Of a stretch of 64,000 bases of DNA, positions 1 through 64,000 are shown piece after piece. Position numbers and translations under genes: made by a program. Where the stretch lies: NCBI GenBank assembly GCA_934446675.1, contig CAKSEL010000010.1, positions 19,861 to 83,860 of the forward strand, written 5' to 3'. The notes beneath the pieces are model-generated. The model had not been told where the DNA came from and ran no database searches. It was given only the letters and a program-made list of their open reading frames with translations. Position 1 is the first letter of the stretch, and each line of letters opens with the position of its first letter. The DNA comes from an uncultured Eubacteriales bacterium (GTDB taxonomy: Bacteria; Bacillota; Clostridia; Oscillospirales; CAG-382).

Positions 1-660
1 ATTCTCCAACTTTTCGACGGCGAAAAAGTTGCACTCTACTAAAGAGCGTAAACAAAAGCCGTTCGCGGCTCAGACGCCGCCGCGAAAGCGTGGCTACGGG
101 AGGATTTCACTCTAAAGAGTGTAAACGCCTACCGCAACTAACTACCCCTCCGAAATTTCAAAAACTCTCGTTTTGCACTTGTCCACATTGCTGTGTTGCG
201 AAATCGCCGCGCGACAGGCGCGCGGATATGGGGTTCTGTACGAAGTCAAACCATTTTGGAAAAAGTGTTATTTTTTATATTCTCCGACAGTCAACAGGAC
301 TCGCTTTTCTGCTCAGCTCGCTTACGCGAGATGACTTTTACAAATGTTAGTTTTTTGTTTCACGGGCGCGGAGTGAAAAATTCGGTTCTGTTTCGCCGGT
401 GCAAAGTTAAATACCGCATAAATTTCGGTTTCTGCGAAACAATTTCACTCACCAAAGTTCCCCATAGCACACAGTTTCCATAGTTTACTCACGCACCTGT
501 TTACATCTGAGTCAGCCGCCTGCCTTTTGGTGGCTGACGGTACAAGCTGGCGGCAGAGAGTATCCCGTAGCCTTTTCCTTATTTAAGGGCTTACTTGTTT
601 TTCTTTGCAGCTTTCTTTTTAAAAAGAAAGCGCGTATTCTTTTTCGGCGTAGTTGTATCT
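1..660 (-). repeat. Mosaic intergenic repeat, copy 1 (minus orientation, cut by window edge)
   Basis: The reverse complement aligns module-for-module with 4682-5348. Modules: A palindrome 610-631, hairpin B allele iii 511-538, hairpin C 317-330, hairpin D 207-225, hairpin E 62-86, F-variant hairpin 8-30. Its 5' end lies just after the stop (679-681) of the minus-strand M23 gene. Confidence 0.9.
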
Positions 661-678
661 ATGTTTCACGTGAAACAT

Positions 679-2943
679 TTACCAGTTTTCGGGGAGATAA
701 TCATAAGGATTTTGGACAGAGCCGTTAACAATGATTTCAAAGTGGACATGGACGCCGGTAGCCATACCGGTTTTTCCCATAGCGGCGATAACTTCGCCCT
801 GTGCGACCTTTTGACCGACTTCGACATAGAGTTCGGAGTTGTGTGCGTAACGGGTTTTTGTGCCGTCGTCGTGCCTTATTACAATACACTCGCCGTAGCC
901 CGACTTGTCATGCCCGGAGAATATTACTTCGCCGCCGTCGGCTGCCACGATGTCGTCGCCGAGATTACCGCAGATGTCAATTCCCTTGTGGAACTCGTTG
1001 CTCGAGCCGTTAAGTCTCCAGCCGTATCCGCTTGAAACCTTGTCGCCGGAATGCGGCCAGATGTAATACCCCTTGGACGCAACGCGCTTTTCCTCCTCGC
1101 TCATCGGACGCGTGCCGACATTGATAACCTCGGTAATCGGCTCGGAAATAACCCTTTCGGAAATCAGCGTACGTTTGACCTCGTTGCCGCCGACATATCC
1201 TACGCTGTAAGTAAGCTCCTTGCTGCCGTTCACACCTTTGGTTATCACCTTGGTTCTGCCTTCGACAAGATCGGGATCTTCTATGCTCTGCTTTTCGTAT
1301 TCAATAGGCGCGGTCTCTGTTTCGGTCTGCTCTATTACAACGTCAAGTACAGCCGAATTCCGGGCACTTGTATTCGAGTAAAGCGACACCGAGTTGTCAA
1401 GATCCGTCATGTACGCCGGGACGTTGTTCTGATCTTCAGACGGCATACTGAACACTACCGCACCGCCGTTTTCAGCAGGATTTCCGTCCTGTTCGGATAG
1501 CTCATGTCGGTATTGCTCGCCGTCCTCGCTCACAAACGTGTCATACCTCTGCTCGCTGAAATACGCAAGATCCGAGTTTGACGCCGCCGCCAGTCCAAAC
1601 ATTCCGCGAAGTTCCGCAAGCGTGAACATCATTGCCTTGGGATACGTGCCGGCATTTACGGTAATATTATTATAATATGCAACATTGTCCGCATCTATCC
1701 CGCTTTTTTTCAAAACCGCGCGTTTATTTTCAAGGCTGTCCGCAACCGCCGAATCTATCCACGACTTGTACGGCACGGCACCCGTAAGAGCACCGTCAAT
1801 GTAAAGTCCGTAGCCTTCGACCATATCTTCAAGCGCACACTTTTCAAATACGCCGTTCAAATCCTTCTGACTCAGGACCTCTCCCGATTCTCCGGCGACT
1901 GTCGGCACATACTTCAGCGTCGTGTCAAGCCTGTACGACCGCCCGAGGTTGAGCGACATACTCTCATTGAATACATTTTCCGCCGTTTCCACCTGTGCTA
2001 TACTCGAAACAAGTCCTGCATAATCGCCGTCGACATATAGTTCAAACATCGGCGAGAGTTTCATCGCGTCGCCCACCGACAGTGCGCACATTACAAGGCA
2101 CGCCGCCGACGCACCGTACAGCACGGTATATCCGACTGCTTTGCCGATAGATTTTACCGCCACATGGCTGTATTCAAAATTCCTCCAAAGAGACTTTTTA
2201 ATTCTCGTCTCGGCTCGCGTCACCTTGTGCAGTATAAAGTGTCCCGCTCTCTGAAACGCCGGTACGAGATCCAGCGCCGCAACCGCAACAGACCACTTGT
2301 TGTGCCGCCAAAGCGCACTCGCGTTTTTGTACCACATTCCCGGGTGAGCATATATGTTTTTGAACTTGCCTTTTACCGGCGCTCCCGACGAGTAATATTT
2401 GTCATTGCAATACAGATACGCCGCATTGTACCAGCTTTCCAACGCCGACAGCTTGTTCTCGCGAAATCTCTTATACAGTTCTCCGAATGTCGGCGCAGCG
2501 CTGTTATCCACCGTCTTTTCTTCGACGTTTCCGTCCGCCGAACCGTCATTTCCGAGATCGTATACCCTGTATTCGTAATTATCAAGCTTTGCTTTTTTGC
2601 TTATTCTCTCTGCGTCGCGTTTTCTGCGTTCAAGATGTTCCTTTTCGCGCATTGCACGGCGTTCGGCAGCCTTTTCGGCGTCATCTTTTATTCTGTGCGT
2701 ATGTTTTACGGATCTATCCGCCTTATTATTGACGCCGTTCCCTGTTTTTCCAGACGTTCCGGATTTTTCCGCATATCCGCCGGCACCGTTTTCGCTGACA
2801 TTCGCGATTGTTTCACGTGAAACATTGCTTTTGCCGTGTTCGGCACCATAAAGAACATTTGTTCTGCACTCGGAATTCCGTTCCGTATCCGTTTTGCTTA
2901 TATTGGTTTCCGGATTTCTCAAATAATCTTCTCCTTTCCGCAC
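679..2943 (-). CDS. M23-family metallopeptidase with G5-like domain and one TM helix
   Basis: 754-aa ORF. C-terminal M23 signature (FHKGIDI ... GVHVHFEI), G5-like segment (TKVITKGVNGSKELTYSVGYVGGNEVKR) and a hydrophobic helix (AVGYTVLYGASAACLVMCALSV). The start is uncertain: the N-terminus is long, basic and low-complexity, and a 16-bp palindrome lies inside the 5' codons. Confidence 0.85.
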   Translation of the reverse strand: MRKGEDYLRNPETNISKTDTERNSECRTNVLYGAEHGKSNVSRETIANVSENGAGGYAEKSGTSGKTGNGVNNKADRSVKHTHRIKDDAEKAAERRAMREKEHLERRKRDAERISKKAKLDNYEYRVYDLGNDGSADGNVEEKTVDNSAAPTFGELYKRFRENKLSALESWYNAAYLYCNDKYYSSGAPVKGKFKNIYAHPGMWYKNASALWRHNKWSVAVAALDLVPAFQRAGHFILHKVTRAETRIKKSLWRNFEYSHVAVKSIGKAVGYTVLYGASAACLVMCALSVGDAMKLSPMFELYVDGDYAGLVSSIAQVETAENVFNESMSLNLGRSYRLDTTLKYVPTVAGESGEVLSQKDLNGVFEKCALEDMVEGYGLYIDGALTGAVPYKSWIDSAVADSLENKRAVLKKSGIDADNVAYYNNITVNAGTYPKAMMFTLAELRGMFGLAAASNSDLAYFSEQRYDTFVSEDGEQYRHELSEQDGNPAENGGAVVFSMPSEDQNNVPAYMTDLDNSVSLYSNTSARNSAVLDVVIEQTETETAPIEYEKQSIEDPDLVEGRTKVITKGVNGSKELTYSVGYVGGNEVKRTLISERVISEPITEVINVGTRPMSEEEKRVASKGYYIWPHSGDKVSSGYGWRLNGSSNEFHKGIDICGNLGDDIVAADGGEVIFSGHDKSGYGECIVIRHDDGTKTRYAHNSELYVEVGQKVAQGEVIAAMGKTGMATGVHVHFEIIVNGSVQNPYDYLPENW

Positions 2944-3137
2944 CGCGGCAAATAAAATGCGCGGAGCATAAGAATACTATTATACAATTATATATTATAC
3001 ACGCTTTTTTCAAATAAATCAAGTGGCAGAATATGTACGCGGCGTGTGCTGCGTGTGACAGGGACGGACAAAGTTTGAATAAAGTTCCGGGATAATTTTA
3101 AAAGTCGTGCCCGGCACGCGTATTTTCGCGGTTATAC

Positions 3138-3166
3138 TTGACTTTGGCGCAATAATTGTGTATAAT
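3138..3166 (+). promoter_or_regulatory. Sigma-A-type promoter candidate for guaB
   Basis: TTGACT (3138-3143), a 17-nt spacer ending in TGTG, then TATAAT (3161-3166), about 40 nt upstream of the guaB ATG. Confidence 0.6.
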
Positions 3167-3187
3167 AAAATGTAAAAATATACATGA

Positions 3188-4681
<1,494 letters not shown>

Positions 4682-4699
4682 GGGTACGCAAGAATACGC

Positions 4700-4721
4700 G
4701 CTTTCTTTTTAAAAAGAAAGC
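4700..4721 (+). other. Module A: 22-bp perfect palindrome GCTTTCTTTTTAAAAAGAAAGC
   Basis: Identical palindrome at 610-631, 17386-17407, 20539-20560, 22735-22756, 27601-27622, 31915-31936, 43055-43076, 46036-46057 and 52732-52753. It is always followed by TGCAAAGAAAAC. Confidence 0.95.
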
Positions 4722-4789
4722 TGCAAAGAAAACGGTAGCCCTTAATTTAGAAAAAGGCTATGGGATACTCCCTGCCGCCAGCTTGTTCC

Positions 4790-4818
4790 GTCCGCAGTCA
4801 AACAGCAGGACTGCGGAC
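4790..4818 (+). other. Module B hairpin (allele i): GTCCGCAGTC-N9-GACTGCGGAC
   Basis: Perfect 10-bp inverted repeat. The same position in other copies carries allele ii or iii (see findings). Confidence 0.9.
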
Positions 4819-4934
4819 TAAGATTATAAATAATGTGCCGAAGTAAACTATGGAAATTCAGTACAAAGGGTTGCTTTGGAAAGTGAAATTACTTTGCACC
4901 ACCCAAACAACAAACTAACATTTGTAAAAGTCAT

Positions 4935-4948
4935 CTCGCGTAAGCGAG
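4935..4948 (+). other. Module C hairpin: CTCGC-GTAA-GCGAG (GNRA-type loop)
   Basis: 5-bp stem with a GTAA loop, flanked by conserved AAAGTCAT and CTGGGCAGAAAA. Confidence 0.85.
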
Positions 4949-5040
4949 CTGGGCAGAAAAGTGAGTCCTGTTGACTGCGTGATTATATAGAAAATAACAC
5001 TTGCGCCGAATTGGGTTTAACTTCGTACAGAACCCCATAT

Positions 5041-5059
5041 CCGCGCGCCTGTCGCGCGG
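5041..5059 (+). other. Module D hairpin (allele a): CCGCGCG-CCTGT-CGCGCGG
   Basis: 7-bp all-GC stem between conserved CCCCAT and CGATTT. Confidence 0.85.
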
Positions 5060-5179
5060 CGATTTCGCGGCACAGTTTCAGGGACATTGCGAAACGAGGA
5101 TTTTTGAGCTTTCGGGGGCGTATTTGGTTTCGGTGCGCGTTTACACTCTTTAGAGTGAAATCCTCCACGTAGCCGCGCT

Positions 5180-5204
5180 TTCGCTGCGGCGTTTGAGCGG
5201 CGAA
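5180..5204 (+). other. Module E hairpin: TTCGCTGC-GGCGTTTGA-GCGGCGAA, followed by a T-rich tract
   Basis: 8-bp stem with one U.G pair. It is followed by AAAATCTTTTGTTT, which makes it the most terminator-like hairpin inside the element. Confidence 0.8.
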
Positions 5205-5231
5205 AATCTTTTGTTTACACTCTTTAGAGCG

Positions 5232-5256
5232 CGACTTTTTCGATTCCGAAAAGTCG
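5232..5256 (+). other. Module F hairpin: CGACTTTTTCG-ATTC-CGAAAAGTCG (start of a Z unit)
   Basis: The core CTTTTCGATTCCGAAAAG recurs about 19 times in the window (by eye), always followed by GAATAGAGTTGCACATGGAAGTGAAT..CCGTTTCCGCCC or a variant. Confidence 0.9.
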
Positions 5257-5348
5257 GTGTATAGACTTGCACATAGCAGTGAATTATCTCTTTCCGCCCA
5301 AAACAGGCAACAATCACTCCCCCAATGTAGAAGAAAGGAGCAGAACAC

Positions 5349-6719
5349 ATGAAAAAATACCTCAAAAAAATACTCCCCGTACTGTGCTCTGCACTTGTTC
5401 TCTGCGTAAATTTCACGTCCTACGCGTCCTATAATGACGAACGCTTTGAGATATACGTCAATATGAATAATAAGGTCACAAATTCGTATGTCGTGCCTAA
5501 TCTCTACCGCCAGGACGCAGCATATACCTATGTAAAAAGCTTTCCTCTCGTAGTAAGCGGCGGCGTGGAATATGTCCCTATAACCGAGTTCTCGCTCTTT
5601 TACTATATAACCGTAACGTATAGTAAAATCAATGATAATTTCTATATGACAAATACTAAAACCGGTTCGTATCTGTCTTTCGACGTTGAAAATAATATAG
5701 CCGAGTCAAATGACGGCGTTATAACCTCCATGAAAACCAAGCTGTATTATAAAACAAGATATATCCCGGCACGCGACGTTGCGGATATTCTCGGACTTGA
5801 GTGCGAAAGCTATGACGATAACTCGTCGGGTATATACGCTTTCCGCGTAAAGGATTCAAGCGCCGAGCTTTCGTTTGACGCTTTGCTTGAAAAGTATATC
5901 CCGCCTAAAAAACGCGAACTTCCCGATATACCTCTGCCCGAAATCAAATATCCCGACGACGGTAAAAATAATCCCGACGGTAATGATAATAAGGGTAACG
6001 GTTCCGATAATCCGGACGGCTCGAATACAGACTCCGGAAAGCAAGATCCCGATAACGGTAAGAATAATCCGCAGCCCGAACCGGAAGACCCGTATAAGGA
6101 TATAGCCCCGAGACAGATGTTTTTCGTTTATACCGATTTTAACGCCGATTGCGCTTCCGATATAGTAAAACGGTTCTCTTCTTATTCGGAAAACTGTACC
6201 TTTGCCATGACGGAACAGGATATAAAGGATAACCCGGATTTTGTAAGACTTGCCGTGGTGAACCAAAACGGTATCGCACTTGCGGCAGATGATGTGAATA
6301 CCGACGGTACGATAACGGATTCAAAACAGCTCGCAAATGAGCTTGCGGATAAATACGATAAAGCAAATGACGCGCTGTACGCCGCACTTAAACAAAAAAT
6401 AAGACTGTGCGTTGTTCCGGACGGGGTTCTGGCAGCGGCGGATAACGCAGATACACTGTATAATGAGCTTAAAGCGCGCGGATATGCCGCGGTAAAGTTC
6501 AACTGTACCTCTCCCGAAAATTATAACAGAGCCTATAACGTGCTTTCCTCGGTAAGACGTGTAATAACGTCGTATTTTCCTAAGAATACCGCGCAGAAAC
6601 CGGTTCTGAAACTCAGCATGAGCGATAACAGCGCATATTATACCGGACTTGTTCTCGGATTTATGAATGATTACGAGCAGTTTACGACCGGCATACCCGA
6701 TGAAACAATGTTCGGCTGA
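5349..6719 (+). CDS. Secreted hypothetical protein with D/N/G/P-rich linker
   Basis: 456-aa ORF with an N-terminal signal-like segment (MKKYLKKILPVLCSALVLCVNFTSYA) and a low-complexity stretch (PDDGKNNPDGNDNKGNGSDNPDGSNTDSGKQDPDNGKNNPQPEPEDP). SD AAGGAG lies 8 nt upstream. Confidence 0.7.
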   Translation: MKKYLKKILPVLCSALVLCVNFTSYASYNDERFEIYVNMNNKVTNSYVVPNLYRQDAAYTYVKSFPLVVSGGVEYVPITEFSLFYYITVTYSKINDNFYMTNTKTGSYLSFDVENNIAESNDGVITSMKTKLYYKTRYIPARDVADILGLECESYDDNSSGIYAFRVKDSSAELSFDALLEKYIPPKKRELPDIPLPEIKYPDDGKNNPDGNDNKGNGSDNPDGSNTDSGKQDPDNGKNNPQPEPEDPYKDIAPRQMFFVYTDFNADCASDIVKRFSSYSENCTFAMTEQDIKDNPDFVRLAVVNQNGIALAADDVNTDGTITDSKQLANELADKYDKANDALYAALKQKIRLCVVPDGVLAAADNADTLYNELKARGYAAVKFNCTSPENYNRAYNVLSSVRRVITSYFPKNTAQKPVLKLSMSDNSAYYTGLVLGFMNDYEQFTTGIPDETMFG

Positions 6720-6748
6720 AAATATCCGAAAGGAGCTTTTGAATAAAA

Positions 6749-7465
6749 GTGGAACAGAGAAAAAAACGTATTCTTATCGTCGAAGATGAAAGAGATATAT
6801 CGGAAATTCTCATGTATAATATAAAAAAGCAGGGGTTCGACGCCGACGCCGCGTTTGACGGCGAAAAGGGACTGGCTCTTGCGCTTTCGGGCAGCTATGA
6901 CCTTATATTGCTCGACGTAATGCTGCCGAAAATGGACGGCTTTGAAATATGCCGCAGGGTGCGTATGCGCCTCGATACGCCGATAATCATGCTTACGGCA
7001 AGAGAAGAAGAAAACGATAAGATAATGGGGCTGGATCTCGGCGCCGACGATTATATGACAAAGCCCTTCAGTCTCGGCGAGCTTACCTCCAGAATAAAAG
7101 CCAATATAAGACGTTATTCCGGCGAGGCGGTAGTGAGAAATACGGAAGATGACAGCGAAGACAGATTTATAAAAATAGAAGATCTCGAAATAGATACCGC
7201 AAGCTTTTCGGTAAAGAAAGGCGAACGTGATATCTCCCTCTCAAAGCAGCAGTATGAGCTTTTGCTGTTTCTGGCAAAGAACCGCGGCAAGAAGTTCAGA
7301 CAGGAGGCTCTTCTGGAGCAGGTCTGGGGATATGACGACGGCTTTTACGGCGATGTCAGAACCGTAGACGTAACCGTTGCAAGGCTCAGAAAACAAATAG
7401 AGGATAACCCGTCCGAACCAAAGATAATCAAGAATAAACGCGGTCTCGGCTACTATATCGACTGA
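6749..7465 (+). CDS. OmpR/PhoB-family response regulator
   Basis: Receiver motifs (ILIVEDE, LLDVMLPKMDGF) and a C-terminal winged helix (RTVDVTVARLRKQIE). GTG start. Confidence 0.93.
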   Translation: MEQRKKRILIVEDERDISEILMYNIKKQGFDADAAFDGEKGLALALSGSYDLILLDVMLPKMDGFEICRRVRMRLDTPIIMLTAREEENDKIMGLDLGADDYMTKPFSLGELTSRIKANIRRYSGEAVVRNTEDDSEDRFIKIEDLEIDTASFSVKKGERDISLSKQQYELLLFLAKNRGKKFRQEALLEQVWGYDDGFYGDVRTVDVTVARLRKQIEDNPSEPKIIKNKRGLGYYID

Positions 7466-7492
7466 AAATAAATCGGATAAGAGAAGTAAAAA

Positions 7493-9292
7493 ATGTACAA
7501 GACTTTAAATTCAAAGCTCGTGCTCATCTTCATAGTGTTTATAATTTCGGTAATGGCGACAGTGGGAATATTTCTCATGAACAGCGTTTTCAGCTTTTAT
7601 ACCGACGAATTTGTGTCGCAGGTAGACGAAGGCTTTTCCGATACCGTTGTAAAACAGCTTACCGACGCTTTGCAGTACGACGATTTCGCAAGCTCCCAGA
7701 ATAAACTGCTCGGCGCATATGCCAATGTGTTCGGCTTTGATTCGGGAAGAAGCTATTATATACTTGACGAAAACGCAAAAGTGCTTGCAAGCTCCGATTC
7801 CGACGCAAAAAGCCTTGAAATAACACAAAACCTGATTTCCGCAATGAACGGCACGGACGGAAAAAAACAGTCCTACGGCGCGGATTTTCTCGACTACGCA
7901 AGAGTGGTGAGCGACGGGAGCCGTTCGTGCATAATATATGTAAAGGACGATCTTTCCGAGATGAGAAAGCTGTCTTTCATGCAGTTTTCCATAATCATAC
8001 AGTCGCTTATAGTCGGACTTGTGATTGCTCTTGTAATGTCGTTCTTTCTCGCAAAGGCTATTACAAACCCGATAAAAAGCATTACAGGCGGTACTTTGAA
8101 AATTGCCTCGGGCGACTATTCCTACCGCATAACCTCGCGTTCGCGCGACGAGATAGGCATACTGTCAAATAACTTTAATTCCATGGCGCAGGTTATTGAA
8201 AACACTCTCGACGAGGTTTCGGGCGAGCGCGAAAAGCTCAAAAACGTGTTTAACCGCCTTAATGCGGGAGTTGCCGCCTTTGACGAAAACGGCAGCCTTA
8301 TGCATATAAATCCCAGCGCTCTTTCAATGCTCTCGCTTCCCGAAAACAACGCGCCGACCTTCAATGAGCTGACCGCGGCTCTCGGCACTCCCGAGGTTTC
8401 CATGCAGACGCTTAAAAACATAGGCAGTATTCATATAGATGAAAAGACGCTGTGCGATATTAAGACAAGAGAACTTGTGGTAAGCATAGATTTCGGCGTA
8501 TTCGGATATGACGGCGCGGCAAAGTCGGGCTTTATCGTCGTGTTCCAGAATATAACCGAAACGGCGCTGCTTGAAAAGAACAGACGCGAGTTTATCGCAA
8601 ATGTGTCGCATGAGCTGCGCACACCTCTCACAAGCGTAAAGGGCGCGACCGAAACCGTGCTTGAAGACGACGAAATGCCCGAAAGCATAAGAAAGCACTT
8701 TCTGAATATAGTAATTAACGAATCCGACAGAATGACGAGAATAGTTCAGGATCTGCTTGTGCTCTCAAGGCTCGATAACCGCCGTATGTCATGGAAACCG
8801 CATAAATTCGACCTGTACGACGCAATGAACCAGATGTGTACTGCTCTTCGCGCCGAAGCTCAGACGCACTCGCATACGCTTGAATTTGTAACGCCAAAGG
8901 GCGAGCCTATGCCCATCTTTGCCGATAAGGAAAGAATTGAACAGGTAATTACAAATATAATCGGAAACGCTATAAAGTACACTCCCGACGGAGGAAGAAT
9001 AACCGCGTCGCTCGAATACGACGAAAAACAGAGATATAAGATAACCGTAACGGATACCGGCGTCGGAATTTCAAAAGAGGATATTCCGCACCTGTTTGAA
9101 AGATTTTACAGAGTTGATAAATCGCGTTCGACCGACGCGGGCGGCACAGGACTCGGACTTTCCATAGCAAAGGATATTGTTGACGCGCATAACGGCAGCA
9201 TATCCGTAAGCAGCGAACCCGGAAAAGGCACAGCCGTGACCATAATCCTGCCCAAAGATACGAGAGTCGGTGAGGATAATGGCGAAAAATAA
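7493..9292 (+). CDS. Sensor histidine kinase (TM-HAMP-PAS-HisKA-HATPase)
   Basis: H-box ANVSHELRTPLTSVKG and G-box GTGLGLSIAKDIV, with two N-terminal hydrophobic segments. Adjacent to the response regulator. Confidence 0.93.
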   Translation: MYKTLNSKLVLIFIVFIISVMATVGIFLMNSVFSFYTDEFVSQVDEGFSDTVVKQLTDALQYDDFASSQNKLLGAYANVFGFDSGRSYYILDENAKVLASSDSDAKSLEITQNLISAMNGTDGKKQSYGADFLDYARVVSDGSRSCIIYVKDDLSEMRKLSFMQFSIIIQSLIVGLVIALVMSFFLAKAITNPIKSITGGTLKIASGDYSYRITSRSRDEIGILSNNFNSMAQVIENTLDEVSGEREKLKNVFNRLNAGVAAFDENGSLMHINPSALSMLSLPENNAPTFNELTAALGTPEVSMQTLKNIGSIHIDEKTLCDIKTRELVVSIDFGVFGYDGAAKSGFIVVFQNITETALLEKNRREFIANVSHELRTPLTSVKGATETVLEDDEMPESIRKHFLNIVINESDRMTRIVQDLLVLSRLDNRRMSWKPHKFDLYDAMNQMCTALRAEAQTHSHTLEFVTPKGEPMPIFADKERIEQVITNIIGNAIKYTPDGGRITASLEYDEKQRYKITVTDTGVGISKEDIPHLFERFYRVDKSRSTDAGGTGLGLSIAKDIVDAHNGSISVSSEPGKGTAVTIILPKDTRVGEDNGEK

Positions 9293-9677
9293 CGGCGGCG
9301 TGGAAAGTACGCGAACGGCAGGCTCTTACGGCGAAGACCTTGCGTCAAAAGAACTGCAAAGATTGGGGTATACCGTAATATGCAGAAATTATACCTGCCG
9401 CGGCGGCGAGATAGATATAATCGCGTCAAAGGGTGAATATCTTTTCTTTGCCGAGGTAAAAATGAGAAAACAGGGTACCGGAGACAACGCCGCAGAGGCT
9501 GTGGATAAAATAAAGGCGCAAAGAATAAGAACCGCGTGCCGAGGCTTTAGAAACGAGTACCGCGACAATCCGCTTATAGAAAACCTTGTTCCGAATGCAA
9601 TGATAATCGAAGTATATACCGGCAAAGAAACAAAGATCAATATTCTTGTCTGCCCGGGACTTCTGTCAGAAAGCTGA
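9270..9677 (+). CDS. YraN-family (UPF0102) endonuclease-like protein
   Basis: GYTVICRNYTCRGGEIDIIASKGEYLFFAEVKMRK matches the YraN core. The start is ambiguous (GTG 9270 or ATG 9279), and either choice overlaps the kinase stop at 9290-9292. Confidence 0.75.
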   Translation: MRIMAKNNGGVESTRTAGSYGEDLASKELQRLGYTVICRNYTCRGGEIDIIASKGEYLFFAEVKMRKQGTGDNAAEAVDKIKAQRIRTACRGFRNEYRDNPLIENLVPNAMIIEVYTGKETKINILVCPGLLSES

Positions 9678-9709
9678 AAAATATATTTTCCGTAAGGAGA
9701 ACAGTCATC

Positions 9710-10654
9710 ATGGATTATTTTGACCTTCACTGCGACACGGCTTATGAGCTGTATCACAAAAAGGCTGATCTTTATTCAAACAACCTTGCCGTGTCGATAG
9801 AAAACTATTCGGGTTATGACCGCAAGGCGCAGATTTTTGCCGTATGGTGCGACAAAGACAAGACCGACGACGAATGTTATCTCGATTTTCTTCACATATC
9901 CTCGGAATTCAAAGAACAGATAAAGAAATATTCCTATCATATAACGCTTTGCACCGACAGCGCGTCTCTTACAGACCAAGAGGATAAAAGATTAAAGGCT
10001 ATACTTTCCGTCGAGGACGCAAGACTTGCCGGAAACGATATTTCAAGGCTTGAAAAGCTGTATGCCGCAGGCGTAAGGCTCATAACTCTCGGCTGGGGAG
10101 GAAACAGCGTTATCTGCGGCTCTCACGATACGGACGACGGACTTACGAAATTCGGATTTGAGGTTCTGCGCGAGTGCGAAAACCTCGGAATTACCGTTGA
10201 CGTGTCGCATCTTTCGGAAAAAAGCTTCTGGGACGTTGCCGGAAAGGCACAAAAGCCGTTCTGCGCGACTCATTCAGATTCCGCAATGCTCTGCCGCCAT
10301 CGCAGAAACCTGTCGGACACTCAGGCAAGAACCGTCGCGGCGTCGGGCGGAGTCGTGGGCGTAAGCTTTGTGGGAGAACATCTTTCGGCGTCGCTCTCTC
10401 CTTCGTCAAGCAGTGAAAACGAGGTTTATGAGGCAGTCGCAAGCCACATAGAGCATTTTCTCGCAATAATACCCGAAAACGTCTGCATAGGCTCGGATTT
10501 TGACGGCACTGCACCTCTTGCCGGACTTGAAAACGCATCTCACGCGGAAAATCTCGCAAAGGCGCTCATCAACCGCGGCTGTGCGGAAAGCACGGTAAAC
10601 CGGCTGTTTTTTGAAAACGCATATAATTTTTTCTCAAAATCGCTTGAAAATTAA
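9710..10654 (+). CDS. Membrane dipeptidase (peptidase M19 family)
   Basis: N-terminal DLHCD metal motif, VDVSHLSEKSFWDV and ATHSDSAMLCRHRRNLSD. Family-typical length (~314 aa). Confidence 0.85.
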   Translation: MDYFDLHCDTAYELYHKKADLYSNNLAVSIENYSGYDRKAQIFAVWCDKDKTDDECYLDFLHISSEFKEQIKKYSYHITLCTDSASLTDQEDKRLKAILSVEDARLAGNDISRLEKLYAAGVRLITLGWGGNSVICGSHDTDDGLTKFGFEVLRECENLGITVDVSHLSEKSFWDVAGKAQKPFCATHSDSAMLCRHRRNLSDTQARTVAASGGVVGVSFVGEHLSASLSPSSSSENEVYEAVASHIEHFLAIIPENVCIGSDFDGTAPLAGLENASHAENLAKALINRGCAESTVNRLFFENAYNFFSKSLEN

Positions 10655-10675
10655 CACAGTTTTATATTTATATTC

Positions 10676-10704
10676 TTGCAACCGTATAAGAATTGTTGTA
10701 AAAT
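10676..10704 (+). promoter_or_regulatory. Sigma-A-type promoter candidate for thrC
   Basis: TTGCAA (10676-10681), a 17-nt spacer, then TAAAAT (10699-10704). Confidence 0.5.
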
Positions 10705-10751
10705 AATTCAAAACATACTCCCGGTGACGTATGGGAAAGGAAACATAAAAA

Positions 10752-12230
10752 ATGAACTATTACAGCACGCGCGATCTTAACAGAACAAAGCCTCTCACTT
10801 CCGCAGAGGCGATAAAGAAAGGTCTTGCCGACGACGGAGGACTTTACCTGCCCGAAAGCATACCGCAGATTGACCTTGATTTTATAAAGAGCTTATCCTC
10901 TCTTTCATACAGCGAGAGGGCGGCAAAAATATTATCGCTTTATCTTACGGACTACACCTATGACGAACTTCTCGACTGCGCAAAGGGCGCATATGAAAGC
11001 GGATTTGACGGATATGCCGCGCCCGTGAGCATGCTTATAGGAGACGATCTGCGCGTACTTGAGCTGTGGCACGGTCCCACCTGTGCATTCAAGGACATGG
11101 CACTCCAGATAATGCCTCGACTTCTTTCTCTCGCACTCAAAAAGACGGGAGAAAAGCGCACCGCGCTGATACTTGTCGCAACAAGCGGAGATACCGGAAA
11201 GGCAGCGCTTGAGGGTTACAAGGACATTGACGGCATAAAGATAACGGTATTTTATCCCGAAGACGGCGTAAGCCGTATGCAGAAGCTCCAAATGACGACG
11301 CAAGAGGGTTCAAACGTAAAGGTATGTGCGATAAAGGGCAACTTTGACGACGCACAGACCGGCGTAAAAAAGATATTCTCGTCGGAAAGCATAAGAAAAG
11401 AGCTTGACGGAAAAGGAATATTCCTCTCCAGCGCAAACTCCATAAACTGGGGCAGACTTGCACCGCAGATAGTTTATTACATTTCGGCGTATGCGGATCT
11501 TGTCGAACAGGGCAACATAAAGCTCGGCGAGCAGGTTGATATAACCGTTCCGACCGGAAACTTCGGCAACATATTCGCAGCCTTTCTTGCAAAGCGCATG
11601 GGACTTCCGGTAGGACGTTTTATCTGCGCCTCCAACAGCAACAACATACTTACGGATTTTCTCACCACCGGAACATACGACAGAAACCGCAGATTTTACA
11701 CGACGATTTCTCCGTCCATGGACATACTCATTTCGTCAAACCTTGAAAGACTGCTTTATTTCACGGCAGGCGCGCAAAAGGTATGCGAATACATGAAATC
11801 TCTTTCGGAAACCGGAAAATACACGGTTGACGCCGAAGTATTCGACGCGATAAAGTCAGATTTCAGCGCATATTACTGCACCGAAGAAAACTGCAAAAAG
11901 ACAATATCCGACGTATTCGGAAAATACTCGTATCTTATAGATCCTCACACTGCCGTTGCAGTATATGCGGCGCACAGATTTGTCGAGGAAAACCGCACCG
12001 GAAGAAAGAACATAGTAGCGTCAACCGCAAGTCCCTACAAGTTTGCAATCGACGTACTCAAAGCGCTCGGACAGACTGCGCCCGAAAACGATTTTGACGT
12101 ATTGAAGGCACTTTCCGAGTACAGCAAGACCGACATTCCCACTCCTCTTGCGGCGCTTTCGGGCAAGACAGTGAGATTTACTCAGTCTATCGAAAAGAAT
12201 CCGGAGGATCTTGCAAAGGCGATGCTGTGA
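10752..12230 (+). CDS. thrC: Threonine synthase
   Basis: 492-aa ORF with the PLP-lysine motif WHGPTCAFKDMALQ. Long-form ThrC architecture. Confidence 0.95.
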   Translation: MNYYSTRDLNRTKPLTSAEAIKKGLADDGGLYLPESIPQIDLDFIKSLSSLSYSERAAKILSLYLTDYTYDELLDCAKGAYESGFDGYAAPVSMLIGDDLRVLELWHGPTCAFKDMALQIMPRLLSLALKKTGEKRTALILVATSGDTGKAALEGYKDIDGIKITVFYPEDGVSRMQKLQMTTQEGSNVKVCAIKGNFDDAQTGVKKIFSSESIRKELDGKGIFLSSANSINWGRLAPQIVYYISAYADLVEQGNIKLGEQVDITVPTGNFGNIFAAFLAKRMGLPVGRFICASNSNNILTDFLTTGTYDRNRRFYTTISPSMDILISSNLERLLYFTAGAQKVCEYMKSLSETGKYTVDAEVFDAIKSDFSAYYCTEENCKKTISDVFGKYSYLIDPHTAVAVYAAHRFVEENRTGRKNIVASTASPYKFAIDVLKALGQTAPENDFDVLKALSEYSKTDIPTPLAALSGKTVRFTQSIEKNPEDLAKAML

Positions 12231-12257
12231 GAACAGGAGGCGGTGATTTTTGACCGG

Positions 12258-12338
12258 TTTGGGCGGGAAAAGATAATTCACTGCCACTTGCAATTCTATA
12301 CACCGACTTTTCGGAATCGAAAAAGTCGCGCTCTTTAG
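12258..12338 (-). repeat. Mosaic repeat copy 3a: isolated Z unit in reverse orientation
   Basis: The reverse complement reads GCGCGACTTTTTCGATTCCGAAAAGTCGGTGTATAGAATTGCAAGTGGCAGTGAATTATCTTTTCCCGCCCAAA. Hairpin F lies at 12304-12328. Confidence 0.9.
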
Positions 12339-12394
12339 TTTTATGTTTAGTTGGCGAAAGAGTGCAAGTCTGATAAAACTTAATACAAAAATAT

Positions 12395-12433
12395 ACTCTG
12401 TGCATTGTTCTACAACTTTGCACAGAGTTTTTC
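12395..12433 (+). terminator. Rho-independent terminator candidate (thrC), unique sequence
   Basis: ACTCTGTGCA (12395-12404) pairs with TGCACAGAGT (12419-12428): a perfect 10-bp stem with a 14-nt loop, followed by TTTTC. It lies between repeat fragments 3a and 3b. Confidence 0.7.
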
Positions 12434-12439
12434 TATACA

Positions 12440-12995
12440 TAAAAGTAGAATTTGATCCAAGTTTCTTGCCGATAGGCAAGCTGGGCAGAAAAACGTGTCC
12501 TGTTGACTGCGTAATAACTCGAAAAAATTACTTTTTTCACCTAAAATTAAGTTTACGCAGACCGCAGCGTGACATGGCGTAAGAGATAGAGCTGAGATAA
12601 ACAAATTTTACTTAGAAACCAACCCCATCGAGCAGTGCGGAGCATCTGCGAGCGAAAATTTAAAACTTCGGAGGTGCGGGAAAGTTTTACCGACGATAGT
12701 TTGATGTGTGGAAAGGAAGCCGCGCTTTCGCTGCGGCGTTTGAGCGGCGAAAATCTTTTGCGACTTTTTCGATTCCGAAAAGTCGGAAGAATAGAGTTGC
12801 ACATGGAAGTGAATTATTCTTTTTCGCCCAAAACAAGCGTCAGTTAGATAAACACAAAGTATCTTTTCTACTTTTCGATTCCGAAAAGTCGGAGAATAGA
12901 GCTGCACATGGCAGTGAATTAAAATTTCTCGCCCAAAATAAGCAACAGCCAGCCAAGCACAAAACATCTTTCCGCCCAACCTCCCTGCTCTCTTT
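12440..12995 (+). repeat. Mosaic repeat copy 3b: 5'-truncated copy (from module C onward)
   Basis: Hairpin C variant CTTGCCGATAGGCAAG at 12465-12480, then CTGGGCAGAAAA..CCTGTTGACTG, module V, D allele b, S3 spacer, E hairpin and two Z units. Confidence 0.9.
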
Positions 12996-13021
12996 TTAAG
13001 ATAGAAAAACTCAAATTTCCC

Positions 13022-13050
13022 TTGACGAAAAAACTAAAAAATAGTATAAT
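13022..13050 (+). promoter_or_regulatory. Sigma-A-type promoter candidate for the lipid-kinase/Fur/DHHW genes
   Basis: TTGACG (13022-13027), a 17-nt spacer, then TATAAT (13045-13050). A second TATAAT lies at 13052-13057, and the sequence is unique, just 3' of repeat copy 3b. Confidence 0.65.
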
Positions 13051-13083
13051 GTATAATGTAAAATTGTATAGGGAGGAATATGC

Positions 13084-13989
13084 GTGTCAAAGAAACTGCT
13101 GCTTGTGATGAACCCGTGCGCAGGTATAAAAAAGTCAAATAAATACTTGACCGATATACTGAGCGTGTTCGCCGTAAATGATTATGAATGTACCGTTCAG
13201 CTCACCACACTTAAAATAAGAGCCGCAGATATTGTCGAAAAATACGGAAAAAATAAAGACCTTATCGTGTGTATAGGCGGCGACGGCACGTTTAACGAAA
13301 CCGTATCCGGTATTCTTAAAGCAAATCTCCATGCAAAACTCGGATATATCCCTTCCGGCAGTACAAACGATTTTGCATCAAGCCTCGGTCTGAGTTTAAA
13401 TCCGGTAAGGGCGGCTGAAGATATAGCATACGGAGACGCGGTAAACTTCGACGTCGGGCTTTTCAATTCAAGACCGTTTACTTATGTCGCGTCCTTCGGC
13501 GTGTTCACAAAGGCGTCTTATGCGGCGCCGCGCGACCTTAAAAATATGCTCGGACACCTTGCATATATACTTGAAGGCATGAAAGAACTCGGCGATATAA
13601 AACCCTTTGACGTAACCGTTAAAACCGCAGATAAAACGTATAGCGGAAAATATCTTTTCGGCGCAGTCTGTAATTCAACGAGAGTCGGCGGCGGCGTAAT
13701 TAAACTGCCTAAAGACCTTGTGGATATGAACGACGGACTTTTTGAAACCGTGCTTGTAAAAAATCCCGAAACTCCGGCGGATTTCATGCAGCTGCTTATA
13801 GATCTCCAGACCTTTAACTATAAAGGCAATATGTTTGAATTTTTCACGTCGGATAAAGCTGAAATAACAGCGGATCCGAATATGAACTGGACTCTCGACG
13901 GCGAATATGAAAAAGGCTGTCAGAATATCACGGTCGAAAATCTGCACAGCGCAATATCCCTTATGATAAAAAGAAAGTATGAAGAATAA
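13084..13989 (+). CDS. Diacylglycerol-kinase-family lipid kinase (YegS/DagK type)
   Basis: VCIGGDGTFNETVSG motif. GTG start with SD GGGAGG 7 nt upstream. Confidence 0.92.
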   Translation: MSKKLLLVMNPCAGIKKSNKYLTDILSVFAVNDYECTVQLTTLKIRAADIVEKYGKNKDLIVCIGGDGTFNETVSGILKANLHAKLGYIPSGSTNDFASSLGLSLNPVRAAEDIAYGDAVNFDVGLFNSRPFTYVASFGVFTKASYAAPRDLKNMLGHLAYILEGMKELGDIKPFDVTVKTADKTYSGKYLFGAVCNSTRVGGGVIKLPKDLVDMNDGLFETVLVKNPETPADFMQLLIDLQTFNYKGNMFEFFTSDKAEITADPNMNWTLDGEYEKGCQNITVENLHSAISLMIKRKYEE

Positions 13990-14408
13990 TGAGCAGTCTT
14001 TATAAAACAAAACAGGGCGCGCTTGTTCTCGATTGCTTTAAAAACAGCGGCGGAACACATCTGACTATCGACGCCGTGTGCCGTATTCTCGAAGAAAATA
14101 ATACTCCCGTCGGCAAGGCTACCGTTTACAGACAGGTGCAGAAACTTGTCGATGAAGGAACTGTCAGAAAATACAGCGCAGATAACGCGGATTCGGCTTG
14201 CTTTCAGTACGTCGGAGATGATGAACACTGTAAACAGCATTTTCATCTTAAATGTACAAGGTGCGGTAAGCTTTTCCATGCGTCATGTCCGTATCTTGAC
14301 GGTATAAATAAGCACATTTTCGAGCATCACGGCTTTACAGTCGATAATACGCGCACCGTGTTCTACGGAATTTGCGAAGATTGTATGAGAGAGCAGAAAA
14401 AGCTCTGA
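13989..14408 (+). CDS. Fur-family metalloregulator
   Basis: 139 aa with an N-terminal winged helix and Cys/His motifs (HCKQHFHLKCTRCGKLFH ... GICEDC). The start overlaps the upstream stop. Confidence 0.9.
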   Translation: MSSLYKTKQGALVLDCFKNSGGTHLTIDAVCRILEENNTPVGKATVYRQVQKLVDEGTVRKYSADNADSACFQYVGDDEHCKQHFHLKCTRCGKLFHASCPYLDGINKHIFEHHGFTVDNTRTVFYGICEDCMREQKKL

Positions 14409-14423
14409 AATTTTAAGATTATA

Positions 14424-15818
14424 ATGAAAAAAGATAGAAAACTCTTTATAATACGCCGCGTCTTTTCTTTATTGACAGTATTCCTGTTTGCCGCGGCGAT
14501 AACCGTAACAGGCGTGTTGTTCTTTGTCGTGCCTAAAAGCGAAAGCTCCGAAATCGAGCGCAGAAAACTCGCAGAAATGCCGGAATTTACGTCAAAAGCA
14601 CTTGCTTCTGGTAAATTCACAGATGATTATTCGGTGTACTATTCCGATAATTTCGCTTTCCGCGATAAGCTTGTAAAAACCTCGTTCGCACTTGAGGATA
14701 TGCGCGGTATAAGATACGGAAACGTCAAGGTCTACGGATCGGATAATAATGCAAATACCGGTAAAAGCGAAAATTCAAGCATTGACAAAAAGCTGTATAC
14801 ACTTAAAAAATCAGCTTTAGATAATGTTTCCGTTAAAGTCGGCGAGGATAAACTGCCTGCAAAGCCCGTTCAGACGGTAATTCAGAACGAATCGGAATAC
14901 GCCGACCTTACACAGGCTGATCTTGAAGGCGAAAAGCGCGGTTCGCTGTTTATGATAGGCACAACGGCTCTTGAAATATTTTACGGAAATTCAAACGTTG
15001 CCGCCGATTATTCAAATACCGTAAATTCGTTCAGATATTCGCTCCCGGCAGACGTAAAGGTTTACTGCGAGGTAGTGCCGACGCATTTTGAGTTCGGTCT
15101 GCCGTCAAAATATAAGACAAGCGTCGGACGCCGCGAAAAGCCGTTTATCGACGATATATACTCAAATCTCGACGCAAACGTATACGCAGTTGACGCTTAT
15201 TCAAAAATCGAACAGAGCTATAATAACGGTGATTACGACTATTTCAGAACCGATCATCACTGGACTGCACGCGGAGCATATGCCGCGTATGCAGCCTTTG
15301 CAGAAACCGCAGGATTTATGCCTAGCGAACTTTCGGATTTTGAGTCGGGCAGGATAGATAAATTTCTCGGTACGTTCTATTCGAGTACATATGATAAAAA
15401 CCTTGAAGATAATCCGGATTACGTCGAATATTTTTTACCGTTTGCCGAGTATGAAATGACAAACTATGAGTCCGACGGAGTGACACATTCTTCGGGCAAG
15501 GCTGTCTATACAAAGGTTTCGGGAGAATCAAACGGTTATCTTGCCTTTACCGGCGGAGATCACCCTATGTCCGTAATCAAGACAAAGAATACGACGGGCA
15601 GAAAAATCATTGTTTATAAGGAAAGCTACGGAAATGCGTTTGTGCCGTTTCTTATAGCTAATTTTGATGAGATATACGTCGCGGATATACGGTCTTTTCC
15701 GTTTTCGTCGCTTAGCTTTATCGAGGATAAGGGAATCACCGACGTGCTGTTTCTCAACAATATTATGAGTGCCTGCACGCCTGCGAGAGTCATGAATATA
15801 ATGAATCTTTTGAAGTAA
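14424..15818 (+). CDS. DHHW-family protein (membrane-anchored, AlgX/DltD-like fold family)
   Basis: N-terminal TM helix and the eponymous motif YFRTDHHWTARGAY. Confidence 0.85.
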   Translation: MKKDRKLFIIRRVFSLLTVFLFAAAITVTGVLFFVVPKSESSEIERRKLAEMPEFTSKALASGKFTDDYSVYYSDNFAFRDKLVKTSFALEDMRGIRYGNVKVYGSDNNANTGKSENSSIDKKLYTLKKSALDNVSVKVGEDKLPAKPVQTVIQNESEYADLTQADLEGEKRGSLFMIGTTALEIFYGNSNVAADYSNTVNSFRYSLPADVKVYCEVVPTHFEFGLPSKYKTSVGRREKPFIDDIYSNLDANVYAVDAYSKIEQSYNNGDYDYFRTDHHWTARGAYAAYAAFAETAGFMPSELSDFESGRIDKFLGTFYSSTYDKNLEDNPDYVEYFLPFAEYEMTNYESDGVTHSSGKAVYTKVSGESNGYLAFTGGDHPMSVIKTKNTTGRKIIVYKESYGNAFVPFLIANFDEIYVADIRSFPFSSLSFIEDKGITDVLFLNNIMSACTPARVMNIMNLLK

Positions 15819-15855
15819 ATGAATTGTGGGTTATTTTGGATTGAGTTATGCTTGG

Positions 15856-15990
15856 TTTGGGTGAAAAAAGATAATTCACTGCCACTTGCAAGTCTATTCT
15901 CCAACTTTTCGATTCCGAAAAGCGGAGATACAAAGCTGCACTTTGAAGAATATTTCCCATTTCCGCCCAAACAAGCAACAATCAACCAAA
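15856..15990. repeat. Mosaic repeat copy 4: two Z units head-to-head around one F hairpin
   Basis: TTTGGGTGAAAAAAGATAATTCACTGCCACTTGCAAGTCTATTCTCCAA, then CTTTTCGATTCCGAAAAG (15905-15922), then CGGAGATACAAAGCTGCACTTTGAAGAATATTTCCCATTTCCGCCCAAA. The left arm is a reversed Z and the right arm a forward Z. Confidence 0.85.
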
Positions 15991-15996
15991 ATTACC

Positions 15997-16156
15997 TTTT
16001 CCACAAATTAACATCGACTTTCCCACAAAATCCACAAAGAGTTATACACATCAAATCCACAGGAAATCAACAGGTTACGCATAAGGTTTTCCATAGGAAA
16101 AAAATTCTGGAATCAAGGCAGAATAAGCACTTCGGGAGTTGTCCACAGTTTCCACA
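15997..16156 (+). promoter_or_regulatory. Cluster of seven DnaA-box-like 9-mers, all in one orientation
   Basis: TTTTCCACA 15997, TTTCCCACA 16019, AAATCCACA 16028, TTATACACA 16042, AAATCCACA 16053, TTGTCCACA 16139, GTTTCCACA 16148. Each has 1-2 mismatches to TTATCCACA. Confidence 0.7.
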
Positions 16157-16180
16157 CCCTCTACTACTACTACTGCTTCC

Positions 16181-16212
16181 TATAAACAATATATATTATA
16201 TTATTTTTGTAT
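16181..16212. other. AT-rich tract (possible unwinding element) preceded by a (CTA)4 microrepeat
   Basis: TATAAACAATATATATTATATTATTTTTGTAT contains 2 G/C in 32 nt. CTACTACTACTAC lies at 16161-16173. Confidence 0.4.
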
Positions 16213-16245
16213 CGGATATAAAGAAAAAAGAAAGGATAGATAAAC

Positions 16246-17358
16246 ATGATTTTTACCGTAGATAAGGACGAGTTCGAGAAAGCCATAATACCGGTAAGTA
16301 TAGTGGCGCAGAATAAGTCGTCGGAGGCAAGCCTTTCCGGCGTTTATATGGAGGCAAAAGATAATAAACTCGTGCTGTATTGCTATGATATAGAGCGCGG
16401 TATAAGAACCGAGATAGACGCCGACGTAAAAAAAGAAGGCTGTATAATAGCCGATTATCAGATAGTGCCTATTATACATTCGCTTAACGGCGGAGAAGTC
16501 TATATCGAAGTAGATGATAATTATATAATTAATATAAAGAATGATGAATCCGAACTTCAGATAATGGGCAGAGACGGCTCGTCGTATCCGAAAATTCCCG
16601 AAGTCAGAGGATTTTCAAGCTTTACAATAAGCCGCAGACAGCTTAAAAATGTTATATCAAAGACTATGTTCGCAGTGTCTGATGATGAGTCTAAGCCTAT
16701 ACTTAAAGGCTCGCTGTTTGAAATTTCAGACGGTAAACTCACAGTCAGCGCAATAGACGGATTCAGATTTACCGTAAGAACCGAAAAAAGTACCGTTGAT
16801 AAGTCCGATCTTAATGTAAGCTTTATTCTGCCCGGTAAGGCTGAACAGAACCTGCTCAGAATTATTGATGACAGCGATGATAATATAAGCTGTGAACTTG
16901 CAAATAAACATATAATTTTTGTTATGGATAACCTTTATATCCTTATCCGTTTGCTTGAGGGTGATTTTCCGTCTTATCAGAAGTTTATTCCGCAGTATGA
17001 TGTTAAGGCTGTCGTTGATAAACAGGAACTTATTGCAAGCCTTGAAAGAGTTAATATTATTAACGCTAAAAAGAAAACCTCCGCTAAACTTACTTTCGTT
17101 AATGATCAGCTTAAAATTTTCTGTAAAACCGATCTCGGTCAGGTTTCCGATGTTATCTCTATCTATATGGAGGGCGATCCTATCGAGGCTAATTTTAATC
17201 AGTCTTACCTCCTTGACGCTCTCCGCGCCTGCGATGATGAAAAAGTCGTCCTTAGAGTAGCCGGTCAGGGCAGAGGTCTCGTTATCGTTGCCCGTGAAGA
17301 AGATGAAAAAGATGATTCCTCTTATCTCCAGCTCGTTATGCCTGTCAGAGCAAGATAG
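16246..17358 (+). CDS. dnaN: DNA polymerase III beta sliding clamp
   Basis: 370 aa, three-domain clamp length, with the motif LLEGDFPSYQKFIP. Lies downstream of the DnaA boxes. Confidence 0.93.
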   Translation: MIFTVDKDEFEKAIIPVSIVAQNKSSEASLSGVYMEAKDNKLVLYCYDIERGIRTEIDADVKKEGCIIADYQIVPIIHSLNGGEVYIEVDDNYIINIKNDESELQIMGRDGSSYPKIPEVRGFSSFTISRRQLKNVISKTMFAVSDDESKPILKGSLFEISDGKLTVSAIDGFRFTVRTEKSTVDKSDLNVSFILPGKAEQNLLRIIDDSDDNISCELANKHIIFVMDNLYILIRLLEGDFPSYQKFIPQYDVKAVVDKQELIASLERVNIINAKKKTSAKLTFVNDQLKIFCKTDLGQVSDVISIYMEGDPIEANFNQSYLLDALRACDDEKVVLRVAGQGRGLVIVAREEDEKDDSSYLQLVMPVRAR

Positions 17359-18268
17359 AAACATTTTCGCCGAAGAAGAATACGCGCTTTCTTTTTAAAA
17401 AGAAAGCTGCAAAGAAAACGGGGAACGCGCTTTTCTGAAGAAAAGCTGAGCGCTCTAAAGAGTGTAAACAAAAGACTTTCGTAGCCCTTAAATAAAAATA
17501 AAGCTGTTGGCAACTCTGTGCCGCCAGCTTGTACCGTTCGCAGTCGAACAGCAGGACTGCGAACTCAAATCTAAGCAGGTGCCGAAGTAAACTATGGAAG
17601 TTGTGTACTATTGGTAACTTTGAAAAGTGAAACCCCTTTGCAACAGCGAAATAAAGTAAAAATTTCACTTCGCACCCGCGAAACAAAAACTAACATTTGT
17701 AAAAGTCATCTTGCCGTAGGCAAGCTGGGCAGAAAAATTTGTCCTGTTGACTGTTTGAATATATTAAGAGTAACATTCTTGCCAAAATAGTTTAACTTCG
17801 TACAGAACCCCATATCCGCGCGTCAGTCGCGCGGCGATTTTGCCGTAAGTTACACGGACGTACCGTAGTAGCAAGGCGGTCACGCTTGTGAGAATAATAG
17901 AGGTGAGAAAAGCTGTGTTTCGGGCAAAATCCTTCCGTCGGGGGATTGTCAAGGGGCGAGTAGTCCCTTGAACGGCTTTTCGACCACTTTTCGCCGCCGA
18001 AAAGTGCATATTTAAAGTTGCACTTTGAAGAATATAACCCGTTTCAGCTCAAAATAATCTGAAGTCAGCCACACGCAAGTGTAGTTCGCTTTCGCGGCGG
18101 CGTTTGAGCCGCGAAAATCTTTTGTCATTTATCCTCGCAGGGGACTTTTTCGATTCCGAAAAGTGAGAGAATAGAGTTGCAATTAGAAGTGAGTTATCCT
18201 TTTTAACCCAAAATAAGTAACACTCAGCCAAACAAAAAGTATTAAAAAATTTTGAAAAAAGAATATAG
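17359..18268 (+). repeat. Mosaic intergenic repeat, copy 5 (910 bp)
   Basis: A palindrome 17386-17407, a 60-bp insertion at 17421-17480, hairpin B allele ii 17536-17564, hairpin C allele ii 17710-17724, D allele a variant, S2-like spacer and two Z units. Confidence 0.93.
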
Positions 18269-20506
18269 GTGAAAAACTTGCCGAAAAAAAAGCAAATCGT
18301 AAAAGAATCCCTGCCGGAGGCAGTAATCTCCGATCAGAAAATAACCGATACATTGAAAAATAATTATATGCCGTATGCAATGAGCGTAATTATCTCAAGA
18401 GCAATACCGGAGATAGACGGATTTAAGCCGGCACATAGAAAACTTCTCTATACAATGTATAAAATGGGACTTCTTACCGGAAACAGAACAAAGTCGTCAA
18501 ACGTAGTCGGACAGACAATGAAACTTAATCCGCACGGAGATGCCGCAATATATGAAACTCTCGTAAGACTTACACGCGGAAATGACGCACTTCTCTGCCC
18601 TTTTGTCGATTCAAAGGGATCTTTCGGTAAGGTTTATTCGGATATGGCTTTCGCTGCGGCAAGATATACCGAGGTAAAACTCGATGAATTCTGCGAAACC
18701 GTGTTCCGCGGTATAGATAAAGACGCCGTTGAAATGGTAGATAACTATGACGGTACAATGAAAGAACCGACATTGCTGCCTACGGCTTTTCCAAATATAC
18801 TTGTTTCGGCAAATATGGGTATCGCAGTCGGTATGGCGTCAAAATTCTGTTCTTTTAACCTTGGCGAGGTCTGTGACGCTGTAATAGAGTATATTAAAGA
18901 CGAAAATGTTGATCTGACCGAAATTATAAAGGCTCCCGATTTTTCTACCGGCGCATATCTTATCTATGATAAACAGCAGATAAAAAATATCTATGAAACC
19001 GGTACGGGTTCGTTTAAATTAAGATCAAAGTATAGCTATAATAAAAAAGATAACTGTATAGAAATAACCGAAATACCTTACGGCGCGAAAGTCGAGGCTA
19101 TAATAGATAAAATTTCGGCAATGGCAAAGGAAGGTAAAGTCAAGGAAATTTCCGATGTCAGAGATGAAACGGGACTTGACGGACTGCGGCTCACAATAGA
19201 CTTGAAACGCGGAGCAGATCCCGAAAAGCTTATGAAAAAGCTCATGAAAAATACCCAGCTTGAGGATAGTTTTTCATGTAATTTCAATGTGCTTATAGCC
19301 GGAACTCCCAGAACTCTCGGTATAAGAAGTATAATTGAAGAATGGACAGCATGGAGAAGCGAGTGCATAAAACGGGAGCTTTATTTTGATCTTGAAAAGA
19401 TGAAAGCAAAACTGCACCTGCTCTACGGTCTGAAAGAACTGCTTGTCGATATAGATAAGGCAATTAAGATAATACGCGAAACCGAAAAGGAAAAGGACGT
19501 TGTTCCCAACCTTATGAAAGGCTTTTCGATTGATGAAATTCAGGCGGATTATATCGCGGAAATTAAATTGAGATACCTGAACCGCGAATATATACTCAAC
19601 AGGCTGTCCGAAACCGAGGAGCTTGAGAAAAAGATAGACGAAACCGAGAATATTCTTAAAAGCGAGAAAAAAGTCCGCGGCGTAATATCAAAACAGCTTG
19701 CCGATATTAAAAAGAAGTACGCAAAACCCAGAAGAACAGAGATTGTTTACGATAAACCCGAAGAATATACAGAAGAGCCGGAAATTCTCGATTATCCCGT
19801 AATAGCCGTTGTCACCAAAGACGGATATTTTAAGAAGATTTTGCCGCCGAAGAGCGCAAACGCTAAGGTTGAAGAGCATAAGCTTAAAGAAAATGATGAG
19901 ATCGTGTTTAATGAAACCGTTACAAATGACTGCGATCTGATTGCGTTTACCGATAAGTGCCAGGCATATAAGGCAAAACTTGATGATTTCGATGAAATTA
20001 AACCGTCCGCACTCGGAGATTATATCCCGGCAAAGCTGAAATTTGATGACGGTGAAAATGTAATGTTTATCTGCGTTACTAAGGATTATTCCGGATCGGT
20101 TGCGTTCTTCTATGAAAACGGTAAGGCGCTGACCGTTCCGCTTAAAGCTTATGAAACAAAAACCAACCGTAAAAAGCTTGCCAATGCGTATAGTGCGGAC
20201 AGTAAGCCCGTAGGTATATTCTTTGTTCCGCAAAATACCGGACGCAGCTCGAGCGTTGATTTTCTGCTTAAAACAAGCGGCTCTAAGGCTATGATCGTTA
20301 ATTCTTCCCTGCTTACCGAAAAGGTTACGCGCTCCTCTTCCGGCGTTATCGTGTTTACTCTTAAAAAGGGTCAGATACTTACCGATGTATCACTTTTCAC
20401 CGATGATGGCTCAGAAGAAATGAAAGAATTTTCCCGCTATCGCAAAACCAAAGTACCCAGCACCGGTACTACCATTACCTCCGGCAAACAACTTTCCCTT
20501 ATATAA
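18269..20506 (+). CDS. Type IIA topoisomerase subunit A (GyrA/ParC family)
   Basis: Active-site region FAAARYTEVKL and KLNPHGDAAIYETLVRL. At 745 aa it is shorter than typical GyrA, and no B subunit is adjacent. The start may be TTG 18278, preceded by AGGTGA. Confidence 0.9.
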   Translation: MKNLPKKKQIVKESLPEAVISDQKITDTLKNNYMPYAMSVIISRAIPEIDGFKPAHRKLLYTMYKMGLLTGNRTKSSNVVGQTMKLNPHGDAAIYETLVRLTRGNDALLCPFVDSKGSFGKVYSDMAFAAARYTEVKLDEFCETVFRGIDKDAVEMVDNYDGTMKEPTLLPTAFPNILVSANMGIAVGMASKFCSFNLGEVCDAVIEYIKDENVDLTEIIKAPDFSTGAYLIYDKQQIKNIYETGTGSFKLRSKYSYNKKDNCIEITEIPYGAKVEAIIDKISAMAKEGKVKEISDVRDETGLDGLRLTIDLKRGADPEKLMKKLMKNTQLEDSFSCNFNVLIAGTPRTLGIRSIIEEWTAWRSECIKRELYFDLEKMKAKLHLLYGLKELLVDIDKAIKIIRETEKEKDVVPNLMKGFSIDEIQADYIAEIKLRYLNREYILNRLSETEELEKKIDETENILKSEKKVRGVISKQLADIKKKYAKPRRTEIVYDKPEEYTEEPEILDYPVIAVVTKDGYFKKILPPKSANAKVEEHKLKENDEIVFNETVTNDCDLIAFTDKCQAYKAKLDDFDEIKPSALGDYIPAKLKFDDGENVMFICVTKDYSGSVAFFYENGKALTVPLKAYETKTNRKKLANAYSADSKPVGIFFVPQNTGRSSSVDFLLKTSGSKAMIVNSSLLTEKVTRSSSGVIVFTLKKGQILTDVSLFTDDGSEEMKEFSRYRKTKVPSTGTTITSGKQLSLI

Positions 20507-21285
20507 GGACGCGAAGGGGAACGCGCTGAAGGTTACGCGCTTTCTTTTTAAAAAGAAAGCTGCAAAGAAAACGGTAGCCCCTAATTTAGAAAAGAATTGT
20601 TGGATACTCTCTGCCTCCGGCTTGTACCGTCAGCCACCAAAAGTCAGGCGGCTGACTTAAATGTGAACAATGGTGCCGAAGCAAGCTATGGAAATTCAGT
20701 ACAAATGGTTGCTTTGAAAAGTGAAATAATTACGCACCGACGAAACACAAAACTAATACTTGTAAAAGTCATCTTGCCGTAGGCAAGATGGGCAGAAAAA
20801 TGAGTCCTGTTGACTGTTGGAGAATATAAAAAATAACACTTTTTCCGAAATGGTTTGAGTTTGTACAAACCCCATTATCGAGCAGTGCGGAGCATCTGCG
20901 AGCGATTTTGCCGTAGGTTGTGTGGACGCACCGTAGTAACAAGTGGTCACTTTGGTAAAAGCGGTTGAGGGGTAGAAATCCGAGTTCAAGGCAAAATCCC
21001 CCACGTAGCCACGCTTTCGCGGCGGCGTTTGAGCCGCGAAAATCTTTTGTAACTTTTTCGATTCCGAAAAGTTAGAGAATAGAGTTGCACATGGCAGTGA
21101 ATAACCCGTTTCCGCTCAAACAGGCAAAAATCAGCCAAACAAAAAACATCTTTCAGCTTTTCTACTTAGAAAAGCGTCAGTATAAAGTCGCACTTTGAAA
21201 AAAGTAACCCGTTTCCGCCCAAAAAAAAGTAAGTAAAATTTAAATATTTACCCAAAATTTAAGAAGAAGAAAAGGAGAATTTTCC
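20507..21285 (+). repeat. Mosaic intergenic repeat, copy 6 (779 bp)
   Basis: A palindrome 20539-20560, hairpin B allele iii 20629-20656, C allele ii, D allele b, S2, E hairpin 21016-21040, F hairpins at 21051-21073 and 21156-21175. Confidence 0.93.
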
Positions 21286-22695
21286 GTGGTAAAAATTTAT
21301 AGCTTTCCAGAAAAAGAGGAACAGAGCACAGAATTCAAAGTAAAAATCAATGGAGAAAACACTGCTTGCTATAAGGCAAGAGTGTCCGCAGAACCGTTTA
21401 ATCAGGTCTGGCCCGGCTATCAGAGACCGATAGAGCAGACAGAACTTACTTCTTTCGTTTCGCTTGGAGCAGATGAACCGGTAAAACTCGAAGTTGAGTG
21501 TGAGTATGATACAAAAAATGTCTGCATAAAACCCTTTTCAAAGAACGTAAAGGTAAACGCGGACGGAAATAAGTGTACATTTGAACTTCCGGGCGTCGGA
21601 CAGTACGTTCTTGAATACGGTACAAGACATAAGGTGCTTCATATATTCGTAAACCCCGTTAAGGATTTCGGCGTTGATGAAAACGATCCCGATGTTATAT
21701 ACTTCGGCAAGGGTACTCATTATATAGATACGCCCATAAACCTTAAAGATAATCAGACTCTTTATATAGACGAAGGCGCAGTGCTTTACGGCTCGGTGTC
21801 TACAAGCGACGCAAAGAACGTGAAAATTCTCGGTTACGGTATACTCGATAATTCGCTGTTTGAGCGCGGTAATGGAGATCCCGTAAGATTCAGCCATTGC
21901 GAAAATGTTTACGTCGAGGGTATAACCGTCCGCGATTCGTCAACCTGGACAATGCATATGTACGGCTGTAATAACTGTATCGTCGATAATATAAAGTTTA
22001 TCGGAATGTGGAGATATAATTCCGACGGCTGTGACTTTACAAACTCGACTAACTGCGTGCTCAGAAACAGTTTTCTGCGTAATTATGACGACTGTGTCGT
22101 AGTTAAGGGACTTTTCCCCAATACTCACCTTAATGTGCAAAATATTTTCGTCGAAAACTGCGTTACTTGGTGCGACTGGGGACGTAATATCGAGATAGGC
22201 GCCGAAACCTGCGCAGATACTTTTGATATGATAACTTTCAGAAATTGCGATATAATCCATGTAACTCATATTCCGCTTGACGTTCAGCACGGCGACCGCG
22301 CAGTTGTTACAAATGTGCTCTTTGATGATATACGTATCGAATATGATGATGAGTATGAGGAGGCTAAACTCCAGACCTTTAAAGGCGAAGTTTATGACCA
22401 TGAGAAAATGGACGGTATTCCCGTTATCTCCTGCGTTAATACCATAAGAACCATGTACTCTAAAGATGATCATACCGGCTCTGTCTCCGGCGTTACTTTT
22501 AAAGACGTTAAGGCTGTTAATACTCATGGCAGAGTTCCCGGTTTCTGGGTCGGCGAAGTCGATGGTAACGGTGTGGTTTCCGATATTAATGTTGTTAACC
22601 TTACAGTTGACGGTAAAAAAATCACTTCCGTTGAAGAAGCCCGCGTTGGTACTCCCTCCGGCTGCAATCCTGACAAATACATTACCGTAAAATAA
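21286..22695 (+). CDS. Glycoside hydrolase family 28-like (pectinase-type beta-helix)
   Basis: GH28-type motifs YNSDGCDF and NYDDCVVVKG with repetitive beta-helix turns. GTG start with SD AAGGAG. Confidence 0.8.
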   Translation: MVKIYSFPEKEEQSTEFKVKINGENTACYKARVSAEPFNQVWPGYQRPIEQTELTSFVSLGADEPVKLEVECEYDTKNVCIKPFSKNVKVNADGNKCTFELPGVGQYVLEYGTRHKVLHIFVNPVKDFGVDENDPDVIYFGKGTHYIDTPINLKDNQTLYIDEGAVLYGSVSTSDAKNVKILGYGILDNSLFERGNGDPVRFSHCENVYVEGITVRDSSTWTMHMYGCNNCIVDNIKFIGMWRYNSDGCDFTNSTNCVLRNSFLRNYDDCVVVKGLFPNTHLNVQNIFVENCVTWCDWGRNIEIGAETCADTFDMITFRNCDIIHVTHIPLDVQHGDRAVVTNVLFDDIRIEYDDEYEEAKLQTFKGEVYDHEKMDGIPVISCVNTIRTMYSKDDHTGSVSGVTFKDVKAVNTHGRVPGFWVGEVDGNGVVSDINVVNLTVDGKKITSVEEARVGTPSGCNPDKYITVK

Positions 22696-23565
22696 AGAAT
22701 ACGAAGGGGTACGAAGGGGTACGCAAGAATACGCGCTTTCTTTTTAAAAAGAAAGCTGCAAAGAAAACGGTAGCCCTTAAATAAGAAAAAAGCTGTGGGA
22801 TATTCTCTGCCGCCAGCTTGTTCCGTCCGCAGTCGAACAGCAGGACTGCGGACTAAGATGTAAACAGGTGCATGAGTAAACTATGGAAACTGTGTGCTAA
22901 GGGTAGCTTTGGAAAGTGAAATTGCTCCGCACTATCTAAACATAAAACTAAAATTCAGCAAAGTCATCTCGCGTAAGCGAGCTGGGCAGAAAAATAAGTC
23001 CTGTTGACTGTGTAATAACAGTAAAAATTAACATTTGCGCACCCAAAATAAAGTTTACGCAGACCGCGGCGTGACATGACGTAAAACTTGGCATTATGTC
23101 AACCAATCCATGTTCAGATACCAACCCCATCGAGCAGTGCGGAGCATCTGCGAGCGAAGATTGCAAACTTCGGAGGCGCGGAAAAAGCTTTACCGACGAT
23201 AGTTAGATGTGTGGAGAAGAAGCCGCGCTTTCGCTGCGGCGTTTGAGCGGCGAAAATCTTTTGTCATTTATCCTCGCAGGGGACTTTTTCGATTCCGAAA
23301 AGTGAGAGAATAGAGTTGCAGGTGGAAGTGGATAATCCGTTTTCGCCAAAAATAAGTGAAAATCAGCCACACGCAAGTGTAGTTCGCTTTCGCTGCGGCG
23401 TTTGAGCGGCGAAAATCTTTTGTTTACACTCTTTAGAGCGCCCGTCTTTTCGATTCCGAAAAGCGGAGATATAGGGTTGCACATGGAAGTGAATAATCAA
23501 TGTGGCACAAAAATATTCATTCCTCCTAAACTAATCAAAAATCACCCCAAAAAGGAATAAAAAAT
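22696..23565 (+). repeat. Mosaic intergenic repeat, copy 7 (870 bp)
   Basis: Four tandem TACG decamers (22697-22736), A palindrome 22735-22756, hairpin B allele i 22825-22853, C, V, D allele b, S3 and two E+F+Z units. Confidence 0.93.
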
Positions 23566-24714
23566 ATGCATAAACGTATCTGTGTCCTCGGCTCAACCGG
23601 CTCGATAGGAACGCAAACACTTGATGTCGCAAAACATCTCGATTTTAAAATCACAGGACTTTCCGTAAATTCAAATATAGATGTCCTCGAAAAACAAATA
23701 AAAGATTTCGACGTAAAAATCTGCGCCGTTGCCGATGAAAAACAGGCGGAAATTCTTAGAAAAAATACTGCCGGAACAGGGCTTAAAGTCCTTTCGGGTA
23801 AAAACGCAGCAAAAGAACTCGCACAGTGCTGTGACTGTAATACCGTCGTTAACGCAATAATCGGCTTTGCCGGACTTGAACCGACGCTCGCGGCTCTCGA
23901 AAGCGGAAAAAACGTCGCTATTGCAAATAAGGAAACGCTGGTTTCGGCAGGCGAACTTGTTATGAATACCGCACGTAAAAACCGCGTCGAAATAATGCCG
24001 ATAGACAGCGAACACTGCGCGCTTCATCAGTGTTTAAGGGCAGGTAAACACTCCGAAGTCAAAAGACTTGTCGTCACAGGCTCGGGCGGCCCGTTTTTCG
24101 GATATACAAAGGAAAAACTTAAAACCGTCACTAAGGAACAGGCGCTTAAACACCCTAACTGGAGTATGGGTAAGGGTATTACGGTGTATAGCTCGACGCT
24201 TGTCAATAAGGGACTTGAAATGATAGAGGCAATGCGCCTTTATGATATCCCTATGGAAAAAATCGACGTAATTATACATAGAGAAAGTATCGTTCATTCG
24301 CTTGTCGAATTCTGCGACGGCTCGATGCTCGCACAGCTCGCGAAACCCGATATGCGGCTGTGTATTCAGTACGCGCTGACATATCCAGACAGAATTGAAG
24401 GACTTACCGATAGCCTTGACCTTGCAAAAGTGTCAAAACTTACATTCTACGATGTGGATAATGATGTTTTCCCGTCGGTTGAGCTTGCAAGACGCGCGGT
24501 AAAATACGGCGGAACGTCAACCTGCGTGTATAACGCCGCAAATGAACAGTGCGTAGATCTGTTTCTGGCGGATAAAATAGGATATACTGATATTTTTGAT
24601 ATAATGGATAACTGCGTAGAAAGTATACGTAACCCCAAAACCGACCTTGAAAGTATAATAAATGACGATAAATGCGCAAGAGAGCTTGTAAATGAGCTTT
24701 CAAAAAAAGCATAA
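23566..24714 (+). CDS. dxr: 1-deoxy-D-xylulose 5-phosphate reductoisomerase
   Basis: ICVLGSTGSIGTQTLDV NADPH motif and NKGLEMIEA. 382 aa. Confidence 0.96.
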   Translation: MHKRICVLGSTGSIGTQTLDVAKHLDFKITGLSVNSNIDVLEKQIKDFDVKICAVADEKQAEILRKNTAGTGLKVLSGKNAAKELAQCCDCNTVVNAIIGFAGLEPTLAALESGKNVAIANKETLVSAGELVMNTARKNRVEIMPIDSEHCALHQCLRAGKHSEVKRLVVTGSGGPFFGYTKEKLKTVTKEQALKHPNWSMGKGITVYSSTLVNKGLEMIEAMRLYDIPMEKIDVIIHRESIVHSLVEFCDGSMLAQLAKPDMRLCIQYALTYPDRIEGLTDSLDLAKVSKLTFYDVDNDVFPSVELARRAVKYGGTSTCVYNAANEQCVDLFLADKIGYTDIFDIMDNCVESIRNPKTDLESIINDDKCARELVNELSKKA

Positions 24715-24732
24715 ACGAAAAGAGGAACTTTT

Positions 24733-25395
24733 ATGAAAAAATATAAGGGCGTCGTGTTCGATATGGACGGAACTCTGCTCGATACACTCGAAGATATGCA
24801 GTATTCCGTAAACCTTGCAATGAAAGAGTACGGCTTTCCGATGCATACGCTTGAAGATATAAGACATTTTATCAATAACGGCGCATACAGACTTATCGAA
24901 CTTTGCCTGCCCGAAGATAAACGCGACGAAAAGACCGTGACCGAGGTGCTGGGCAGATACCTTGAAATATACGCAAAGGACGTCTGCATAAAGACTCACC
25001 CGTATGACGGTATTGAAGAGCTCATGAAAAAACTGCATGACGGGGGATATAAGCTCGCAGTTGTGTCGAATAAGCCGGACGCGTGCGCAAAGCTGCTGTC
25101 GGATAAATTTTTCGGCGATACCGTAATTTATACGTCGGGATCGGGTATAGGACTTCCGACAAAGCCGGATAAAGAGTGCGTCGAAAGAGCGGCTGAACAT
25201 ATGGGGCTTGATAAAGAGGAGCTTATATTTGTCGGAGATTCCTGCGTAGACGTGCTTACGGCTCATAACGGCGGACTTGAGTGCGTCGGGGTAACATGGG
25301 GATTTCACGGTGCAAACGGCTTCGGAGAAGATGTACCGGATTATACCGTAGGAAATGCAAATGAGCTTTATAAGATTATAACCGCAGAAAAATAA
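24733..25395 (+). CDS. HAD-IA hydrolase (phosphoglycolate phosphatase-like)
   Basis: VVFDMDGTLLDT motif I, SNK motif and GDSxxD motif. Confidence 0.9.
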   Translation: MKKYKGVVFDMDGTLLDTLEDMQYSVNLAMKEYGFPMHTLEDIRHFINNGAYRLIELCLPEDKRDEKTVTEVLGRYLEIYAKDVCIKTHPYDGIEELMKKLHDGGYKLAVVSNKPDACAKLLSDKFFGDTVIYTSGSGIGLPTKPDKECVERAAEHMGLDKEELIFVGDSCVDVLTAHNGGLECVGVTWGFHGANGFGEDVPDYTVGNANELYKIITAEK

Positions 25396-25445
25396 CCGCG
25401 GTGTAATAAAAAGCAGAAACAGCAAAAAAGAAAAAACAGGAGAGT

Positions 25446-27569
25446 ATGGCAATGGAGAAATTTTACAGGCATAATAACCTTAAACTTCACTTTTCGGGAG
25501 AAACCGGAAGTGCGTTCGGCATGAAAAGACTTGAGACTGCCGATATGGAAAACGATAACCGCGAAGCAGAACCCAAAGCGCCGTTTATTCTGAGAACGGA
25601 TAATTTCAATGTCAATATGGAGGGCTGCGCAAGTATAGTTCCGGGTACGGAAAAGCTTGTAAACAGCATCGAGGATAAGGACGGAGTTACGCTCGTGTAT
25701 GAAAAGGGCGGACTTGAAATAACCGCAGTGCTTAAATATACAGACGGTGCTGACGTTGTAAGACAGACCGTTACCGTAAAGAATACGTCGGATAAGACTC
25801 AGAAACTCACTCATGTTTCAAGTGCGCTCATAAACGGACTTTGCACCGGAGGTCTGCTTAAAATTCATGATAAGAGAAAGGTCAAGGTTCATTACTGCCT
25901 GTCGCATTGGCAGGGAGAGGCTCAGTGGAGAACTTCAAACCTTGTCGATCTCGGAATTTATCATAAGACCGCGCACGCATGGGATACAATGGGATTCCGC
26001 GTAAGCTCGACAGGTTCGTGGAGCACGGGAAGATATTATCCTCTTGTAATGCTTGAGGACGCGGAATGCGGCAAGATCTGGTATATGGAGCTTGAGGGCG
26101 CATATGACTGGACAATAGAAGTCGGAAATGAAAACGGAAAAGACGGCGGCATGCTGTTTATGGAGGCAAACTGCGCAGATCAGAATCAGAACGGCTTTGT
26201 TTACGATCTTAAACCCGGAGAGAGCTATACCGCGCCGTCCTGCGTTTACGGCTGTACGACCGGCGGCTTTGACGAGGCTGTAAGAGAACTGCTCAAATAT
26301 AAGAGAGCGACGACAAAGGGACATTGGGACGCAGAAACTCCCGCTTGTTTCAATGACTATATGGACTGTATCTGGGGACAGCCCAGCCGCGAAAAGCTTG
26401 TTCCGCTCATAGACGCCGCGTCAAAAGCCGGCTGTGAGGTTTTCTGCATGGACGCAGGCTGGTACATAGGCTCGAACGGTCTTTGGCAGGTCGATAACAG
26501 TAAATACGGCGAAGGCGGACTTGCCGGAATTATAGATTATATAAAGCAGAAAAAAATGATACCCGGAATATGGCTTGAAATTGAGTCTATAACCAAAGGA
26601 ACGCCGCTTTATCAAAAGGATCTGCTGCTTTGCAGAAACGGCGAGATAGTAAATCCCGACAGAGCAAATGCGGACTTTACGAGAAAACCGGTTCGCGACT
26701 ATATTATGGGCGTGTTCGATATGCTCTACGGTATGGGTATACGCTTTGTAAAGAACGATTATAATATGTCCGTAATGTTGGGTTCCGATAAGGACGGCGA
26801 TTGCCCGGCAGAGGGACTGCGCAAGACGACAGACGCATTCTATTCGTTTATAGACGAAGTTAAGGCAAAGTACCCCGATCTCAAAATTGAAAACTGCGGC
26901 AGCGGAGCCATGAGATGCGATAACGGTACGCTTTCGCACTTTGAACTTCAGAGCACAAGCGACCAGGAATTTTATTATAATAATACCTCTATAATTTCCG
27001 GAACTCTCGCATACCTCGCACCCGAAAAGGCAGGTATCTGGTCTTATCCTTATCCGGTAAGCTTCTATGAAAACCGCGATAAAATAAATGTCTGGGAAAA
27101 TAAGGATTATGTCGCACAGCGCGCCGACGGCGAAGAAACCGTTTATAATATGGTCAACGCTCTTATGGGTACGCTCTATCTCTCCGGCAGAATAGAACAC
27201 GCAGATAAAAAGAACTTTGCACTCGTTAAAGAGGGCGTAAAGGCGTTTAAAAAGTACCGTAAACATAATGCGTCGGCTCACCCAGTGTGGCCCTGCGGTG
27301 TGTTTAACCTCGGCGACGATAGCTTTACAAGCCTCGGTCTTGTTGATGAAAAGAATAAGAAAATGACTCTCGCCGTGTGGAGACTTAATTCGTCCGAAGA
27401 TACTATCGTTGTAGATCTCTCTAAGTACCTTGCCGCAAACAGTAAAGTATCTCTCGCTTATCCCTCCGATCCTATGGGCGCTGAATTCGTATATAATCCT
27501 TTCTCTAAACTCCTTACCGTTAAACTCCCTAAACGCTGCTCCGCAAGATTCTTTGAAATAAGAATATAG
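25446..27569 (+). CDS. Alpha-galactosidase (GH36)
   Basis: FVKNDYNM and ENCGSGAMRCD motifs, ~700 aa. ATG 25452 has better SD spacing than ATG 25446. Confidence 0.85.
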   Translation: MAMEKFYRHNNLKLHFSGETGSAFGMKRLETADMENDNREAEPKAPFILRTDNFNVNMEGCASIVPGTEKLVNSIEDKDGVTLVYEKGGLEITAVLKYTDGADVVRQTVTVKNTSDKTQKLTHVSSALINGLCTGGLLKIHDKRKVKVHYCLSHWQGEAQWRTSNLVDLGIYHKTAHAWDTMGFRVSSTGSWSTGRYYPLVMLEDAECGKIWYMELEGAYDWTIEVGNENGKDGGMLFMEANCADQNQNGFVYDLKPGESYTAPSCVYGCTTGGFDEAVRELLKYKRATTKGHWDAETPACFNDYMDCIWGQPSREKLVPLIDAASKAGCEVFCMDAGWYIGSNGLWQVDNSKYGEGGLAGIIDYIKQKKMIPGIWLEIESITKGTPLYQKDLLLCRNGEIVNPDRANADFTRKPVRDYIMGVFDMLYGMGIRFVKNDYNMSVMLGSDKDGDCPAEGLRKTTDAFYSFIDEVKAKYPDLKIENCGSGAMRCDNGTLSHFELQSTSDQEFYYNNTSIISGTLAYLAPEKAGIWSYPYPVSFYENRDKINVWENKDYVAQRADGEETVYNMVNALMGTLYLSGRIEHADKKNFALVKEGVKAFKKYRKHNASAHPVWPCGVFNLGDDSFTSLGLVDEKNKKMTLAVWRLNSSEDTIVVDLSKYLAANSKVSLAYPSDPMGAEFVYNPFSKLLTVKLPKRCSARFFEIRI

Positions 27570-28282
27570 TTTTTGTCCCGAAGGGGTACGAGGAATACGC
27601 GCTTTCTTTTTAAAAAGAAAGCTGCAAAGAAAACGGTAGCCCTTAAATAAGAATAGAATTGTGGGATACTCCCTGCCGCCAGCTTGTTCCGTCCGCAGTC
27701 AAACAGCAGGACTGCGGACTCAGATATAAATAAGGTGCCGAAGTAAACTATGGAAATTGTGTACGGACGATAACTTTGAAAAGTGAAATTGCTCCGCACC
27801 AACAAAACAAAAAACTAACATCTGTAAAAGTCATCTCGCGCAAGCGAGCTGGGCAGAAAAACGAGTCCTGTTGACTGTGAAATAGCTCAAAAAAATTACT
27901 TTTTTGCACCCAAAATAAAGTTTACGCAGACCGCAGCGTGACATGGCATAAAAATCCGGAATTATGTCAACTAAACCGTGTTTAGATACCAACCCCATCG
28001 AGCAGTGCGGAGCATCTGCGAGCGATGATAGAGAATTTCGGAGGTGCGCGGAGGCTTTACCGACAATAGTTTGATGTGTGGAAACATAGCCACGCTTTCG
28101 CGGCGGCGTTTGAGCCGCGAAAATCTTTTGTTTACACTCTTTAGAGCGCGACTTTTTCGATTCCGAAAAGTCGGAGAATAAAGCTGCAAGTGGCAGTGAA
28201 TAATCCGTTTCCTCCTAAACTTAAGAAACAATCAGCCCAAATAATCAGTACCCTGAAAAAAGTAGAGAAAGGAAGATACCCG
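27570..28282 (+). repeat. Mosaic intergenic repeat, copy 8 (713 bp)
   Basis: A palindrome 27601-27622, hairpin B allele i 27691-27719, hairpin C with GCAA loop 27835-27848, V, D allele b, S3 and one E+F+Z unit. It ends GAAAGGAAGATACCCG just before TTG 28283. Confidence 0.93.
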
Positions 28283-29521
28283 TTGACGGAACAAATTTTC
28301 CAAAACGCTAAACGCGCGGCATATAACTGCGCAAACCTGCCGTCCGATGTAAAAAATAACGCGGTAAAAAATATAGCCGCAGTAATAAAACAAAACGCAA
28401 AAGAAATAATAGAGGCAAATAAAATCGACCTTGAAAACGCAAAAAAGACAGGAATTTCGGCGGCAATGCTCGATAGACTCCGCTTTGATGAGAAAAAGAT
28501 CGACGCCGTTGTAAACTCTCTGTTTAAAGTCGCGGCACTTCCCGACCCTGTCGGAACGGGTACCGTGCAGACGCGCCCGAACGGACTTGAAATTCAAAAG
28601 GTGCGTACGCCGCTCGGAGTTGTGGGTATAATCTTTGAGGCAAGACCTAATGTTACCGTTGACGCGGCAAGTCTTTGCCTGAAAACAGGTAACGCTTGTA
28701 TACTCCGCGGAGGAAAAGAGGCGGTAAATACAAACGTCGCACTCGGTAAGGCTATATCTCAGGCTTGCGTGCAGTCGGGCGTAGATGAATTTGCCGTACA
28801 GGTCGTTTCCGATACCTCGCGTGACAGCGCAAACGCTCTCATGACCGCAAACGGATATGTAGACGTGCTTATTCCGAGAGGCGGTAAAGGTCTTATAAAC
28901 AGCGTCGTAAAAAATGCAACCGTTCCGGTTATCGAAACCGGCGCAGGTAACTGCCATGTCTACGTAGACCGGTACGCTGACCTCGATATGGCGCTTAAAA
29001 TCACCGATAACGCTAAAAATCAGCGCCCGTCGGTGTGTAATGCCGCGGAAAGCCTGTTGGTTCACAGTAAAGTCGCACATGAATTTCTGCCGAAACTTAA
29101 AAAGCTGTTTGATGAAAGAAAAACCGAACTTCGCGGCTGTGACAGAACGCTTGAAATATTGCCGGGTATCGCGCACGCGTCGGACGAGGACTTTTATACC
29201 GAGTATAATGACTATATCATGTCGGTGAAGATCGTCGATAGCGTTCAAGAGGCTGTCGCGCATATAAATGAACATAGCACTCACCATAGCGAGACAATAA
29301 TTACCGAAAATATGCAGAATGCACAGTTCTTTACCCAAAATACGGATTCAGCGGCTGTCTATGTAAATGCCTCCACACGCTTTACCGACGGAGAAGAATT
29401 CGGACTCGGCGCGGAAATAGGAATAGCAACCCAGAAACTCCACGCAAGAGGTCCTATGGGACTTGAGGCGCTTACAACAGTAAAATATATCGTACACGGA
29501 AACGGACAGATAAGAAACTGA
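28283..29521 (+). CDS. proA: Gamma-glutamyl phosphate reductase
   Basis: GVVGIIFEARPNVTVDAASLCLKTGNACILRGGKEA and STRFTDGEEFGLGAEIGIATQKLHARGPMGLEALT. The ORF-track start at 28190 lies inside the repeat. TTG 28283 aligns with the ProA N-terminus and follows the SD. Confidence 0.93.
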   Translation: MTEQIFQNAKRAAYNCANLPSDVKNNAVKNIAAVIKQNAKEIIEANKIDLENAKKTGISAAMLDRLRFDEKKIDAVVNSLFKVAALPDPVGTGTVQTRPNGLEIQKVRTPLGVVGIIFEARPNVTVDAASLCLKTGNACILRGGKEAVNTNVALGKAISQACVQSGVDEFAVQVVSDTSRDSANALMTANGYVDVLIPRGGKGLINSVVKNATVPVIETGAGNCHVYVDRYADLDMALKITDNAKNQRPSVCNAAESLLVHSKVAHEFLPKLKKLFDERKTELRGCDRTLEILPGIAHASDEDFYTEYNDYIMSVKIVDSVQEAVAHINEHSTHHSETIITENMQNAQFFTQNTDSAAVYVNASTRFTDGEEFGLGAEIGIATQKLHARGPMGLEALTTVKYIVHGNGQIRN

Positions 29522-29552
29522 AATTTATAAATTAAAGGGGAGATTATAAATT

Positions 29553-31895
29553 ATGTTTTCAAAGAATTTCTACGGTGCGGGTAAGGAATACTGCACCTAC
29601 GACAAGCACGTAAACGCACCGTATCTGCGCCGCACATTTGAACTGGATAATATTCCGGAAACCGCGTCGCTCAAGATAACTTCTTCGGGTTTTTATGAAC
29701 TGTACATAAACGGAGAAAAGATAACAAAGTGTCCGCTGTCGCCGTATATCACAAATCCCGACAGCGTGCTGGTGTATGATACTTATGACCTTAAACCGTA
29801 TCTTAAAAGCGGAGAAAACTGCATAGGCATTATTCTCGGAAACGGACTTGTAAACTGCCTCGGCGGATTTATCTGGGACTTTGAGAAAGCGCCTTACAGG
29901 GCGGCACCGTCGGCAGCGTTTTACTTTGAGGCAAAGAACGGCGATAAGACCGTGCTCAGCTTTGAGGCGGACGAGAATATAAAAACTCACCCGTCGCCGA
30001 TACTCTTTGACGATCTCCGCAGCGGCGTTATATATGACGCGCGCCTTGAAATTCCCGACTGGTGTAAGCCGGGCTTTGACGATAAAGACTGGACGCCTGC
30101 AATAAAGGCGGATACTCTCAGAGGCGAGCCTGTCGATTTCGATACCGATAAGCTATCTTTCTCGGAAATACTCGACGCCGTAAGCTTTGAGCAAGGTAAG
30201 GAGCAGGAGGTTCAGATACCGAGCTGCAAACGTCCCATGCCGCCGTCTGTACCCGTTATGGAAAACGATAAACAGGGCTATGTGTACGATTTCGGCAAGA
30301 ACAGCGCCGGTATTCCGATTTTTAAGATCAAAGGAAAACCCGGACAGATGATAGCTCTTCAGTTTTCGGAATATTTCCGCGGCGGAGTTTATTCGTATGA
30401 GAATATAAACAGATTTTACCCCGACGGATATACCCAGAGAGATTATTATATCTGCCGCGGAGACGGCAGCGAGGAAACTTTCATGCCGCCGTTTACATAT
30501 CACGGAGCGCAGTACTGCACCGTTATCGGCGCGGAGAAAGAACAGCTCGATATAGATACGGTCAAATTCTGCGTTATACATTCGGATTTTGTTTCAAGAG
30601 GAGATTTTGACTGCTCGGACAGAATTGCGTCTGAACTGCAGAAAGCCGTAAGAAGAAGCGACCTTGCAAACTTCGTATATTTCCCGACAGATTGTCCGCA
30701 CCGCGAAAAGAACGGCTGGACGGGAGACGCGTCAATGTCTGCGGAACAGTTCACACTCAATTTCGGCGTTGAAAAGAGCTTAAAATTCTGGATGCGCCTT
30801 ATACGTCAGTCGCAGAGAATTGACGGCGCGATAGCCGGAATAGTGCCGACGTCGGGCTGGGGATATGCCTGGGGCAACGGTCCTATCTGGGACTCGGTAA
30901 TCGTCGAGCTGCCATATCAGACGTATAAATACCGCGGAGATATTTCGATGTTTAAGGAAAACGCGGATATGGTGCTGCGTTATCTTCATTACGCCGCGAA
31001 AAAGCGTAATAAGAGAGGGCTTTGCGCATTCGGACTTACCGACTGGGTTCAGCCGGGATATGACAGCGCAAATCCGACAACTCCTCAGGTCGTTACCGAT
31101 ACGTTTATGCTTGTAAATATCTGCCGGAAAGCCGGAATTATGTTCGCCGCGGCAGGACTTAAAGCCGAGAGCGACTATGCGTATGCGCTTATGAACGAGT
31201 ACAGAAACGCCGCAAGGGAATATCTTGTCGATCTCAATACAATGACCGCACTCGGAGAAACGCAGTGCGCACAGAGCGCCGCAATATACTATGAGATATT
31301 CGATAAGGCGGAAATTCCCGAGGCAGGGCGCAGACTTGTGGAAATCGTGCATAGAGCAAATGACGTTTTTGACTGCGGAATGCTCGGTGTAAGGCTTGTG
31401 TTTAATGTGCTTGCGGATCTCGGATATGCCGATCTTGCGTATAAGATGATCACGCGTTCCGATGTGCGCGGATATGGTATATGGATTGAAAAGTTCGGTA
31501 TCTCCACACTTCCCGAATCGTTCCATGATACTATCGACGGATTTACCACCTCTCTTGATCATCATTTTCTCGGTGATATTTCTGATTTCTTTATTACAAA
31601 AATTGCAGGTATTCGTGTAAATCCTAAACTTGATGACGCAAATTATGTCGAAATCAGACCGAATTTTGTTAAAACGCTTGACAGCGCCTGCGCACACTAC
31701 GATACCGTTTCCGGTAAAGTCTCGGTTTCCTGGAAACGCTCTCCCGACGGTACTGTCTCAGTTTCCGTCGATAAACCCGATGCGGTCAGAGTAAATCTCT
31801 TCCTCCCTAAAGGCTTTGTCTGCACTACTCCCGGTTTCTATCGCGGCAAATCAGCTCTCCTTAACTTCTCCGGCGTAACAGACGCAAAGGAGTAA
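29553..31895 (+). CDS. Alpha-L-rhamnosidase (GH78)
   Basis: YFPTDCPHREKNGWTGDA catalytic-domain motif. 780 aa. Confidence 0.88.
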   Translation: MFSKNFYGAGKEYCTYDKHVNAPYLRRTFELDNIPETASLKITSSGFYELYINGEKITKCPLSPYITNPDSVLVYDTYDLKPYLKSGENCIGIILGNGLVNCLGGFIWDFEKAPYRAAPSAAFYFEAKNGDKTVLSFEADENIKTHPSPILFDDLRSGVIYDARLEIPDWCKPGFDDKDWTPAIKADTLRGEPVDFDTDKLSFSEILDAVSFEQGKEQEVQIPSCKRPMPPSVPVMENDKQGYVYDFGKNSAGIPIFKIKGKPGQMIALQFSEYFRGGVYSYENINRFYPDGYTQRDYYICRGDGSEETFMPPFTYHGAQYCTVIGAEKEQLDIDTVKFCVIHSDFVSRGDFDCSDRIASELQKAVRRSDLANFVYFPTDCPHREKNGWTGDASMSAEQFTLNFGVEKSLKFWMRLIRQSQRIDGAIAGIVPTSGWGYAWGNGPIWDSVIVELPYQTYKYRGDISMFKENADMVLRYLHYAAKKRNKRGLCAFGLTDWVQPGYDSANPTTPQVVTDTFMLVNICRKAGIMFAAAGLKAESDYAYALMNEYRNAAREYLVDLNTMTALGETQCAQSAAIYYEIFDKAEIPEAGRRLVEIVHRANDVFDCGMLGVRLVFNVLADLGYADLAYKMITRSDVRGYGIWIEKFGISTLPESFHDTIDGFTTSLDHHFLGDISDFFITKIAGIRVNPKLDDANYVEIRPNFVKTLDSACAHYDTVSGKVSVSWKRSPDGTVSVSVDKPDAVRVNLFLPKGFVCTTPGFYRGKSALLNFSGVTDAKE

Positions 31896-32730
31896 GGAGT
31901 ACGCAGGAGAACGCGCTTTCTTTTTAAAAAGAAAGCTGCAAAGAAAACAATAGCCCCTAATTTAGAAAAGAATTGTGGGATACTCTCTGCCGCCAGCTTG
32001 TACCGTCCGCAGTCAAACAGCAGGACTGCGGACTAAGATGTAAACAGGTGCGTGAGTAAACTATGGAAATTGTGTACTAATGGCAGCTTTGGAAAGTGAA
32101 ATAATTACGCACAAACGAAATAAATCCCAAATTTCACTTTGCACCCACGAAACAAAAAACTAAAATTCAGCAAAGTCATCTCGCGTAAGCGAGCTGGGCA
32201 GAAAAACGAGCCCTGTTGACTGCAAAATAACTTGAGAAAATTACTTTTTTGCACTCGAAATAAAGTTTACGCAGACCGTAACGTGACATGGCATAAAAGT
32301 TTGGCATTATGTCAACTAAACCGTGTTTAGATACCAACCCCATCGAGCAGTGCGGAGCATCTGCGAGCGATTTCGCCGTAGGTTACGTGGACGCACCGTA
32401 GTAACAAGTGGTCGTTTTGGTAAGGGTTTTGGAGGGGAAGAATGTGCGTTTAGGGCGAAATCCTCCACGTAGCCACGCTTTCGCGGCGGCGTTTGAGCCG
32501 CGAAAATCTTTTGTTACCTTTTCGATTCCGAAAAGTAAGCATATAAAGTCGCACTTTGAAGAAAGTAATCCGTTTCCGCCCAAACCAAGCAAAAATAAGC
32601 CAAACGTAAAACATCTTTTCACTTTTCGATTCCGAAAAGAGGAGATATAAGGTTGCAATTGGAAGTGAATGTCCCGCTTCAGCCCAAAATAATCAAAAAA
32701 AGAAAATAGAAGAAGAAAAGAGGAGTCCCC
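31896..32730 (+). repeat. Mosaic intergenic repeat, copy 9 (835 bp)
   Basis: A palindrome 31915-31936, hairpin B allele i 32005-32033, C, V, D allele b, S2, E and two Z units. It ends AAGAGGAGTCCCC just before GTG 32731. Confidence 0.93.
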
Positions 32731-33756
32731 GTGAAGTTCTCGGTAGTAGGAATCCAGCACCCGCATATATACGGAATGACAAGTGAACTTGTCGCACATG
32801 GCGCAGAACTCGTCTCGGCGTATGATAGCGATAAGATAGCACTTGACGCGTTCGTAAAAAAGTACCCGGGCGTAAAGCCGGTAAGATGCGAAGAAGAAAT
32901 ACTTGAAGATAAAAATGTTCAGCTCGTGGCAGGCGCCGCCGTTACGTCCGAAAGAGCCGATATAGGTATACGCACAATGAACGCAGGTAAAGATTATTTT
33001 ACCGATAAAGGTCCGTTTACGTCGTTTGAACAGCTTGAAAGAGTAAAGCAGACAGTAAAGCAGACCGGAAAAAAGTATATGGTTTGTTATAGCGAAAGAC
33101 TTCAGAATTCAAGCGCTGAAATGGCAGGAATGATGATAAAGCGCGGAGATATAGGAAAAGTCGTTCAGGTCGTAAGTATGGGACCGCACAGACTTAACGC
33201 AAAGTCAAGACCGGAGTGGTTCTGGCAAAAAGAAAAGTTCGGCGGTATACTCGATGATATATGCTCGCATCAGTTTGAACAGTTTTTGTATTTCACAGGC
33301 GCAGATAAGGCAAGCGTGGTTTCGGCAAGAGTCGAAAACTTCGCACACCCCGAGTACCCCGAATTTGAAGATTTCGGTGAAGCAAGCCTTGTCGCCGATA
33401 ACGGGGCGTCGGGATACGTAAAGGTCGATTGGTTCACACCCGACGGACTTGATACGTGGGGCGACGGCAGAGCTTTTGTAATAGGCACGGACGGATATAT
33501 CGAACTCAGAAAAACCATAGATATATGCGGAAGACCGGGTGCAAATCACCTGTTTGTGACTACAAATAAGCAAAAAACAACGTATGTTGACGCAAATTCT
33601 TTCGGACACCCGTTCTTTGACGCGTTTATAAAGGACTGCCAAGAACGTACCGAAAACGCAATGACTCAGGAACACGTCTGGGAGAGCGCAAGACTTACGC
33701 TTGAAGCTCAGCAAAAAGCCGATGAATTCAGAAAAAAACTAAAAAATATGCTTTAA
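32731..33756 (+). CDS. Gfo/Idh/MocA-family oxidoreductase
   Basis: 341 aa. Family-level resemblance by eye (N-terminal Rossmann-like half, C-terminal alpha/beta domain). GTG start. Confidence 0.8.
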   Translation: MKFSVVGIQHPHIYGMTSELVAHGAELVSAYDSDKIALDAFVKKYPGVKPVRCEEEILEDKNVQLVAGAAVTSERADIGIRTMNAGKDYFTDKGPFTSFEQLERVKQTVKQTGKKYMVCYSERLQNSSAEMAGMMIKRGDIGKVVQVVSMGPHRLNAKSRPEWFWQKEKFGGILDDICSHQFEQFLYFTGADKASVVSARVENFAHPEYPEFEDFGEASLVADNGASGYVKVDWFTPDGLDTWGDGRAFVIGTDGYIELRKTIDICGRPGANHLFVTTNKQKTTYVDANSFGHPFFDAFIKDCQERTENAMTQEHVWESARLTLEAQQKADEFRKKLKNML

Positions 33757-33779
33757 AGTAAAAAAGGCGGTAAACATCA

Positions 33780-34598
33780 ATGGAAAAAGCGCATAACAGA
33801 GTTGTCGTAAAGGTAGGAACCTCGACGCTTACATACGATAACGGCGGAATCAATATCAAGACAATAGATAAGCTTTGTCAGGTGCTGTCGGCTCTGAGAA
33901 ATTCGGGATATGAAATAATCCTTGTTTCGTCGGGAGCGATAGCTGTGGGCGTAAATAAAATGAGACTTGCCGAACGCCCGAAAGAGATAAGAATGAAACA
34001 GGCTGCTGCTGCCGTAGGTCAGTGCGAGCTTATGCACCTGTACGATAAAATGTTCAGCGAATACGGAAATATGGTGGCTCAGATACTGCTTACAAGCGAG
34101 GACTTCGAGGCGGATGATAAAAGAGAAAATCTGCGCAATACCTTTTCCGCACTGCTCGAAAACGGCATTATTCCGATAGTCAATGAAAACGACTCGGTAA
34201 GCCATACCGAAATAGAGTCGCCCAAAAAGCTGTTCGGCGATAACGATACGCTCAGCGCCGTTGTTGCGGTAATGTGCGGCGCGGATAAGCTTATAATACT
34301 TTCGGATATTGAGGGACTGTACGATAAAGATCCGCATAAATGTGCCGACGCAAAGCTGATAAATACCGTTGACAGCATAGACGGCGATATTATGTCGCTG
34401 GCAAACGGCGCAGGCACCGCAAGAGGAACCGGCGGTATGATAACAAAGCTCGACGCGGCAAAGCTTGTAACGTCGCACGGGATAGATATGTATATAAATC
34501 TCGGCAAATATCCCGAAAGACTGTATGAAATTCTGTCCGGCGTCGATACCGGAACGCGTTTCAAGGCTTGTAAAAATATCGGGAACGATACTCTCTGA
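33780..34598 (+). CDS. proB: Glutamate 5-kinase (short form, no PUA domain)
   Basis: VVVKVGTSTLT, ILVSSGAIAVG and FGDNDTLSA motifs. 272 aa. Confidence 0.93.
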   Translation: MEKAHNRVVVKVGTSTLTYDNGGINIKTIDKLCQVLSALRNSGYEIILVSSGAIAVGVNKMRLAERPKEIRMKQAAAAVGQCELMHLYDKMFSEYGNMVAQILLTSEDFEADDKRENLRNTFSALLENGIIPIVNENDSVSHTEIESPKKLFGDNDTLSAVVAVMCGADKLIILSDIEGLYDKDPHKCADAKLINTVDSIDGDIMSLANGAGTARGTGGMITKLDAAKLVTSHGIDMYINLGKYPERLYEILSGVDTGTRFKACKNIGNDTL

Positions 34599-34628
34599 AT
34601 AAACTTTGCGGATAAAAAGGCATAATTT

Positions 34629-34670
34629 AAGCCCTGTACGTTTTTTGCAGCGTACCGGGCTTGTTTTGTT
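34629..34670. terminator. Bidirectional terminator candidate between convergent proB and polA
   Basis: AAGCCCTGTACG (34629-34640) pairs with CGTACCGGGCTT (34651-34662) at 11/12 positions. It is followed by GTTTTGTTTC on the + strand and preceded by an A-rich tract. Confidence 0.7.
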
Positions 34671-34688
34671 TCTGACCTGATATAATTT

Positions 34689-37241
34689 TTAATGACACTC
34701 GTCCCAGTTATATCCGTCCTTAACGTCAGCACAGAGCTTTACGCGTAGCTTTGCGGCGTTTTCCATTTCCTCTTTGAGAATAATTTTCGCGCGTTCCGCC
34801 TCGTTTTCGGGACATTCGAGAATAAGCTCGTCGTGAACCTGTAAAATGAGCTTTGATGACAGCTTTTCGGCTTTAAGACGGTTGTAAACGTTTATCATCG
34901 CGATTTTGATGATGTCCGCGGCAGTGCCCTGTATCGGCGCGTTCATCGCGACTCTTTCGCCGAACATTCTCTGCATGAACGCCTTGCTTTTGAGTTCGGG
35001 AATGTATCTTCTTCTGCCGTAAAGCGTCGTAACAAAGCCGTCGTCGCGGGCTTTCTGCTTTTCTCCGTCGAGATAAGCTTTTATGCCGGGATATTTTTCA
35101 AAGTAGGTTGCAATATACTGCGCAGCCTCTTTTTTTGTGACCTTTATATCGCCTGCAAGAGAAAAGTCGCTTATGCCGTAGATAATTCCGAAGTTTACGG
35201 CTTTCGCTTTCTTTCGCATTTCGGGCGTAACTTTGTCTTTCGGAACTCCGAACACGTGAGAGGCGGTGGAGGTGTGAATGTCCGCGCCGCTTTCAAAGGC
35301 GGAGCACATATTGTCGTCGTCCGAGATTGCCGCCATTATGCGAAGCTCTATCTGCGAGTAGTCAGCGTCAACAAGAACGTGACCCTCTTTCGGGATAAAC
35401 ACTTTTCTGAATTCCCTGCCCTCTTTTGTGCGCACGGGAATGTTCTGAAGGTTGGGATCGGCGCTTGAAAGACGTCCGGTAAGAGTGAGCGCCTGTTTGA
35501 AGTTTGTGTGCAGCCTTCCGTCGGAGCTTACCGCCTTTAAAAGACCGTCGGCATATGTGCTTTTGAGCTTTGCGACAAGACGGTACTCGGTGATCTCGTC
35601 GATTATGGGACTGTACGGGCGCAGCTTTTCAAGAGTGTCGGCGTCCGTTGAGTAACCGCTCTTGGTCTTTTTGCCGTGCGGCAGCAGCATTTTTTCAAAC
35701 AGGACCTCGGAGAGCTGCTTGGGCGAGTTGATGTTGAACTCGGTCCCGGCTATTTCGTATATTTCATTTTCGCGTTTTTGCTGAGCGTCGGACAGCAGAC
35801 TGCCGTATTCCGACAGTTTTTTGCGGTCTATTAAAAATCCCGTTTTTTCCATGTCGGCAAGCACAAACGAAAGCGGAAATTCAATGTTATAAAGCAGATC
35901 ATGCTGACCGTTTTTCTCTATGGTTTCGGAAAGCTCCTCTTTGAGTTTAAGGATCGCCGTAACTTCGAGAGTTTTTCTTGTGCGTGTGTCGTTTATGTCG
36001 GCGCCGGCGCTGCCGTAGACCGTGCACAGACGTTCTTCAGTTATTACGCCTGACGGATCGGCAACGTAGGACGCAAGCATTACGTCAAAAATTTCGGCTT
36101 TTACGCTGTCAAGGCTTATTCCGATTGAATCGAGATACAAAAGCTTTGATTTAAGGTCGTGCAGCGCTATATTGTTGTTAGCACGGCAGAATATCTTTTC
36201 GAGATTGTCTTTTGTGAGAGGGAGATCAAATATCTTGCCGCCGTCCGTCTTTATATATATAATAGAATCGGTTTCGTCGTATGCAAAGGAAAAGACGGTT
36301 TCGCCTATTTCGGAAAAGTCGGAAACATCGGTAATCTCGGGAAAGAGCGGCAAGGTTTCGGTTTTTTCCGCCGAACCGGATTCGCGCAAAGAGAGCCTGT
36401 CGATTACGGAATTAAGCTCCAGATCTTCGCAGAGATCCAAAAGTTCTTTTTTTTGTATTCCGTGATATTCAAGGTCTGAAAGCGACACGCCTATCGGTGC
36501 GTCAAGCTTGATTTCGGCTAAAAATCTGCTTTCAAACGCGCTGTCCCTGCCGTCGGTGAGCTTTGCCTTTACTGCTTTTGTAATGAGGTCGGTGCTTTCA
36601 AGATTTTCGTAGAGATTTTCGAGCGTGCCGAACTTTTTGACAAGATCGACGGCGGTTTTTTCGCCTATTCCGCGCACGCCCGGAATATTATCTGACGTAT
36701 CGCCCATGAGAGCTTTGACTTGTATCAGCTGTTTGGGCAGAAGTCCGTATTTTTGTTCTATGAGCGCGGTGTCGGTAAGAATAGTCTCTTTTGTGGAAAC
36801 GTATCTTACGAAAACGTTTTGATTTATAAGCTGATACGAGTCGCGGTCGCCGGTTACGATATAGACCTGAGTGCCGTCATCGGCAAAAGAGCTTAGCGTG
36901 CCGAGAATATCGTCAGCCTCAAAGCCTTCGCAGGTTATTGTGTGAAGTCCGAGAAAAGCGGCGGCTTTTTTTGCGTCCTCAAACTGTTCCGCAAGCTCCG
37001 GCGGCATACCCGTGCGGTTGGCTTTATAGTAGGAACACGCTTTATGGCGGAACGTCGGGCTTTTCAGGTCGAACGCTATTGCCGCATAGTCCGGCTTTAC
37101 TTCGCTTATTTCGCGGTTAAGCATATTTATAAATCCGTACACCGCGTTAGTGTTTCTGCCGTCTCTTGTAGTCAGCGGCTTTACGCCGTAAAATGCGCGG
37201 TTTACGAGGCTGTTGCCGTCTACGGCTAATACTTTGGACAC
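34689..37241 (-). CDS. polA: DNA polymerase I
   Basis: 850 aa with the 5'-nuclease N-terminus (LAVDGNSLVNRAFYG) and polymerase motifs DYSQIELRIMA and QVHDELILE. GTG start preceded by AAGAGGAACTCCCT. Confidence 0.96.
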   Translation of the reverse strand: MSKVLAVDGNSLVNRAFYGVKPLTTRDGRNTNAVYGFINMLNREISEVKPDYAAIAFDLKSPTFRHKACSYYKANRTGMPPELAEQFEDAKKAAAFLGLHTITCEGFEADDILGTLSSFADDGTQVYIVTGDRDSYQLINQNVFVRYVSTKETILTDTALIEQKYGLLPKQLIQVKALMGDTSDNIPGVRGIGEKTAVDLVKKFGTLENLYENLESTDLITKAVKAKLTDGRDSAFESRFLAEIKLDAPIGVSLSDLEYHGIQKKELLDLCEDLELNSVIDRLSLRESGSAEKTETLPLFPEITDVSDFSEIGETVFSFAYDETDSIIYIKTDGGKIFDLPLTKDNLEKIFCRANNNIALHDLKSKLLYLDSIGISLDSVKAEIFDVMLASYVADPSGVITEERLCTVYGSAGADINDTRTRKTLEVTAILKLKEELSETIEKNGQHDLLYNIEFPLSFVLADMEKTGFLIDRKKLSEYGSLLSDAQQKRENEIYEIAGTEFNINSPKQLSEVLFEKMLLPHGKKTKSGYSTDADTLEKLRPYSPIIDEITEYRLVAKLKSTYADGLLKAVSSDGRLHTNFKQALTLTGRLSSADPNLQNIPVRTKEGREFRKVFIPKEGHVLVDADYSQIELRIMAAISDDDNMCSAFESGADIHTSTASHVFGVPKDKVTPEMRKKAKAVNFGIIYGISDFSLAGDIKVTKKEAAQYIATYFEKYPGIKAYLDGEKQKARDDGFVTTLYGRRRYIPELKSKAFMQRMFGERVAMNAPIQGTAADIIKIAMINVYNRLKAEKLSSKLILQVHDELILECPENEAERAKIILKEEMENAAKLRVKLCADVKDGYNWDECH

Positions 37242-37640
37242 AGGGAGTTCCTCTTTTCTTCTTCTTTTCTTTGATTTATGTTGGGCTTGTTTTCTTTTGT
37301 TTTGGGCGGAAATTGGTTAGTCACTGCCATGTGCAAGCGTATACCTCCGCTTTTCGGAATCGAAAAGACGGGCAAAAGATTTTCGCGGCTCAAACGCCGC
37401 CGCGAAAGCGTGGCTTTATTTTCCACACAAAATTGTATCGTCGGAAAAACATCTTCGCGCCCCCGAAGTCTGCAATCTTCGCTCGCAGACGCTCCGCGCT
37501 GCTCGATATGGGGTTCTGTACAAAGCTAAACTATTTCGGGGAAAGTGTTATTTTTTATATACTCATGCAGTCAACAGGACACACTTTTACGACCAGCTCG
37601 CTGTCGCGAGATGACTACGGCTGAATTTTACTTTTGTGTT
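37242..37640 (-). repeat. Mosaic repeat copy 10a: 5'-truncated copy in minus orientation, 3' end at the polA start
   Basis: On the reverse strand: hairpin C (GACA loop) 37597-37610, D allele b, S3, E hairpin, F hairpin 37350-37367, Z core, then SD and the polA GTG. Confidence 0.9.
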
Positions 37641-37680
37641 TGGTAAACTAAACTTGCAAGTTCGCTCTAAAACGTAATAT

Positions 37681-38156
37681 ACCGCACCAAATTGCACTCA
37701 CAAAGACGTGACACGGCAGAAAAACAGTATTATGTCAACCAAGTCATTGCTAAGAAACCAACCCCATCGAGCAGTGCGAAGCATCTGCGAGCGATTTTGC
37801 CGTAGGTTATGTGGACGCACCGTAGTAACAAGTGGTCACTTTGGAAAAAGCGTTTGAGGGGTAAAAAGTCATGTTTAGGGCAAAATCCTCCACGTAGCCA
37901 CGCTTTCGCGGCGGCGTTTGAGCCGCGAACGGCTTTTGTTTACGCTCTTTAGAGTGCAACTTTTTCGCCGTCGAAAAGTTGGAGAATAGAGCTGCACATG
38001 GAAGTGGATTATCTTTTTAGCCCCAAATAAGCAACACTCAGCCAACCGCAGAACATCTTTCAGCTTTTCGATTCCGAAAAGCGTCGGTATAAAGTTGCAC
38101 TTTGAAGAAAATTCCCCGTTTCCGCCCAAATCGACCTCAAAATATCTTCAATCTTC
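37681..38156 (+). repeat. Mosaic repeat copy 10b: 5'-truncated copy in plus orientation
   Basis: Starts in module V, then D allele b, S2, E, F-variant hairpin 37957-37981, Z, and a second F+Z. It ends at the stop codon (38157-38159) of the minus-strand HD gene. Confidence 0.9.
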
Positions 38157-38744
38157 TCAGTTCAGCGAATCCAGCGACATTTCAAACGCACCTGCAAAGT
38201 GCTCCATAAAATACTTAAGCTCCGGACATGACTGCATGTGCTCGTCAAGCGCGCGTTTGGTTGAGTTGAGAGCGTCGCGGAACTCGGAGTTTCCGTTTTT
38301 GTACTCGTCAACGCATTTGAGATACGCGCATAGCTTGTCCGCAGCCTTTACAATGCGCTTTAAGTCGGCGCTTTGCTCAAATTCAAGAATTTCTGCATAG
38401 TTTTCTTTCAGATCTTCCGGAAGTTTTGACAGCGCGTTCTCCACCGCGTTCTTTTCAAGCGATTTGTAACTTTCGCGTATGGTGTCGTTAAAATATTTGA
38501 CCGGCGTCGGCAGATCTCCCGTGAATATCTCGCTCATGTCGTGGTACAGGGCGCAGAGCGCGGTCTTTCCGCAGTCGTAATTCTTGCCGAATACAGTGTT
38601 GCCTATCTCGGCAAGCGCGTGCGCAAGCATGGAACACTGTGCGCTGTGCTCAAGTAAGTTTTCGCTCGTGAGATTTCTCATAAGTCCCCAGCGGTTTATG
38701 TATTTCATTCTGAATGCAAGCGCAAAAAATGAGTAGTTTTCCAT
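38157..38744 (-). CDS. HD-domain 5'-deoxynucleotidase (YfbR-like)
   Basis: EHSAQCSMLAHAL and LYHDMSEIFTGDLPTPVK HD motifs. 195 aa. Confidence 0.88.
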   Translation of the reverse strand: MENYSFFALAFRMKYINRWGLMRNLTSENLLEHSAQCSMLAHALAEIGNTVFGKNYDCGKTALCALYHDMSEIFTGDLPTPVKYFNDTIRESYKSLEKNAVENALSKLPEDLKENYAEILEFEQSADLKRIVKAADKLCAYLKCVDEYKNGNSEFRDALNSTKRALDEHMQSCPELKYFMEHFAGAFEMSLDSLN

Positions 38745-38769
38745 TACTTCCTCCGGAATTATTATTAAT

Positions 38770-38831
38770 AATGCGCATAGCGCATTTCATTGCGTAAGCA
38801 CCATGCCGACAGGCAATTCATTGCGTTAGCA
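38770..38831. promoter_or_regulatory. Operator-like palindrome plus 15-bp direct repeat in a divergent promoter region
   Basis: AATGCGC-ATA-GCGCATT (38770-38786). TTCATTGCGTAAGCA (38786-38800) is repeated as TTCATTGCGTTAGCA (38817-38831). Confidence 0.4.
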
Positions 38832-39053
38832 TAATTATATCATAAACCATACCCGAAAACAACACGAAAACCGAAAATTTTACACCGCACGGAGCGCCGC
38901 GGCGGCAAAAAACAAAAATAATATGTTAATTTACATAAATTGATATTTACTTAACGGGAAAATAAGTGTATAATTATACTGATATTTTATATTGCTGGAG
39001 TGTGCCCCGATAAGAACGCACGCAAAAAACTCCGCAAAAAGGAAAGGCGAAAC

Positions 39054-39572
39054 ATGAAAAAGAAAACCTGTCTTGCGATATTTGCAATAACCGCCGCCTG
39101 TATTTTTCTCTCGTCCTGTTCGTCGGGAAACGATCCCAAAGAGGGATTTAAAGTCCTGTCGGACGCGAGCTGCGATTTTGCGCTCCGGATACCTTCGGAC
39201 TGGAATATTTCCTATACCGACAGTATGCTTGCCGCAAACGATCCGGACGATAACGCAAACGTCACCGCGTACAGCTTTGACACTGCGGAAAAAACCGGCG
39301 CCGACGATTATTGGGAGCAGTATCTCGAAAATCTCGAAACGCTGTTCAAAATAACCGTAAACAAGACCGAGGAAACCACACTTTCGGGCGTCATAGCGCG
39401 CCATGTGTTCTATACCGTGGATAACGGAAAGGACAGCTTTAACTGCGAGGCTGTAATCTGTTCGAGAGACTACTATTCAATGTATATCATTACCCTTACT
39501 GCGTCTGTCGATACATACGAAAGCCACACCGAGGACTTTAAGAATATAATTTCGTCCTTCAGTTTTAAGTGA
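39054..39572 (+). CDS. Lipoprotein, function unknown
   Basis: MKKKTCLAIFAITAACIFLSSC is a signal peptide with lipobox LSSC. The ORF-track start at 39000 is upstream, but ATG 39054 follows GGAAAGG. Confidence 0.75.
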   Translation: MKKKTCLAIFAITAACIFLSSCSSGNDPKEGFKVLSDASCDFALRIPSDWNISYTDSMLAANDPDDNANVTAYSFDTAEKTGADDYWEQYLENLETLFKITVNKTEETTLSGVIARHVFYTVDNGKDSFNCEAVICSRDYYSMYIITLTASVDTYESHTEDFKNIISSFSFK

Positions 39573-39597
39573 TAATAACGAAAGAGGTTAAATAATA

Positions 39598-42417
39598 ATG
39601 TCAATAATTTCAAAGATATTCGGCACAAGAAGCGAAAGAGAAGTAAAAAAGTTAAACGATACCATAGATAAAATAGAGGCTCTTGACGAAAAGTTTTCCG
39701 CAATGAGCGAAAAAGAGCTCCGCGGAATGACGGCGGTTCTCAAGGCAAGACTTGCGTCGGGCGAAACGCTTGACGATATACTTCCCGAGGCGTTTGCAAC
39801 CGTAAGAGAGGCTGCTTGGAGAGTTCTCGAAATGAAACACTTTCGCGTTCAGCTCATAGGCGGTATGATACTCCATGAGGGCAGAATTGCCGAGATGAAG
39901 ACCGGTGAAGGAAAGACGCTTGTCGCGACACTTCCGGCATACCTTAACGCGCTTAACGGCAAAGGCGTCCATGTCGTCACGGTAAACGATTACCTTGCGC
40001 GCCGCGACAGCGAATGGATGGGAAAGGTATATAACTATCTCGGACTTTCCGTCGGACTTATAGTTCACGGCATAACCCAGGAGCAGAGAAAAGCCGCATA
40101 TAACGCGGATATTACCTACGGAACAAACAACGAGTTCGGATTTGACTATCTGAGAGACAATATGGCAGTAACAAAGCGCGGCGTCGTTCAGAGAGGTCAT
40201 GCATTTGCCATAGTTGACGAGGTTGACTCTATACTCATAGACGAGGCGAGAACTCCGCTTATCATTTCGGGCGAGGGCGACGCGTCCTCCGAGATGTACG
40301 AAAAGGCGGACAGATTTGCCGCGACTCTTACTCCGCATATAATCAAGGAGCTTGACAATAAAGAGGAGCAGGACGACATTTCTGGCGATTATATCGTCGA
40401 TGAAAAGAAAAAGACCGTCGTTCTTACCGCAGAGGGCGTAAAGAAAGCCGAAAAGTATTTCGGAGTAAATAACCTTTCGGATACCGAGAATATTCAGCTT
40501 TCAAACCATATCAACCTTGCAATAAGAGCGCGCGGAAGCATGAAACGCGACGTAGATTATGTTGTCAAGGACGGCGAAGTGCTTATAGTAGACGCGTTCA
40601 CCGGAAGAATAATGCTCGGCAGACGTTTTTCCAACGGACTTCATCAGGCTATCGAGGCAAAAGAGGGCGTAAAGATAAAGAACGAGTCCAAAACGCTTGC
40701 CACAATTACATTCCAGAACTTCTTTAGACTTTACACCAAACTTTCCGGTATGACGGGTACCGCGCTTACCGAGGAGGACGAGTTCAGAGAAATATATAAC
40801 CTTGACGTCGTTGAAATTCCGACCAACCGTCCCATGATAAGAAAAGACCTTCCCGACGTCGTTTACAGAACGAAAAAGGGCAAGTACGACGCGATAGTAA
40901 AGCAGATAAAGGAATGTCACGAAAAGGGACAGCCCGTGCTTGTGGGTACGGCGTCCATCGAGATGAGCGAGGTTCTTTCGGCAATACTCAAGAAAAACGG
41001 TATTTCCCATACCGTGCTCAACGCAAAGTTCCATGAGAAGGAAGCCGAGATAGTCGCACAGGCAGGTAAGCTCGGAGCCGTTACCATTTCCACCAACATG
41101 GCGGGACGCGGTACGGATATCATGCTCGGAGGAAACGCCGAGTACCTTGCAAAGAACGAGATGAAGAAGAACGGCTGCGAACCCGAACAGATAAGCGCCG
41201 CAACCAGCTATTACGAAACCGACGACGAAGAAATTTTAAATCTCAGAAAGACGTATTCCGAGCTTTATAGAAAGTTTAAGGACGAGATAGCGCCCGAAGC
41301 AAAGCAGGTTGCCGAAGCCGGAGGACTTTTCATACTCGGCACGGAACGTCATGAAAGCCGCCGTATAGATAACCAGTTAAGAGGCCGTGCCGGACGTCAG
41401 GGAGACCCCGGTTCGTCGAGATTTTTCCTTTCGCTTGAGGACGATCTGCTCAGACTTTTCGGCAGCGAGAGAATAAGCGGCGTTGTCGCAAAGCTCGGAC
41501 TTGATGAGGATACGCCTATCGACGCCAAGATTCTTTCAAATACCATAGAAAACGCACAGAAACGCCTTGAGGAAATGAACTTCACAAGACGTAAGAACGT
41601 GCTTATGTACGACGACGTAATGAATAAGCAGAGAAGCCTTATTTATGAGCAGAGAAGCGAGGTTCTCAACGGCGACGATATTCACGAAAAGGTTGTTGGC
41701 ATGATAGACGAGTTCGTAAGAACCGCGTGCGAGAATTTCCTGTCGGGAGAGACGTATGAAGAATGGAATCTAGACGGACTGCGCGGCGCGCTTTACGGCG
41801 TTCTTACAAACGATGACGATTTCAGATTTACTCAGAGCGATTACGATAAGCTTACCGCCGAATCCCTTACAAACGACCTTGTAAAGAGAGCCGAGGATAA
41901 GTATGCCGAAAAGGAAAATATGTTCCCGGACGGAGCTTTGAGAGAGATAGAGAGAATCGTGCTGCTCAGAAACGTTGATAAATACTGGATAGAGCATATC
42001 GACGCAATGGAGGATCTCGAAGAAGGTATCGGACTGCGCGCATACGGTCAGAAAGATCCCGTAAACGAGTACAGATTCGAGTCGGCTAATATGTTTGACG
42101 AGATGATAGCCGGCGTTAAGGACGATACTGCGAAAATGCTGCTGTCGGTAGTGCCGGCGTCCAACGTAAAGCAGAGCGAAGCGCCCAAGAATATGTCCGA
42201 GGCGAGAAAAAATCCTCTTGCCGGAGCAATGAAAGCGCCCGCAGCGCGTGAAAACGTCTACGGCAGAGCCGCAAAGCCCGAAGCCGCAAAGACGCCTTAC
42301 AGAAAATCCGCAAGCGAAAATATAGGCAGAAACGATCCTTGTCCCTGCGGCAGCGGAAAGAAGTATAAGAAGTGCTGCGGCGCAGGTAAGTTCGATATAA
42401 ACGACGGCGAAGAATAA
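39598..42417 (+). CDS. secA: Preprotein translocase ATPase SecA
   Basis: 939 aa with Walker A KTGEGKTLVATLPAYLNAL and the C-terminal zinc motif RNDPCPCGSGKKYKKCCG. Confidence 0.97.
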   Translation: MSIISKIFGTRSEREVKKLNDTIDKIEALDEKFSAMSEKELRGMTAVLKARLASGETLDDILPEAFATVREAAWRVLEMKHFRVQLIGGMILHEGRIAEMKTGEGKTLVATLPAYLNALNGKGVHVVTVNDYLARRDSEWMGKVYNYLGLSVGLIVHGITQEQRKAAYNADITYGTNNEFGFDYLRDNMAVTKRGVVQRGHAFAIVDEVDSILIDEARTPLIISGEGDASSEMYEKADRFAATLTPHIIKELDNKEEQDDISGDYIVDEKKKTVVLTAEGVKKAEKYFGVNNLSDTENIQLSNHINLAIRARGSMKRDVDYVVKDGEVLIVDAFTGRIMLGRRFSNGLHQAIEAKEGVKIKNESKTLATITFQNFFRLYTKLSGMTGTALTEEDEFREIYNLDVVEIPTNRPMIRKDLPDVVYRTKKGKYDAIVKQIKECHEKGQPVLVGTASIEMSEVLSAILKKNGISHTVLNAKFHEKEAEIVAQAGKLGAVTISTNMAGRGTDIMLGGNAEYLAKNEMKKNGCEPEQISAATSYYETDDEEILNLRKTYSELYRKFKDEIAPEAKQVAEAGGLFILGTERHESRRIDNQLRGRAGRQGDPGSSRFFLSLEDDLLRLFGSERISGVVAKLGLDEDTPIDAKILSNTIENAQKRLEEMNFTRRKNVLMYDDVMNKQRSLIYEQRSEVLNGDDIHEKVVGMIDEFVRTACENFLSGETYEEWNLDGLRGALYGVLTNDDDFRFTQSDYDKLTAESLTNDLVKRAEDKYAEKENMFPDGALREIERIVLLRNVDKYWIEHIDAMEDLEEGIGLRAYGQKDPVNEYRFESANMFDEMIAGVKDDTAKMLLSVVPASNVKQSEAPKNMSEARKNPLAGAMKAPAARENVYGRAAKPEAAKTPYRKSASENIGRNDPCPCGSGKKYKKCCGAGKFDINDGEE

Positions 42418-42419
42418 AA

Positions 42420-43022
42420 ATGGGATTCGGACTGTTATTTCTCGGATTTCTGCTGTTTCTGTCGTTTAAAATATTTCCCGTCGGAGTAATCGGTGCGGCG
42501 CTTATGTATGCCGGACTTTCAAAGCTGTGTAAGTCCGCACCGTACTTTTCAAAGGTCAGAATACCGTGCGCCGTGTATTTTGTTTACAGCGTGCTGTTCG
42601 CCGTGCTCTGGACGTTTAATATTACAGGCGCGCTCGATGTTCTCGGCGACGGCGCAAAATTGCTCTGGATCGTTGACGACGCAGTTTATACGGTTATATT
42701 CTGCATACTCTGCGATTTTCTCTTTAAAGCGCTAAAACGTATTTGTGAACAGGTCGGCTTTGATAAGGGCGTGAAAAAGTATAGACTTTGCCTTGCGTTC
42801 CTTGAGGTTTATGCTCTCGGCTCCGCAGTTAAGTTTGTGTGCTATCCTCTCGGATATTCCGCTTATGTTACCGCTCCTCTGCTTGTTGCCGAACTGCTTA
42901 CCGTTGTCTCCGCCGCTGCTTGGCTCTATTCCTGCTATATGATGATCGCTACTCAGGAAATTATCGACGACGAAACCGAAAAAATCCGCAAGTACGACAA
43001 GTTACACTCAAAAAAACGGTAG
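42420..43022 (+). CDS. Multi-pass membrane protein, unknown function
   Basis: 200 aa with ~5 hydrophobic helices. The N-terminal motif resembles that of the 44617 gene. Confidence 0.7.
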   Translation: MGFGLLFLGFLLFLSFKIFPVGVIGAALMYAGLSKLCKSAPYFSKVRIPCAVYFVYSVLFAVLWTFNITGALDVLGDGAKLLWIVDDAVYTVIFCILCDFLFKALKRICEQVGFDKGVKKYRLCLAFLEVYALGSAVKFVCYPLGYSAYVTAPLLVAELLTVVSAAAWLYSCYMMIATQEIIDDETEKIRKYDKLHSKKR

Positions 43023-43399
43023 GGGTACGAAGGAGTACGCGCCGAAGAATACGCGCTTTCTTTTTAAAAAGAAAGCTGCAAAGAAAACAATAGCCCTTAA
43101 TTTAGAAAAAGGCTACGGGATACTCTGTGCCGCCAGCTTGTGCCGTCAGCCACCAAAAGTCGGGCGGCTGACTCAAATCTAAGCAGGTGCGTGAGTAAAC
43201 TATGGAAATTATGTGCTGACGGTGACTTTGGAAAGTGAAACTCTTTTGTCATTTATCCTCGCAGAGGACTTTTTCGATTCCGAAAAGTGAGTGTAGAAAG
43301 CTGCAAGCAGAAGTGAATTTCCCGTTTCCGCCAAAAATTAAGATATATTTCTCAAATTTTTAAGATACATTTTTCCCAAAAAAGAAAGGAAGAGTCCCG
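43023..43399 (+). repeat. Mosaic intergenic repeat, copy 11 (377 bp, internal deletion)
   Basis: A palindrome 43055-43076, hairpin B allele iii 43145-43172, and the 5' half of P3, joined directly to the linker TCATTTATCCTCGCAGAGG plus one F+Z unit. It ends GAAAGGAAGAGTCCCG just before ATG 43400. Confidence 0.92.
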
Positions 43400-43792
43400 A
43401 TGCTAAAGGTAGGAATAATCGGAAATGAGCAAATGATAGTCAGCCGCAGTAACAGCGCGGCGGAAAACGGCGGAACGCTTGAAGTGTTCTCCACTCCGTC
43501 AATGTGCGCCCTCATGGAGGCTGCGGCAGCGTCAAGCGTAAATAAACTTCTCGATAACGGACTTACGACAGTCGGCGTGTCAATGAACATTAAACATACC
43601 TCTCCGACTGCTCTCGGAATGACGGTTTATTGCGAAAGTACGCTTACGGAGCTTGACGGAAAAAGACTTGTGTTTAAAATAACCGCGTTCGACCGTACCG
43701 GAGTTATCGGCACGGCAGTGCATGAACGCATGATAGTCGACGCTAAAAGCTTTATGGAAAAAGCCGCGGCAAAAAGAGATGTCAGATTATGA
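43400..43792 (+). CDS. Hotdog-fold thioesterase-family protein
   Basis: 130 aa. The segment NGGTLEVFSTPSMCALMEAAA resembles the FlK/YiiD-type thioesterase N-terminal motif by eye. Confidence 0.7.
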   Translation: MLKVGIIGNEQMIVSRSNSAAENGGTLEVFSTPSMCALMEAAAASSVNKLLDNGLTTVGVSMNIKHTSPTALGMTVYCESTLTELDGKRLVFKITAFDRTGVIGTAVHERMIVDAKSFMEKAAAKRDVRL

Positions 43793-44598
43793 AACAAAAG
43801 GAAAAGAAAAATAAAGTAAAGATACATAATAAAAAGACTAAAAAGCAGAAACTCATTATCGGTGCGTGCGCCGTTGCTTTGTGCCTTGCGGTAATGGCTG
43901 TTGCGGGAGCGCTTATAGATAATTCAAAAAAGAATGACCCGTCGCTGCTTCCCGTCGTGCAGACCGAGGACGATTACCTTACAAAGTCGTTTCGTAATTA
44001 TTACCCGACGGATTTTGACGCCGATATTATGTCCGATGAAGAATATACCGCGCTTGACAGACAGGTAAAATATACCGATTCTTCGGGAAGTACATATTCG
44101 CTTGAAGATGTTTCCGAAAGTAATCTAAATGAGGGACAGCGTTTTTTCAAAGCTTATTTCGATACCGTAATTTCGGGCAGCTATGAAGAATATCCCGGTA
44201 TGTTCTCCGAAAGCTATAAAAACGATACGCCCGGATTTGAAAAATACGTGGATAGAGTTTTTCCTCCGCAGAGAGTCTATAATATAACCGTAAAGGAAAT
44301 CGCAAGGACTGATGTAGACGATACGTCTTATACGTATGACGGAAAGCCGTGCGTGTTCGGATTTTATGAAGTTGAGTTTATGATTCTGAAGAATGACGGC
44401 TGTTTCAGACGCGATCTTCCGGAAAATGCGTCGCGTCCGCTTATATTCGAGCTTGTGACGTTTGACGCAGGCACGGAAAATGAGAAAACATATATTAAAA
44501 ACCTCTATACGCCGTCGAGCCTTGTGAATAATGCGGATAATAGCGCCGCAGATGACGGCACAGATGCGGACGGCGCGGATAACGCGGAAAATAATTAA
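43789..44598 (+). CDS. Membrane-anchored hypothetical protein
   Basis: 269 aa with a basic N-terminus, one TM helix (LIIGACAVALCLAVMAVAGALI) and an acidic low-complexity C-terminus. It overlaps the upstream stop by 4 nt. Confidence 0.7.
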   Translation: MKQKEKKNKVKIHNKKTKKQKLIIGACAVALCLAVMAVAGALIDNSKKNDPSLLPVVQTEDDYLTKSFRNYYPTDFDADIMSDEEYTALDRQVKYTDSSGSTYSLEDVSESNLNEGQRFFKAYFDTVISGSYEEYPGMFSESYKNDTPGFEKYVDRVFPPQRVYNITVKEIARTDVDDTSYTYDGKPCVFGFYEVEFMILKNDGCFRRDLPENASRPLIFELVTFDAGTENEKTYIKNLYTPSSLVNNADNSAADDGTDADGADNAENN

Positions 44599-44616
44599 AT
44601 TTTTGAGAGGATAAAA

Positions 44617-46017
44617 ATGAAATCCGGACTTGTTTTGGTGTTTTTCGGACTTGTTTTTCTGATAAATCCGAACTTTAATATGTTCGACATATTGCCGGAC
44701 TTTATAGGATTTGCGCTTGTGTGCGCAGGACTTGCAAAATACGCGCTGATTGACGAAAATCTGTCGAGTGCAAAGAAATGTTCGATGTACTGCGCGTTTC
44801 TGTCTGCCGCAAAGCTTGTTTTTTCGCTGTGGACGAATGCCGGGCATACAGATTATCTTCTGCCGTTCGGGTTTGCCTTTGCGGTGCTTGAAATAATCTT
44901 TATGACGGCGTTTTTCAGAAACCTCTGCACGGGATTTGACTATATGGCTCTGAGAGCGTCGGAAGAAGGCGCAAGAACAAAGCTGTCGAACCTGTTTGCA
45001 ATGTCGGCGATATATACGTTCGGCACGCGCATACTCGATTTTGTACCGCAGATATTTTCGCTCGCCGTGCAGAACGAGGAGCTTGATTTAAGCTATAATG
45101 CGCATAGAAAAATGCCGCTTTCGGCGGTAAAGCCGTATGTTATGCTTGTCTGCATGGCGGCAAGCCTTGCACTCGGAGTGCTTTTGGTGATTGTCGCGTC
45201 GGGAGCATTGAAAAAACTGCGGAAAAGTGAGAAATTTATTGGTTTTGCGCAGCAGAAATATGCAAACGACGTCGAAAATGACCGTGAAAGATACGTAAGC
45301 CTTGTAATGCCGGGCGTTTTTACGCTCTGCGTGATTGCGTCGGTGTTCCTGTACGATTTTGAGATAGGCGGATTGAATTTGCTGCCGACGGTTCTGGCGC
45401 TGCCGTTTTTTGCCGCAGCTTTTGCGAGAATGAAAAAGGTCGATGCAAATATAAAAACTCCGTATGTGACATATATTGCTGCGGCTGTATTCTGTGCCGC
45501 ACAGTATGTGCTTATGTACGCGGTAAATGTCGGCGTGGGCGAGCTTTATGCGGAAAGTGCCGTTACTTACGGCGCGGCGTTAAGACTGTCGTCGGTCGGC
45601 GGTACGGTATTGACGGTTGCCGTTTGCGTGCTTTGCGCGGTGTTTACGGCGCTCGGTGCGGTTAAAACACTTAACGCGCTCGGTACTGTCTGCAAGGATA
45701 ACCGCAGAACGGCGGCTCTCGGACGTATTTTTCTCTGCAAGATTATGGTCTGCGCGGTCTGCTTTGCCGGATTTGTGAGCAATTCGCTTAGAATAGCCGT
45801 TCTGTATCTCGGCAACAATGCCGCAGTGCGTGAATTTCTCCTTGTACGCGGTAATATTAAGTCCGAGCCGCAGTATCTTTCATATCTTTCAAACCGCAGC
45901 GTCGCTCTCTTTCAGCGCCTCGATGCTCTCAGTGAATTTGTCGGTATCGCTTTCTTTGTCCTTGCTTTTTTCACTGTTCTCAACATCGCCGCCGCTCAAA
46001 ACAAATCCGAAGGATAG
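44617..46017 (+). CDS. Multi-pass membrane protein, unknown function
   Basis: 466 aa with ~10 hydrophobic helices. Confidence 0.7.
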   Translation: MKSGLVLVFFGLVFLINPNFNMFDILPDFIGFALVCAGLAKYALIDENLSSAKKCSMYCAFLSAAKLVFSLWTNAGHTDYLLPFGFAFAVLEIIFMTAFFRNLCTGFDYMALRASEEGARTKLSNLFAMSAIYTFGTRILDFVPQIFSLAVQNEELDLSYNAHRKMPLSAVKPYVMLVCMAASLALGVLLVIVASGALKKLRKSEKFIGFAQQKYANDVENDRERYVSLVMPGVFTLCVIASVFLYDFEIGGLNLLPTVLALPFFAAAFARMKKVDANIKTPYVTYIAAAVFCAAQYVLMYAVNVGVGELYAESAVTYGAALRLSSVGGTVLTVAVCVLCAVFTALGAVKTLNALGTVCKDNRRTAALGRIFLCKIMVCAVCFAGFVSNSLRIAVLYLGNNAAVREFLLVRGNIKSEPQYLSYLSNRSVALFQRLDALSEFVGIAFFVLAFFTVLNIAAAQNKSEG

Positions 46018-46820
46018 GAGTACGCAAGAATACGCGCTTTCTTTTTAAAAAGAAAGCTGCAAAGAAAACAGTAGCCCTTAATTTAGAAAAGAATTGCGGA
46101 ATACTCTCTGCCGCCAGCTTGTACCGTTCGCAGTCGAACAGCAGGACTGCGAACTCAGATGTGAGCAGGTGCTGAAGTAAACTATGGAAATTTAGTACAA
46201 AGGGCAACTTTGGAAAGTGATATTACTTCGCACCACCCAAACATAAAACTAAAATTCAGCAAAGTCATCTCGCGTAAGCGAGTTGGGCGGAAAAACGAGT
46301 CCTGTTGACTGCATAATAACGCATAAGAATTGCATATTTGAGCCTTAAATATAGTTTACGCAGACCGCAACGTGACATGGCATAAAAGTTGAACTGTGTT
46401 AACCAATTTGAGCGTAGACACCAGCCCCATCGAGCAGTGCGGAGCATCTGCGAGCGATTTTGCCGTAGGTTACGTGGACGCACCGTAGTAACAAGTGGTC
46501 ACTTTAGAAAAATCGTTTGAGGGGTAGAAAGTCATGTTCAGGGCAAAATCCTCCACGTAGCCACGCTTTCGCTGCGGCGTTTGAGCGGCGAAAATCTTTT
46601 GCGACTTTTTCGATTCCGAAAAGTCGGTGAATAGACTTGCAAGTGACAGTGGATAATCCTTTTCCGCCTAAAATAATCAAAATTTGATTAAACATAAAAC
46701 ATCTTTCAGCTTTTCTCCGTAGAAAAGCGTCAGTATAGGGTTGCACATGGAAGTGGATTATCCGTTTCCGCCCAAACCAAGAAACAATCAGCCAAGAAAA
46801 AAGAAAGGAAGTCTCTCACC
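46018..46820 (+). repeat. Mosaic intergenic repeat, copy 12 (803 bp)
   Basis: A palindrome 46036-46057, hairpin B allele ii 46126-46154, C, V, D allele b, S2, E (U.G allele) and two Z units. It ends GAAAGGAAGTCTCTCACC just before GTG 46821. Confidence 0.93.
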
Positions 46821-47030
46821 GTGGAACTTAAAGCCTTCGGCGTAGGCGATACGCTGAATATGAAAAAACCGCACGCGTGTGATTCAAAATCAAAAAAGAT
46901 GCTCGTGCTCATGGCAGGCAGTGACGTAAAAGTGCGCTGTGAGGGCTGCGGACGTGAGATGATCCTGCCGAGAGTTAAACTCGAAAGAAGTATAAAAAGC
47001 GTTACCCGAAAGGAAGACATGAATGTTTGA
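46821..47030 (+). CDS. DUF951-family small protein
   Basis: 69 aa. [37 protein letters not shown] matches the DUF951 pattern by eye. GTG start. Confidence 0.75.
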
Positions 47031-48093
47031 AAACCTCGAAGAAGCAAAAAAACATTTTGAGCAGATAAATGATATGCTCATGACTCCCGAAGTCGTAAAT
47101 GATACCGAAAAGTATAAAAATCTCATGAAAGAGCATAAAAACCTCTCCCCGATCGTCGAAAAGTATAATGAATATAAAACGACAAAGAATAATTACGATC
47201 AGGCTTGTGAGCTTGCGGACGAAACCGGCGATAAAGAGCTTAAAGAACTTGCCGAAACCGAAATGAAAGAATGTAAGGAAAAGCTCTCGGAAATCGAGGA
47301 GGAATTGAAAATTCTCCTGCTGCCGCGCGATGAGGACGATGATAAAAACGTAATCGTCGAAATAAGGGCAGGTACCGGCGGTGAAGAAGCCGCGCTTTTC
47401 GCACATAGTATTTTCCGTATGTACTCAATGTACGCCGATAGAAAACGCTTTAAAATCGAGGTTCTTAATATAAACGAAACCGAACTCGGCGGAATAAAGG
47501 AAGTCGCGTTTATGGTAGAGGGCGCAGGCGCATTTTCAAGATTTAAGTTTGAAAGCGGCGTTCACCGCGTTCAGCGCGTGCCCGAAACCGAAACCCAGGG
47601 ACGTATACACACCTCGGCAATTACAGTCGCAGTGCTTCCCGAAGCTGAGGACGTCGAAGTTGAAATCAATCCCAATGACCTTGAAATAGATACCTACCGC
47701 AGCGGCGGCGCAGGAGGTCAGCACGTAAATAAGACCGATTCGGCAATAAGAATAACCCATAAGCCGACAGGTATAGTCGTCGAGTGCCAGGACGAGCGCA
47801 GCCAGTTCAAAAACCGCGATAAGGCAATGAAAATGTTAAAGGCAAAGCTGTTGGATATGGAAAAGACAAGACAGCATAACGAGCGCGCAAGCGAGAGAAA
47901 GAGCCAGGTCGGTTCGGGCGACAGAAGCGAGAGAATAAGAACGTATAATTATCCGCAGAGCAGACTTACCGACCATAGAATAGGTCTTACGCTGTATAGC
48001 CTTGAAAATATCCTTGACGGAGATCTCGACGGCGTTATCGACGCATTGATTACAGCCGACAGAGCCGAAAAACTGCAGAACAGCGAGTTGTGA
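47023..48093 (+). CDS. prfA: Peptide chain release factor 1
   Basis: GGQ motif [18 protein letters not shown] and the codon-recognition loop [17 protein letters not shown]. It overlaps the DUF951 gene by 8 nt. Confidence 0.95.
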
Positions 48094-48099
48094 TAAATA

Positions 48100-49212
48100 A
48101 TGATTCTCGAAGAAACAAAAATACTTAAAGTGTCTCCGGATCTTTCGGATAAAGACGATCTGCAAAAGCTTGAATTTGCCGGAGAAATACTCCGTAAAGG
48201 CGGACTTGTCGCATTCCCTACCGAAACCGTCTACGGACTCGGCGCAAACGCACTCGATAAAAACGCGGTGGAAAATATATTCAAGGCAAAGGGACGTCCG
48301 CAGGATAATCCGCTTATAGTCCATGTAAGCAGGCCCGAAGATATAACAAAGTATGCCGTTACCGAAAATAATAAGTACTTTGAGATATTAAAGGACGAAA
48401 TGCCGGCGCCTCTTACCGTAATACTTCCCAAAAGAGATGTTATTCCGACGGAGGTCTGCGCGGGGCTTGACAGCGTGGGCATGAGAGTTCCTCTGTCGAA
48501 GATTGCAAGAAAGCTCATAGAGTGCGCGGGAGTTCCCGTCGCGGCGCCAAGCGCAAATCTTTCGGGAAAACCCAGTCCAACCTGCGCAAAACACGTCATT
48601 GACGATATGACGGGCAGAGCCGACGTAATTATAGACGGTTCGTTCAGTACCGTCGGCGTTGAATCTACCGTTGTAACGCTTTGTACGGAACCTCCGGCAA
48701 TATTAAGACCCGGCGGATTTACAAAAGAAATGCTCGAACGTCTGCTCGGACGCGTAAATGTGTCCGACGCTGTGTTAAACGGACTTAAAGAGGGCGAAAA
48801 AGCTGCGTCGCCCGGAATGAAATATAAGCATTACGCGCCGCAGAATAAGGTCGTGCTCGTAAAAGGCGAAAACGACGGACAGATAGAGGACGTTCTCTTT
48901 CATAAGCTTGAGACAGAAAACTGCGCGGTAATATGCTGTAAAGAGCAGTGCGGAAAGTTTTATGAGAAGTATAAGGAGCGTATAATAACGGTGGGCAGTA
49001 CGTCGCACCTTGAGGATTACGCGGAAAAGCTTTTCGGCGCGCTGAGAGATACCGACGGCTTTTGCGGTATAACGGCGGTCTATGCGGCGCTTCCCAAGGA
49101 TACATCTGGAATATCGCTTGCCATATATAACAGAATGTTGAGAGCTGCGGCGTTCAACGTCATAAACGCGAAAGATGGATCGGCGGAAAGCGCGGACGGT
49201 GAGAGAAAATGA
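48100..49212 (+). CDS. tsaC: L-threonylcarbamoyladenylate synthase (long Sua5/YwlC type)
   Basis: GGLVAFPTETVYGLGANA motif and a C-terminal Sua5 domain. 370 aa. Confidence 0.92.
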   Translation: MILEETKILKVSPDLSDKDDLQKLEFAGEILRKGGLVAFPTETVYGLGANALDKNAVENIFKAKGRPQDNPLIVHVSRPEDITKYAVTENNKYFEILKDEMPAPLTVILPKRDVIPTEVCAGLDSVGMRVPLSKIARKLIECAGVPVAAPSANLSGKPSPTCAKHVIDDMTGRADVIIDGSFSTVGVESTVVTLCTEPPAILRPGGFTKEMLERLLGRVNVSDAVLNGLKEGEKAASPGMKYKHYAPQNKVVLVKGENDGQIEDVLFHKLETENCAVICCKEQCGKFYEKYKERIITVGSTSHLEDYAEKLFGALRDTDGFCGITAVYAALPKDTSGISLAIYNRMLRAAAFNVINAKDGSAESADGERK

Positions 49213-49820
49213 TAATTCTCGGACTTACAGGCCCGTCGGGATCGGGAAAAAGCAGCTTTGCGCACAGGGCGCTTGAAAAATATGACGGCGTGTGCGTGAC
49301 CGACGCCGATAAGATAGCAAGAAGCGTGACCGAAAAAGGGACGCCCTGCTTAAATGAGCTTTGCGGATATTTCGGAAACGGTATTTTGCTTGCAGACGGC
49401 AGCCTTGACAGAAAGGCGCTTGCAAAGACGGCGTTTTCGGACGAAAAAAAGCATGAGGTCTTGAATTCCGTAACGCATAAGTATATAATGCTTGAAATGC
49501 GAAAGGAAATCGACGCGGCGGAAAAGTCGGGCATGAAAATGTGCATAGTTGACGCACCGCTGCTGTTCGAGAGCGGATTTGATAAAGACTGCGGCGTGAC
49601 GGTCTGCGTAATTGCGGATAAAGATACAAGAATAAAGCGCATAATGCAGCGCGACGGCATAGATGAAAATTCAGCAAGGCTGAGAATTTCGGCGCAGCAT
49701 GACGACAGCTTTTATACGTCAAAGTCGGACTTTGCGCTGAGAAACGATACGTCGCAGGCAGATTTTGAAAAGCAGACAGATGATGTTTTGCAGGTTATTT
49801 TTCAAAAATTTAAAGCATAA
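49209..49820 (+). CDS. coaE: Dephospho-CoA kinase
   Basis: P-loop ILGLTGPSGSGKSS. 203 aa. 4-nt overlap with the upstream gene. Confidence 0.92.
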   Translation: MIILGLTGPSGSGKSSFAHRALEKYDGVCVTDADKIARSVTEKGTPCLNELCGYFGNGILLADGSLDRKALAKTAFSDEKKHEVLNSVTHKYIMLEMRKEIDAAEKSGMKMCIVDAPLLFESGFDKDCGVTVCVIADKDTRIKRIMQRDGIDENSARLRISAQHDDSFYTSKSDFALRNDTSQADFEKQTDDVLQVIFQKFKA

Positions 49821-49866
49821 TAACAAATACATAATGAAATATCCCCCGAAGAGAGGTATTATATAA

Positions 49867-50421
49867 GTGAAGAGAACCGCGGTTATTCTTTCGATACTCG
49901 TTCTTGCGGCGCTTGTCAGCTTTGCATGGATAAAAGTCGAGAGAATCGTGCTTGAAAATAATTATCCGCTTGAATTTAAAGAATATGTGGATAAGTATTC
50001 CGAAAAATATTCCGTGCCGGAAAATATAGTCTACGGCGTTATAAAAACCGAGAGTAATTTCAAAAGCGACGCTTTGTCAGATAAGGGCGCAGTCGGTCTT
50101 ATGCAGATAACTCCCGAAACTTTCGAGTGGCTTTGTACCAAAGAACCTTATGAAAACGCCTCTGCCGAATTGCTCTATAATCCCGAAATCAATATAAGAT
50201 ACGGTACGCTTTTCCTCAGTATGCTCTATACCGAGTTCGGTACTTGGGATAACGCTTACGCCGCTTATAATGCCGGCAGAACGCGCGTTAATAACTGGCT
50301 ATCTCAGGAACAGTATAATGCCGACGGCAGACTCGTGAATATTCCGTTCCCCGAAACCGCAAACTATGTCGTGAAAGTCGCCAAAGCCGCCGAAACGTAC
50401 AAAAATCTGTATTTTGATTAG
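49867..50421 (+). CDS. Lytic transglycosylase (SLT domain), membrane-anchored
   Basis: GVIKTESNFKSDALSDKGAVGLMQITPETF catalytic Glu-Ser context with an N-terminal TM helix. GTG start. Confidence 0.9.
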   Translation: MKRTAVILSILVLAALVSFAWIKVERIVLENNYPLEFKEYVDKYSEKYSVPENIVYGVIKTESNFKSDALSDKGAVGLMQITPETFEWLCTKEPYENASAELLYNPEINIRYGTLFLSMLYTEFGTWDNAYAAYNAGRTRVNNWLSQEQYNADGRLVNIPFPETANYVVKVAKAAETYKNLYFD

Positions 50422-51292
50422 AGTACGCAGGAATACGCGCTTTATAGGGGTACGCGCTTTTCTGAAGAAAAGCTGAGCGCTCTAAAGAGTGTAAACAAAA
50501 GACTTTCGTAGCCCTTAAATAAGAAAAGAATTGTGGGATACTCCCTGCCGCCAGCTTGTACCGTTCGCAGTCAAACAGCAGGACTGCGAACTCAGATGTA
50601 AACAGGTGCGTGAGTAAACTATGGAAATTCAGTACAAAGGGTAGCTTTTGAAAGTGAAATTACTCCGCACCTACGAAACAACAAACTAACATTTGTAAAA
50701 GTCATCTTGCCGTAGGCAAGCTGGTCGGAAAAGTTAGTCCTGTTGACTGTGAAATAACAGAAAAAGTTAACACTTGCGCACCTCAAATAAAGTTTACGCA
50801 GACCGCAACGTGACATGGCGTAAAACTTGGCATTATGTCAACCAACTTGTGTGTAGATGCCAGCCCCATCCGCGCGCCTGTCGCGCGGCGATTTTGCCGT
50901 AAGCTACACGGACGTACCATAGTAGCAAGGCGGTCGCATTTGTAAGGATAATAAAGGTGAAAAAAGCCATGTTCAGGGCAAAATCCTCCACGTAGCCACG
51001 CTTTCGCGGCGGCGTTTGAGCCGCGAAAATCTTTTGCCTTTTATCCTCGCAGGGGACTTTTTCGATTCCGAAAAGAGGGGGAATAGGGTTGCACATGGCA
51101 GTGAATTATCTTTTCTCGCCAAAATAAGCAACAGCTAGCCAAACACCAAACATCTTTCAGCTTTTCTCCGTAGAAAAGCGTCAGTACAAAGTTGCACTTT
51201 GAAGAATATTTCCCGTTTCCGCCCAAATAGGCAACAATCAACCAATCAAAAACTAAAAAATTATATAGAATCTCAGAAAGAAGATGTAAAAT
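50422..51292 (+). repeat. Mosaic intergenic repeat, copy 13 (871 bp)
   Basis: TACG decamers. The A palindrome is replaced by the insertion variant (hairpin 50456-50473, inverted 27-mer 50475-50501). Then hairpin B allele ii 50563-50591, C allele ii, V, D allele a, S2, E and two Z units. Confidence 0.93.
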
Positions 51293-52702
51293 ATGCCGGA
51301 AAAGAAGTCAAAAGGAGAAGAGCTGAAAGAAAAGCTCTTTATGAAACAGCCCGACGCATATGAAAAGCTGTCCGAAAAGGAAATTGAAAAGGCTTATAAA
51401 TATTGCGACGGATATAAGAAATTCTTAGGTGAATGTAAAACCGAAAGAGAATCCGTGGATTTTGCGGTAAAGTACCTTGAAAAGAACGGATTTGAAAAAT
51501 TTGAGTACGGTAAAAAATATCAGCCGGGCGATAAAATCTATTTTAATAATAGAGGTAAGTCCGTCTATATAATCACCGTCGGTAAACATGGTCTTGAAAA
51601 CGGACTTCATATCGCAGCCGCACACGTTGATAGCCCCAGAATTGACTTGAAACAGCACCCGCTTTATGAGGACGGCGGATTTGCTTTCTTTAAAACGCAT
51701 TATTACGGCGGAATTAAGAAATTCCAGTGGGTAACAGTGCCTCTTGCACTTCACGGAGTTGTCGTTAAGGCTGACGGCGAGTGCGTAAAGATAAGTATAG
51801 GCGAGGACGAGAGCGATCCCGTGTTCTATATAACCGATCTTCTTCCGCATCTCGGTAAGGATCAGGCAACAAAGCCTATGGGCAGCGTGTTTAACGGAGA
51901 AATGCTCAATGTTCTCTGCGGCAGCCGTCCGTATAATGATGAAAAAGTGTCGGAAAAGATTAAGCTTAATGTGCTCAATCTGCTCTATGAAAAGTACGGA
52001 ATTACAGAGGCTGACCTCGTTTCGAGCGAACTTTGCCTTGTTCCGTCGCAGAAACCGCGCGATGTCGGATTCGATAGAAGTCTTGTCGGCTCTTACGGTC
52101 ATGACGATAGGGTTTGCGCATATCCTATCATGACTGCGGCAGTAGATTGCTCAAAGCAGATTCCCGAGCATACTCAGGTTACTATCTTCGCGGATAAAGA
52201 GGAGATAGGCAGCGAGGGAAATACGGGTATGCAGTCCTTCGCGTTCGTCGATGTGCTTAATGAAATTTGTATAAACAGGGGCGAAAATCCCAGAGTTATG
52301 TTCGCAAACTCAAAGTGCCTGTCAGCAGACGTAAACGCTTGCTTTGATCCGAATTATGCAGAGGCTTATGAAACCAGAAACTCGGCTTATATTAATAAGG
52401 GTGTGTCGGTTACTAAGTTTACCGGGGCGCGCGGTAAGTCCGAAACTAATGACGCTCATGCGGAATATGTCGCATATGTCAGAAACCTCCTCGATAAGGC
52501 AGGCGTCGTGTGGCAGATGGGTGAACTCGGTAAGGTAGATCAGGGCGGCGGCGGTACTGTCGCTATGTACCTCGCTAAACTTAATATTGATGTTATTGAT
52601 GTCGGCGTCCCCGTTATTTCTATGCACGCTCCTTATGAAATCGTCTCTAAAACCGATGTCTATTCCGCTTATAAGGCTTTCGAGGCTTTCTTTAAAGACT
52701 AA
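51293..52702 (+). CDS. M18-family aminopeptidase
   Basis: AAAHVDSPRIDLK and GHDDRVCAY metal-ligand motifs. 469 aa. Confidence 0.88.
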   Translation: MPEKKSKGEELKEKLFMKQPDAYEKLSEKEIEKAYKYCDGYKKFLGECKTERESVDFAVKYLEKNGFEKFEYGKKYQPGDKIYFNNRGKSVYIITVGKHGLENGLHIAAAHVDSPRIDLKQHPLYEDGGFAFFKTHYYGGIKKFQWVTVPLALHGVVVKADGECVKISIGEDESDPVFYITDLLPHLGKDQATKPMGSVFNGEMLNVLCGSRPYNDEKVSEKIKLNVLNLLYEKYGITEADLVSSELCLVPSQKPRDVGFDRSLVGSYGHDDRVCAYPIMTAAVDCSKQIPEHTQVTIFADKEEIGSEGNTGMQSFAFVDVLNEICINRGENPRVMFANSKCLSADVNACFDPNYAEAYETRNSAYINKGVSVTKFTGARGKSETNDAHAEYVAYVRNLLDKAGVVWQMGELGKVDQGGGGTVAMYLAKLNIDVIDVGVPVISMHAPYEIVSKTDVYSAYKAFEAFFKD

Positions 52703-53802
52703 GGAATAGATAGGGATTACGAGGGATACGCGCTTTCTTTTTAAAAAGAAAGCTGCAAAGAAAACGGTAGTCCTTAATTTAGAAAAGAATTGTGGGATAC
52801 TCTCTGCCGCCAGCTTGTACCGTCCGCAGTCGAACAGCAGGACTGCGGACTAAGATAAAAACAGGTGCCAAAGCAAGCTATGGAAATTGTGTGCTGAAGG
52901 TGGCTTTGGTGAGTGAAACCGTTTCGCAACAATGAAATAAAGTAAAAATTTCACTTTGCGCCGACGAAACAGAACCGAATTTTCGCTCCGCACCGACGGA
53001 AACAATAAACTAAAATTCAGCAAAGTCATCTCGCGTAAGCGAGCTGGGTAGAAAAATGAGTCCTGTTGACTGCGAAATAACTTAAAAAAATTACTTTTTC
53101 GCACCTAAAATAAAGTTTACGCAGACCGCAGCGTGACATGGTACAAGAACTCGGCATTATGTCGACCAATTTGTGTTTAGAAACCAGCCCCATCCGCGCG
53201 CCTGTCGCGCGGCGATTTCGCGGCACAGTTTCAGGGACAGTGCGAAATGTGAGTTTTTGAAATTTCGGAGGCGTAAATGGTTTTGGTGCGCGTTTACACT
53301 CTTTAGAGTGAAATCCTCCACGTAGCCACGCTTTCGCGGCGGCGATTGAGCCGCGAACGGCTTTTGTTTACGCTCTTTAGAGTGCAACTTTTTCGCCGTC
53401 GAAAAGTTGGAGAATAGAGTTTCAAGTGGAAGTGAGTAATCCGTTCCCGCCAAAAACAGGTGAAAATCAGCCATACGCAAGTTTAGTTCGCTTTCGCGGC
53501 GGCGTTTGAGCCGCGAAAATCTTTTGTCATTTATCCTCGCAGGGGACTTTTTCGATTCCGAAAAGTGAGGAGAATAGACTTGCAAGTGGAAGTGAATTTC
53601 CCGTTTCCACCCAAAATAAGCAATACTCAGCCAAACAAAAAGTATCTTTTCGCTTTTCGATTCCGAAAAGTCGGTGAATAGAGTTGCACATGGAAGTGGA
53701 TTATCATTTTCCGCCCCAAAATAAGCAACACTCAGCCAAACCCGCAAACCTGTCCTGTGCAAAGAGAAAAAAGATATTAAAAGTTAGAAAGGAAGATCCC
53801 CG
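52703..53802 (+). repeat. Mosaic intergenic repeat, copy 14 (1100 bp, longest)
   Basis: A palindrome 52732-52753, hairpin B allele i 52822-52850, extended P3, C, V, D allele a, S1, then three Z units (F hairpins 53385-53409, 53546-53566, 53653-53670) with two E hairpins. It ends GAAAGGAAGATCCCCG just before GTG 53803. Confidence 0.93.
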
Positions 53803-55110
53803 GTGAAAATTACAGAATTAAAATCAGCAATCAGAAACGGACACTATGATAAAGCGTTCCGTGAACTTTACGGAGAAACCTGTGACCTTGAGAAAGTGTA
53901 TGAAAGATATGAAAAGTGCGCACAGGGCTTTGAAGAAACATATAAAAACAGCGCAGATTTCGATGACGTGCGCCTTTTCAGCGTCGCAGGAAGAAGCGAG
54001 ATAAGCGGAAATCATACCGACCATAACCATGGCTGCGTGCTTGCAGCGTCAATAAGCCTTGATATAATCTCGGTTGCCGCAAAGACAAACGACGGTAAAG
54101 TTACAATTAAGTCGGAGGGCTTCCCTATTGATGAAGTAGACGTTGCAGACGCCGATAAAGTAAGAGACGGCGAAAAGTATAAGGCAAGCGCAATAATCAG
54201 AGGTATGTGCGACGGCTTTGTAAAGAACGGACTTAAAGTCGGCTCGTATTGCGCATATACTACCTCAAATGTCCTTAAAGGTTCGGGACTTTCTTCGTCC
54301 GCAGCGTTCGAGGATATGACCGGTAATATGCTTAACTGGTTCTATAACGACGGTAAGGTTGATAATGTCGAAATAGCAAAAATAGCGCAGTACGCAGAGA
54401 ACGTGCATTTCGGTAAACCCTGCGGACTTATGGACCAGATAGCGTGCGCGGCAGGCGGATTTGTCGCAATAGACTTTAAAGATACCAAAAATCCCGTAGT
54501 TACAAGACTTCCGTTTGACCTTGACGCACACGGACTTTCGCTCTGTATCGTAAATACCGGCGGAAACCATGCCGATCTTAATGAGGACTATGCGTCGATA
54601 CCGGCAGATATGAAAGCCGTTGCAAAAATGTTTGGTAAAGAAGTGCTCAGAGACGTTTCAAAAGAGGAACTTCTCGCAAGAGCCGCCGAAATACGCGAAA
54701 AACTCGGCGATAAGTGCCTGCTCCGCGCAATGCATTTCCTTAATGAGAATACGCGCGTAGGACTTCAGAAAGATGCGCTCCAGAAGGGCGATCTTGCAGG
54801 ATTTCTTAACGGCGTGAGAAAGTCGGGCATTTCTTCTGCTACAATGCTCCAGAACGTCTATACCGTAAAGAACGTAAATGAGCAGGGACTTTCCGTTGCG
54901 CTCGCGCTTTCGGCTGAAGTGCTCGACGGCGTCGATAACGCTGCATACAGAGTTCACGGCGGCGGATTTGCAGGTACAATTCAGGCGTTCGTACCCAAAA
55001 ACCTTGTCGGAAAGTACAGACAGACGCTTGAAGGCGTGTTCGGAAAAGGCAATGTCTATGTGCTCAATGTGCGTAAGTACGGCGCGGTAAGCCTTGACGC
55101 CATAAACTAA
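53803..55110 (+). CDS. GHMP-family sugar kinase (galactokinase-like)
   Basis: GRSEISGNHTDHNHG (galactokinase signature-like) and LKGSGLSSSAAFE GHMP motif. 435 aa. GTG start. Confidence 0.85.
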   Translation: MKITELKSAIRNGHYDKAFRELYGETCDLEKVYERYEKCAQGFEETYKNSADFDDVRLFSVAGRSEISGNHTDHNHGCVLAASISLDIISVAAKTNDGKVTIKSEGFPIDEVDVADADKVRDGEKYKASAIIRGMCDGFVKNGLKVGSYCAYTTSNVLKGSGLSSSAAFEDMTGNMLNWFYNDGKVDNVEIAKIAQYAENVHFGKPCGLMDQIACAAGGFVAIDFKDTKNPVVTRLPFDLDAHGLSLCIVNTGGNHADLNEDYASIPADMKAVAKMFGKEVLRDVSKEELLARAAEIREKLGDKCLLRAMHFLNENTRVGLQKDALQKGDLAGFLNGVRKSGISSATMLQNVYTVKNVNEQGLSVALALSAEVLDGVDNAAYRVHGGGFAGTIQAFVPKNLVGKYRQTLEGVFGKGNVYVLNVRKYGAVSLDAIN

Positions 55111-55117
55111 AAAATAT

Positions 55118-55486
55118 ATGACGCGTAAGCAAAAAATCAAAAATCTTCTTGCGCTTTTCGTAAATCTCTGTATCGTCGGCGGAATTTATATCTATGCCAA
55201 TATGCGTATGTTTCTGCCGATAGTCTGGATATACGCGGCTTTTACAGTCGTCGGTTCGTGTCTTTATGTATACCTGTATATGAAAGACCGTATAGCAGAG
55301 GCAAATCCTCCGGAAGGGCTGTCCGAACAGCATATCGCGGAGCTTTCGCAAAAGCGCAAGAAAAATATGAGAACGGCGGTCATAATCTTTTTGCCGTTCA
55401 TAATAGTAATGCTCTGCGACTGTACATATCTTCTGCTGCTTTCCGACAGCGAGGTCTTTAAGGCAGTCGGCAATATTTTCCGATAA
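55118..55486 (+). CDS. Small membrane protein, unknown function
   Basis: 122 aa with three hydrophobic helices. Tightly packed between neighbouring genes. Confidence 0.6.
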   Translation: MTRKQKIKNLLALFVNLCIVGGIYIYANMRMFLPIVWIYAAFTVVGSCLYVYLYMKDRIAEANPPEGLSEQHIAELSQKRKKNMRTAVIIFLPFIIVMLCDCTYLLLLSDSEVFKAVGNIFR

Positions 55487-55501
55487 GGTAGTAATTTTTC
55501 C

Positions 55502-56287
55502 ATGTTTAAAGCTGTACCCATGTTCTCCGGCTCGTCCGGAAACTGCGCATATGTAAAATACGGCGATACCGAATTTCTTATAGACGCAGGCGTTTCATAC
55601 CGTAATATAAGACTTGCGCTCGAGATGATAGGCACGGATATTTCAAATATCTCCGCAGTCTTCGTAACTCATGAGCATATCGACCATATCAAGGGACTTG
55701 AAGTGCTGGCAAAGAATAATCCGGGTGTACCTGTATACATAAATCAAAAGTCGTATGACGCTGCGGACAAAAATCTGTATAAGCATATGGCGGACAGTGC
55801 CGTCATAAAGAACCCGAAAGATACGGTAGAACTTGACGGGACGCTTGTAAGGATATTTGAAACTCCGCACGACTCCGCGGGCAGCGTGGGATACAGGTTT
55901 GAATTTGACGACGGAAACGCGTTCGGATACGCGACCGATATAGGCGAGATTACCCCCGATATAAGAGGCGCGCTGTACGGCTGCGAACAGGTGATACTTG
56001 AGTCCAACCATGACGTTGAAATGCTGAAAAACGGCCCGTACCCGTATGTTCTCAAGAAAAGAATACTGTCCGATCACGGACATCTTTCAAACGACGCGTG
56101 CGCCGAATTTCTGACCGAGCTTGTAAGCCACGGAACGCATAAGGCAATGCTTGCGCACCTGTCGCACGAGAATAATACGCCGCAGACCGCGTATAAGACC
56201 TCTGCGCTTAAACTTACGGAGGCGGGTTTTACGCCGGAGGATATAAAGCTTACGGTTGCCATGAGATCAATACTCGAAAACGGCTGA
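55502..56287 (+). CDS. MBL-fold metallo-hydrolase (YycJ/WalJ-like)
   Basis: VFVTHEHIDHIKG motif. 261 aa. Confidence 0.9.
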   Translation: MFKAVPMFSGSSGNCAYVKYGDTEFLIDAGVSYRNIRLALEMIGTDISNISAVFVTHEHIDHIKGLEVLAKNNPGVPVYINQKSYDAADKNLYKHMADSAVIKNPKDTVELDGTLVRIFETPHDSAGSVGYRFEFDDGNAFGYATDIGEITPDIRGALYGCEQVILESNHDVEMLKNGPYPYVLKKRILSDHGHLSNDACAEFLTELVSHGTHKAMLAHLSHENNTPQTAYKTSALKLTEAGFTPEDIKLTVAMRSILENG

Positions 56288-56315
56288 GCGGTATGCAAAA
56301 GGAGCAGAGAGAAAG

Positions 56316-56975
56316 ATGTTTGATACAAAACTTTATGTCGTAAGACACGCGCAGGGAATGGGAAATAAGCTTGCCGAGTTTCACGGTCAGTATAATTCCG
56401 ACCTTACCGAGCTTGGAAAAAAGCAGGCGGAATGTACCGCGGAATACCTAAAGGACGTAAAATTCGACGGAGCATATTCAAGCGATATTGCAAGGGCATA
56501 TTCGACTGCGTGCATAGTAGCAAAGCGCCATGACGGACTTGAGATCGTCAAAAACAAACTGCTCCGCGAGATAGACGCAGGCACGTGGGAATGTATGAAG
56601 TTTGACGACATCGAGAAAAACTATCCCAAAGAGCATGAAATGTTCATGAAGAACCTTTCAGAGTTTGTTTGCCCCGGAGGAGAAAGCGTAAAGCAGCTCC
56701 ATGACAGGGTAAAACGCGGTTTTGATGAGATAGTAAAGCAAAACCCCGGAAAAACTCTGCTTATAGCCTCTCACGCAACTCCGATACGCTGTATGCTGTG
56801 CGACTGGAAAGGGCTTGCTCTCAGCGCCATAACGGAACTTAAATGGGTGTCAAACGCGTCGGTTACGGTTGTGGAATATAACTCGCGGACGCTTGAAACG
56901 CACCTATGCGAGACGGCATACGCGGAACATCTTGCAAAGCAAGGGCTTGTTACGGAACTTCCGGCAAATATCTGA
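56316..56975 (+). CDS. Histidine phosphatase family protein (phosphoglycerate-mutase-like)
   Basis: LYVVRHAQGMGN (RHG motif) and ASHATPIRC. 219 aa. Confidence 0.9.
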   Translation: MFDTKLYVVRHAQGMGNKLAEFHGQYNSDLTELGKKQAECTAEYLKDVKFDGAYSSDIARAYSTACIVAKRHDGLEIVKNKLLREIDAGTWECMKFDDIEKNYPKEHEMFMKNLSEFVCPGGESVKQLHDRVKRGFDEIVKQNPGKTLLIASHATPIRCMLCDWKGLALSAITELKWVSNASVTVVEYNSRTLETHLCETAYAEHLAKQGLVTELPANI

Positions 56976-57001
56976 GATAAATAAGAAAATTAATATGAAA
57001 A

Positions 57002-57038
57002 TACCCGGTGCTCACACTTTAAAAGTAAGTACCGGGTA
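57002..57038. terminator. Bidirectional terminator candidate between convergent genes
   Basis: TACCCGGT (57002-57009) pairs with ACCGGGTA (57031-57038), with further pairs inside. The minus-strand read-out is followed by TTTTCATATT. Confidence 0.6.
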
Positions 57039-57079
57039 AAATATTGCCTGTTTTAACGTGTTTTCACTTTGTCTGTAAA

Positions 57080-57946
57080 TCAGACTCCAGAATAAGCGGC
57101 AAAACCGCCGTCGATCGGAATTACAACGCCGTTTACAAACGCGGACGCCTTGTCGTTGAGTAAGAACTGAAGTGCGCCGTCAAGATCTTCGGGTACACCG
57201 AAACGTCCCATGGGAGTGTGCGCAAGGATTTTCTCGCTGCGTGCTGAAAGGCTGCCGTCGGGATTGTAAAGCAGAGCCTTGTTCTGGTTTGTCGAGAAGA
57301 AACCGGGAGCTATTGCGTTTACGCGTATGCCGACTTTGGAGAAGTGAACGGCGAGCCACTGTGTAAAGTTGGAAACGGCAGCCTTTGCGCCGCTGTAAGC
57401 CGGTATTCTTGTGAGAGGACGAAAAGCGTTCATGGACGAAACGTTGATAATGCTTGCGCCGTCCTTTTTAGCCATGTCCTTTGCGAAAACCTGAGTCGGA
57501 ATAAGAGTTCCCAAGAAGTTTAAGTTGAAAACAAAGGAGATACCGTCGGGATCGAGATCGAAGAAGGTCTTTATGCCGGAAATTTCGGCGTTGTTTTCAA
57601 GGTCATCGGCTTCGAGATAGTCCTTTGTCGTCGAGCCTTTGGGATTGTTTCCGCCTGCGCCGTTTATGAGAATGTCGCACGAGCCGAGCTTTTCATCGAC
57701 GATTTTCTTTGCTTCTTCCATGCTTGCCTTTTCAAGGACGTTGGCTTTGACGGCAACAGCCGTTCCGCCGTCGGCGATAATTTCGTCGGCAACTTTTTTT
57801 GCTGCGTCAAGGTTAAGGTCAAGCACTGCGACTTTTGCATTGCAGGCAGCCGCGGTTTTTGCAAATCCCGAACACAGAACTCCGCCCGCACCCGTGATTA
57901 CTACTACTTTTCCGCCAAGATCAAGATCAAACGGTAATGTTTTCAT
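57080..57946 (-). CDS. SDR-family oxidoreductase
   Basis: VVVITGAGGVLCSG cofactor motif and the YSGAKAAVSNFTQ catalytic YxxxK. Start moved to the ATG at 57946 (SD GAGGA upstream); the ORF track starts at 57985. Confidence 0.88.
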   Translation of the reverse strand: MKTLPFDLDLGGKVVVITGAGGVLCSGFAKTAAACNAKVAVLDLNLDAAKKVADEIIADGGTAVAVKANVLEKASMEEAKKIVDEKLGSCDILINGAGGNNPKGSTTKDYLEADDLENNAEISGIKTFFDLDPDGISFVFNLNFLGTLIPTQVFAKDMAKKDGASIINVSSMNAFRPLTRIPAYSGAKAAVSNFTQWLAVHFSKVGIRVNAIAPGFFSTNQNKALLYNPDGSLSARSEKILAHTPMGRFGVPEDLDGALQFLLNDKASAFVNGVVIPIDGGFAAYSGV

Positions 57947-58019
57947 TTCATGTTCCTCACTTAGTGTATAAAAATTCCGGGACATTCAGGCATTTAGCAA
58001 GAGCGTCCCGGTTAAAGGT

Positions 58020-58841
58020 TTACCAGTTAAGGCTCTTGAGGTAATCTCTGCTCATCTTTGCAGCCTCAAGGCAGGGAATATCGTAGGTGTTGTCTTGCTC
58101 TACGATAACGTATTTTGCGCCGCTTTCAACGGCAGCTTCGAGAATTGCCGGGAAGTTCTGCTTGCCGTGACCTACGGGTCTGAACTCAAAGGTGTTCTTC
58201 ACAGGCTCTTTGTCGTCGGACTTTATACCGATAAGCTCGTACATATGCTCGCTCTTTGAACCTACAAAGTCCTTGAGATGAACAACGGGGCATCTGCCTG
58301 CGTACTTTCTTATGTAAGCCGCGGGATCTTCGCCGCCGACGTTTACCCAGCAGGTGTCAAGCTCTGTCTGGAGATGTTCGGGGCTTATGGTTTCGTACAT
58401 ATAGTCAAGACCGTATCTGCCGTCGGGCATCTTCTTGAATTCAAAGTCGTGGTTGTGGTAAACAAGGATAAGTCCCTTTGCGGCACATGCTGCGCCTATC
58501 TTGTCAATGCTCTTTAAAACTTCGTCAAAGCCTTCGTCGCCGGGTCTCTGACCTTCTGCAAGGTAAGGAACCGCAATGCATTCGCAGCCGATGGTCTTGT
58601 ATGTGTCAAGACACTTATCGGTGTCCGCAAGCATTTCTGCGAGCGCAACGTGAGCGCAGATCGCCTTGAGTCCGTTCTCGTCGAGAAGTGCTCTGAACTG
58701 TTCGCCGGTGAGTCCGAAAAGTCCTGCCGGCTCAACGTAATCGTATCCTGCCGCCTTTACAGCCTTTAAGGTTGCGGCAACGTCTTTTTCCATTTCGCTT
58801 CTTACTGTGTAAAGCTGAAGTCCTACGGGTAATGTTTTCAT
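58020..58841 (-). CDS. Sugar phosphate isomerase/epimerase (xylose-isomerase-like TIM barrel)
   Basis: ~273 aa. Family resemblance by eye. Start moved to the ATG at 58841 (SD GGAAGGAG upstream). Confidence 0.8.
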   Translation of the reverse strand: MKTLPVGLQLYTVRSEMEKDVAATLKAVKAAGYDYVEPAGLFGLTGEQFRALLDENGLKAICAHVALAEMLADTDKCLDTYKTIGCECIAVPYLAEGQRPGDEGFDEVLKSIDKIGAACAAKGLILVYHNHDFEFKKMPDGRYGLDYMYETISPEHLQTELDTCWVNVGGEDPAAYIRKYAGRCPVVHLKDFVGSKSEHMYELIGIKSDDKEPVKNTFEFRPVGHGKQNFPAILEAAVESGAKYVIVEQDNTYDIPCLEAAKMSRDYLKSLNW

Positions 58842-59157
58842 AATTAGCTCTCCTTCCGGTAATCGCAAGATTTACCAAAAAACTGCGGCACGGTGTGCCT
58901 GACTTAAAAGAAAAGACAACGCTTCTCTTTACGCATAACATTATATCATATAAATTCCCGATTTTCAAACTTTCAAAATAAATTTAACAAAAAATTCCTA
59001 TTTTTATAAAGATAGTTGCGCATTTTATAAAAATCGTATATTGACCGCGGCAAAAAAGAGATGTGCCCGGCGCAGAGTGTAAATTGTTGTGGACACGGAC
59101 GCACGTTTGTGGTAAAATATAAAAAAGACAAATAATCGTACCGGACGGGAGAAAAAA

Positions 59158-59847
59158 GTGAGCGCAAAAGACGTCGTAATAATAAATCAGACAAAAGATC
59201 TCATAATCTGCATAAAGCCGTGCGGAATAAGCTCGGAATATACAGAGGGAAAACCGAACGCCGTGTCGGAGCTCGAAAGGCTGACAGGGTGCAAGACCGT
59301 AAAAACGCTGCACAGACTCGACGTCGGCGTGGGCGGAGTAATGGTGTACGCAAAGAATAAGGACGCGGCGGCGAAAATGTCGGCTCTTATCGCGGACGGA
59401 AAACTGGTAAAGCAGTATTCTGCGCTTGTTCGCGGCGTTCCCGAAAATAAAAGCGGCTCTTTGGAAAATATACTGTTCAAGGACGGCAGGGCAAATAAAG
59501 TTTACGTCGTTGACAGAGAGCGCAAGGGCGCGAAAAAGGCAAGATTGACGTATGAAACGGTCTGCACGCGGCAAACGCCGAAAGGCGCTGTTTCCGAACT
59601 TTTCATAACGCTGGATACCGGCAGGAGCCACCAGATAAGAGCGCAGTTTTCTCATATCGGACACCCTCTCTGCGGCGACGGAAAATACGGCGCAAAGGAC
59701 AACAATAACCGGATATGCTTAATGTCGAAACGCATAAGCTTTGTAAGTCCGTTCGATAACAAAGAAGTCTGTTTTGAGTGTCCGCAAAGCGTATGGGAAC
59801 TCTGGGACTTCGGCGCAGATGAAAAAATCGCACAAAATGTACAATAA
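59158..59847 (+). CDS. RluA-family pseudouridine synthase
   Basis: TLHRLDVGVGGVMVYAK catalytic Asp motif and GRSHQIRAQFSHIGHPLCGDGKYG. GTG start. Confidence 0.9.
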   Translation: MSAKDVVIINQTKDLIICIKPCGISSEYTEGKPNAVSELERLTGCKTVKTLHRLDVGVGGVMVYAKNKDAAAKMSALIADGKLVKQYSALVRGVPENKSGSLENILFKDGRANKVYVVDRERKGAKKARLTYETVCTRQTPKGAVSELFITLDTGRSHQIRAQFSHIGHPLCGDGKYGAKDNNNRICLMSKRISFVSPFDNKEVCFECPQSVWELWDFGADEKIAQNVQ

Positions 59848-59933
59848 GAGCGCAGAATGTAAAATCGCGGCGCAAAGGCGCGGAAATTCCCATTAAAAAA
59901 AACGTTTTTCGCGGTTTGTTAACGCGTCATTAA

Positions 59934-59962
59934 TTGACAAAAGTTAAATAATGTGGTATACT
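59934..59962 (+). promoter_or_regulatory. Sigma-A-type promoter candidate for ruvC
   Basis: TTGACA (59934-59939), a 17-nt spacer ending in TGG, then TATACT (59957-59962). Confidence 0.6.
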
Positions 59963-60022
59963 GACTTAATAAACCGTGTGTGCATTTTTGCGTAAAGTAT
60001 GTTTTGAAACGGAGACGCCGCA

Positions 60023-60520
60023 ATGATAATAATGGGAATAGATCCGGGACTTGCGACGGTGGGTTTCGGCATAATAAACGCGTCGCGTGCGACAAAGTTC
60101 GAAGCTGTGGAATACGGCGCGGTGCTTACTCCTGCAAAGAGTAAAATTCCGGACAGGCTCGCCGAGATATTCGAGAACATAAGACAGCTTGTAAAGACGT
60201 ATAAGCCTGATGCCGTGTCCGTGGAAAAGCTGTATTTCAACACAAACGAAAAGACCGCCATAAACGTAGCACAGGCGCGCGGAGTAATACTGCTTGCCGC
60301 AAGGCTCGGAAACGTACCGATATACGAATATACGCCGCTTCAGATAAAGCAGGCGCTTACGGGGTACGGCAGAGCCGAAAAAAAGCAGATAATGTATATG
60401 GTTAAAACTATTCTGAAGCTTGAGAGCGAACCGAGACCGGACGATACGGCGGACGCTCTTGCCGCGGCAATATGCCATGCTTACAGCTCGTCGTCGGCAC
60501 TGTTCAACGCCGGCATATGA
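60023..60520 (+). CDS. ruvC: Holliday junction resolvase RuvC
   Basis: IMGIDPGLATVGFGII and DTADALAAAICH catalytic acidic motifs. 165 aa. Confidence 0.95.
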   Translation: MIIMGIDPGLATVGFGIINASRATKFEAVEYGAVLTPAKSKIPDRLAEIFENIRQLVKTYKPDAVSVEKLYFNTNEKTAINVAQARGVILLAARLGNVPIYEYTPLQIKQALTGYGRAEKKQIMYMVKTILKLESEPRPDDTADALAAAICHAYSSSSALFNAGI

Positions 60521-60720
60521 CATAATGGCAAAGCGCGGGTCAAAGAATAGATATTAATAAATAAACCGCAGCATGAGATTACCTCGGAGATAAGGGCGTA
60601 AAGCTTCTGCGGAAAAAGAAAATTTTGAAGGAAAGGAGGAAAAAACGAAAGACGGGATCTTATGCGGTGAGCGTAATATAAAGCCGCAAAACCGAAAAGT
60701 CTTTCGCAAAGAAATAAAAA

Positions 60721-61656
60721 ATGAATAACCTGCCGCGTCAGTTTATAAATAACAGCAGACTGCACGCATATCTTCTGGTATGCCCGGATTCGTCGCTTGC
60801 GTCGCGCACGGCGCTTGAAATTTCGGCGTCGCTCATGTGCCGCAATACAGATGAGAATACGGCGGAGCCCTGCGGAAAATGCTCCGACTGCATAAAGCTT
60901 ATGTCGGGAACGCACCCCGATCTTCATATAATCGGAGACGCGGGAAATAAAGTCGGCGTGGACGATATAAGAGCGGTGTCGGACGAGGCGTATCTTGCGT
61001 CTAACGAGGCGGACTGCAAGGTGTTTCTGCTCAAAAACGCAGATCTTTATAATGTGCAGGCGCAGAACGCGCTGCTGAAAATTCTCGAAGAACCGCCCGA
61101 GGGCGTAAAATTCGTGCTTACCGCGTCGGGAACGTCGTCAATACTTCCGACGGTGCGTTCAAGGCTTTTTACGCTGCATTTAAGCGGACTCGGAAAGAAC
61201 GCGTACTATCAGACGCTGAAAAAAGCCCGTCCCGGCGCAGACGACGGATTGCTTGTCAAAATGGCGGCGTTTGCGGCAAAATACGAGGGCACGGAGCTTT
61301 CGGAAATGGACGAAAAGGTATATGAAAAAGCTTTCAGTCTTGCCGCGGAATATTTTTCGGGCAATAAAAGCGACGTACTTCTTGAATTTCCGCGTTCAAA
61401 GGATTCGAGAAAGAATATGCTTATATATCTTCAGGTCTTTTATCTTGCTCTCGGAGAAATAATGTACGCAAAGCTGTATAAAATACCCGATGACGCGGCT
61501 TTTACCGAGAGCGAACTTCACGACGGAATAATGAAGACCTCGTCAAAAAGAGCCTCTGTCATACTCGACGGACTCGAAAAGGCAATAATAAAGATAAGCT
61601 CGCCCATGAATTACAGCGTAAATCTCATTGCCGCAGAGCTTGGCGGAGTTCTGTAA
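60721..61656 (+). CDS. holB: DNA polymerase III delta-prime subunit
   Basis: Zinc module CGKCSDCIKLMSGTHPDLHII and QNALLKILEEPPEG. 311 aa. Confidence 0.85.
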   Translation: MNNLPRQFINNSRLHAYLLVCPDSSLASRTALEISASLMCRNTDENTAEPCGKCSDCIKLMSGTHPDLHIIGDAGNKVGVDDIRAVSDEAYLASNEADCKVFLLKNADLYNVQAQNALLKILEEPPEGVKFVLTASGTSSILPTVRSRLFTLHLSGLGKNAYYQTLKKARPGADDGLLVKMAAFAAKYEGTELSEMDEKVYEKAFSLAAEYFSGNKSDVLLEFPRSKDSRKNMLIYLQVFYLALGEIMYAKLYKIPDDAAFTESELHDGIMKTSSKRASVILDGLEKAIIKISSPMNYSVNLIAAELGGVL

Positions 61657-61737
61657 AAAACATATCCGCAAAATAAGTTTTTATAAATTCTAACCGGATA
61701 TTTTCCGGTAAACGAAAGGAACAGCACTCAGAATATA

Positions 61738-63495
61738 ATGAATAACAATACAAAAAAGCCGGATAACGAAAAGAACGACAGCGAAAACATCTCGACCAAA
61801 AAGGGTTTCCGCCTCTCGCTTCCCGGCAAGAAAAATTCCGGCGAAATCAAGAGCACAATACATTTTTCCGCACCGCAGAATACGCAGAACAACGGCGCCG
61901 CACAGCCCTCCGCACCCGTAAAGAACGATAAGGGCGAAAATAAAAATTCTCATTCGGATTCATTCAAAAAGACCCGCGGCGATAAGGAAGATAACAGAAA
62001 CAATAAAGAAAACCGCGGCGGACGTTTCCGCGATAAAGACCGCAGCAAAAACGCAAATTCCGGCAGTGCCGACGACAGAAAGACCGAACGCGACGATAAA
62101 AACAGAAAGAACGCAAATTCAGACAGACAGCCCGGTTCTCAGGGCGGTTTTCAGAAGAAAAGAAACGACAGAAACGAGAAAAACGAGAAAAACGGCGCAA
62201 ACAGGAACCGTGCGCCGCAGAATAATGCCGCAAAGGACGAAAATGCCGTTCAGAACGACAGAAATCAGCAAGGGTTTAAGAATAAAAACCGTCCGCAGAA
62301 AAATCAGCCCGAACAGAACGCAAAGGGCGTAAAGGATAACCGTAAAAACGAGCAGAGAAACGGCAAAAAGGAAAATAATAACCGCAATCAGCCGCCGCGC
62401 ACTCCTCTTTCGGCGCTTTCAGGAGATATGCAGCAGAGCCTTGCCGCGATCAAGGAACATAAAAGAGAGCTTGAGGCGGCAAAACCCAAGGTAAAGGAAC
62501 TCAGCCTTGAGGAAAAGTATAAGGACGCGATACCTCTTGCCGAAAAAATAGCCGCAGAGGACGAAAAGGCGCGCCACCCGATATACGGCAGCGGACTGTC
62601 CGACGACGAAAAGCAGGAGATAGTCGGAATACGTTTCAGAGAAGCCGGAAAGATATACTATTTCGATCCCGACGGACAGACAATCCCCTACGGAGCTCAC
62701 GTGATAGTCGAAACCGCACGCGGCAGCGAATACGGCTTCACTGCCATTTCAAACCGCCTTATACCCAAAGAGGGCATAGTTTCTCCGCTTAAAAAGATTC
62801 AGAGAATTGCAACCGAGATGGATACCCAGAAATACACTGCAAACAAGATGCTTGAAAAGCAGGCTGCCAAGGTATTTAAGGAAAAAGTTGCGGCTCTCGG
62901 ACTTGCGATGAATCTCATATACGTAGAATACACTTTTGACAATTCAAAGCTGCTGTTTTACTTTACAGCCGAAACAAGAATAGACTTCCGCGAGCTTGTA
63001 AAGGAGCTTGCCGGAGTATTCAGAACAAGAATAGAGCTGCGCCAGATAGGAGTGCGCGACGAAGCAAAGGTTCTCGGCGGACTCGGAGTATGCGGCAGAG
63101 CCGCGTGCTGCGCTACGTTCTTGGGTGATTTTGCACAGGTTTCCATAAAGATGGCAAAGGATCAGAACCTGTCGCTCAGCGCGGCAAAGATCTCGGGCGC
63201 CTGCGGAAAGCTCATGTGCTGTCTGCGCTACGAGGACAGGGTCTATGAACAGGAAAACGCGCGCACACCCAAAGTCGGGGCGTTGGTCGAAACAAGCGAG
63301 GGCAAGGGCGTCGTAACCGAAAGAAACGCGCTTAAAGGAACGGTCGGCGTTGTGCTTGACGCGTCCCCCGATTCGCCGGCAAAGACCTTTGACAGAGATA
63401 CCGTAACGGTACTCGGTTTTTCGGGCAAAGCCGCGGCGGAGGATCAGAGAGCCGATGACAACGCGGACGAAATAAAGGACGACGAACAGGATTAA
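61738..63495 (+). CDS. PSP1-domain protein (RicT/YaaT-like) with a long low-complexity N-terminal extension
   Basis: PSP1 core starts near residue 296 (VGIRFREAGKIYYFDP ... ACGKLMCCLRYE). Residues ~1-220 are K/N/R/D/Q-rich and repetitive. Confidence 0.85.
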   Translation: MNNNTKKPDNEKNDSENISTKKGFRLSLPGKKNSGEIKSTIHFSAPQNTQNNGAAQPSAPVKNDKGENKNSHSDSFKKTRGDKEDNRNNKENRGGRFRDKDRSKNANSGSADDRKTERDDKNRKNANSDRQPGSQGGFQKKRNDRNEKNEKNGANRNRAPQNNAAKDENAVQNDRNQQGFKNKNRPQKNQPEQNAKGVKDNRKNEQRNGKKENNNRNQPPRTPLSALSGDMQQSLAAIKEHKRELEAAKPKVKELSLEEKYKDAIPLAEKIAAEDEKARHPIYGSGLSDDEKQEIVGIRFREAGKIYYFDPDGQTIPYGAHVIVETARGSEYGFTAISNRLIPKEGIVSPLKKIQRIATEMDTQKYTANKMLEKQAAKVFKEKVAALGLAMNLIYVEYTFDNSKLLFYFTAETRIDFRELVKELAGVFRTRIELRQIGVRDEAKVLGGLGVCGRAACCATFLGDFAQVSIKMAKDQNLSLSAAKISGACGKLMCCLRYEDRVYEQENARTPKVGALVETSEGKGVVTERNALKGTVGVVLDASPDSPAKTFDRDTVTVLGFSGKAAAEDQRADDNADEIKDDEQD

Positions 63496-63504
63496 GAGTG
63501 TCGT

Positions 63505-64000
63505 ATGGACGGAATACTGAATGTTTACAAACCGCAGGGCATAACGTCGTTTTCGGCGGTGTCGAGAATACGCAAATTTACGGGCGAAAAACGTGTGGGA
63601 CACGCAGGAACGCTTGATCCCATGGCTACGGGCGTGCTTCCGGTGCTTGTCGGACGCGCGGCGGCTTTGCAGGAAATGCTGTCGGATCACGATAAGTCGT
63701 ACCGCGCAGGCATAAAGCTCGGCGTTGTTACAGATACCGGCGATATTACCGGAAACACCGTGCAGAGCAAAGAGGTAAGCGGCATTTCCGGGCAAATGTT
63801 TGAAGATGCATTGCAAAGCTTTGTCGGTAAGATAATGCAGACTCCGCCGATGTATTCGGCAATAAAGATAAACGGCGAAAGGCTCTATGATCTTGCCAGA
63901 AAAGGCGTTGAGGTCGAGCGCCAACCGCGTCAGATAGAAATATATTCGGCGTCGCTTGTAAAAAGGCTGTCGGAAGATGAATTTGTATTTGACGTGTCTT
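63505..64000 (+). CDS. truB: tRNA pseudouridine(55) synthase, 5' part (runs off the window)
   Basis: My own translation from ATG 63505: MDGILNVYKPQGITSFSAVSRIRKFTGEKRVGHAGTLDPMATGVLPVLVG. This is the TruB signature, and the frame stays open to the window end. Confidence 0.9.
   Translation, partial: MDGILNVYKPQGITSFSAVSRIRKFTGEKRVGHAGTLDPMATGVLPVLVGRAAALQEMLSDHDKSYRAGIKLGVVTDTGDITGNTVQSKEVSGISGQMFEDALQSFVGKIMQTPPMYSAIKINGERLYDLARKGVEVERQPRQIEIYSASLVKRLSEDEFVFDVS

What the first reader, a model, noticed from the sequence alone, without database searches (positions are those of the whole stretch)
1..53802. One modular, hairpin-rich repeat family fills 14 intergenic intervals (~10 kb, ~16% of the window)
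Seen: the following intervals can be aligned by eye over most of their length. They are 1-660(-), 4682-5348, 12258-12338(-) plus 12440-12995, 15856-15990, 17359-18268, 20507-21285, 22696-23565, 27570-28282, 31896-32730, 37242-37640(-) plus 37681-38156, 43023-43399, 46018-46820, 50422-51292 and 52703-53802. Complete copies share one module order:
- 2-4 degenerate TACG decamers (RGGGTACGMA).
- A: the palindrome GCTTTCTTTTTAAAAAGAAAGC followed by TGCAAAGAAAACGGTAGCCC.
- B: GGGATACTCYCTGCCGCCAGCTTGT followed by a 10-bp-stem hairpin.
- P3: GGTGCSGAAGTAAACTATGGAAA...CTTTGGAAAGTGAAA...GCACC.
- C: AAAGTCAT, a small hairpin, then CTGGGCAGAAAA.GAGTCCTGTTGACTG.
- V (optional): AAAGTTTACGCAGACCGCRGCGTGACATGGC...ATTATGTCAAC.
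- D: CCCCAT, a hairpin, then CGATTT.
- One of three alternative ~110-nt spacers.
- E: CGCTTTCGCKGCGGCGTTTGAGCSGCGAAAATCTTTTG.
- F/Z: CTTTTCGATTCCGAAAAG followed by GAATAGAGTTGCACATGGAAGTGAAT.ATCCGTTTCCGCCCAAA, with the E/F/Z part present 1-3 times.
Known: the classical bacterial interspersed repeats (REP/BIME, ERIC, BOX, RUP, Correia) are roughly 30-300 bp. They are neither this long nor this dense.
Seen: the window contains no transposase, RAYT, reverse transcriptase or integrase.
Inference: this is either an undescribed non-autonomous mobile or recombining element, or a family of structured UTR RNAs. It is the strongest candidate for something new in this window.
Basis: partly seen in the sequence, partly recalled or inferred. 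Interest (0 to 1): 0.93.

Follow-up and report, generated by a model that had tools for sequence, protein, structure and literature searches.

The report
Stop-codon-anchored mosaic intergenic repeat family
An uncultured human-gut Clostridiales bacterium has filled many gaps between its genes, including gaps inside an old operon, with 0.3-1.1 kb hairpin-rich non-coding repeats that start at the upstream gene's stop codon, always point the same way as the genes, and keep swapping modules with each other; this is bigger and more tightly tied to genes than any known bacterial repeat family I compared it with.

Summary
The family is absent from Rfam, phages and plasmids. Among 185,579 species genomes it occurs only in the MAG 'uncultured Clostridiales UMGS1387', which is about 95% identical to the window.

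A sister species has the same dnaN-parC-GH28-dxr gene order with 38-, 15- and 16-bp spacers. The window has 910, 779 and 870 bp there, so the repeats are lineage-specific insertions into an old operon.

In 67 of 68 distinct junctions the 5' end follows a co-oriented ORF. In about 55 it starts directly at the stop codon. TAG stops are about five-fold enriched and TGA depleted (p=5e-5).

Hairpins keep pairing through compensatory changes, with a G-U excess on the sense strand. Strains with 99-100% identical flanks carry patchwork versions, which indicates frequent gene conversion.

I found no TIR, no TSD and no transposase. Sister species carry their own unalignable families of similar layout.

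Best reading: a co-transcribed, recombining, non-autonomous intergenic element. It resembles BOX/BIME elements but is a new variant. How it spreads is unresolved.

The parts
1..658 (-). Copy c1, cut by the window start. Its 5' (A) end lies 20 nt after the stop of the M23/G5 peptidase gene (679-2943, minus strand).
   Evidence: nhmmer hit to HMM positions 21-647; module scan
4682..5321 (+). Reference copy c2, between IMPDH and an unknown secreted protein. Decamers 4682-4699; A palindrome 4700-4721 plus A2 4722-4741; B 4762-4786; B hairpin 4788-4818; P3 4835-4899; C hairpin 4935-4948 and CCTGTTGACTG around 4967; D hairpin 5041-5059; E hairpin 5181-5203; X 5214-5234; F hairpin 5235-5253; Z 5259-5302. 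An A-rich tail and the RBS follow up to 5348.
12242..12335 (-). Isolated inverted F/Z unit, 11 nt after the thrC stop (TGA).
   Evidence: nhmmer HMM positions 610-703
12415..12975 (+). Partial copy (C-V-D-E-F/Z twice) lacking the A-B-P3 part. A canonical TTGACG-N17-TATAAT promoter follows at 13022-13050.
15832..15990 (.). Head-to-head pair of F/Z units around one F hairpin, next to an oriC-like DnaA-box cluster. Another strain has 840 bp of element at this junction.
17359..18238 (+). Copy c5 in the dnaN>parC junction (38 bp in sister species L028). It has W-type 5' end after a TAG stop, A plus A' modules, and two E/F/Z units.
20507..21253 (+). Copy c6 in the parC>GH28 junction (15 bp in L028).
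22696..23550 (+). Copy c7 in the GH28>dxr junction (16 bp in L028). It has four decamers, the V module at 23050-23103 and two E/F/Z units.
27570..28240 (+). Copy c8 after the melibiase-family gene (TAG stop).
31896..32730 (+). Copy c9 after the rhamnosidase gene. The array starts TAA|GGAGTACGC, and the copy has an extended P3 and the V module.
37275..37692 (-). Partial copy (P3 to Z) directly upstream of polA (minus strand).
   Evidence: nhmmer HMM positions 193-713
37692..38132 (+). Inverted partial copy (V to Z) that forms a head-to-head pair with the previous part. It lies after the yfbR stop.
   Evidence: nhmmer HMM positions 359-793
43023..43346 (+). Short copy c11: decamers, A, B and P3 joined directly to one F/Z unit.
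46018..46817 (+). Copy c12. The array starts TAG|GAGTACGC.
50422..51285 (+). Copy c13 with the A' variant (50456-50502). The orthologous copy in two other strains is 501-601 bp and has swapped modules.
52703..53743 (+). Longest copy c14, with three E/F/Z units. The orthologous junction in two other strains holds only about 290 bp.

Best explanation
These are copies of one species-specific family of long (0.3-1.1 kb), non-coding, non-autonomous composite repeats.

Shown:
- They were added to intergenic spacers during the recent history of this lineage, including spacers of 15-38 bp inside an ancestral dnaN-parC-GH28-dxr operon.
- Each complete copy starts at, or within a few bases of, the stop codon of a co-oriented gene. 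It begins with a variable array of RRGRRTACGM decamers and the invariant A palindrome, and runs to just before the next gene's ribosome-binding site.
- Copies exchange segments so often that nearly identical strains carry different module combinations at one junction. The number of decamers and of E/F/Z units also changes.

Inferred:
- Essential genes (parC, dxr) now lie behind 0.8-0.9 kb of repeat with no convincing promoter. The copies must therefore be read through as part of the operon mRNA, on the sense strand.
- Their hairpins are kept at the RNA level, and only the sense orientation is tolerated, or only that orientation is produced.
- The 'modules' are conserved anchor motifs (A, B, P3a/b, C, E, F) separated by alternative alleles that gene conversion between copies shuffles.

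Committed but least certain: new junctions are colonised by copying an existing copy into a stop-codon/Shine-Dalgarno junction. This could be templated repair using the short purine-rich homology at both ends, or an unidentified trans-acting enzyme. It is not classical cut-and-paste transposition. I take the element to be selfish or near-neutral, not a host regulatory device, although individual copies may have been co-opted.
For: Repeat reality and module order.

Lineage-specific insertion. Sister species L028 has the same gene order with spacers of 38, 15 and 16 bp. L032 has 60, 62 and 145 bp, and L029 has 941, 121 and 115 bp. The window has 910, 779 and 870 bp. The DnaN and ParC C-termini are unchanged.

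Host range. The A motif occurs in one species of 185,579. 54 of 66 metagenome loci are the same species and the rest are chance hits in low-GC DNA.

Orientation. Every A-containing copy follows a co-oriented gene, 23:0 in co-directional junctions.

Stop-codon anchoring. 67 of 68 distinct junctions have a sense ORF ending 9-174 nt before the A palindrome. In 46 the first decamer starts right at the stop, and in 9 the alternative W module does. This also holds at convergent junctions.

Stop codon usage. Element-adjacent genes: TAA 23, TAG 9, TGA 5. Other genes: TAA 64, TAG 6, TGA 56 (p=5e-5). In the window all five TAG stops among the + strand genes listed abut an element.

Structure. On the 148-column 5' alignment, 99% of cells are paired, against 35-51% in slid controls. 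47 cells show double changes, against 22 +/- 2.7 in shuffles. Compensatory pairs occur in the B, C and E hairpins, and there are 89 G-U against 22 A-C cells.

Gene conversion. Orthologous copies are not each other's closest relatives, and identity is star-like at about 80%. Strains with 99.4-100% identical flanks show blocks of 98-100% identity next to blocks of 75-85%, with V, X, Y and F'/Z units and decamers gained or lost. Sizes at one junction are 159 vs 840, 290 vs 1047 and 397 vs 870 bp.

No transposon hallmarks. No TIR in canonical copies. No copy-specific TSD (p=0.47). No transposase, RT or integrase in 40 window ORFs. No multi-copy ORFs in about 300 kb of one assembly.

No strong promoters or terminators inside the copies. 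A native canonical promoter persists downstream of copy c3.
Against: - No transcription data, so read-through and RNA folding are inferred.
- Whole-copy folding is only modestly better than shuffles, and equally so on both strands (z about -3).
- The G-U excess counts sequences, not independent events. It would also fit a strand-specific single-stranded DNA intermediate.
- The patchwork between strains comes from short-read metagenome assemblies, which could in principle mis-thread paralogous repeats.
- No empty site exists within the species, so no fresh insertion with clean boundaries was seen, and the 3' boundary is diffuse.
- The templated-insertion idea has no direct support. An HUH-type or other enzyme encoded elsewhere in the genome is not excluded, because only about 0.7 Mb of partly redundant sequence of the species was seen.
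- About 41 nt around the A palindrome and 38 nt of E are invariant while the rest is about 80% identical. That hints at sequence-specific recognition by a protein, which a purely neutral model does not explain.
- Weak promoter-like sites exist in modules C (TTGACT-N18-TAACAT) and V (GTGACA-N16-CATTAT), so internal transcription starts are not excluded.
Confidence: 0.55

Rival explanations
1. The family is a host-selected set of cis-acting RNA modules, in 3'-UTR or intercistronic position. The post-stop decamers, the A hairpin and the following hairpins would protect or process the upstream mRNA and uncouple neighbouring cistrons. The E/F/Z units would tune expression of the downstream gene. 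Similarity between copies would be kept by selection plus gene conversion, not by selfish spread.
For: - Strict sense orientation and start at the stop codon, also at convergent junctions where spacing is not constrained.
- Anchor motifs are invariant while the sequence between them drifts.
- Compensatory hairpin changes with a G-U bias on the sense strand.
- Sister species keep a similar layout with unalignable sequence: a short tandem array after the stop, a T-run/A-run hairpin, CAAAA, a GC hairpin, and tandem units before the next gene.
- Such elements persist in an otherwise compact genome with many 2-30 bp spacers.
Against: - The same operon works with 15-38 bp spacers in a sister species, so the modules are not needed for these genes.
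- Size at one junction varies three- to five-fold between strains, and modules are optional.
- Occupancy of junctions differs between species.
- No known RNA family matches.
- There is no expression evidence.
Confidence: 0.25
2. The family is a non-autonomous element moved as single-stranded DNA by an HUH enzyme encoded elsewhere in the genome (IS200/IS605-type TnpA or RAYT, or IS91-type rolling circle). Such elements insert 3' of a short target in one orientation, without inverted repeats or duplications, and are recognised through subterminal hairpins. Here the target would overlap TAA/TAG stop codons.
For: - No TIR and no TSD.
- Strictly oriented insertion directly 3' of a short sequence, with TAG/TAA enriched and TGA depleted.
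- Conserved hairpins of one stem type (CTTTYC...GRAAAG) near the 5' end (A) and repeated near the 3' end (F, F').
- The strand-specific G-T/G-U bias would fit a single-strand intermediate.
- The variable 3' end resembles one-ended rolling-circle transposition.
Against: - No HUH gene in the window.
- No multi-copy ORF in about 300 kb of one assembly.
- Orientation follows the local gene and not a replichore: the copy upstream of polA is on the minus strand inside a plus-strand region.
- Decamer arrays of variable length sit between the stop and the first hairpin, so there is no fixed distance from cleavage site to hairpin.
- TGA|decamer junctions exist.
- Known PATEs and REPs are 30-400 bp.
Confidence: 0.15
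3. The conserved palindromes (A, 22 bp; F, 18 bp) and other invariant motifs act at the DNA level. They would be arrays of binding sites for a global regulator, a nucleoid protein or a site-specific recombinase, and the rest of the element would be spacer.
For: - A is a perfect 22-bp palindrome, identical in all 10 A-type copies of the window while the elements are about 80% identical overall.
- F-type hairpins keep the stem and vary the loop.
- Head-to-head pairs centred on F occur at 15832-15990, 12242-12335 and in several loci of other strains.
- Copies are much denser in this origin-proximal window: about 1 per 5 kb, against roughly 1 per 30 kb on the contigs of assembly ERZ835980.
Against: - DNA-binding sites would not need the strict sense orientation, the stop-codon anchoring, or the G-U-specific pairing of the B, P3, V and E hairpins.
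- No recombinase lies nearby.
Confidence: 0.07
4. The long repeats are clusters of several ordinary small MITEs (DDE-transposase dependent, with TIR and TSD) that inserted next to and into each other, which gives an apparent modular element.
For: - Modules are optional and some occur in both orientations: X and the A' variant, which is an inverted copy of the E-X-F junction (z=7.4 in copy c13).
- Small hairpin cassettes X and Y come and go between strains.
- Pneumococcal BOX, RUP and SPRITE elements also cluster and nest (PMC3049150).
Against: - Module order is fixed over about 140 clusters, which random nesting would not give.
- Canonical copies have no TIR, and there is no TSD.
- Modules do not occur alone elsewhere in the window, apart from F/Z units.
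- No IS was seen.
Confidence: 0.05
5. The repeats, or their mosaic structure, are artefacts of short-read metagenome assembly.
For: The MAG and most related contigs are SPAdes assemblies at 5-9x coverage. Many contigs end inside the A module.
Against: - An independent MEGAHIT k141 contig equals the window at 99.994% over 16.4 kb, including four copies.
- The same junctions are occupied in at least three strains from different samples.
- Copies differ by about 20%, which is enough to be resolved.
- Hairpin covariation is not something an assembler creates.
Confidence: 0.02

Closest known systems
BOX elements of Streptococcus pneumoniae and S. suis (boxA-(boxB)n-boxC composite repeats)
   Same: Both are modular composite intergenic repeats with conserved end modules and a variable number of internal tandem modules. 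Length varies between strains at one locus. Both are predicted to form hairpins when transcribed and are co-transcribed with neighbouring genes. No dedicated transposase sits inside either (PMC3049150).
   Different: - Per Croucher et al. (PMC3049150), small interspersed repeats such as BOX are typically under 200 bp, and their three pneumococcal repeat families are over-represented between convergently transcribed genes.
- From that paper as I recall it, boxA and boxC act as TIR-like ends, and the pneumococcal repeats are under-represented between co-transcribed genes.
- The family here is 0.3-1.1 kb with about 10 ordered modules and has no TIR.
- It lies mainly between co-directional genes, including inside an old operon.
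- It starts at the stop codon and is sense-only.
- No sequence similarity to BOX is known.
REP/BIME elements with RAYT (TnpA-REP) of Proteobacteria
   Same: Both consist of extragenic hairpins of one stem type repeated in mosaic arrays, often just after genes, and both lack TIR and TSD. Some BIMEs inserted in operons act as transcriptional attenuators (PMC3049150); from my own knowledge REPs can also stabilise mRNA.
   Different: REPs are 20-40 nt and BIMEs are usually under 300 bp, with alternating orientation (my knowledge; PMC2817692 abstract). Here long unique modules (B, P3, C, V, D, E, Z) dominate and orientation is uniform. No RAYT was seen, and the host is a Clostridiales bacterium.
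MIRUs of Mycobacterium tuberculosis (my knowledge: Supply et al. 1997)
   Same: Both sit in intercistronic spacers of operons, are oriented with the genes, and abut the stop and start codons of the flanking genes.
   Different: MIRUs are 40-100 bp tandem units that carry small ORFs overlapping the neighbouring genes. Here there are about 800 bp of non-coding hairpins with no conserved ORF.
IS200/IS605-derived PATEs and other HUH-mobilised elements
   Same: Both lack TIR and TSD, insert in one orientation 3' of a short target, and have subterminal hairpins.
   Different: No TnpA was found. Orientation follows the gene and not the replication fork. Variable decamer arrays lie between the target and the first hairpin. 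The elements here are several times larger.
Integron attC sites / Vibrio VCR arrays
   Same: Both are structured, strand-specific repeats that begin at or within the stop codon of the preceding gene and separate co-oriented genes.
   Different: attC sites are 57-141 bp with R/L core sites, and the cassettes between them are mobile accessory genes next to an intI gene. Here the genes are essential and syntenic with species that lack the repeats, and no integrase is present.

Membership tests
Classical MITE (DDE-transposase dependent) | Terminal inverted repeats | tested here: not met
   Local alignment of the first 110 nt against the reverse complement of the rest, with 200 shuffles. Eight of nine copies are not significant (z from -1.0 to 2.5). 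Only the A' variant in c13 gives z=7.4.
Classical MITE (DDE-transposase dependent) | Copy-specific target-site duplication | tested here: not met
   The longest common substring between each copy's post-stop 17 nt and its pre-start 26 nt is no larger than in permuted pairings (observed 50, mean 49.4, p=0.47).
Classical MITE (DDE-transposase dependent) | Parent IS with the same ends in the genome | tested here: inconclusive
   No transposase in 40 window ORFs and no multi-copy ORF in about 300 kb of one assembly. The complete genome was not available.
REP/BIME | 20-40 nt imperfect palindromes with a conserved 5' head, hundreds of copies, in alternating orientation | tested here: not met
   Units are 300-1100 bp with fixed module order and uniform orientation. 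F-type hairpins are REP-like in size, but only some form head-to-head pairs.
REP/BIME | Cognate RAYT gene flanked by REPs | not testable with these tools
   This needs the whole genome. None is present in the window.
BOX elements | boxA and boxC end modules with tandem boxB between them; streptococcal hosts | tested here: not met
   Different host. No TIR-like ends. Ten ordered modules instead of three. The resemblance is in organisation only.
IS200/IS605-type PATE | No TIR, no TSD, oriented insertion 3' of a conserved short target | tested here: inconclusive
   No TIR or TSD. Insertion lies directly after stop codons with a TAR bias, but TGA junctions exist and a decamer array of variable length intervenes.
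IS200/IS605-type PATE | Orientation set by the replication fork (top strand on the lagging-strand template) | tested here: inconclusive
   Orientation follows the adjacent gene in all 23 co-directional junctions and at polA on the minus strand. Replichore positions of most loci are unknown, and GC skew follows the gene strand.
Group II intron (ORF-less) or group I intron/IStron | Conserved ribozyme core (domain V / P3-P9) detectable by Rfam models | tested here: not met
   No Rfam hit at gathering threshold on the whole window. Only noise with E of 1.2 or higher on two full copies.
Integron attC array | 57-141 bp sites with R''-L''/L'-R' cores, an intI gene, and mobile cassettes | tested here: not met
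   Length is 0.3-1.1 kb. The genes between copies are dnaN, parC, dxr, secA and polA, in an order conserved with repeat-free relatives. There is no integrase.
Known cis-regulatory RNA families (riboswitches, leaders, T-box, large ncRNAs such as OLE/ROOL/GOLLD/HEARO) | Match to a curated covariance model | tested here: not met
Protein-coding repeat | Conserved ORF across copies | tested here: not met
   ORFs of 100 aa or more inside copies lie on the antisense strand over different modules in different copies. Alignment gaps are frequent and not in threes. The ATG in P3a is followed by early stops in c5 and c7 (read).

The most novel reading that the evidence does not exclude
This is a new class of bacterial selfish element. 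It lives inside operon transcripts, and a genus-level clade of uncultured gut Clostridiales carries species-specific, fast-evolving families of kilobase-scale structured repeats. New copies are placed precisely at stop codons and bring or favour a TAG/TAA stop, in the sense orientation, without TIR, TSD or a linked transposase. Placement would be by templated, recombination-based copying or by a so far unknown stop-codon- or transcript-guided enzyme. The families then evolve in concert by gene conversion.
Probability: 0.3. Interest if true: 0.85.

Novelty: new variant of a known kind. Interest (0 to 1): 0.72.

Why it matters
If the reading holds, bacterial operons can tolerate kilobase-scale non-coding insertions between essential cistrons. 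It would also mean a repeat family can be tied to the ends of genes with single-base precision, which none of the repeat classes compared here (REP/BIME, BOX, ERIC, Correia, MIRU, PATE) shows.

The family offers a natural system for three questions:
- How is read-through, polarity and translation of downstream cistrons maintained across long structured spacers?
- How fast does gene conversion homogenise and reshuffle dispersed repeats?
- What places DNA exactly at stop codons?

There is also a practical point. These repeats break short-read assemblies: the closest ParC relatives sit on 2-13 kb contigs, and many contigs end in the A module. That helps explain why this gut lineage is known only from fragmented MAGs.

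Tried and rejected
- Terminal inverted repeats: none in canonical copies. My by-eye idea that A is an inverted F failed the shuffle test. Only the A' variant is a true inverted copy.
- Target-site duplication of the Shine-Dalgarno sequence: the similarity between post-stop and pre-start sequence is generic purine richness, not copy-specific (p=0.47).
- The idea that the element also supplies the downstream GTG start: 8 of 13 by eye in the window, but not significant with automated starts on the larger set (p=0.39).
- Sequence homology with sister-species families: BLAST, nhmmer and a covariance model of the 5' 144 positions all fail. The shared 'grammar' is by eye only.
- Internal sigma-70 promoters or intrinsic terminators: not enriched. 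The C and V modules have only weak matches.
- Discrimination of strand by folding energy: both strands give z of about -3.
- Rho-avoidance by C-poor composition: sense-strand composition is similar to that of coding strands.
- Phage or plasmid origin: no match. Five viral hits to a 20-mer are one phage coding sequence, so they are chance.
- An empty site within the species, which would define the boundaries: none found.
- Small conserved ORF in P3: stops differ between copies.
- Literature: four searches found no description of this organism or family.

Full report

Yes. A self-BLAST of the window finds 16 repeat-covered intervals that together make 9,716 bp, or 15.2% of the window.

The order is decamers, A, B, P3, C, optional V, D, spacer, E, then F/Z one to three times. 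A MAFFT alignment of 11 copies aligns over nearly the whole length, with blocks of complete identity separated by alternative 'alleles'.

The minus-strand pieces are also real: 1-658, 12242-12335 and 37275-37692.

Some details need correcting:
- 15832-15990 is a head-to-head pair of F/Z units.
- 37275-38132 is a head-to-head pair of partial copies.
- 43018-43346 is an internally deleted copy.
- Two copies carry a variant 5' module, A' (17429-17475 and 50456-50502). It is an inverted copy of the E-X-F junction.

An independent ENA contig equals window 35400-51792 at 99.994% through four copies. The repeats are therefore not an assembly artefact.

**2. Whose genome, and how widespread is the family?**

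The genes are ordinary Firmicutes housekeeping and glycan-use genes: IMPDH, thrC, dnaN, parC-like topoisomerase IV subunit A, dxr, polA, secA, a G5+M23 peptidase, a DHHW protein, GH28 and a rhamnosidase. None of the 40 ORFs scanned is a transposase, RAYT, reverse transcriptase or integrase.

A scan of one genome for each of 185,579 species with the 29-nt A motif hits one species only, the human-gut MAG 'uncultured Clostridiales bacterium UMGS1387'. It gives 27 matches, many at contig ends. The window is syntenic with that MAG. Aligned blocks are mostly 92-97% identical, and one block is 86%.

A metagenome scan with the 22-nt palindrome gives 66 loci. Of these, 54 carry the family and belong to the same species in a few gut assemblies. 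Twelve do not carry it: nine are low-GC and three have ordinary GC, so all are taken as chance matches.

Nothing matches in viral contigs, phages or plasmids. Rfam gives no hit at gathering level on the window and only noise on two full copies. Four literature searches found no description.

Over all sequence of the species in hand, 138 clusters cover 61 kb of 685 kb. The window is a hot spot. It has 10 A-type copies in 54 kb, against roughly one per 30 kb on the contigs of assembly ERZ835980. That second figure is my rough sum of the contig lengths listed.

**3. They are insertions into an old operon**

Homologues of the ParC-like protein led to sister species.
- The contig from JGI sample 3300029305 (ParC 77% identical) has the same order DAGK-Fur-DHHW-dnaN-parC-GH28-dxr. 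Its spacers are 38, 15 and 16 bp between dnaN, parC, GH28 and dxr.
- GCA_965331235.1 has 60, 62 and 145 bp.
- GCA_965302325.1 has 941, 121 and 115 bp.
- The window has 910, 779 and 870 bp.

The C-termini of DnaN (MPVR[AS]R*) and ParC end at the same residue as in the compact relative. The repeat has therefore been added cleanly between the stop codon and the ribosome-binding site.

Two of the downstream genes (parC, dxr) are normally essential, which is established knowledge. No convincing sigma-70 promoter lies in the 3' parts of these copies. I therefore infer that the copies are transcribed through as part of the operon mRNA. Where a junction lies between operons, a native canonical promoter is still present downstream of the copy (TTGACG-N17-TATAAT, 13022-13050).

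**4. Anatomy relative to genes**

Every copy that has the A end follows a gene on the same strand. In co-directional junctions the count is 23 sense to 0 antisense.

I examined 68 distinct A-type junctions from all strains.
- 67 have a sense ORF of at least 80 codons ending 9-174 nt (median about 32) before the A palindrome.
- In 46 of them the first decamer begins directly after the stop, for example TAA|GGAGTACGC, TAG|GGGTACG and TGA|GGGGTACG.
- In 9 an alternative module (TAG|WTACATTYTCGCC) does so.
- This also holds at convergent junctions, where spacing is not constrained.

Stop-codon usage is skewed (p=5e-5):

| Genes | TAA | TAG | TGA |
|---|---|---|---|
| Followed by the element | 23 | 9 | 5 |
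| Other genes | 64 | 6 | 56 |

In the window all five TAG stops of the + strand genes listed abut an element, and none of the element-free short junctions there has TAG. The dnaN stop is TAA in two sister species and TAG here. So the stop codon is either part of what gets copied or part of the target.

The 3' side is less sharp. After the last GTTTCCGCCCAAAA motif come some 30-160 nt (commonly about 45-65) of variable A-rich sequence and the RBS.

**5. Structure**

On a 34-sequence alignment of the 5' 148 columns, 99% of cells in the predicted helices pair, against 35-51% when partners are slid. 47 cells show changes on both sides, against 22 +/- 2.7 in shuffles.

The B hairpin exists in three mutually compensated alleles. 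The E hairpin switches G-C to U-G and C-G to A-U. The C hairpin switches C-G to U-A.

Across helices there are 89 G-U cells against 22 A-C cells. The pairing therefore works on the sense strand only. This fits RNA, or a strand-specific single-stranded DNA intermediate.

These counts are of sequences, not independent events. The A palindrome's invariance outside the window is partly by ascertainment, because A was used as the search pattern. Whole-copy folding energies do not distinguish the strands (z about -3 for both).

**6. Dynamics**

Orthologous copies in the window and the MAG sit in the same junctions but are only 84-88% identical, while most of the genes are 92-97% identical. They are no closer to each other than to paralogues. 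The family is star-like at about 80% identity.

Between strains whose flanking genes are 99.4-100% identical, the element at one junction is a patchwork. Blocks of 98-100% identity lie next to blocks of 75-85%. The B-hairpin allele is exchanged, V, X, Y and F'/Z units are present or absent, and there are two to seven decamers.

Sizes at one junction differ three- to five-fold between strains: 159 vs 840, 290 vs 1047 and 397 vs 870 bp.

The simplest explanation is frequent gene conversion and unequal recombination among copies, seeded by the invariant anchor motifs. This also explains why the family looks 'modular'. The caveat is that most of these contigs are short-read assemblies. No empty site exists within the species.

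**7. How do new copies arise?**

Hallmarks of classical transposons are absent.
- No TIR in canonical copies.
- No copy-specific TSD.
- No transposase in the window.
- No multi-copy ORFs in about 300 kb of one assembly.

Two mechanisms fit what is seen, namely oriented placement right after stops, a TAG/TAA bias, and no TIR or TSD.

(a) Templated copying of an existing copy into a 'stop codon + Shine-Dalgarno' junction. This would use the short purine-rich similarity that every copy has at both ends: decamers such as TAAGGAGTAC at the 5' end and AAAGGAAG at the 3' end.

(b) An HUH-type single-strand transposase encoded elsewhere.

I favour (a) weakly, because recombination between copies is demonstrably very active and no enzyme is in sight. 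Neither mechanism is shown.

Sister species argue for mobility over deep time.
- GCA_965335315.1 has its own family covering 25% of a 6.75-kb contig, with three to four 100-bp tandem units upstream of parC.
- GCA_965302325.1 and GCA_965331235.1 share an 87-bp piece of another family, but in different junctions.

These families cannot be aligned with the window family by BLAST, nhmmer or a covariance model. By eye they share a layout: a short tandem array after the stop, a T-run/A-run hairpin, CAAAA, a GC-rich hairpin, and tandem units before the next gene. That resemblance is a lead, not a result.

**8. Comparison with known systems**

The closest in organisation are pneumococcal BOX elements. 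They are modular, have a variable module number between strains, and are co-transcribed (PMC3049150). BIMEs, MIRUs, PATEs and attC arrays each share one or two traits.

The family fails the defining tests of MITEs (TIR, TSD), group I/II introns (Rfam), integron cassettes (size, mobile genes, integrase) and REP/BIME (unit size, alternating orientation). It has no known sequence relative.

It differs from all of them in several ways:
- size, at 0.3-1.1 kb with about ten ordered modules;
- strict sense orientation;
- single-base anchoring at stop codons with a TAG bias;
- occupation of intra-operon junctions;
- species-specific replacement across a clade.

**9. Verdict**

I class it as a new variant of the known kind 'interspersed mosaic intergenic repeats'. 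There is a substantial chance (about 0.3) that it represents a new kind of element with a stop-codon-directed, transposase-independent way of spreading.

Interest is high (0.72). The sequence-level findings (insertion into an operon, stop-codon anchoring, hairpin covariation, patchwork between strains) are well supported. Transcription of the copies and the mechanism of spread are inferred, and the mechanism needs long-read genomes and transcript mapping.

Noticed in passing
window 15997-16156 and 16175-16215: A cluster of six to eight DnaA-box-like motifs on one strand (TTTTCCACA, TTTCCCACA, TTATACACA, TTTTCCATA, TTGTCCACA, GTTTCCACA, plus AATCCACA twice), followed by an AT-rich stretch directly upstream of dnaN. 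This is a likely oriC without an adjacent dnaA. The mechanical ORF 15819-16265 (no Pfam match) is probably spurious. Sister species have DnaA boxes in the same spacer. GC skew does not switch here; it follows the gene strand.
   Followed up: partly
window, stop codons at 17358, 27569, 43022, 46017, 50421: All five TAG stops of the + strand genes listed lie directly in front of a repeat copy. The element-free short junctions use only TAA or TGA. The dnaN stop is TAA in two sister species and TAG here.
   Followed up: yes
L031 (GCA_965335315.1) 1-630, 2863-3700, 6190-6750; L029 (GCA_965302325.1) 6502-6749 and 12444-12692; L032 (GCA_965331235.1) 1-700: Sister species (ParC 82-85% identical) carry their own long intergenic repeat families. 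These cannot be aligned with the window family but have a similar layout. L031 has three to four tandem 100-bp units before parC and is 25% repeat-covered. L029 7128-7212 matches L032 515-597 at 82%, in a different junction.
   Followed up: partly
L028 (JGI 3300029305) 8084-8850, especially 8462-8616 minus strand: The 'repeat-free' relative has a 765-bp DHHW>dnaN spacer with hairpin+CAAAAG modules on both strands. It holds the best covariance-model hit outside the species (E about 0.0045, rough). This could be a low-copy relative or the ancestral home of the family.
   Followed up: no
window 13022-13050: A canonical sigma-70 promoter (TTGACG-N17-TATAAT) lies between the repeat copy 12415-12975 and the DAGK gene. 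Native promoters therefore persist downstream of copies at inter-operon junctions.
   Followed up: partly
window 1-54000 versus 54000-64000, and contigs of assembly ERZ835980: Copy density is very uneven. There are 10 A-type copies in the first 54 kb and none in the last 10 kb. On the contigs of one metagenome assembly there is roughly one per 30 kb, and a 263-kb contig has a single match. The origin-proximal region looks like a hot spot.
   Followed up: no
one search hit table (P0001-P0007): The closest ParC relatives (80-99% identical) all sit on contigs of 2.4-12.7 kb, while several more distant ones sit on 65-150 kb contigs. This suggests that repeat-bearing species of this clade assemble poorly from short reads.
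   Followed up: no
L017 about 3230-3570 (UMGS1387 contig URVJ01000017): This is the only A-type junction without an upstream ORF. The copy follows a GC-rich hairpin with a T-run (CCCGTACTTTTTGTACGGGTTTTTTTT), possibly the terminator of a non-coding RNA gene.
   Followed up: no
L028 999-1230: A tandem duplication of a 116-bp unit (93% identical) lies in an intergenic spacer of the repeat-poor relative.
   Followed up: no

Follow-up and report, generated by a model that had tools for sequence, protein, structure and literature searches.

Bacterial RNAs of the OLE, GOLLD, ROOL and HEARO type are single or few-copy genes whose multi-helix architecture is conserved across taxa. Among interspersed repeats, BOX elements are about 100-300 nt long, occur 125 times in a genome of 2.2 Mb, and carry terminal inverted repeats resembling an IS element (PMC3049150). 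REP units measure 20-40 nt and have loops of 4-5 nt and an unpaired GTAG or CGTC tag (PMC3733652); the Firmicutes are not among the phyla listed for tagged REPs in the source paper (PMC3184786, PMC3733652, PMC3116915). The passages of PMC3049150 that deal with Correia and ERIC elements describe them as MITE-like single units of 100-160 nt with terminal inverted repeats and target duplications, which affect co-transcribed genes and can supply promoters or RNase sites.

Here we describe a mosaic intergenic repeat of 0.3-1.1 kb, which occurs in 14 intergenic regions of the window (the whole stretch of DNA that was analysed, 64 kb long) and fills about 15% of this DNA around the dnaN-gyrA origin region. 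The repeat is built from at least six module types. A full element extends from a stop codon to the next start codon in the order A_pal, MB, a variable middle module, MC, D18 and one to three F_D5 heads. MB comprises the 5' strand of a proposed long-range helix together with hairpin B, and MC comprises hairpin C, the 3' strand of that helix and GTCCTGTTGACTG; the domain that they bound is 241-318 nt long, varying chiefly through zero to two sub-repeats (Table 1). On balance, we regard the whole as probably a lineage-specific mosaic repeat with independent local stem-loops, no selected closing helix, and putative RNA roles upon read-through.

Table 1. Parts of the reference copy, and further copies and lone modules in the window
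Feature	Positions	Strand	Remarks
Module A_pal	4695-4733	+	perfect 22-nt palindrome GCTTTCTTTTT/AAAAAGAAAGC (4700-4721) plus TGCAAAGAAAAC
Hairpin P1, weak	4734-4769	+	GGTAGCCC (4734-4741) with GGGATACT (4762-4769)
Putative 5' strand CTGCCGCCAG	4772-4781	+	well-conserved part of module MB
Hairpin B	4790-4818	+	GTCCGCAGTC, loop AAACAGCAG, GACTGCGGAC; covariation-supported stem
GTGC...GCAC stem	4835-4899	+	surrounds variable middle module MG; 0-2 extra sub-repeats in other copies
Hairpin C	4935-4948	+	CTCGC-GTAA-GCGAG; variant CTTGCC-GTA-GGCAAG; covariation-supported
Putative 3' strand CTGGGCAG	4949-4956	+	variable part of module MC
MC motif GTCCTGTTGACTG	4965-4977	+	best-conserved MC motif; -35-like TTGACT at 4971-4976
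Head module F_D5	5234-5317	+	hairpin GACTTTTTCGATTCCGAAAAGTC, TATAGA, TTGCAC...TTTCCGCCCAAA; ends 32 nt before start codon 5349
Complete domain copy	283-596	-	downstream of minus-strand gene 679-2943; 3' strand CTGAGCAG, C.A mismatch
Complete domain copy	17478-17758	+	5' strand GTGCCGCCAG, terminal G.G
Complete domain copy	20571-20821	+	strands CTGCCTCCGG and ATGGGCAG, one G.U, one G.A
Complete domain copy	22767-23015	+	two consensus strands
Complete domain copy	27633-27882	+	two consensus strands
Complete domain copy	31947-32227	+	one extra sub-repeat; two consensus strands
Complete domain copy (copy 12)	46068-46316	+	3' strand TTGGGCGG, two G.U pairs
Complete domain copy (copy 13)	50505-50754	+	3' strand CTGGTCGG, one C.U, one G.U
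Complete domain copy	52764-53077	+	two extra sub-repeats; 3' strand CTGGGTAG, one G.U
Orphan MC module	12435-12514	+	hairpin C, CTGGGCAG, TTGACTG; without upstream MB
Orphan MC module	37564-37642	-	upstream of minus-strand gene 34689-37241; 3' strand CTGGTCGT
Orphan MB module	43089-43200	+	GTGCCGCCAG and hairpin B, fused directly to F_D5 head; without hairpin C, without 3' strand

The two strands of the proposed helix belong to separable modules. About 17 orphan MC modules without a 5' strand retain CTGGGCAG, CCGGGCAG or CTGGTCGG, the same variants as in complete copies, and also keep hairpin C, while three orphan MB modules (internal copies without a 3' module) retain the 5' strand; orthologous sites in different strains differ by the exchange or loss of whole modules. 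The complementary stretches would then be conserved pieces of MB and of MC whose consensus sequences can pair, but whose pairing is not maintained by selection, and the domain may best be seen as a row of local stem-loops that are independent of one another, P1 being weak and B and C both strong.

Structure was assessed on alignment A1, which brings together 53 distinct complete copies of the domain, taken from the window, from metagenomes and from the MAG UMGS1387 (~95% identical), with 500 column shuffles of the alignment as the null model; since every copy comes from one species-level lineage (about 95% identity), the power to detect covariation is limited, and gene conversion blurs the event counts. 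In this alignment hairpins B and C are real stems, kept by compensatory evolution: 96.6% of their cells are paired against 88.1% after shuffling, and 92 cells are double-changed against 33.9 (0/500 shuffles). Double changes occur at five pairs of hairpin B, in 14, 22, 1, 23 and 15 sequences, and its cells include 1 G.U against 20 A.C; the third pair of hairpin C is CG in 35 copies, UA in 17 and UG in one. Support for P1 is marginal (67.1% of its cells pair, and 66.0% do so after shuffling, 9/500; double-changed cells number 10, with 5.3 in the shuffles), and the GTGC...GCAC stem, with 96% of its cells paired, is uninformative because it is essentially invariant.

The element was also searched for expression signals and genes. 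A_pal is the first conserved module past the upstream stop codon (4681). At a distance of 18-19 nt past the TTGACT of module MC lies TAACAY, TTACTT or TTGCAT, and the TTGACT region of one copy passes a sigma-70 scan at 9/12 (17747-17776), so that a promoter here is putative. A plus-strand intrinsic terminator (GC-rich stem and U-tract) was found at none of A_pal, hairpin B and hairpin C, where matches fall on the minus strand only, and neither promoter-like nor terminator-like sites are more numerous than in shuffles. A small protein-coding gene in the sense direction was rejected, the frame being broken by single-nucleotide indels in the hairpin B loops and linkers, and so was one on the minus strand over the repeats, which gave no Pfam match and has stop codons in related copies.

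In 44 of the 45 copies with readable flanks the domain lies 42-120 nt past the stop codon of a co-oriented ORF. Loci L026 and L031 each carry opposite-facing complete copies only 3.5-4 kb apart, which led us to reject replication-strand targeting as the cause of the polarity, a question that the copies in the window cannot decide because the window straddles the GC-skew switch. At L026 the plus copy is the one exception to co-orientation, and the minus copy stands behind its own co-oriented gene, which favours a polarity linked to genes. Junctions that bear the element measure 30-143 nt in relatives, and together with the lack of a canonical terminator in the sense direction this suggests that transcription continues through the element in the sense of the gene, if not universally, since at least one copy (L010) stands behind a canonical terminator. 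Hairpins B and C may accordingly be pictured, by analogy with REP/BIME and BOX, as RNA stem-loops that either sit at the 3' end of the upstream mRNA or lie between cistrons, and the head modules, possibly with the TTGACT motif, might restore expression of the downstream gene, which would explain the fixed polarity.

The repeat is restricted to one uncultured gut Clostridiales species-level lineage. Congeners with conserved gene order, whose IMPDH is 88-92% identical, have no copy, and a deeper alignment of divergent homologues is therefore impossible. At the Rfam gathering score the 64 kb window gave no match, and at permissive thresholds there were only chance-level matches (E>=0.5) in 4650-5360 and none in 52650-53850; the tRNA/tmRNA search returned nothing, the full element had no blastn match among plasmids or phages, and a literature search found no paper on UMGS1387.

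A quite different explanation, which we think unlikely, is a selfish repeat at the level of DNA: the hairpins would be single-stranded or cruciform DNA that a transposase or recombinase recognises, like REP/REPIN or IS200-type ends, the modules would spread and be shuffled as DNA, and the transcript would have no role. Modules are indeed present, absent or exchanged between strains, the F_D5 and A2 modules occur in both orientations with shared palindromic centres, and the absence of the family from sister species makes it dispensable. Both strands form equally good stems; variant 2 of hairpin B carries, on the gene-sense strand, an A.C that would be a G.T on the other (18 copies), and REPs likewise lie mostly downstream of coding regions (PMC3733652). 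However, we found neither terminal inverted repeats nor target duplications, and no transposase among the genes examined in the window. Complete copies moreover hold one polarity to the upstream gene, even as opposite-facing neighbours within 4 kb, which is easier to reconcile with selection through transcription than with replication-strand targeting, and hairpin C bears GNRA-type loops (GTAA, GCAA) on the sense strand.

The first-pass annotation had proposed a more ambitious fold, in which CTGCCGCCAG and CTGGGCAG form a 5+3 bp helix (4772-4781/4949-4956) in the gene-sense RNA and close a compact domain of ~185 nt; in such a model the helix stacks on hairpin C. We consider this very unlikely. 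Its coordinates hold: both strands are placed correctly, they can pair with a GC bulge, and the putative helix would enclose hairpin B (4790-4818), the GTGC/GCAC pairing (4835-4838/4896-4899) and hairpin C (4935-4948), with the 3' strand adjoining hairpin C so that coaxial stacking is geometrically possible. Copy 12 is also as described, with TTGGGCGG at 46283-46290 facing an unaltered CTGCCGCCAG at 46108-46117, and in copy 13 CTGGTCGG at 50721-50728 gives one true mismatch (C.U) and one G.U. Perfect complementarity is found in five of the ten complete window copies, but the suggestion that the substitutions are G.U only does not hold, as these ten copies contain five G.U cells and four true mismatches (a G.G at 17518, a G.A in the copy at 20611, a C.U in the copy at 50545, and a C.A at 547-556/309-316 in the copy on the minus strand). 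Nor is a gene-sense-specific tolerance of G.U convincing: across the alignment the helix has 35 G.U cells, 16 A.C and 39 other mismatched cells, but the first two classes go back to six and four substitution types.

The closing helix is not supported, because its strands do not co-vary across the 53 copies. The covariation analysis that had been called for puts both pairing and covariation at the level of the shuffled controls: 87.0% of cells are paired against 87.2% (303/500), covariation scores 0.154 where the shuffles give 0.152, and double changes occur at one pair against 2.1 expected. This overall pairing is well above the 24-46% of slid-register controls, but 13% of cells are unpaired, and the uncompensated changes that were to count against the helix are plentiful, three of its eight pairs being unpaired in 21/53, 14/53 and 10/53 copies. 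At the sole pair that varies on both sides (AU 25, GC 9, GU 9, AC 9, GA 1; Fisher p=0.13), A.C is as common as G-C. The 5' strand is conserved far more than its putative partner, and each strand is kept unaltered where the other is missing.

Folding gives a mixed picture. The MFE fold of 4760-4965 holds most of the helix, but with 28 and 17 extra flank nucleotides the outer 5 bp of the reference copy have P = 0.01, and in per-copy partition functions they exceed P of 0.5 in only 12/53 copies. RNAalifold, the check proposed at the outset, does not return the helix from all 53 copies; from 21 short, length-homogeneous copies it gives 7/8 of the pairs in an extended form with a 6-bp extension, at the cost of hairpin C, which is melted, and with equal energy for the antisense strand. 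Consensus folding energy is likewise equal on both strands. The flank duplex energy of -15.2 kcal/mol (shuffled -13.7 +/- 3.3) is equalled by 30% of shuffles, so the complementarity of the flanks is no better than chance. What stands of the multi-stem gene-sense RNA domain is thus the series of hairpins, with B and C compensated, and its place behind a co-oriented ORF; the compact, helix-closed fold does not.

The element is rich in consensus complements as good as this one, and further long-range matches of 10-12 nt (83-90%) occur in it. The complement between the loop and 3' arm of hairpin B (CAGCAGGACU) and AGUCCUGUUG serves as a control that makes the point: it is found in every copy checked, yet 87.2% of its cells are paired against 87.4% shuffled, with no covariation, and it was rejected. 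The alternative partner that RNAalifold offered for the 5' strand, CAGC with the GUUG of the TTGACT motif, is not credible because it consists of four weak pairs with an invariant partner. The 3' strand can also pair with the head-module motif UUUCCGCCCAA, and in copy 12 its 11-mer perfectly complements the F_D5 motif at 46765-46775; by inspection there is no matching variation across copies, and this pairing was set aside too.

A two-state RNA switch at the operon junction appears highly improbable. The 5' strand CCAGCUUGU and the 5' arm of hairpin C would be rival partners of one stretch, the 3' arm of that hairpin together with CUGG (GCGAGCUGG or GCAAGCUGG), making hairpin C and a long-range helix of ~9+4 bp mutually exclusive. 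The extended duplex reaches -25.7 kcal/mol, as do only 1.2% of shuffles, its probability is anticorrelated with that of hairpin C in the per-copy ensembles, and the long-range helix is favoured in copies with the CUUGCC/GGCAAG variant, while the extended-helix statistics are marginal (92.9% against 92.1% shuffled, 22/500). At L008 a U to C change on the 5' strand and an A to G change on the shared arm restore a long-range G-C and keep hairpin C through a G.U. This is the one compensated case, however, whereas in four others that pair is uncompensated (C.A at L010 and L026, A.A at L031 and L028), and the last pair is A.C in seven copies. Hairpin C and its covariation also persist in orphan modules without the competitor strand, and downstream of hairpin C we saw neither a terminator-like structure nor a sequestered ribosome-binding site to gate. 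If such a switch did exist, a single lineage would have used one reusable RNA device to re-wire many of its housekeeping operons; the idea of the MB-MC domain as a new structured RNA of very high copy number at operon junctions, whose alternative states set the amount of transcription or processing that reaches the downstream gene, is a conjecture from sequence to which we give the least credence.

Two points follow from these results. The first is a caution: within a repeat family of a single lineage, complementarity of consensus sequences and a few G.U pairs in two copies are not evidence for a helix, and what real support looks like is shown in the same alignment by hairpins B and C. The second concerns genome organisation, since the gene junctions occupied by this polar multi-module repeat include tight operon boundaries of the sister species. 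The repeat may offer a natural example of intergenic DNA, selfish or domesticated, that re-punctuates transcription units in a gut anaerobe, and the repeat family explains the poor assembly of such genomes.

In comparison with the known systems, the likeness to OLE, GOLLD, ROOL and HEARO lies in a length of several hundred nucleotides and in several stems, some of them supported by covariation, whereas the repeat here has separable modules, a very high copy number and a range of one species-level lineage. Like Correia and ERIC elements it is intergenic, abundant and, putatively, transcribed with neighbouring genes, but it differs from them in having neither terminal inverted repeats nor target duplications. 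A MITE was rejected on both counts: a search of three full elements for inverted repeats gave internal hairpins and scattered matches of 10-20 nt but nothing terminal, and a presence/absence site (15906-15921 against L061) proved to be a module replacement at a shared palindrome rather than an insertion between duplicated target sites.

With REP/BIME sequences it shares GC-rich imperfect palindromes, compensated stems and a mosaic with other motifs (PMC3184786, PMC3733652, PMC3116915), a position chiefly downstream of coding regions, where the neighbouring genes are co-directional or convergent, and the proposal of 3' RNA stem-loop roles. The composite is several times larger, however, and hairpin B is 29 nt long with a 9-nt loop, its CGTC overlapping the stem; the last C of this CGTC co-varies, being CGTT in 14 copies with a compensating G to A. 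Tagged REP identity was therefore rejected, as the tag is not unpaired and the loop is not 4-5 nt, and a RAYT/IS200-like transposase was absent from the genes examined, which come from the window and from loci of at most 21 kb.

The repeat also resembles BOX, the boxA-boxB(n)-boxC of Streptococcus pneumoniae and the BOX-type elements of S. suis, which are likewise interspersed, intergenic and made of distinct modules in a fixed order, with extensive predicted secondary structure upon co-transcription. The present repeat differs in its size of 0.3-1.1 kb and its at least six module types, in filling the space between one stop codon and the following start codon with a single polarity, and in that no terminal inverted repeats were found. 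As in BOX, the outer modules are fixed and the internal ones variable in number, lone modules occur, lengths differ between strains and the range is one narrow lineage; it is in architecture, and apparently not in sequence, that the two are alike.

The domain under study, of which the window holds ten complete copies (one of them, 283-596, on the minus strand) together with three orphan modules, two of them 3' and one 5', belongs to a polar mosaic repeat whose modules are exchanged between copies and between strains. Modules in the window were mapped with module HMMs, and further copies were sought with an exact pattern (AAGTCATCT, a gap of 20-40 nt, then GTCCTGTTGACTG) whose anchors flank the 3' strand of the long-range helix proposed to close the domain and leave that strand unconstrained. 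Among 185,579 species-representative genomes one matched, the uncultured Clostridiales MAG UMGS1387 (15 loci), with genes 93-96% identical to those of the window, and 42 metagenome stretches also match. Searches with nhmmer models of the 5' and 3' modules gave 75 and 90 hits, of which 66 pair into complete domains; once near-identical copies from locus L001 were dropped, 53 distinct sequences of 241-318 nt were left as alignment A1.

At its 5' end the element opens after a stop codon with two to five short TACGC-type decamers; they are of type GGGGTACGAA, GGAGTACGCA or GAATACGCGC, in tandem directly 3' of the stop. The 22-nt perfect palindrome A_pal or an alternative module, A2, comes next, followed by the 5' module MB (weak hairpin P1, the 5' strand of the proposed helix and hairpin B), a GGTGC...GCACC module with zero to two sub-repeats, and the 3' module MC (hairpin C, the 3' strand and GTCCTGTTGACTG), after which D18 often follows. 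The sub-repeat, about 35-65 nt ending in TTTGCACC, occurs zero, one or two times between GGTGC and the final GCACC (A1 columns 165-240), which leaves the 3' partner of the GGTGC stem ambiguous in long copies. The element ends in one to three head modules, F_D5, spaced about 104 or 160 nt in tandem and always oriented toward the adjacent start codon, on either strand, the last of them 19-130 nt from that codon in all cases but one. The head module, which contains hairpin CTTTTCGATTCCGAAAAG, TATAAAG and TTGCAC...CCGTTTCCGCCCAAA, resembles a promoter or leader that unrelated housekeeping genes share.

Within the first 53.8 kb, 14 intergenic regions carry modules, about 9.6 kb in total or 15% of the window, and the domain starts 42-120 nt past the stop of a co-oriented ORF in 44 of the 45 copies with readable flanks, the sole exception (L026:5104) lying in a divergent gap. 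Since the window spans a switch in GC skew and includes dnaN, gyrA and a cluster of DnaA boxes, its copies cannot separate gene polarity from replication polarity; in each of two loci outside it, L026 and L031, a pair of complete copies in opposite orientation is separated by 3.5-4 kb, and these pairs favour a polarity linked to genes, the minus copy of L026 following its own co-oriented gene and the plus copy being the one exception. The skew turns from negative to positive near 3-5 kb (window 1-6000 and L001 1-10000 examined). The dnaN gene (three beta-clamp Pfam domains) and a gyrA/parC-type gene lie near 15997-16147, 16246-17358 and 18269-20506, with three DnaA-box-like 9-mers immediately upstream of dnaN; the gene preceding dnaN encodes a DHHW-family protein and is not dnaA, and the region is a probable replication-origin neighbourhood. 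A canonical intrinsic terminator precedes one copy (L010 3540-3575, CCCGTACTTTTTGTACGGGTTTTTTTT), so transcripts of the upstream gene cannot read through into every copy. Over the repeats lie minus-strand ORFs of 105-201 aa, which gene callers may annotate but which are almost certainly non-genes: they have no Pfam match, an odd composition and stops in related copies.

Positions of repeat modules, spurious ORFs, complementary segments and congener junctions
Feature	Position	Strand	Locus
Head module F_D5	5234-5317		window
Head module F_D5	12763-12954		window
Head module F_D5	17986-18229		window
Head module F_D5	21052-21229		window
Head module F_D5	32516-32698		window
Head module F_D5	37287-37367	minus	window
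Head module F_D5	37959-38143		window
Head module F_D5	46604-46793		window
Head module F_D5	51056-51243		window
Head module F_D5	53387-53737		window
Tandem decamers	22696-22735		window
Tandem decamers	4682-4699		window
Tandem decamers	20507-20538		window
Tandem decamers	52703-52730		window
Sub-repeat	17640-17680		window
Sub-repeat	52925-52995		window
Orphan 3' module	12435-12514		window
Orphan 3' module	37564-37642	minus	window
CAGCAGGACT / AGTCCTGTTG	4803-4812 / 4964-4973		window
CAGCAGGACT / AGTCCTGTTG	22838-22847 / 22997-23006		window
CAGCAGGACT / AGTCCTGTTG	46139-46148 / 46298-46307		window
Spurious ORF	4983-5348	minus	window
Spurious ORF	12608-12979	minus	window
Spurious ORF	32383-32799	minus	window
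Spurious ORF	53157-53762	minus	window
Congener junction	11474-11615		L062
Congener junction	11474-11502		L063
Congener junction	11474-11514		L064

Orthologous sites differ between strains by whole modules, with breakpoints at shared palindromes or repeats and no duplicated targets: L061 3092-3764 has 671 nt of extra modules relative to window 15840-15987, and L060 5951-6107 lacks about 750 nt of window 52768-53676, MB being joined directly to a head module. Three congeners keep the order IMPDH, hypothetical, response-regulator, kinase (IMPDH 88-92% identical), with junctions of 30-143 nt against the 667-nt element of the window (4682-5348), and 21 kb searched in each gave no module hit. No module was found either in a fourth, more distant relative (IMPDH 80% identical, different downstream genes, a 38-nt gap). 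These module-free relatives, in which the family is shown to be dispensable, point to a recent expansion in one lineage; the 667-nt element is a lineage-specific insertion at an ancestral operon junction, and the repeat has been placed at junctions that are tight operon boundaries elsewhere.

Within the domain, hairpins B and C together with the GGTGC stem are paired in 96.6% of A1 cells against 88.1% after shuffling, with 92 double-changed cells where 33.9 are expected, and no shuffle attains either value. Hairpin B varies as GTCCGCAGTC/GACTGCGGAC, GTTCGCAGTC/GACTGCGAAC, GTCAGCC(A/G)CC/GGCGGCTGAC and GTCCGACACC/GGCGTCGGAC, and hairpin C as CTCGC/GCGAG in 35 copies and CTTGCC/GGCAAG in 17, which shows stems B and C to be under structural constraint. 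The explanation we favour, with fair rather than high confidence, is a polar mosaic repeat in which B and C are read in the sense direction as RNA stem-loops and the head modules sustain the downstream gene. The element lies between genes co-transcribed in relatives and its gene-sense strand has no canonical terminator, so sense read-through is probable; by analogy with known repeats, B and C would act at the upstream mRNA's 3' end or between cistrons, while expression of the downstream gene would be kept up by TATAAAG followed by TTGCAC in the head modules and perhaps by TTGACT-N18/19-TAACAY. Dependence of that gene would select for a single polarity with no need of a closing helix. A purely DNA-level selfish repeat is an unlikely alternative, consistent with stems that are equally good on both strands and with the second hairpin B variant, which gives A.C on the sense strand and G.T on the other.

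We consider it improbable that the closing helix of the first-pass annotation forms, although its strands are where they had been placed: the plus strand carries CTGCCGCCAG at 4772-4781 and CTGGGCAG at 4949-4956, which could pair as CTGCC:GGCAG and CAG:CTG around a two-base bulge and enclose hairpin B (4790-4818), the GTGC/GCAC stem (4835-4838 / 4896-4899) and hairpin C (4935-4948), and the 3' strands of copy 12 (46283-46290, TTGGGCGG) and copy 13 (50721-50728, CTGGTCGG) also read as reported. Substitutions said to be G.U-only are not so, the ten window copies containing five G.U cells and four true mismatches (G.G, G.A, C.U and C.A). Such complementarity is not unusual for this element: the best duplex of the 28-nt flanks has -15.2 kcal/mol against -13.7 +/- 3.3 for shuffles, 30% of which match it, and the same 711-nt element has three other long-range complements of 10-12 nt (83-90%). 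In A1 the eight helix pairs behave as unlinked columns: when the 3' letters were shuffled among sequences 500 times, 87.2 +/- 0.7% of cells were paired against 87.0% observed (303 shuffles at or above it), the covariation score was 0.152 against 0.154, and one pair is changed on both sides where 2.1 are expected. Uncompensated changes, the kind that the annotation itself took to tell against the helix, are many (unpaired in 21 of 53 copies at the outermost pair, 14 at C47:G308 and 10 at A52:U305), and at the sole doubly varying pair (AU 25, GC 9, GU 9, AC 9, GA 1; Fisher p=0.13) the A.C mismatch is as frequent as the compensated G-C. Cells total 334 Watson-Crick, 35 G.U, 16 A.C and 39 other mismatches, the G.U excess tracing to one frequent variant, A310G (19 copies); counted by substitution type, G.U and A.C stand at 6 versus 4, so that G.U tolerance does not mark the gene-sense strand. 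The 5' strand hardly varies, whereas its partner is among the most variable parts of MC, and a selected helix should not look like that. The strong covariation of B and C means that A1 varies enough to reveal a selected stem, a test that these neighbours pass and the closing helix does not. Orphan 3' modules, about 17 distinct ones, keep hairpin C, the 3' strand and TTGACTG with the 5' module absent within 330 nt, in the same spectrum of 3' strands as complete copies (CTGGGCAG, CCGGGCAG, CTGGTCGG, GGGCGC), and GTGCCGCCRR and hairpin B likewise persist in three internal orphan 5' modules, with a head module directly after; each strand is thus conserved independently of the other.

Predicted folds are mixed and do not rescue the helix. 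On all 53 copies RNAalifold predicts hairpins B and C together with the GGTGC/GCAC stem, with CAGC paired to an invariant GUUG in place of the helix; on 21 length-homogeneous copies it recovers seven of the eight pairs plus a 6-bp extension, only with hairpin C unfolded, and the antisense alignment folds equally well (-80.1 vs -80.3 kcal/mol). Per-copy partition functions exceed P=0.5 for the outer five pairs in 12 of 53 copies and for the inner three in 21, compared with 48 for hairpin B and 29 for hairpin C, and in the reference copy, given somewhat longer flanking sequence, the helix reaches just P=0.01. A switch in which hairpin C alternates with the long-range helix is very improbable: just 1.2% of shuffles attain the extended duplex, the two states have anticorrelated predicted probabilities and L008 offers one three-way compensated case, but four copies are uncompensated at that pair and hairpin C is intact in orphan modules that lack the competitor strand. 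Of the compact multi-stem, gene-sense RNA domain once envisaged, the multi-hairpin nature and the placement are real, and the closing helix is consensus complementarity without co-variation, not a supported feature.

Other complementarities were seen nearby. The 3' strand of copy 12, as TTGGGCGGAAA (46283-46293), is complementary at all 11 nt to the head-module motif TTTCCGCCCAA (46765-46775) 471 nt downstream, with a further site at 46660-46671; its two supposed wobble substitutions are exactly those that create the match, and the other copies show no covariation between 3' strand and motif. The loop and 3' arm of hairpin B (CAGCAGGACT) show 90% complementarity to AGTCCTGTTG, part of the conserved MC motif, in all three window copies searched, and this is probably an inverted motif copy or chance, because the statistics over 53 copies equal the shuffled value. 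Tight linkage is also seen at A1 columns 116-123 (window 4845-4852 and its homologues), where AGTAAACT and AGCAAGCT alternate as T..A vs C..G; the two positions, two bases apart, are too near for a normal hairpin, and the pattern may reflect subfamily linkage or an unusual motif.

Searches of Rfam, tRNA/tmRNA, plasmids and phages gave no match to the repeat. A MITE was ruled out, the element having neither terminal inverted repeats nor target duplications, as was a tagged REP, whose definition (an unpaired GTAG or CGTC tag, a 4-5 nt loop) it does not fit. Among known kinds it comes closest to BOX-type modular repeats and REP/BIME mosaics, for which roles as RNA stem-loops at message 3' ends or between cistrons have been proposed (PMC3733652, PMC3049150). 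It resembles them in its modules, variable internal copy number, intergenic 3' location and structure-constrained palindromes, and differs in being larger (0.3-1.1 kb), in having at least six module types, and in its stop-to-start polarity and density.

Follow-up and report, generated by a model that had tools for sequence, protein, structure and literature searches.

Hairpin C, a small stem-loop with a palindrome of 14, 15 or 16 nt and a stem of 5-6 bp, is probably a palindromic unit of the REP/BIME/BOX kind, carried as an optional module by a lineage-specific mosaic extragenic repeat and folded on the sense strand. The window, a stretch of 64,000 nt, contains 12 copies of hairpin C as modules of a 0.4-1.1 kb mosaic repeat, which occupies 13 intergenic regions (~10.5 kb, ~16% of the window). 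That about one sixth of a core chromosome stretch consists of a mosaic repeat wholly absent from close relatives is unusual in bacteria.

Copies of hairpin C and pairing of the stem

The 12 window copies listed in the first-pass annotation were all recovered at their coordinates (Table 1), and the flanked hairpin pattern is expected 0.00 times from shuffled sequences. A wider set of 99 copies, 77 of them unique, combined those of the window with others from gut metagenome contigs and from the related MAG UMGS1387. By length, the window has 12 copies in 64 kb and the selected loci have 99 in 0.62 Mb; the copies are extragenic.

Table 1. Positions of hairpin C, the mosaic repeat and associated features in the window.
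Feature	Positions	Strand	Remark
Hairpin C, type I	317-330	-	GTAA loop
Hairpin C, type I	4935-4948	+	CTCGC-GTAA-GCGAG; copy at the centre of the first-pass annotation
Hairpin C, type II	12465-12480	+	CTTGCC-GATA-GGCAAG; left-flank subtype c
Hairpin C, type II	17710-17724	+	CTTGCC-GTA-GGCAAG
Hairpin C, type II	20773-20787	+	GTA loop
Hairpin C, type I	22968-22981	+	GTAA loop
Hairpin C, type I	27835-27848	+	CTCGC-GCAA-GCGAG
Hairpin C, type I	32180-32193	+	GTAA loop
Hairpin C, type I	37597-37610	-	CTCGC-GACA-GCGAG; left-flank subtype d, CCGTAGTCAT
Hairpin C, type I	46269-46282	+	GTAA loop
Hairpin C, type II	50706-50720	+	GTA loop
Hairpin C, type I	53030-53043	+	GTAA loop
13-mer GTCCTGTTGACTG	4965-4977	+	16 nt 3' of hairpin C
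Hairpin T	12395-12428	+	ACTCTGTGC...GCACAGAGT, then TTTTCT; 37 nt upstream of hairpin C 12465-12480
Mosaic repeat	1-678	-	cut by window edge
Mosaic repeat	4682-5348	+	between IMPDH and next gene; holds hairpin C 4935-4948
Mosaic repeat	12231-13083	+	inverted 104-nt unit first, then T, C, further modules
Mosaic repeat	17359-18268	+	
Mosaic repeat	20507-21285	+	
Mosaic repeat	22696-23565	+	
Mosaic repeat	27570-28189	+	
Mosaic repeat	31896-32730	+	
Mosaic repeat	37242-38156	-	between minus-strand PolA and YfbR-like gene; GC skew positive
Mosaic repeat, short	43023-43399	+	A, part of B, 104-nt unit; without hairpin C
Mosaic repeat	46018-47022	+	
Mosaic repeat	50422-51292	+	
Mosaic repeat, longest	52703-53802	+	several tandem units

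The proposal that the third stem pair changes in both arms together was borne out, as the switch between C-G and T-A at pair 3 affects both arms in 12/12 window copies. Across the 99 copies (77 unique), the stem takes three forms, namely type I (CTCGC/GCGAG), type II (CTTGCC/GGCAAG), and type III (CTCGCC/GGCGAG). The difference between types I and II exceeds pair 3, because an extra C-G pair is gained as well; this second coordinated change, an inserted C together with an A to G substitution, extends the stem of types II and III to six pairs, the sixth being C-G. Type III (CTCGCC-GTA-GGCGAG) stands between the other two. Stems broken in a single arm were rare, with just 3 defective copies among the 99 (77 unique). 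The non-Watson-Crick pairs found in hairpin C (1 U.G, 1 C.A, and 1 U.U) do not single out RNA.

In 84 unique longer sequences, pair 3 was C-G in 49, T-A in 34, and C.A in 1, the two arms being concordant in 83/84. The two bases of this pair, 8-9 nt apart, are linked with an r2 of 0.95, whereas their linkage with sites 4-8 nt off on the 3' side is 0.00-0.03. Left-flank haplotypes a and b, the two right flanks, and the two downstream families each occur with type I as well as with type II. Since the stem type assorts independently of the flanks on either side, hairpin C is a real structure, and either selection maintains its pairing or the whole hairpin is exchanged as a unit; it provides a clean example of a tiny stem-loop with demonstrably selected pairing.

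These data bear on the view that the pairing is functionless, in which the stem types would be subfamily alleles descended from a few founders and the compensation would reflect shared ancestry. The existence of only three stem types with a single switching pair would suit this origin, as would the alignment count of 1 pair with changes on both sides, which equals that of shuffles, and the finding that the variability of the stem does not exceed that of the unpaired conserved flanks. Shared ancestry is, however, hard to reconcile with types I and II sharing flank haplotypes and downstream families while their arms stay unmixed, with the coordinated gain of the sixth pair, or with a loop middle that varies freely while the stem does not. 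We consider this explanation highly improbable.

In the model-fitted alignment, 92.3% of cells were paired, a level reached by 0/500 shuffles; this figure and the per-pair figures are too low, because MAFFT and the covariance model both align the 16-nt forms of the hairpin one column off. The reliable pairing count is the direct parse of the copies rather than the per-pair numbers of the alignment. On its own, hairpin C has an unexceptional folding energy in its context (z of -0.5 to -1.9), and a fold with DNA parameters includes it.

The loop and the strand of the fold

The loops had been described as beginning with G and ending with A, which is correct for the window and nearly so for the wider set (G first in 74/77 and A last in 77/77 unique copies). 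Their identity does not stay GNRA, being GNNA or GNA instead: GNRA accounts for 21/53 tetraloops or 21/77 loops (GTAA in 16 and GCAA in 5, closed by C-G). The other 32/53 tetraloops comprise 30 of the GNYA form (GACA, GATA, GTCA) and 2 of the ANNA form (AACA, ACAA), and the triloops (24/77) comprise 23 GNA (GTA, GAA) and one ATA. The loop-closing pair is C-G in 77/77 copies, and the middle positions vary freely (A, C or T). Given the fixed G...A ends, the free middle, and the constant closing pair, the fold is strand-specific; hairpin C folds as a single strand, and that strand is the gene-sense strand.

From the loops, the first-pass annotation had argued for an RNA-level function. The stem structure, the sense-strand fold, and the co-orientation with genes agree with such a function, but GNNA loops fail as an argument for RNA, since GNRA is not conserved and C-GNNA-G and C-GNA-G are DNA mini-hairpin motifs as well. 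Published extra-stable DNA mini-hairpins have the motifs GCGNNAGC and GCGNAGC (PMC13037366), and a CCGAAGG mini-hairpin occurs in ssiA (PMC13037366, PMC3201870). Hairpin C obeys the rules of these motifs (C-G closing pair, G...A loop ends, free middle). Type I has a core identical to GCGNNAGC, in the forms GCGTAAGC, GCGCAAGC, GCGACAGC, and GCGATAGC, and types II and III hold C-GNA-G (CCGTAGG, CCGAAGG), of which CCGAAGG is identical to the ssiA mini-hairpin. The mini-hairpin is, however, a physico-chemical motif rather than a family of genetic elements, to which hairpin C is likened by its sequence, and in the natural examples cited it occurs at sites of replication priming and in phage N4 promoters, a context different from that of hairpin C. 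G...A loops are unusable as an RNA signature, for extra-stable mini-hairpins of DNA are defined by the same rule. A function at the RNA level is possible, and the evidence gives it no preference over single-stranded DNA.

The reading originally proposed assigns hairpin C to a structured RNA, which could be a small RNA or a cis-regulatory element of the 3'-UTR or intercistronic kind and in which the GNRA-type tetraloop would serve RNA tertiary contacts or protein binding. Selection for stem pairing, the G...A loop ends conserved on the sense strand, and the orientation of the upstream gene, which is the same as that of hairpin C in 59 cases and opposed in 7, are consistent with it, and the 21/77 unique copies with GTAA or GCAA loops closed by C-G are like GNRA-tetraloop RNA hairpins. 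The non-GNRA majority of tetraloops and the triloops are unlike that class, and neither a tetraloop receptor nor a larger conserved RNA fold was found around hairpin C. Moreover, no Rfam family was matched: the whole window gave 0 matches at the gathering threshold, and a permissive search with one element gave hits at chance level (E > 1). Considering also the neighbouring hairpins and the distribution of the repeat, which are described below, we hold the structured-RNA reading as a tentative possibility.

The mosaic repeat and the surroundings of hairpin C

The genes around the repeats are core housekeeping genes. At 4682-5348, the modules follow the order palindrome A, hairpin B, hairpin C, 13-mer, variable modules, and 104-nt unit. 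Since the short repeat at 43023-43399 lacks it, hairpin C is an optional module, and such elements without hairpin C count against a structured RNA. Most copies are single and co-oriented with genes; head-to-head doublets of subtypes c and d, ~90 nt apart, were seen at L004, L006, L030, L097, L106, L131, and L114. Minus-strand copies sit among minus-strand genes while the GC skew stays positive, and in convergent intergenic regions the repeat units point at the 3' ends of genes.

The mosaic repeat was found in one uncultured gut Clostridiales species group, consisting of the window genome, UMGS1387, and related metagenome contigs. Relatives with an IMPDH 92, 90, 88, and 80% identical have 30-143 nt where the 668-nt element sits, and none of these four carries modules of the repeat. 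The downstream genes are conserved in the nearer three (92, 90, and 88%), and the gene neighbourhood at this site is a compact operon in relatives; conserved gene order without the element is a further point against a structured RNA. Plasmid, phage, and viral-contig collections gave no match to the element, and a literature search on UMGS1387 found nothing. Within the species group, strains of ~95% identity differ in the module content of the element. An allelic length difference of 670 nt versus 190 nt was seen at window positions 15819-15990 compared with L135. Orthologous loci are ~93% identical in the A-B-C part, and the module following the 13-mer is swapped; at L041, a paralogous module has replaced the sequence right after the 13-mer. 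Neither a target-site duplication nor a clean pair of empty and filled sites was seen within the lineage, and mobility is thus deduced solely from the lineage-specific distribution and the mosaicism.

The flanks of hairpin C, presented in the first-pass annotation as conserved, vary more than stated there. The 5' flank also occurs as CCAAGTTT and CGTAGTCAT, and the 3' flank also as CTGAGCAG, ATGGGCAG, TTGGGCGG, CTGGTCGG, CTGGTCGT, and CTGGGTAG. A GTAG tag is found 4 nt upstream of the stem in subtype d only (17/84), the other subtypes having AAAG or CCAAG. On the 3' side, an A-tract, AGAAAA(A), precedes the 13-mer GTCCTGTTGACTG, which is present in 12/12 window copies (11 exact, one with GCCCTG). 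Both the unpaired 13-mer and AGTCAT are strongly conserved, which indicates that sequence-specific recognition matters besides pairing and would also fit a double-stranded protein site.

Such a site could be an operator, with a dimeric regulator bound to the palindrome upstream of the A-tract and a TTGACT -35 box, so that the element would bring a promoter for the downstream gene. The succession of hairpin, AGAAAA(A), and 13-mer has a suitable layout, as TTGACT is similar to a -35 box and accompanied by an A-rich UP-like tract; also in agreement are the invariance of the unpaired 13-mer and the terminator-like hairpin found just upstream in a third of the copies, as at a new transcription unit. 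The promoter itself was not seen, however: sigma-70 promoter scans around two elements detected none, the same strand included, and a manual search of 75 downstream variants revealed no -10 box at the right distance (16-19 nt) from TTGACT in any downstream family. A half-site spacing that varies between 14, 15, and 16 bp would be poorly tolerated by a dimer, and conservation of G...A on one strand alone is unexpected for a symmetric duplex site. In addition, units aim at gene 3' ends in convergent intergenic regions, and genes are also preceded by elements without hairpin C. An operator function therefore seems very unlikely.

The terminator-like hairpin T, which is palindromic and has a T-rich tail on the opposite strand too, resembles an intrinsic terminator. 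It lies directly upstream of hairpin C in 27/78 unique copies, which argues for reduced read-through into hairpin C. Upstream of hairpin B, a possible extended -10 (TGGGATACT) is present, and hairpins B to T could form a transcript of ~160 nt. Such a transcript and the terminator-like hairpin T with its T-run would favour a structured RNA, but in those 27 copies hairpin C falls outside the B-T unit. Hairpin C does not itself have the features of an intrinsic terminator, as its sense-strand 3' sequence is CTGGGCAGAAAA; the only flag raised by the terminator scan was a weak one on the antisense strand, where the tail is ATGACTTTTA.

On the sense strand, the ratio of G.U to A.C pairs was 6:0 in hairpin T, 3:0 in P3, and 1:1 in hairpin C, and a fixed A.C mismatch was present in hairpin B (~20 copies) and in the GCCACG/CGCGGC reading. 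The ratio in hairpin T agrees with a structured RNA, and hairpins B and C speak against one; as a test of strand or of RNA, the asymmetry gave a mixed outcome across hairpins T, P3, B, and C and was set aside.

RNAalifold with 52 copies recovered hairpins C and B, the latter with several covarying pairs. A sequence 5' of hairpin B, CTGCCGCCAGCTTGT, is complementary to GCGAGCTGGGCAG, which covers the 3' arm of hairpin C and its flank, and RNAalifold with 10 copies proposed a long-range helix between them. This helix was rejected: it showed no covariation in ~57 copies, its variable site being A-T in ~30, G-C in 6, G.T in ~10, and A.C in ~7, and it was absent from the 52-copy prediction, a loss that further weakens the case for a structured RNA. 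These complementary sequences may recall the terminal inverted repeats of a MITE, a class that also has target-site duplications, of which none was seen. Single-sequence folds suggested an outer helix, AGTCA/TGACT, and another hairpin, GGGC/GTCC, around hairpin C; both were likewise dismissed, their positions being invariant or uncompensated and their z not significant. A small ORF starting from AAACTATGGAAA was not conserved.

Possible roles of a proposed composite site, and related repeats

The mini-hairpin (GCGNNAGC or CCGNAGG) and the 13-mer might together be a signal in single-stranded DNA, recognised by an enzyme that drives the spread and reshuffling of modules; candidates include an HUH/Y1 transposase (as for REP/RAYT or IS200/IS605 ends), a relaxase or Rep-like nickase, and a primase. 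The loop and closing-pair rules fit a DNA mini-hairpin, and CCGAAGG is shared with ssiA; orthologous loci switch modules directly after the 13-mer, and the element is mosaic, lineage-specific, and strain-variable. The c/d doublets resemble REPIN/BIME arrangements. As for the gene-sense strand, it is the non-template strand and, where genes are co-directional, the template for lagging-strand synthesis. An enzyme of this kind was nevertheless not encountered: no transposase, Y1/HUH included, was seen in the window or in 194 kb of one MAG, which contain no multi-copy gene, and no other mobilising enzyme was found. The GTAG tag, restricted to subtype d, is separated from the stem by 4 nt; the orientation tracks genes rather than GC skew, both orientations adjoin, unlike in IS200/IS605-type elements, and neither a target-site rule nor a clean excision or insertion junction was found. 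On balance, a single-stranded DNA signal appears doubtful.

We favour the REP/BIME/BOX-like palindromic unit, which would have arisen as follows. In one Clostridiales species group, the repeat has probably filled spacers between operons and even inside operons, and recombination would reshuffle modules between copies, with hairpin C always moving as an intact complementary unit. Hairpin C, the A-tract, and the 13-mer could then form a composite site that is read single-stranded at each locus. RNA-hairpin and DNA mini-hairpin readings of this site are both compatible with the data and about equally likely. As RNA, the hairpin would be transcribed, by read-through or from the element itself, and act as a stem-loop that resists nucleases or directs processing, a role described for REP, BOX, and ERIC repeats. 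As DNA, it would form a mini-hairpin on the non-template or lagging-template strand and be used in the recombination or propagation of the element.

A more specific scenario, in our view unlikely, is that the repeat is a non-autonomous Firmicutes 'spacer cassette' of a previously undescribed class, with hairpin C and GTCCTGTTGACTG as the recognition and cleavage site of a single-stranded DNA enzyme. The cassette would bring along a terminator-like hairpin, gene-proximal units, and an sRNA-like unit spanning hairpins B to T, and could thus insert harmlessly between genes, even within operons, while the enzyme, acting in trans, would spread and reshuffle its modules.

The favoured palindromic unit resembles the REP/BIME/REPIN sequences of Proteobacteria, which are high-copy extragenic palindromes in mosaic clusters with other conserved motifs, lie mostly 3' of co-oriented genes, form head-to-head doublets, vary in content between strains, and keep complementary stems. 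REP/BIME units can function at two levels, folding as hairpins in RNA and serving as substrates in single-stranded DNA (PMC3733652, PMC2817692, PMC3333891). Hairpin C differs in being 14-16 nt long versus 20-40 nt for REP, in lacking a GTAG or CGTC tag (except in subtype d, 4 nt away), and in that no RAYT gene was found in the window; the composite is also far larger (0.4-1.1 kb, >10 module types), with one dominant orientation relative to genes. Its host belongs to a Clostridiales lineage, whose phylum is not listed for GTAG REPs (PMC3733652). BOX of Streptococcus pneumoniae and the Neisseria NIME/Correia repeats are similar in being modular intergenic repeats with a fixed box order and a tandem middle unit, and the 103-105-nt units of the mosaic repeat are comparable to boxB. 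Those repeats are transcribed with adjacent genes and may carry terminators or promoters (PMC3049150). They have no sequence similarity to the present repeat, the modules of which are much longer and more numerous, and its genome share (~16% of the window) is much higher. Should the element prove mobile or functional, biology of the REP/BIME/BOX type would reach into gut Clostridiales, with modules on a far larger scale.

The repeats will confuse searches for structured RNA motifs and complicate metagenome assembly. They will also mislead gene callers, since spurious antisense ORFs of 100-200 aa arise in them; these were rejected as genes, having no Pfam match and being alike only where the repeats are alike.

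Copies and pairing of hairpin C

Hairpin C, a 14-16-nt stem-loop, was searched for in the window with a pattern that used its flanks and not its stem. Twelve copies were found, against 0.00 expected by chance, and every coordinate in the first-pass annotation was correct on re-checking. The flanks called conserved there are less uniform than claimed.

From a scan of genome collections, the uncultured Clostridiales MAG UMGS1387 emerged as a close relative (genes 93-96% identical at the nucleotide level); it was mentioned in no paper found by our literature search. A metagenome scan provided 46 further contigs of the same group, and a separate look-up lengthened the window's own contig. Across all of these, nhmmer and a covariance model each detected 99 copies of the C module; the stem and loop counts below are based on 77 unique hairpin-plus-flank sequences.

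Three stem types were distinguished: type I (CTCGC/GCGAG; 41 sequences), type II (CTTGCC/GGCAAG; 33) and type III (CTCGCC-GTA-GGCGAG; 3), the last of which is intermediate between the other two. A second coordinated change sets types II and III apart from type I: insertion of a C together with an A-to-G substitution, which forms a sixth C-G pair. Single-arm defects were confined to three copies (one U.G, one C.A, one U.U), and the earlier claim of a structured hairpin is right. It had also been proposed that the third pair (C-G or T-A) changes in both arms together, and this was borne out: linkage between its two bases, 8-9 nt apart, was r2 = 0.95, as against 0.00-0.03 when its 3' base was compared with polymorphic sites lying 4-8 nt beyond it. 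Types I and II were each found with left-flank haplotype a (20 and 12 sequences, respectively) and haplotype b (13 and 8), with both right-flank variants and with both downstream families. Since the arms stay complementary amid surroundings shuffled by recombination or recurrent mutation, either the pairing is under selection or the hairpin is exchanged as one unit. Pure shared ancestry of the stem types is opposed by this linkage pattern and is an improbable account of the pairing.

In the model-fitted alignment, 92.3% of cells were paired, an underestimate caused by 16-nt forms shifted by one column; this value was equalled in 0 of 500 shuffles, and slid partners gave 25-40%. RNAalifold, applied to 52 longer copies, recovered both hairpin C and hairpin B, another stem-loop of the same repeat, the latter with at least four compensated stem types.

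Positions of hairpin C and associated features in the window
Feature	Form	Position	Strand
Hairpin C, type I	CTCGC-N4-GCGAG	317-330	minus
Hairpin C, type I	CTCGC-GTAA-GCGAG	4935-4948	
Hairpin C, type I	CTCGC-N4-GCGAG	22968-22981	
Hairpin C, type I	GCAA loop	27835-27848	
Hairpin C, type I	CTCGC-N4-GCGAG	32180-32193	
Hairpin C, type I	GACA loop	37597-37610	minus
Hairpin C, type I	CTCGC-N4-GCGAG	46269-46282	
Hairpin C, type I	CTCGC-N4-GCGAG	53030-53043	
Hairpin C, type II	CTTGCC-GTA-GGCAAG	17710-17724	
Hairpin C, type II	CTTGCC-GTA-GGCAAG	20773-20787	
Hairpin C, type II	CTTGCC-GTA-GGCAAG	50706-50720	
Hairpin C, type II	CTTGCC-GATA-GGCAAG	12465-12480	
Palindrome A	GCTTTCTTTTTAAAAAGAAAGC	4700-4721, 610-631, 17386-17407, 20539-20560, 22735-22756, 27601-27622, 31915-31936, 43055-43076, 46036-46057, 52732-52753	
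Extended -10-like motif	TGGGATACT	~4758-4768 and equivalents	
Segment 5' of hairpin B	CTGCCGCCAGCTTGT	4771-4785	
Hairpin B	10-bp stem	4789-4817 and equivalents in 9 other elements	
Hairpin T	ACTCTGTGC...GCACAGAGT + T-run	12395-12428	
GC-rich module	GTAGCCRCGCTTTCGCKGCGGCGTTTGAGCSGCGAAAATCTTTTG	5150-5215 and equivalents	
Tandem units	103-105 nt, some ~160 nt	21051-21241, 32515-32706, 37958-38148, 51055-51245, 53356-53721	
Antisense ORFs	105-201 aa	4983-5348, 12608-12979, 27458-27805, 32383-32799, 53157-53762	minus

Loop sequences and the folding strand

The loops comprised tetraloops (GACA 17, GTAA 16, GATA 11, GCAA 5, GTCA 2, AACA 1, ACAA 1) and triloops (GTA 20, GAA 3, ATA 1). The first base was G in 74 of 77 and the last was A in all 77, and the closing pair was always C-G. 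The first-pass description of 4-nt loops that begin with G and end with A nearly holds in this wider set, in which 24 of the 77 loops are triloops. The loops do not stay GNRA across copies: true GNRA accounts for only 21 of the 53 tetraloops.

GNRA-type loops had been read as a mark of RNA, not DNA. However, the extra-stable DNA mini-hairpins GCGNNAGC and GCGNAGC, with any base at N and a sheared G.A pair, are defined by exactly the same G...A rule, which also covers the CCGAAGG of ssiA, a priming signal (PMC13037366). Triloops of the d(GNA) kind are dependent on their closing pair (PMC3201870). The core of type I is literally GCGNNAGC, and those of types II and III are CCGTAGG and CCGAAGG. 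Hairpin C thus conforms to the sequence rule of DNA mini-hairpins and may form one in vivo. The 'RNA, not DNA' premise therefore fails for this loop repertoire, and the RNA-level function deduced from it is not established, the loop argument being wrong.

Read on the opposite strand, the loops are T...C. Conservation of the G...A ends, combined with freely varying middle bases, shows that the fold is strand-specific and forms in the single gene-sense strand. One-strand loop conservation argues against a duplex operator beside a promoter with TTGACT, as do a half-site spacing that varies from 14 to 16 bp, the failure to find a -10 box downstream of TTGACT, and the fact that some units point at gene 3' ends; this explanation is improbable.

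Several findings favor a transcription-linked role. C modules share the orientation of their upstream gene in 59 cases and oppose it in 7 (downstream gene, 46 and 22), and the two minus-strand window copies lie among minus-strand genes, yet GC skew is still positive there. The element also carries, in the same orientation, the intrinsic-terminator-like hairpin T, whose imperfections are exclusively G.T (6 to 0). On the other hand, in 27 of 78 unique copies T precedes C by no more than ~120 nt, which speaks against C acting within the upstream mRNA. The sense strand also serves as non-template strand and, where genes are co-directional, as template for the lagging strand, so co-orientation does not exclude single-stranded DNA. 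The defects of hairpin C are mixed on the strand question (one U.G, one C.A), and hairpin B has a fixed sense-strand A.C mismatch in ~20 copies (CACC/GGCG forms). The folding energy of C in its context was unexceptional (z -0.5 to -1.9 as RNA, -1.0 to -2.1 as DNA).

Considering this evidence, we favor, with moderate confidence, the view that hairpin C is a palindromic unit, maintained by selection, within a mosaic extragenic repeat specific to this lineage, and that it folds on the sense strand. Together with the A-tract and the invariant 13-mer GTCCTGTTGACTG that follow, it probably constitutes a composite site. Action as an RNA hairpin in transcripts is a tentative possibility, and a single-stranded DNA mini-hairpin in recombination or propagation is a shade more doubtful; within the favored frame the two are close to equally likely.

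Architecture of the mosaic repeat

Hairpin C is not free-standing but belongs to long intergenic regions built as mosaics of common modules. Thirteen such regions, of 377-1100 nt each, total ~10.5 kb, or 16% of the window. The usual order is the perfectly conserved palindrome A, right after the upstream stop codon, then hairpin B and a variable segment; then hairpin C, the A-tract, GTCCTGTTGACTG and one of two unrelated downstream families; and finally GC-rich palindromes and one to four tandem 103-105-nt units with the hairpin CTTTTCGATTCCGAAAAG, adjoining the downstream gene. The element at 43023-43399 has no hairpin C, which is thus optional. Between the repeats lie genes of core housekeeping function (IMPDH, threonine synthase, a GyrA/ParC-like topoisomerase subunit, Dxr, PolA, SecA, a release factor, Sua5 and CoaE), with no transposase among them in the window.

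The 22-nt palindrome A occurs in 10 copies, 100% identical, 10-40 nt past the stop codon; its conservation is far above that of its surroundings, no T-run follows, and candidate roles are those of a protein site and a processing site. Hairpin B, aligned in 52 copies, has four covarying pairs; its stem types include GTCCGCAGTC/GACTGCGGAC, GTTCGCAGTC/GACTGCGAAC, GTCAGCCACC/GGCGGCTGAC and GTCCGACACC/GGCGTCGGAC. Just 5' of it, CTGCCGCCAGCTTGT is complementary to the 3' arm of C plus CTGGGCAG (4941-4956). RNAalifold favored this long-range helix in 10 copies; it was rejected, as the variable site does not covary in ~57. The complementarity may be left over from a terminal inverted repeat. The motif TGGGATACT also lies 5' of hairpin B, and in T-bearing copies (L075, L085, L094, L101, L107, L109, L115, L120, L122, L126) the ~160 nt from it to T would match an sRNA-gene layout of promoter, 5' hairpin and intrinsic terminator.

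Three segments of the GC-rich module (GCC[A/G]CG, CGC[G/T]GC, GC[C/G]GCG) are complementary to one another and can pair in two alternative ways. Two alleles occur; AAAATCTTTTG follows the second helix, and GTAG precedes the module in many copies. The tandem units, the sole modules found in every element, each hold the CTTTTCGATTCCGAAAAG hairpin followed by a TATAAAGTTGCAC-like sequence and GTTTCCGCCCAAA, and may carry a gene-proximal promoter. Antisense ORFs running through the repeats resemble one another only through repeat similarity, had no Pfam match and are probably spurious; they could be mis-annotated as a protein family.

Origin and variability of the repeat

Relatives were compared at the IMPDH locus (IMPDH 92, 90, 88 and 80% identical). 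In the nearer three, IMPDH is followed by the same downstream genes (unknown protein, response regulator, histidine kinase), and in one (L137) the shared gene order extends as far as peptidase M19 and ThrC. Where the window has a 668-nt element (4682-5348), the relatives hold just 30-143 nt within a syntenic operon (including L136, L137, L138 at 11473-11620). BLAST, nhmmer and the covariance model found no repeat module in ~21 kb of each. Given these module-free relatives, the family is a recent expansion limited to one lineage, and it even split an operon. The host element is of note as an undescribed, very bulky mosaic repeat family of a single gut Clostridiales lineage.

Repeat content varies within the lineage. 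The element at 4682-5348 and its ortholog (L041) are ~93% identical through A, B and C and carry unlike downstream modules after GTCCTGTTGACTG. At window 15819-15990 a palindromic remnant, 190 nt long, is left of the 104-nt unit, whereas at the same place in a related strain (L135, 3092-3764) there is an element of 670 nt that includes a C module; these alleles differ throughout, indicating replacement and not simple deletion. In the remnant, one inverted and one direct half of the unit meet at the CTTTTCGATTCCGAAAAG hairpin.

No multi-copy gene able to encode a transposase was found in 194 kb of one MAG, and no plasmid, phage, viral-contig or Rfam similarity was found. Functionally, the closest analogues are REP/BIME clusters and REPIN doublets, pneumococcal BOX elements and Neisseria NIME/Correia repeats (PMC3733652, PMC2817692, PMC3333891, PMC3049150). 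Membership of hairpin C in the REP family is unsupported: its palindrome falls short of REP length, and the window showed no RAYT gene. The REP GTAG tag is missing from all but one subtype, which has it at a distance of 4 nt. In convergent or divergent intergenic regions, C modules of left-flank subtypes c and d stand head to head, ~90 nt apart, with T central. This doublet forms a large imperfect palindrome resembling a REPIN doublet (L004 4842-5747; also L006, L030, L097, L106, L131 and L114).
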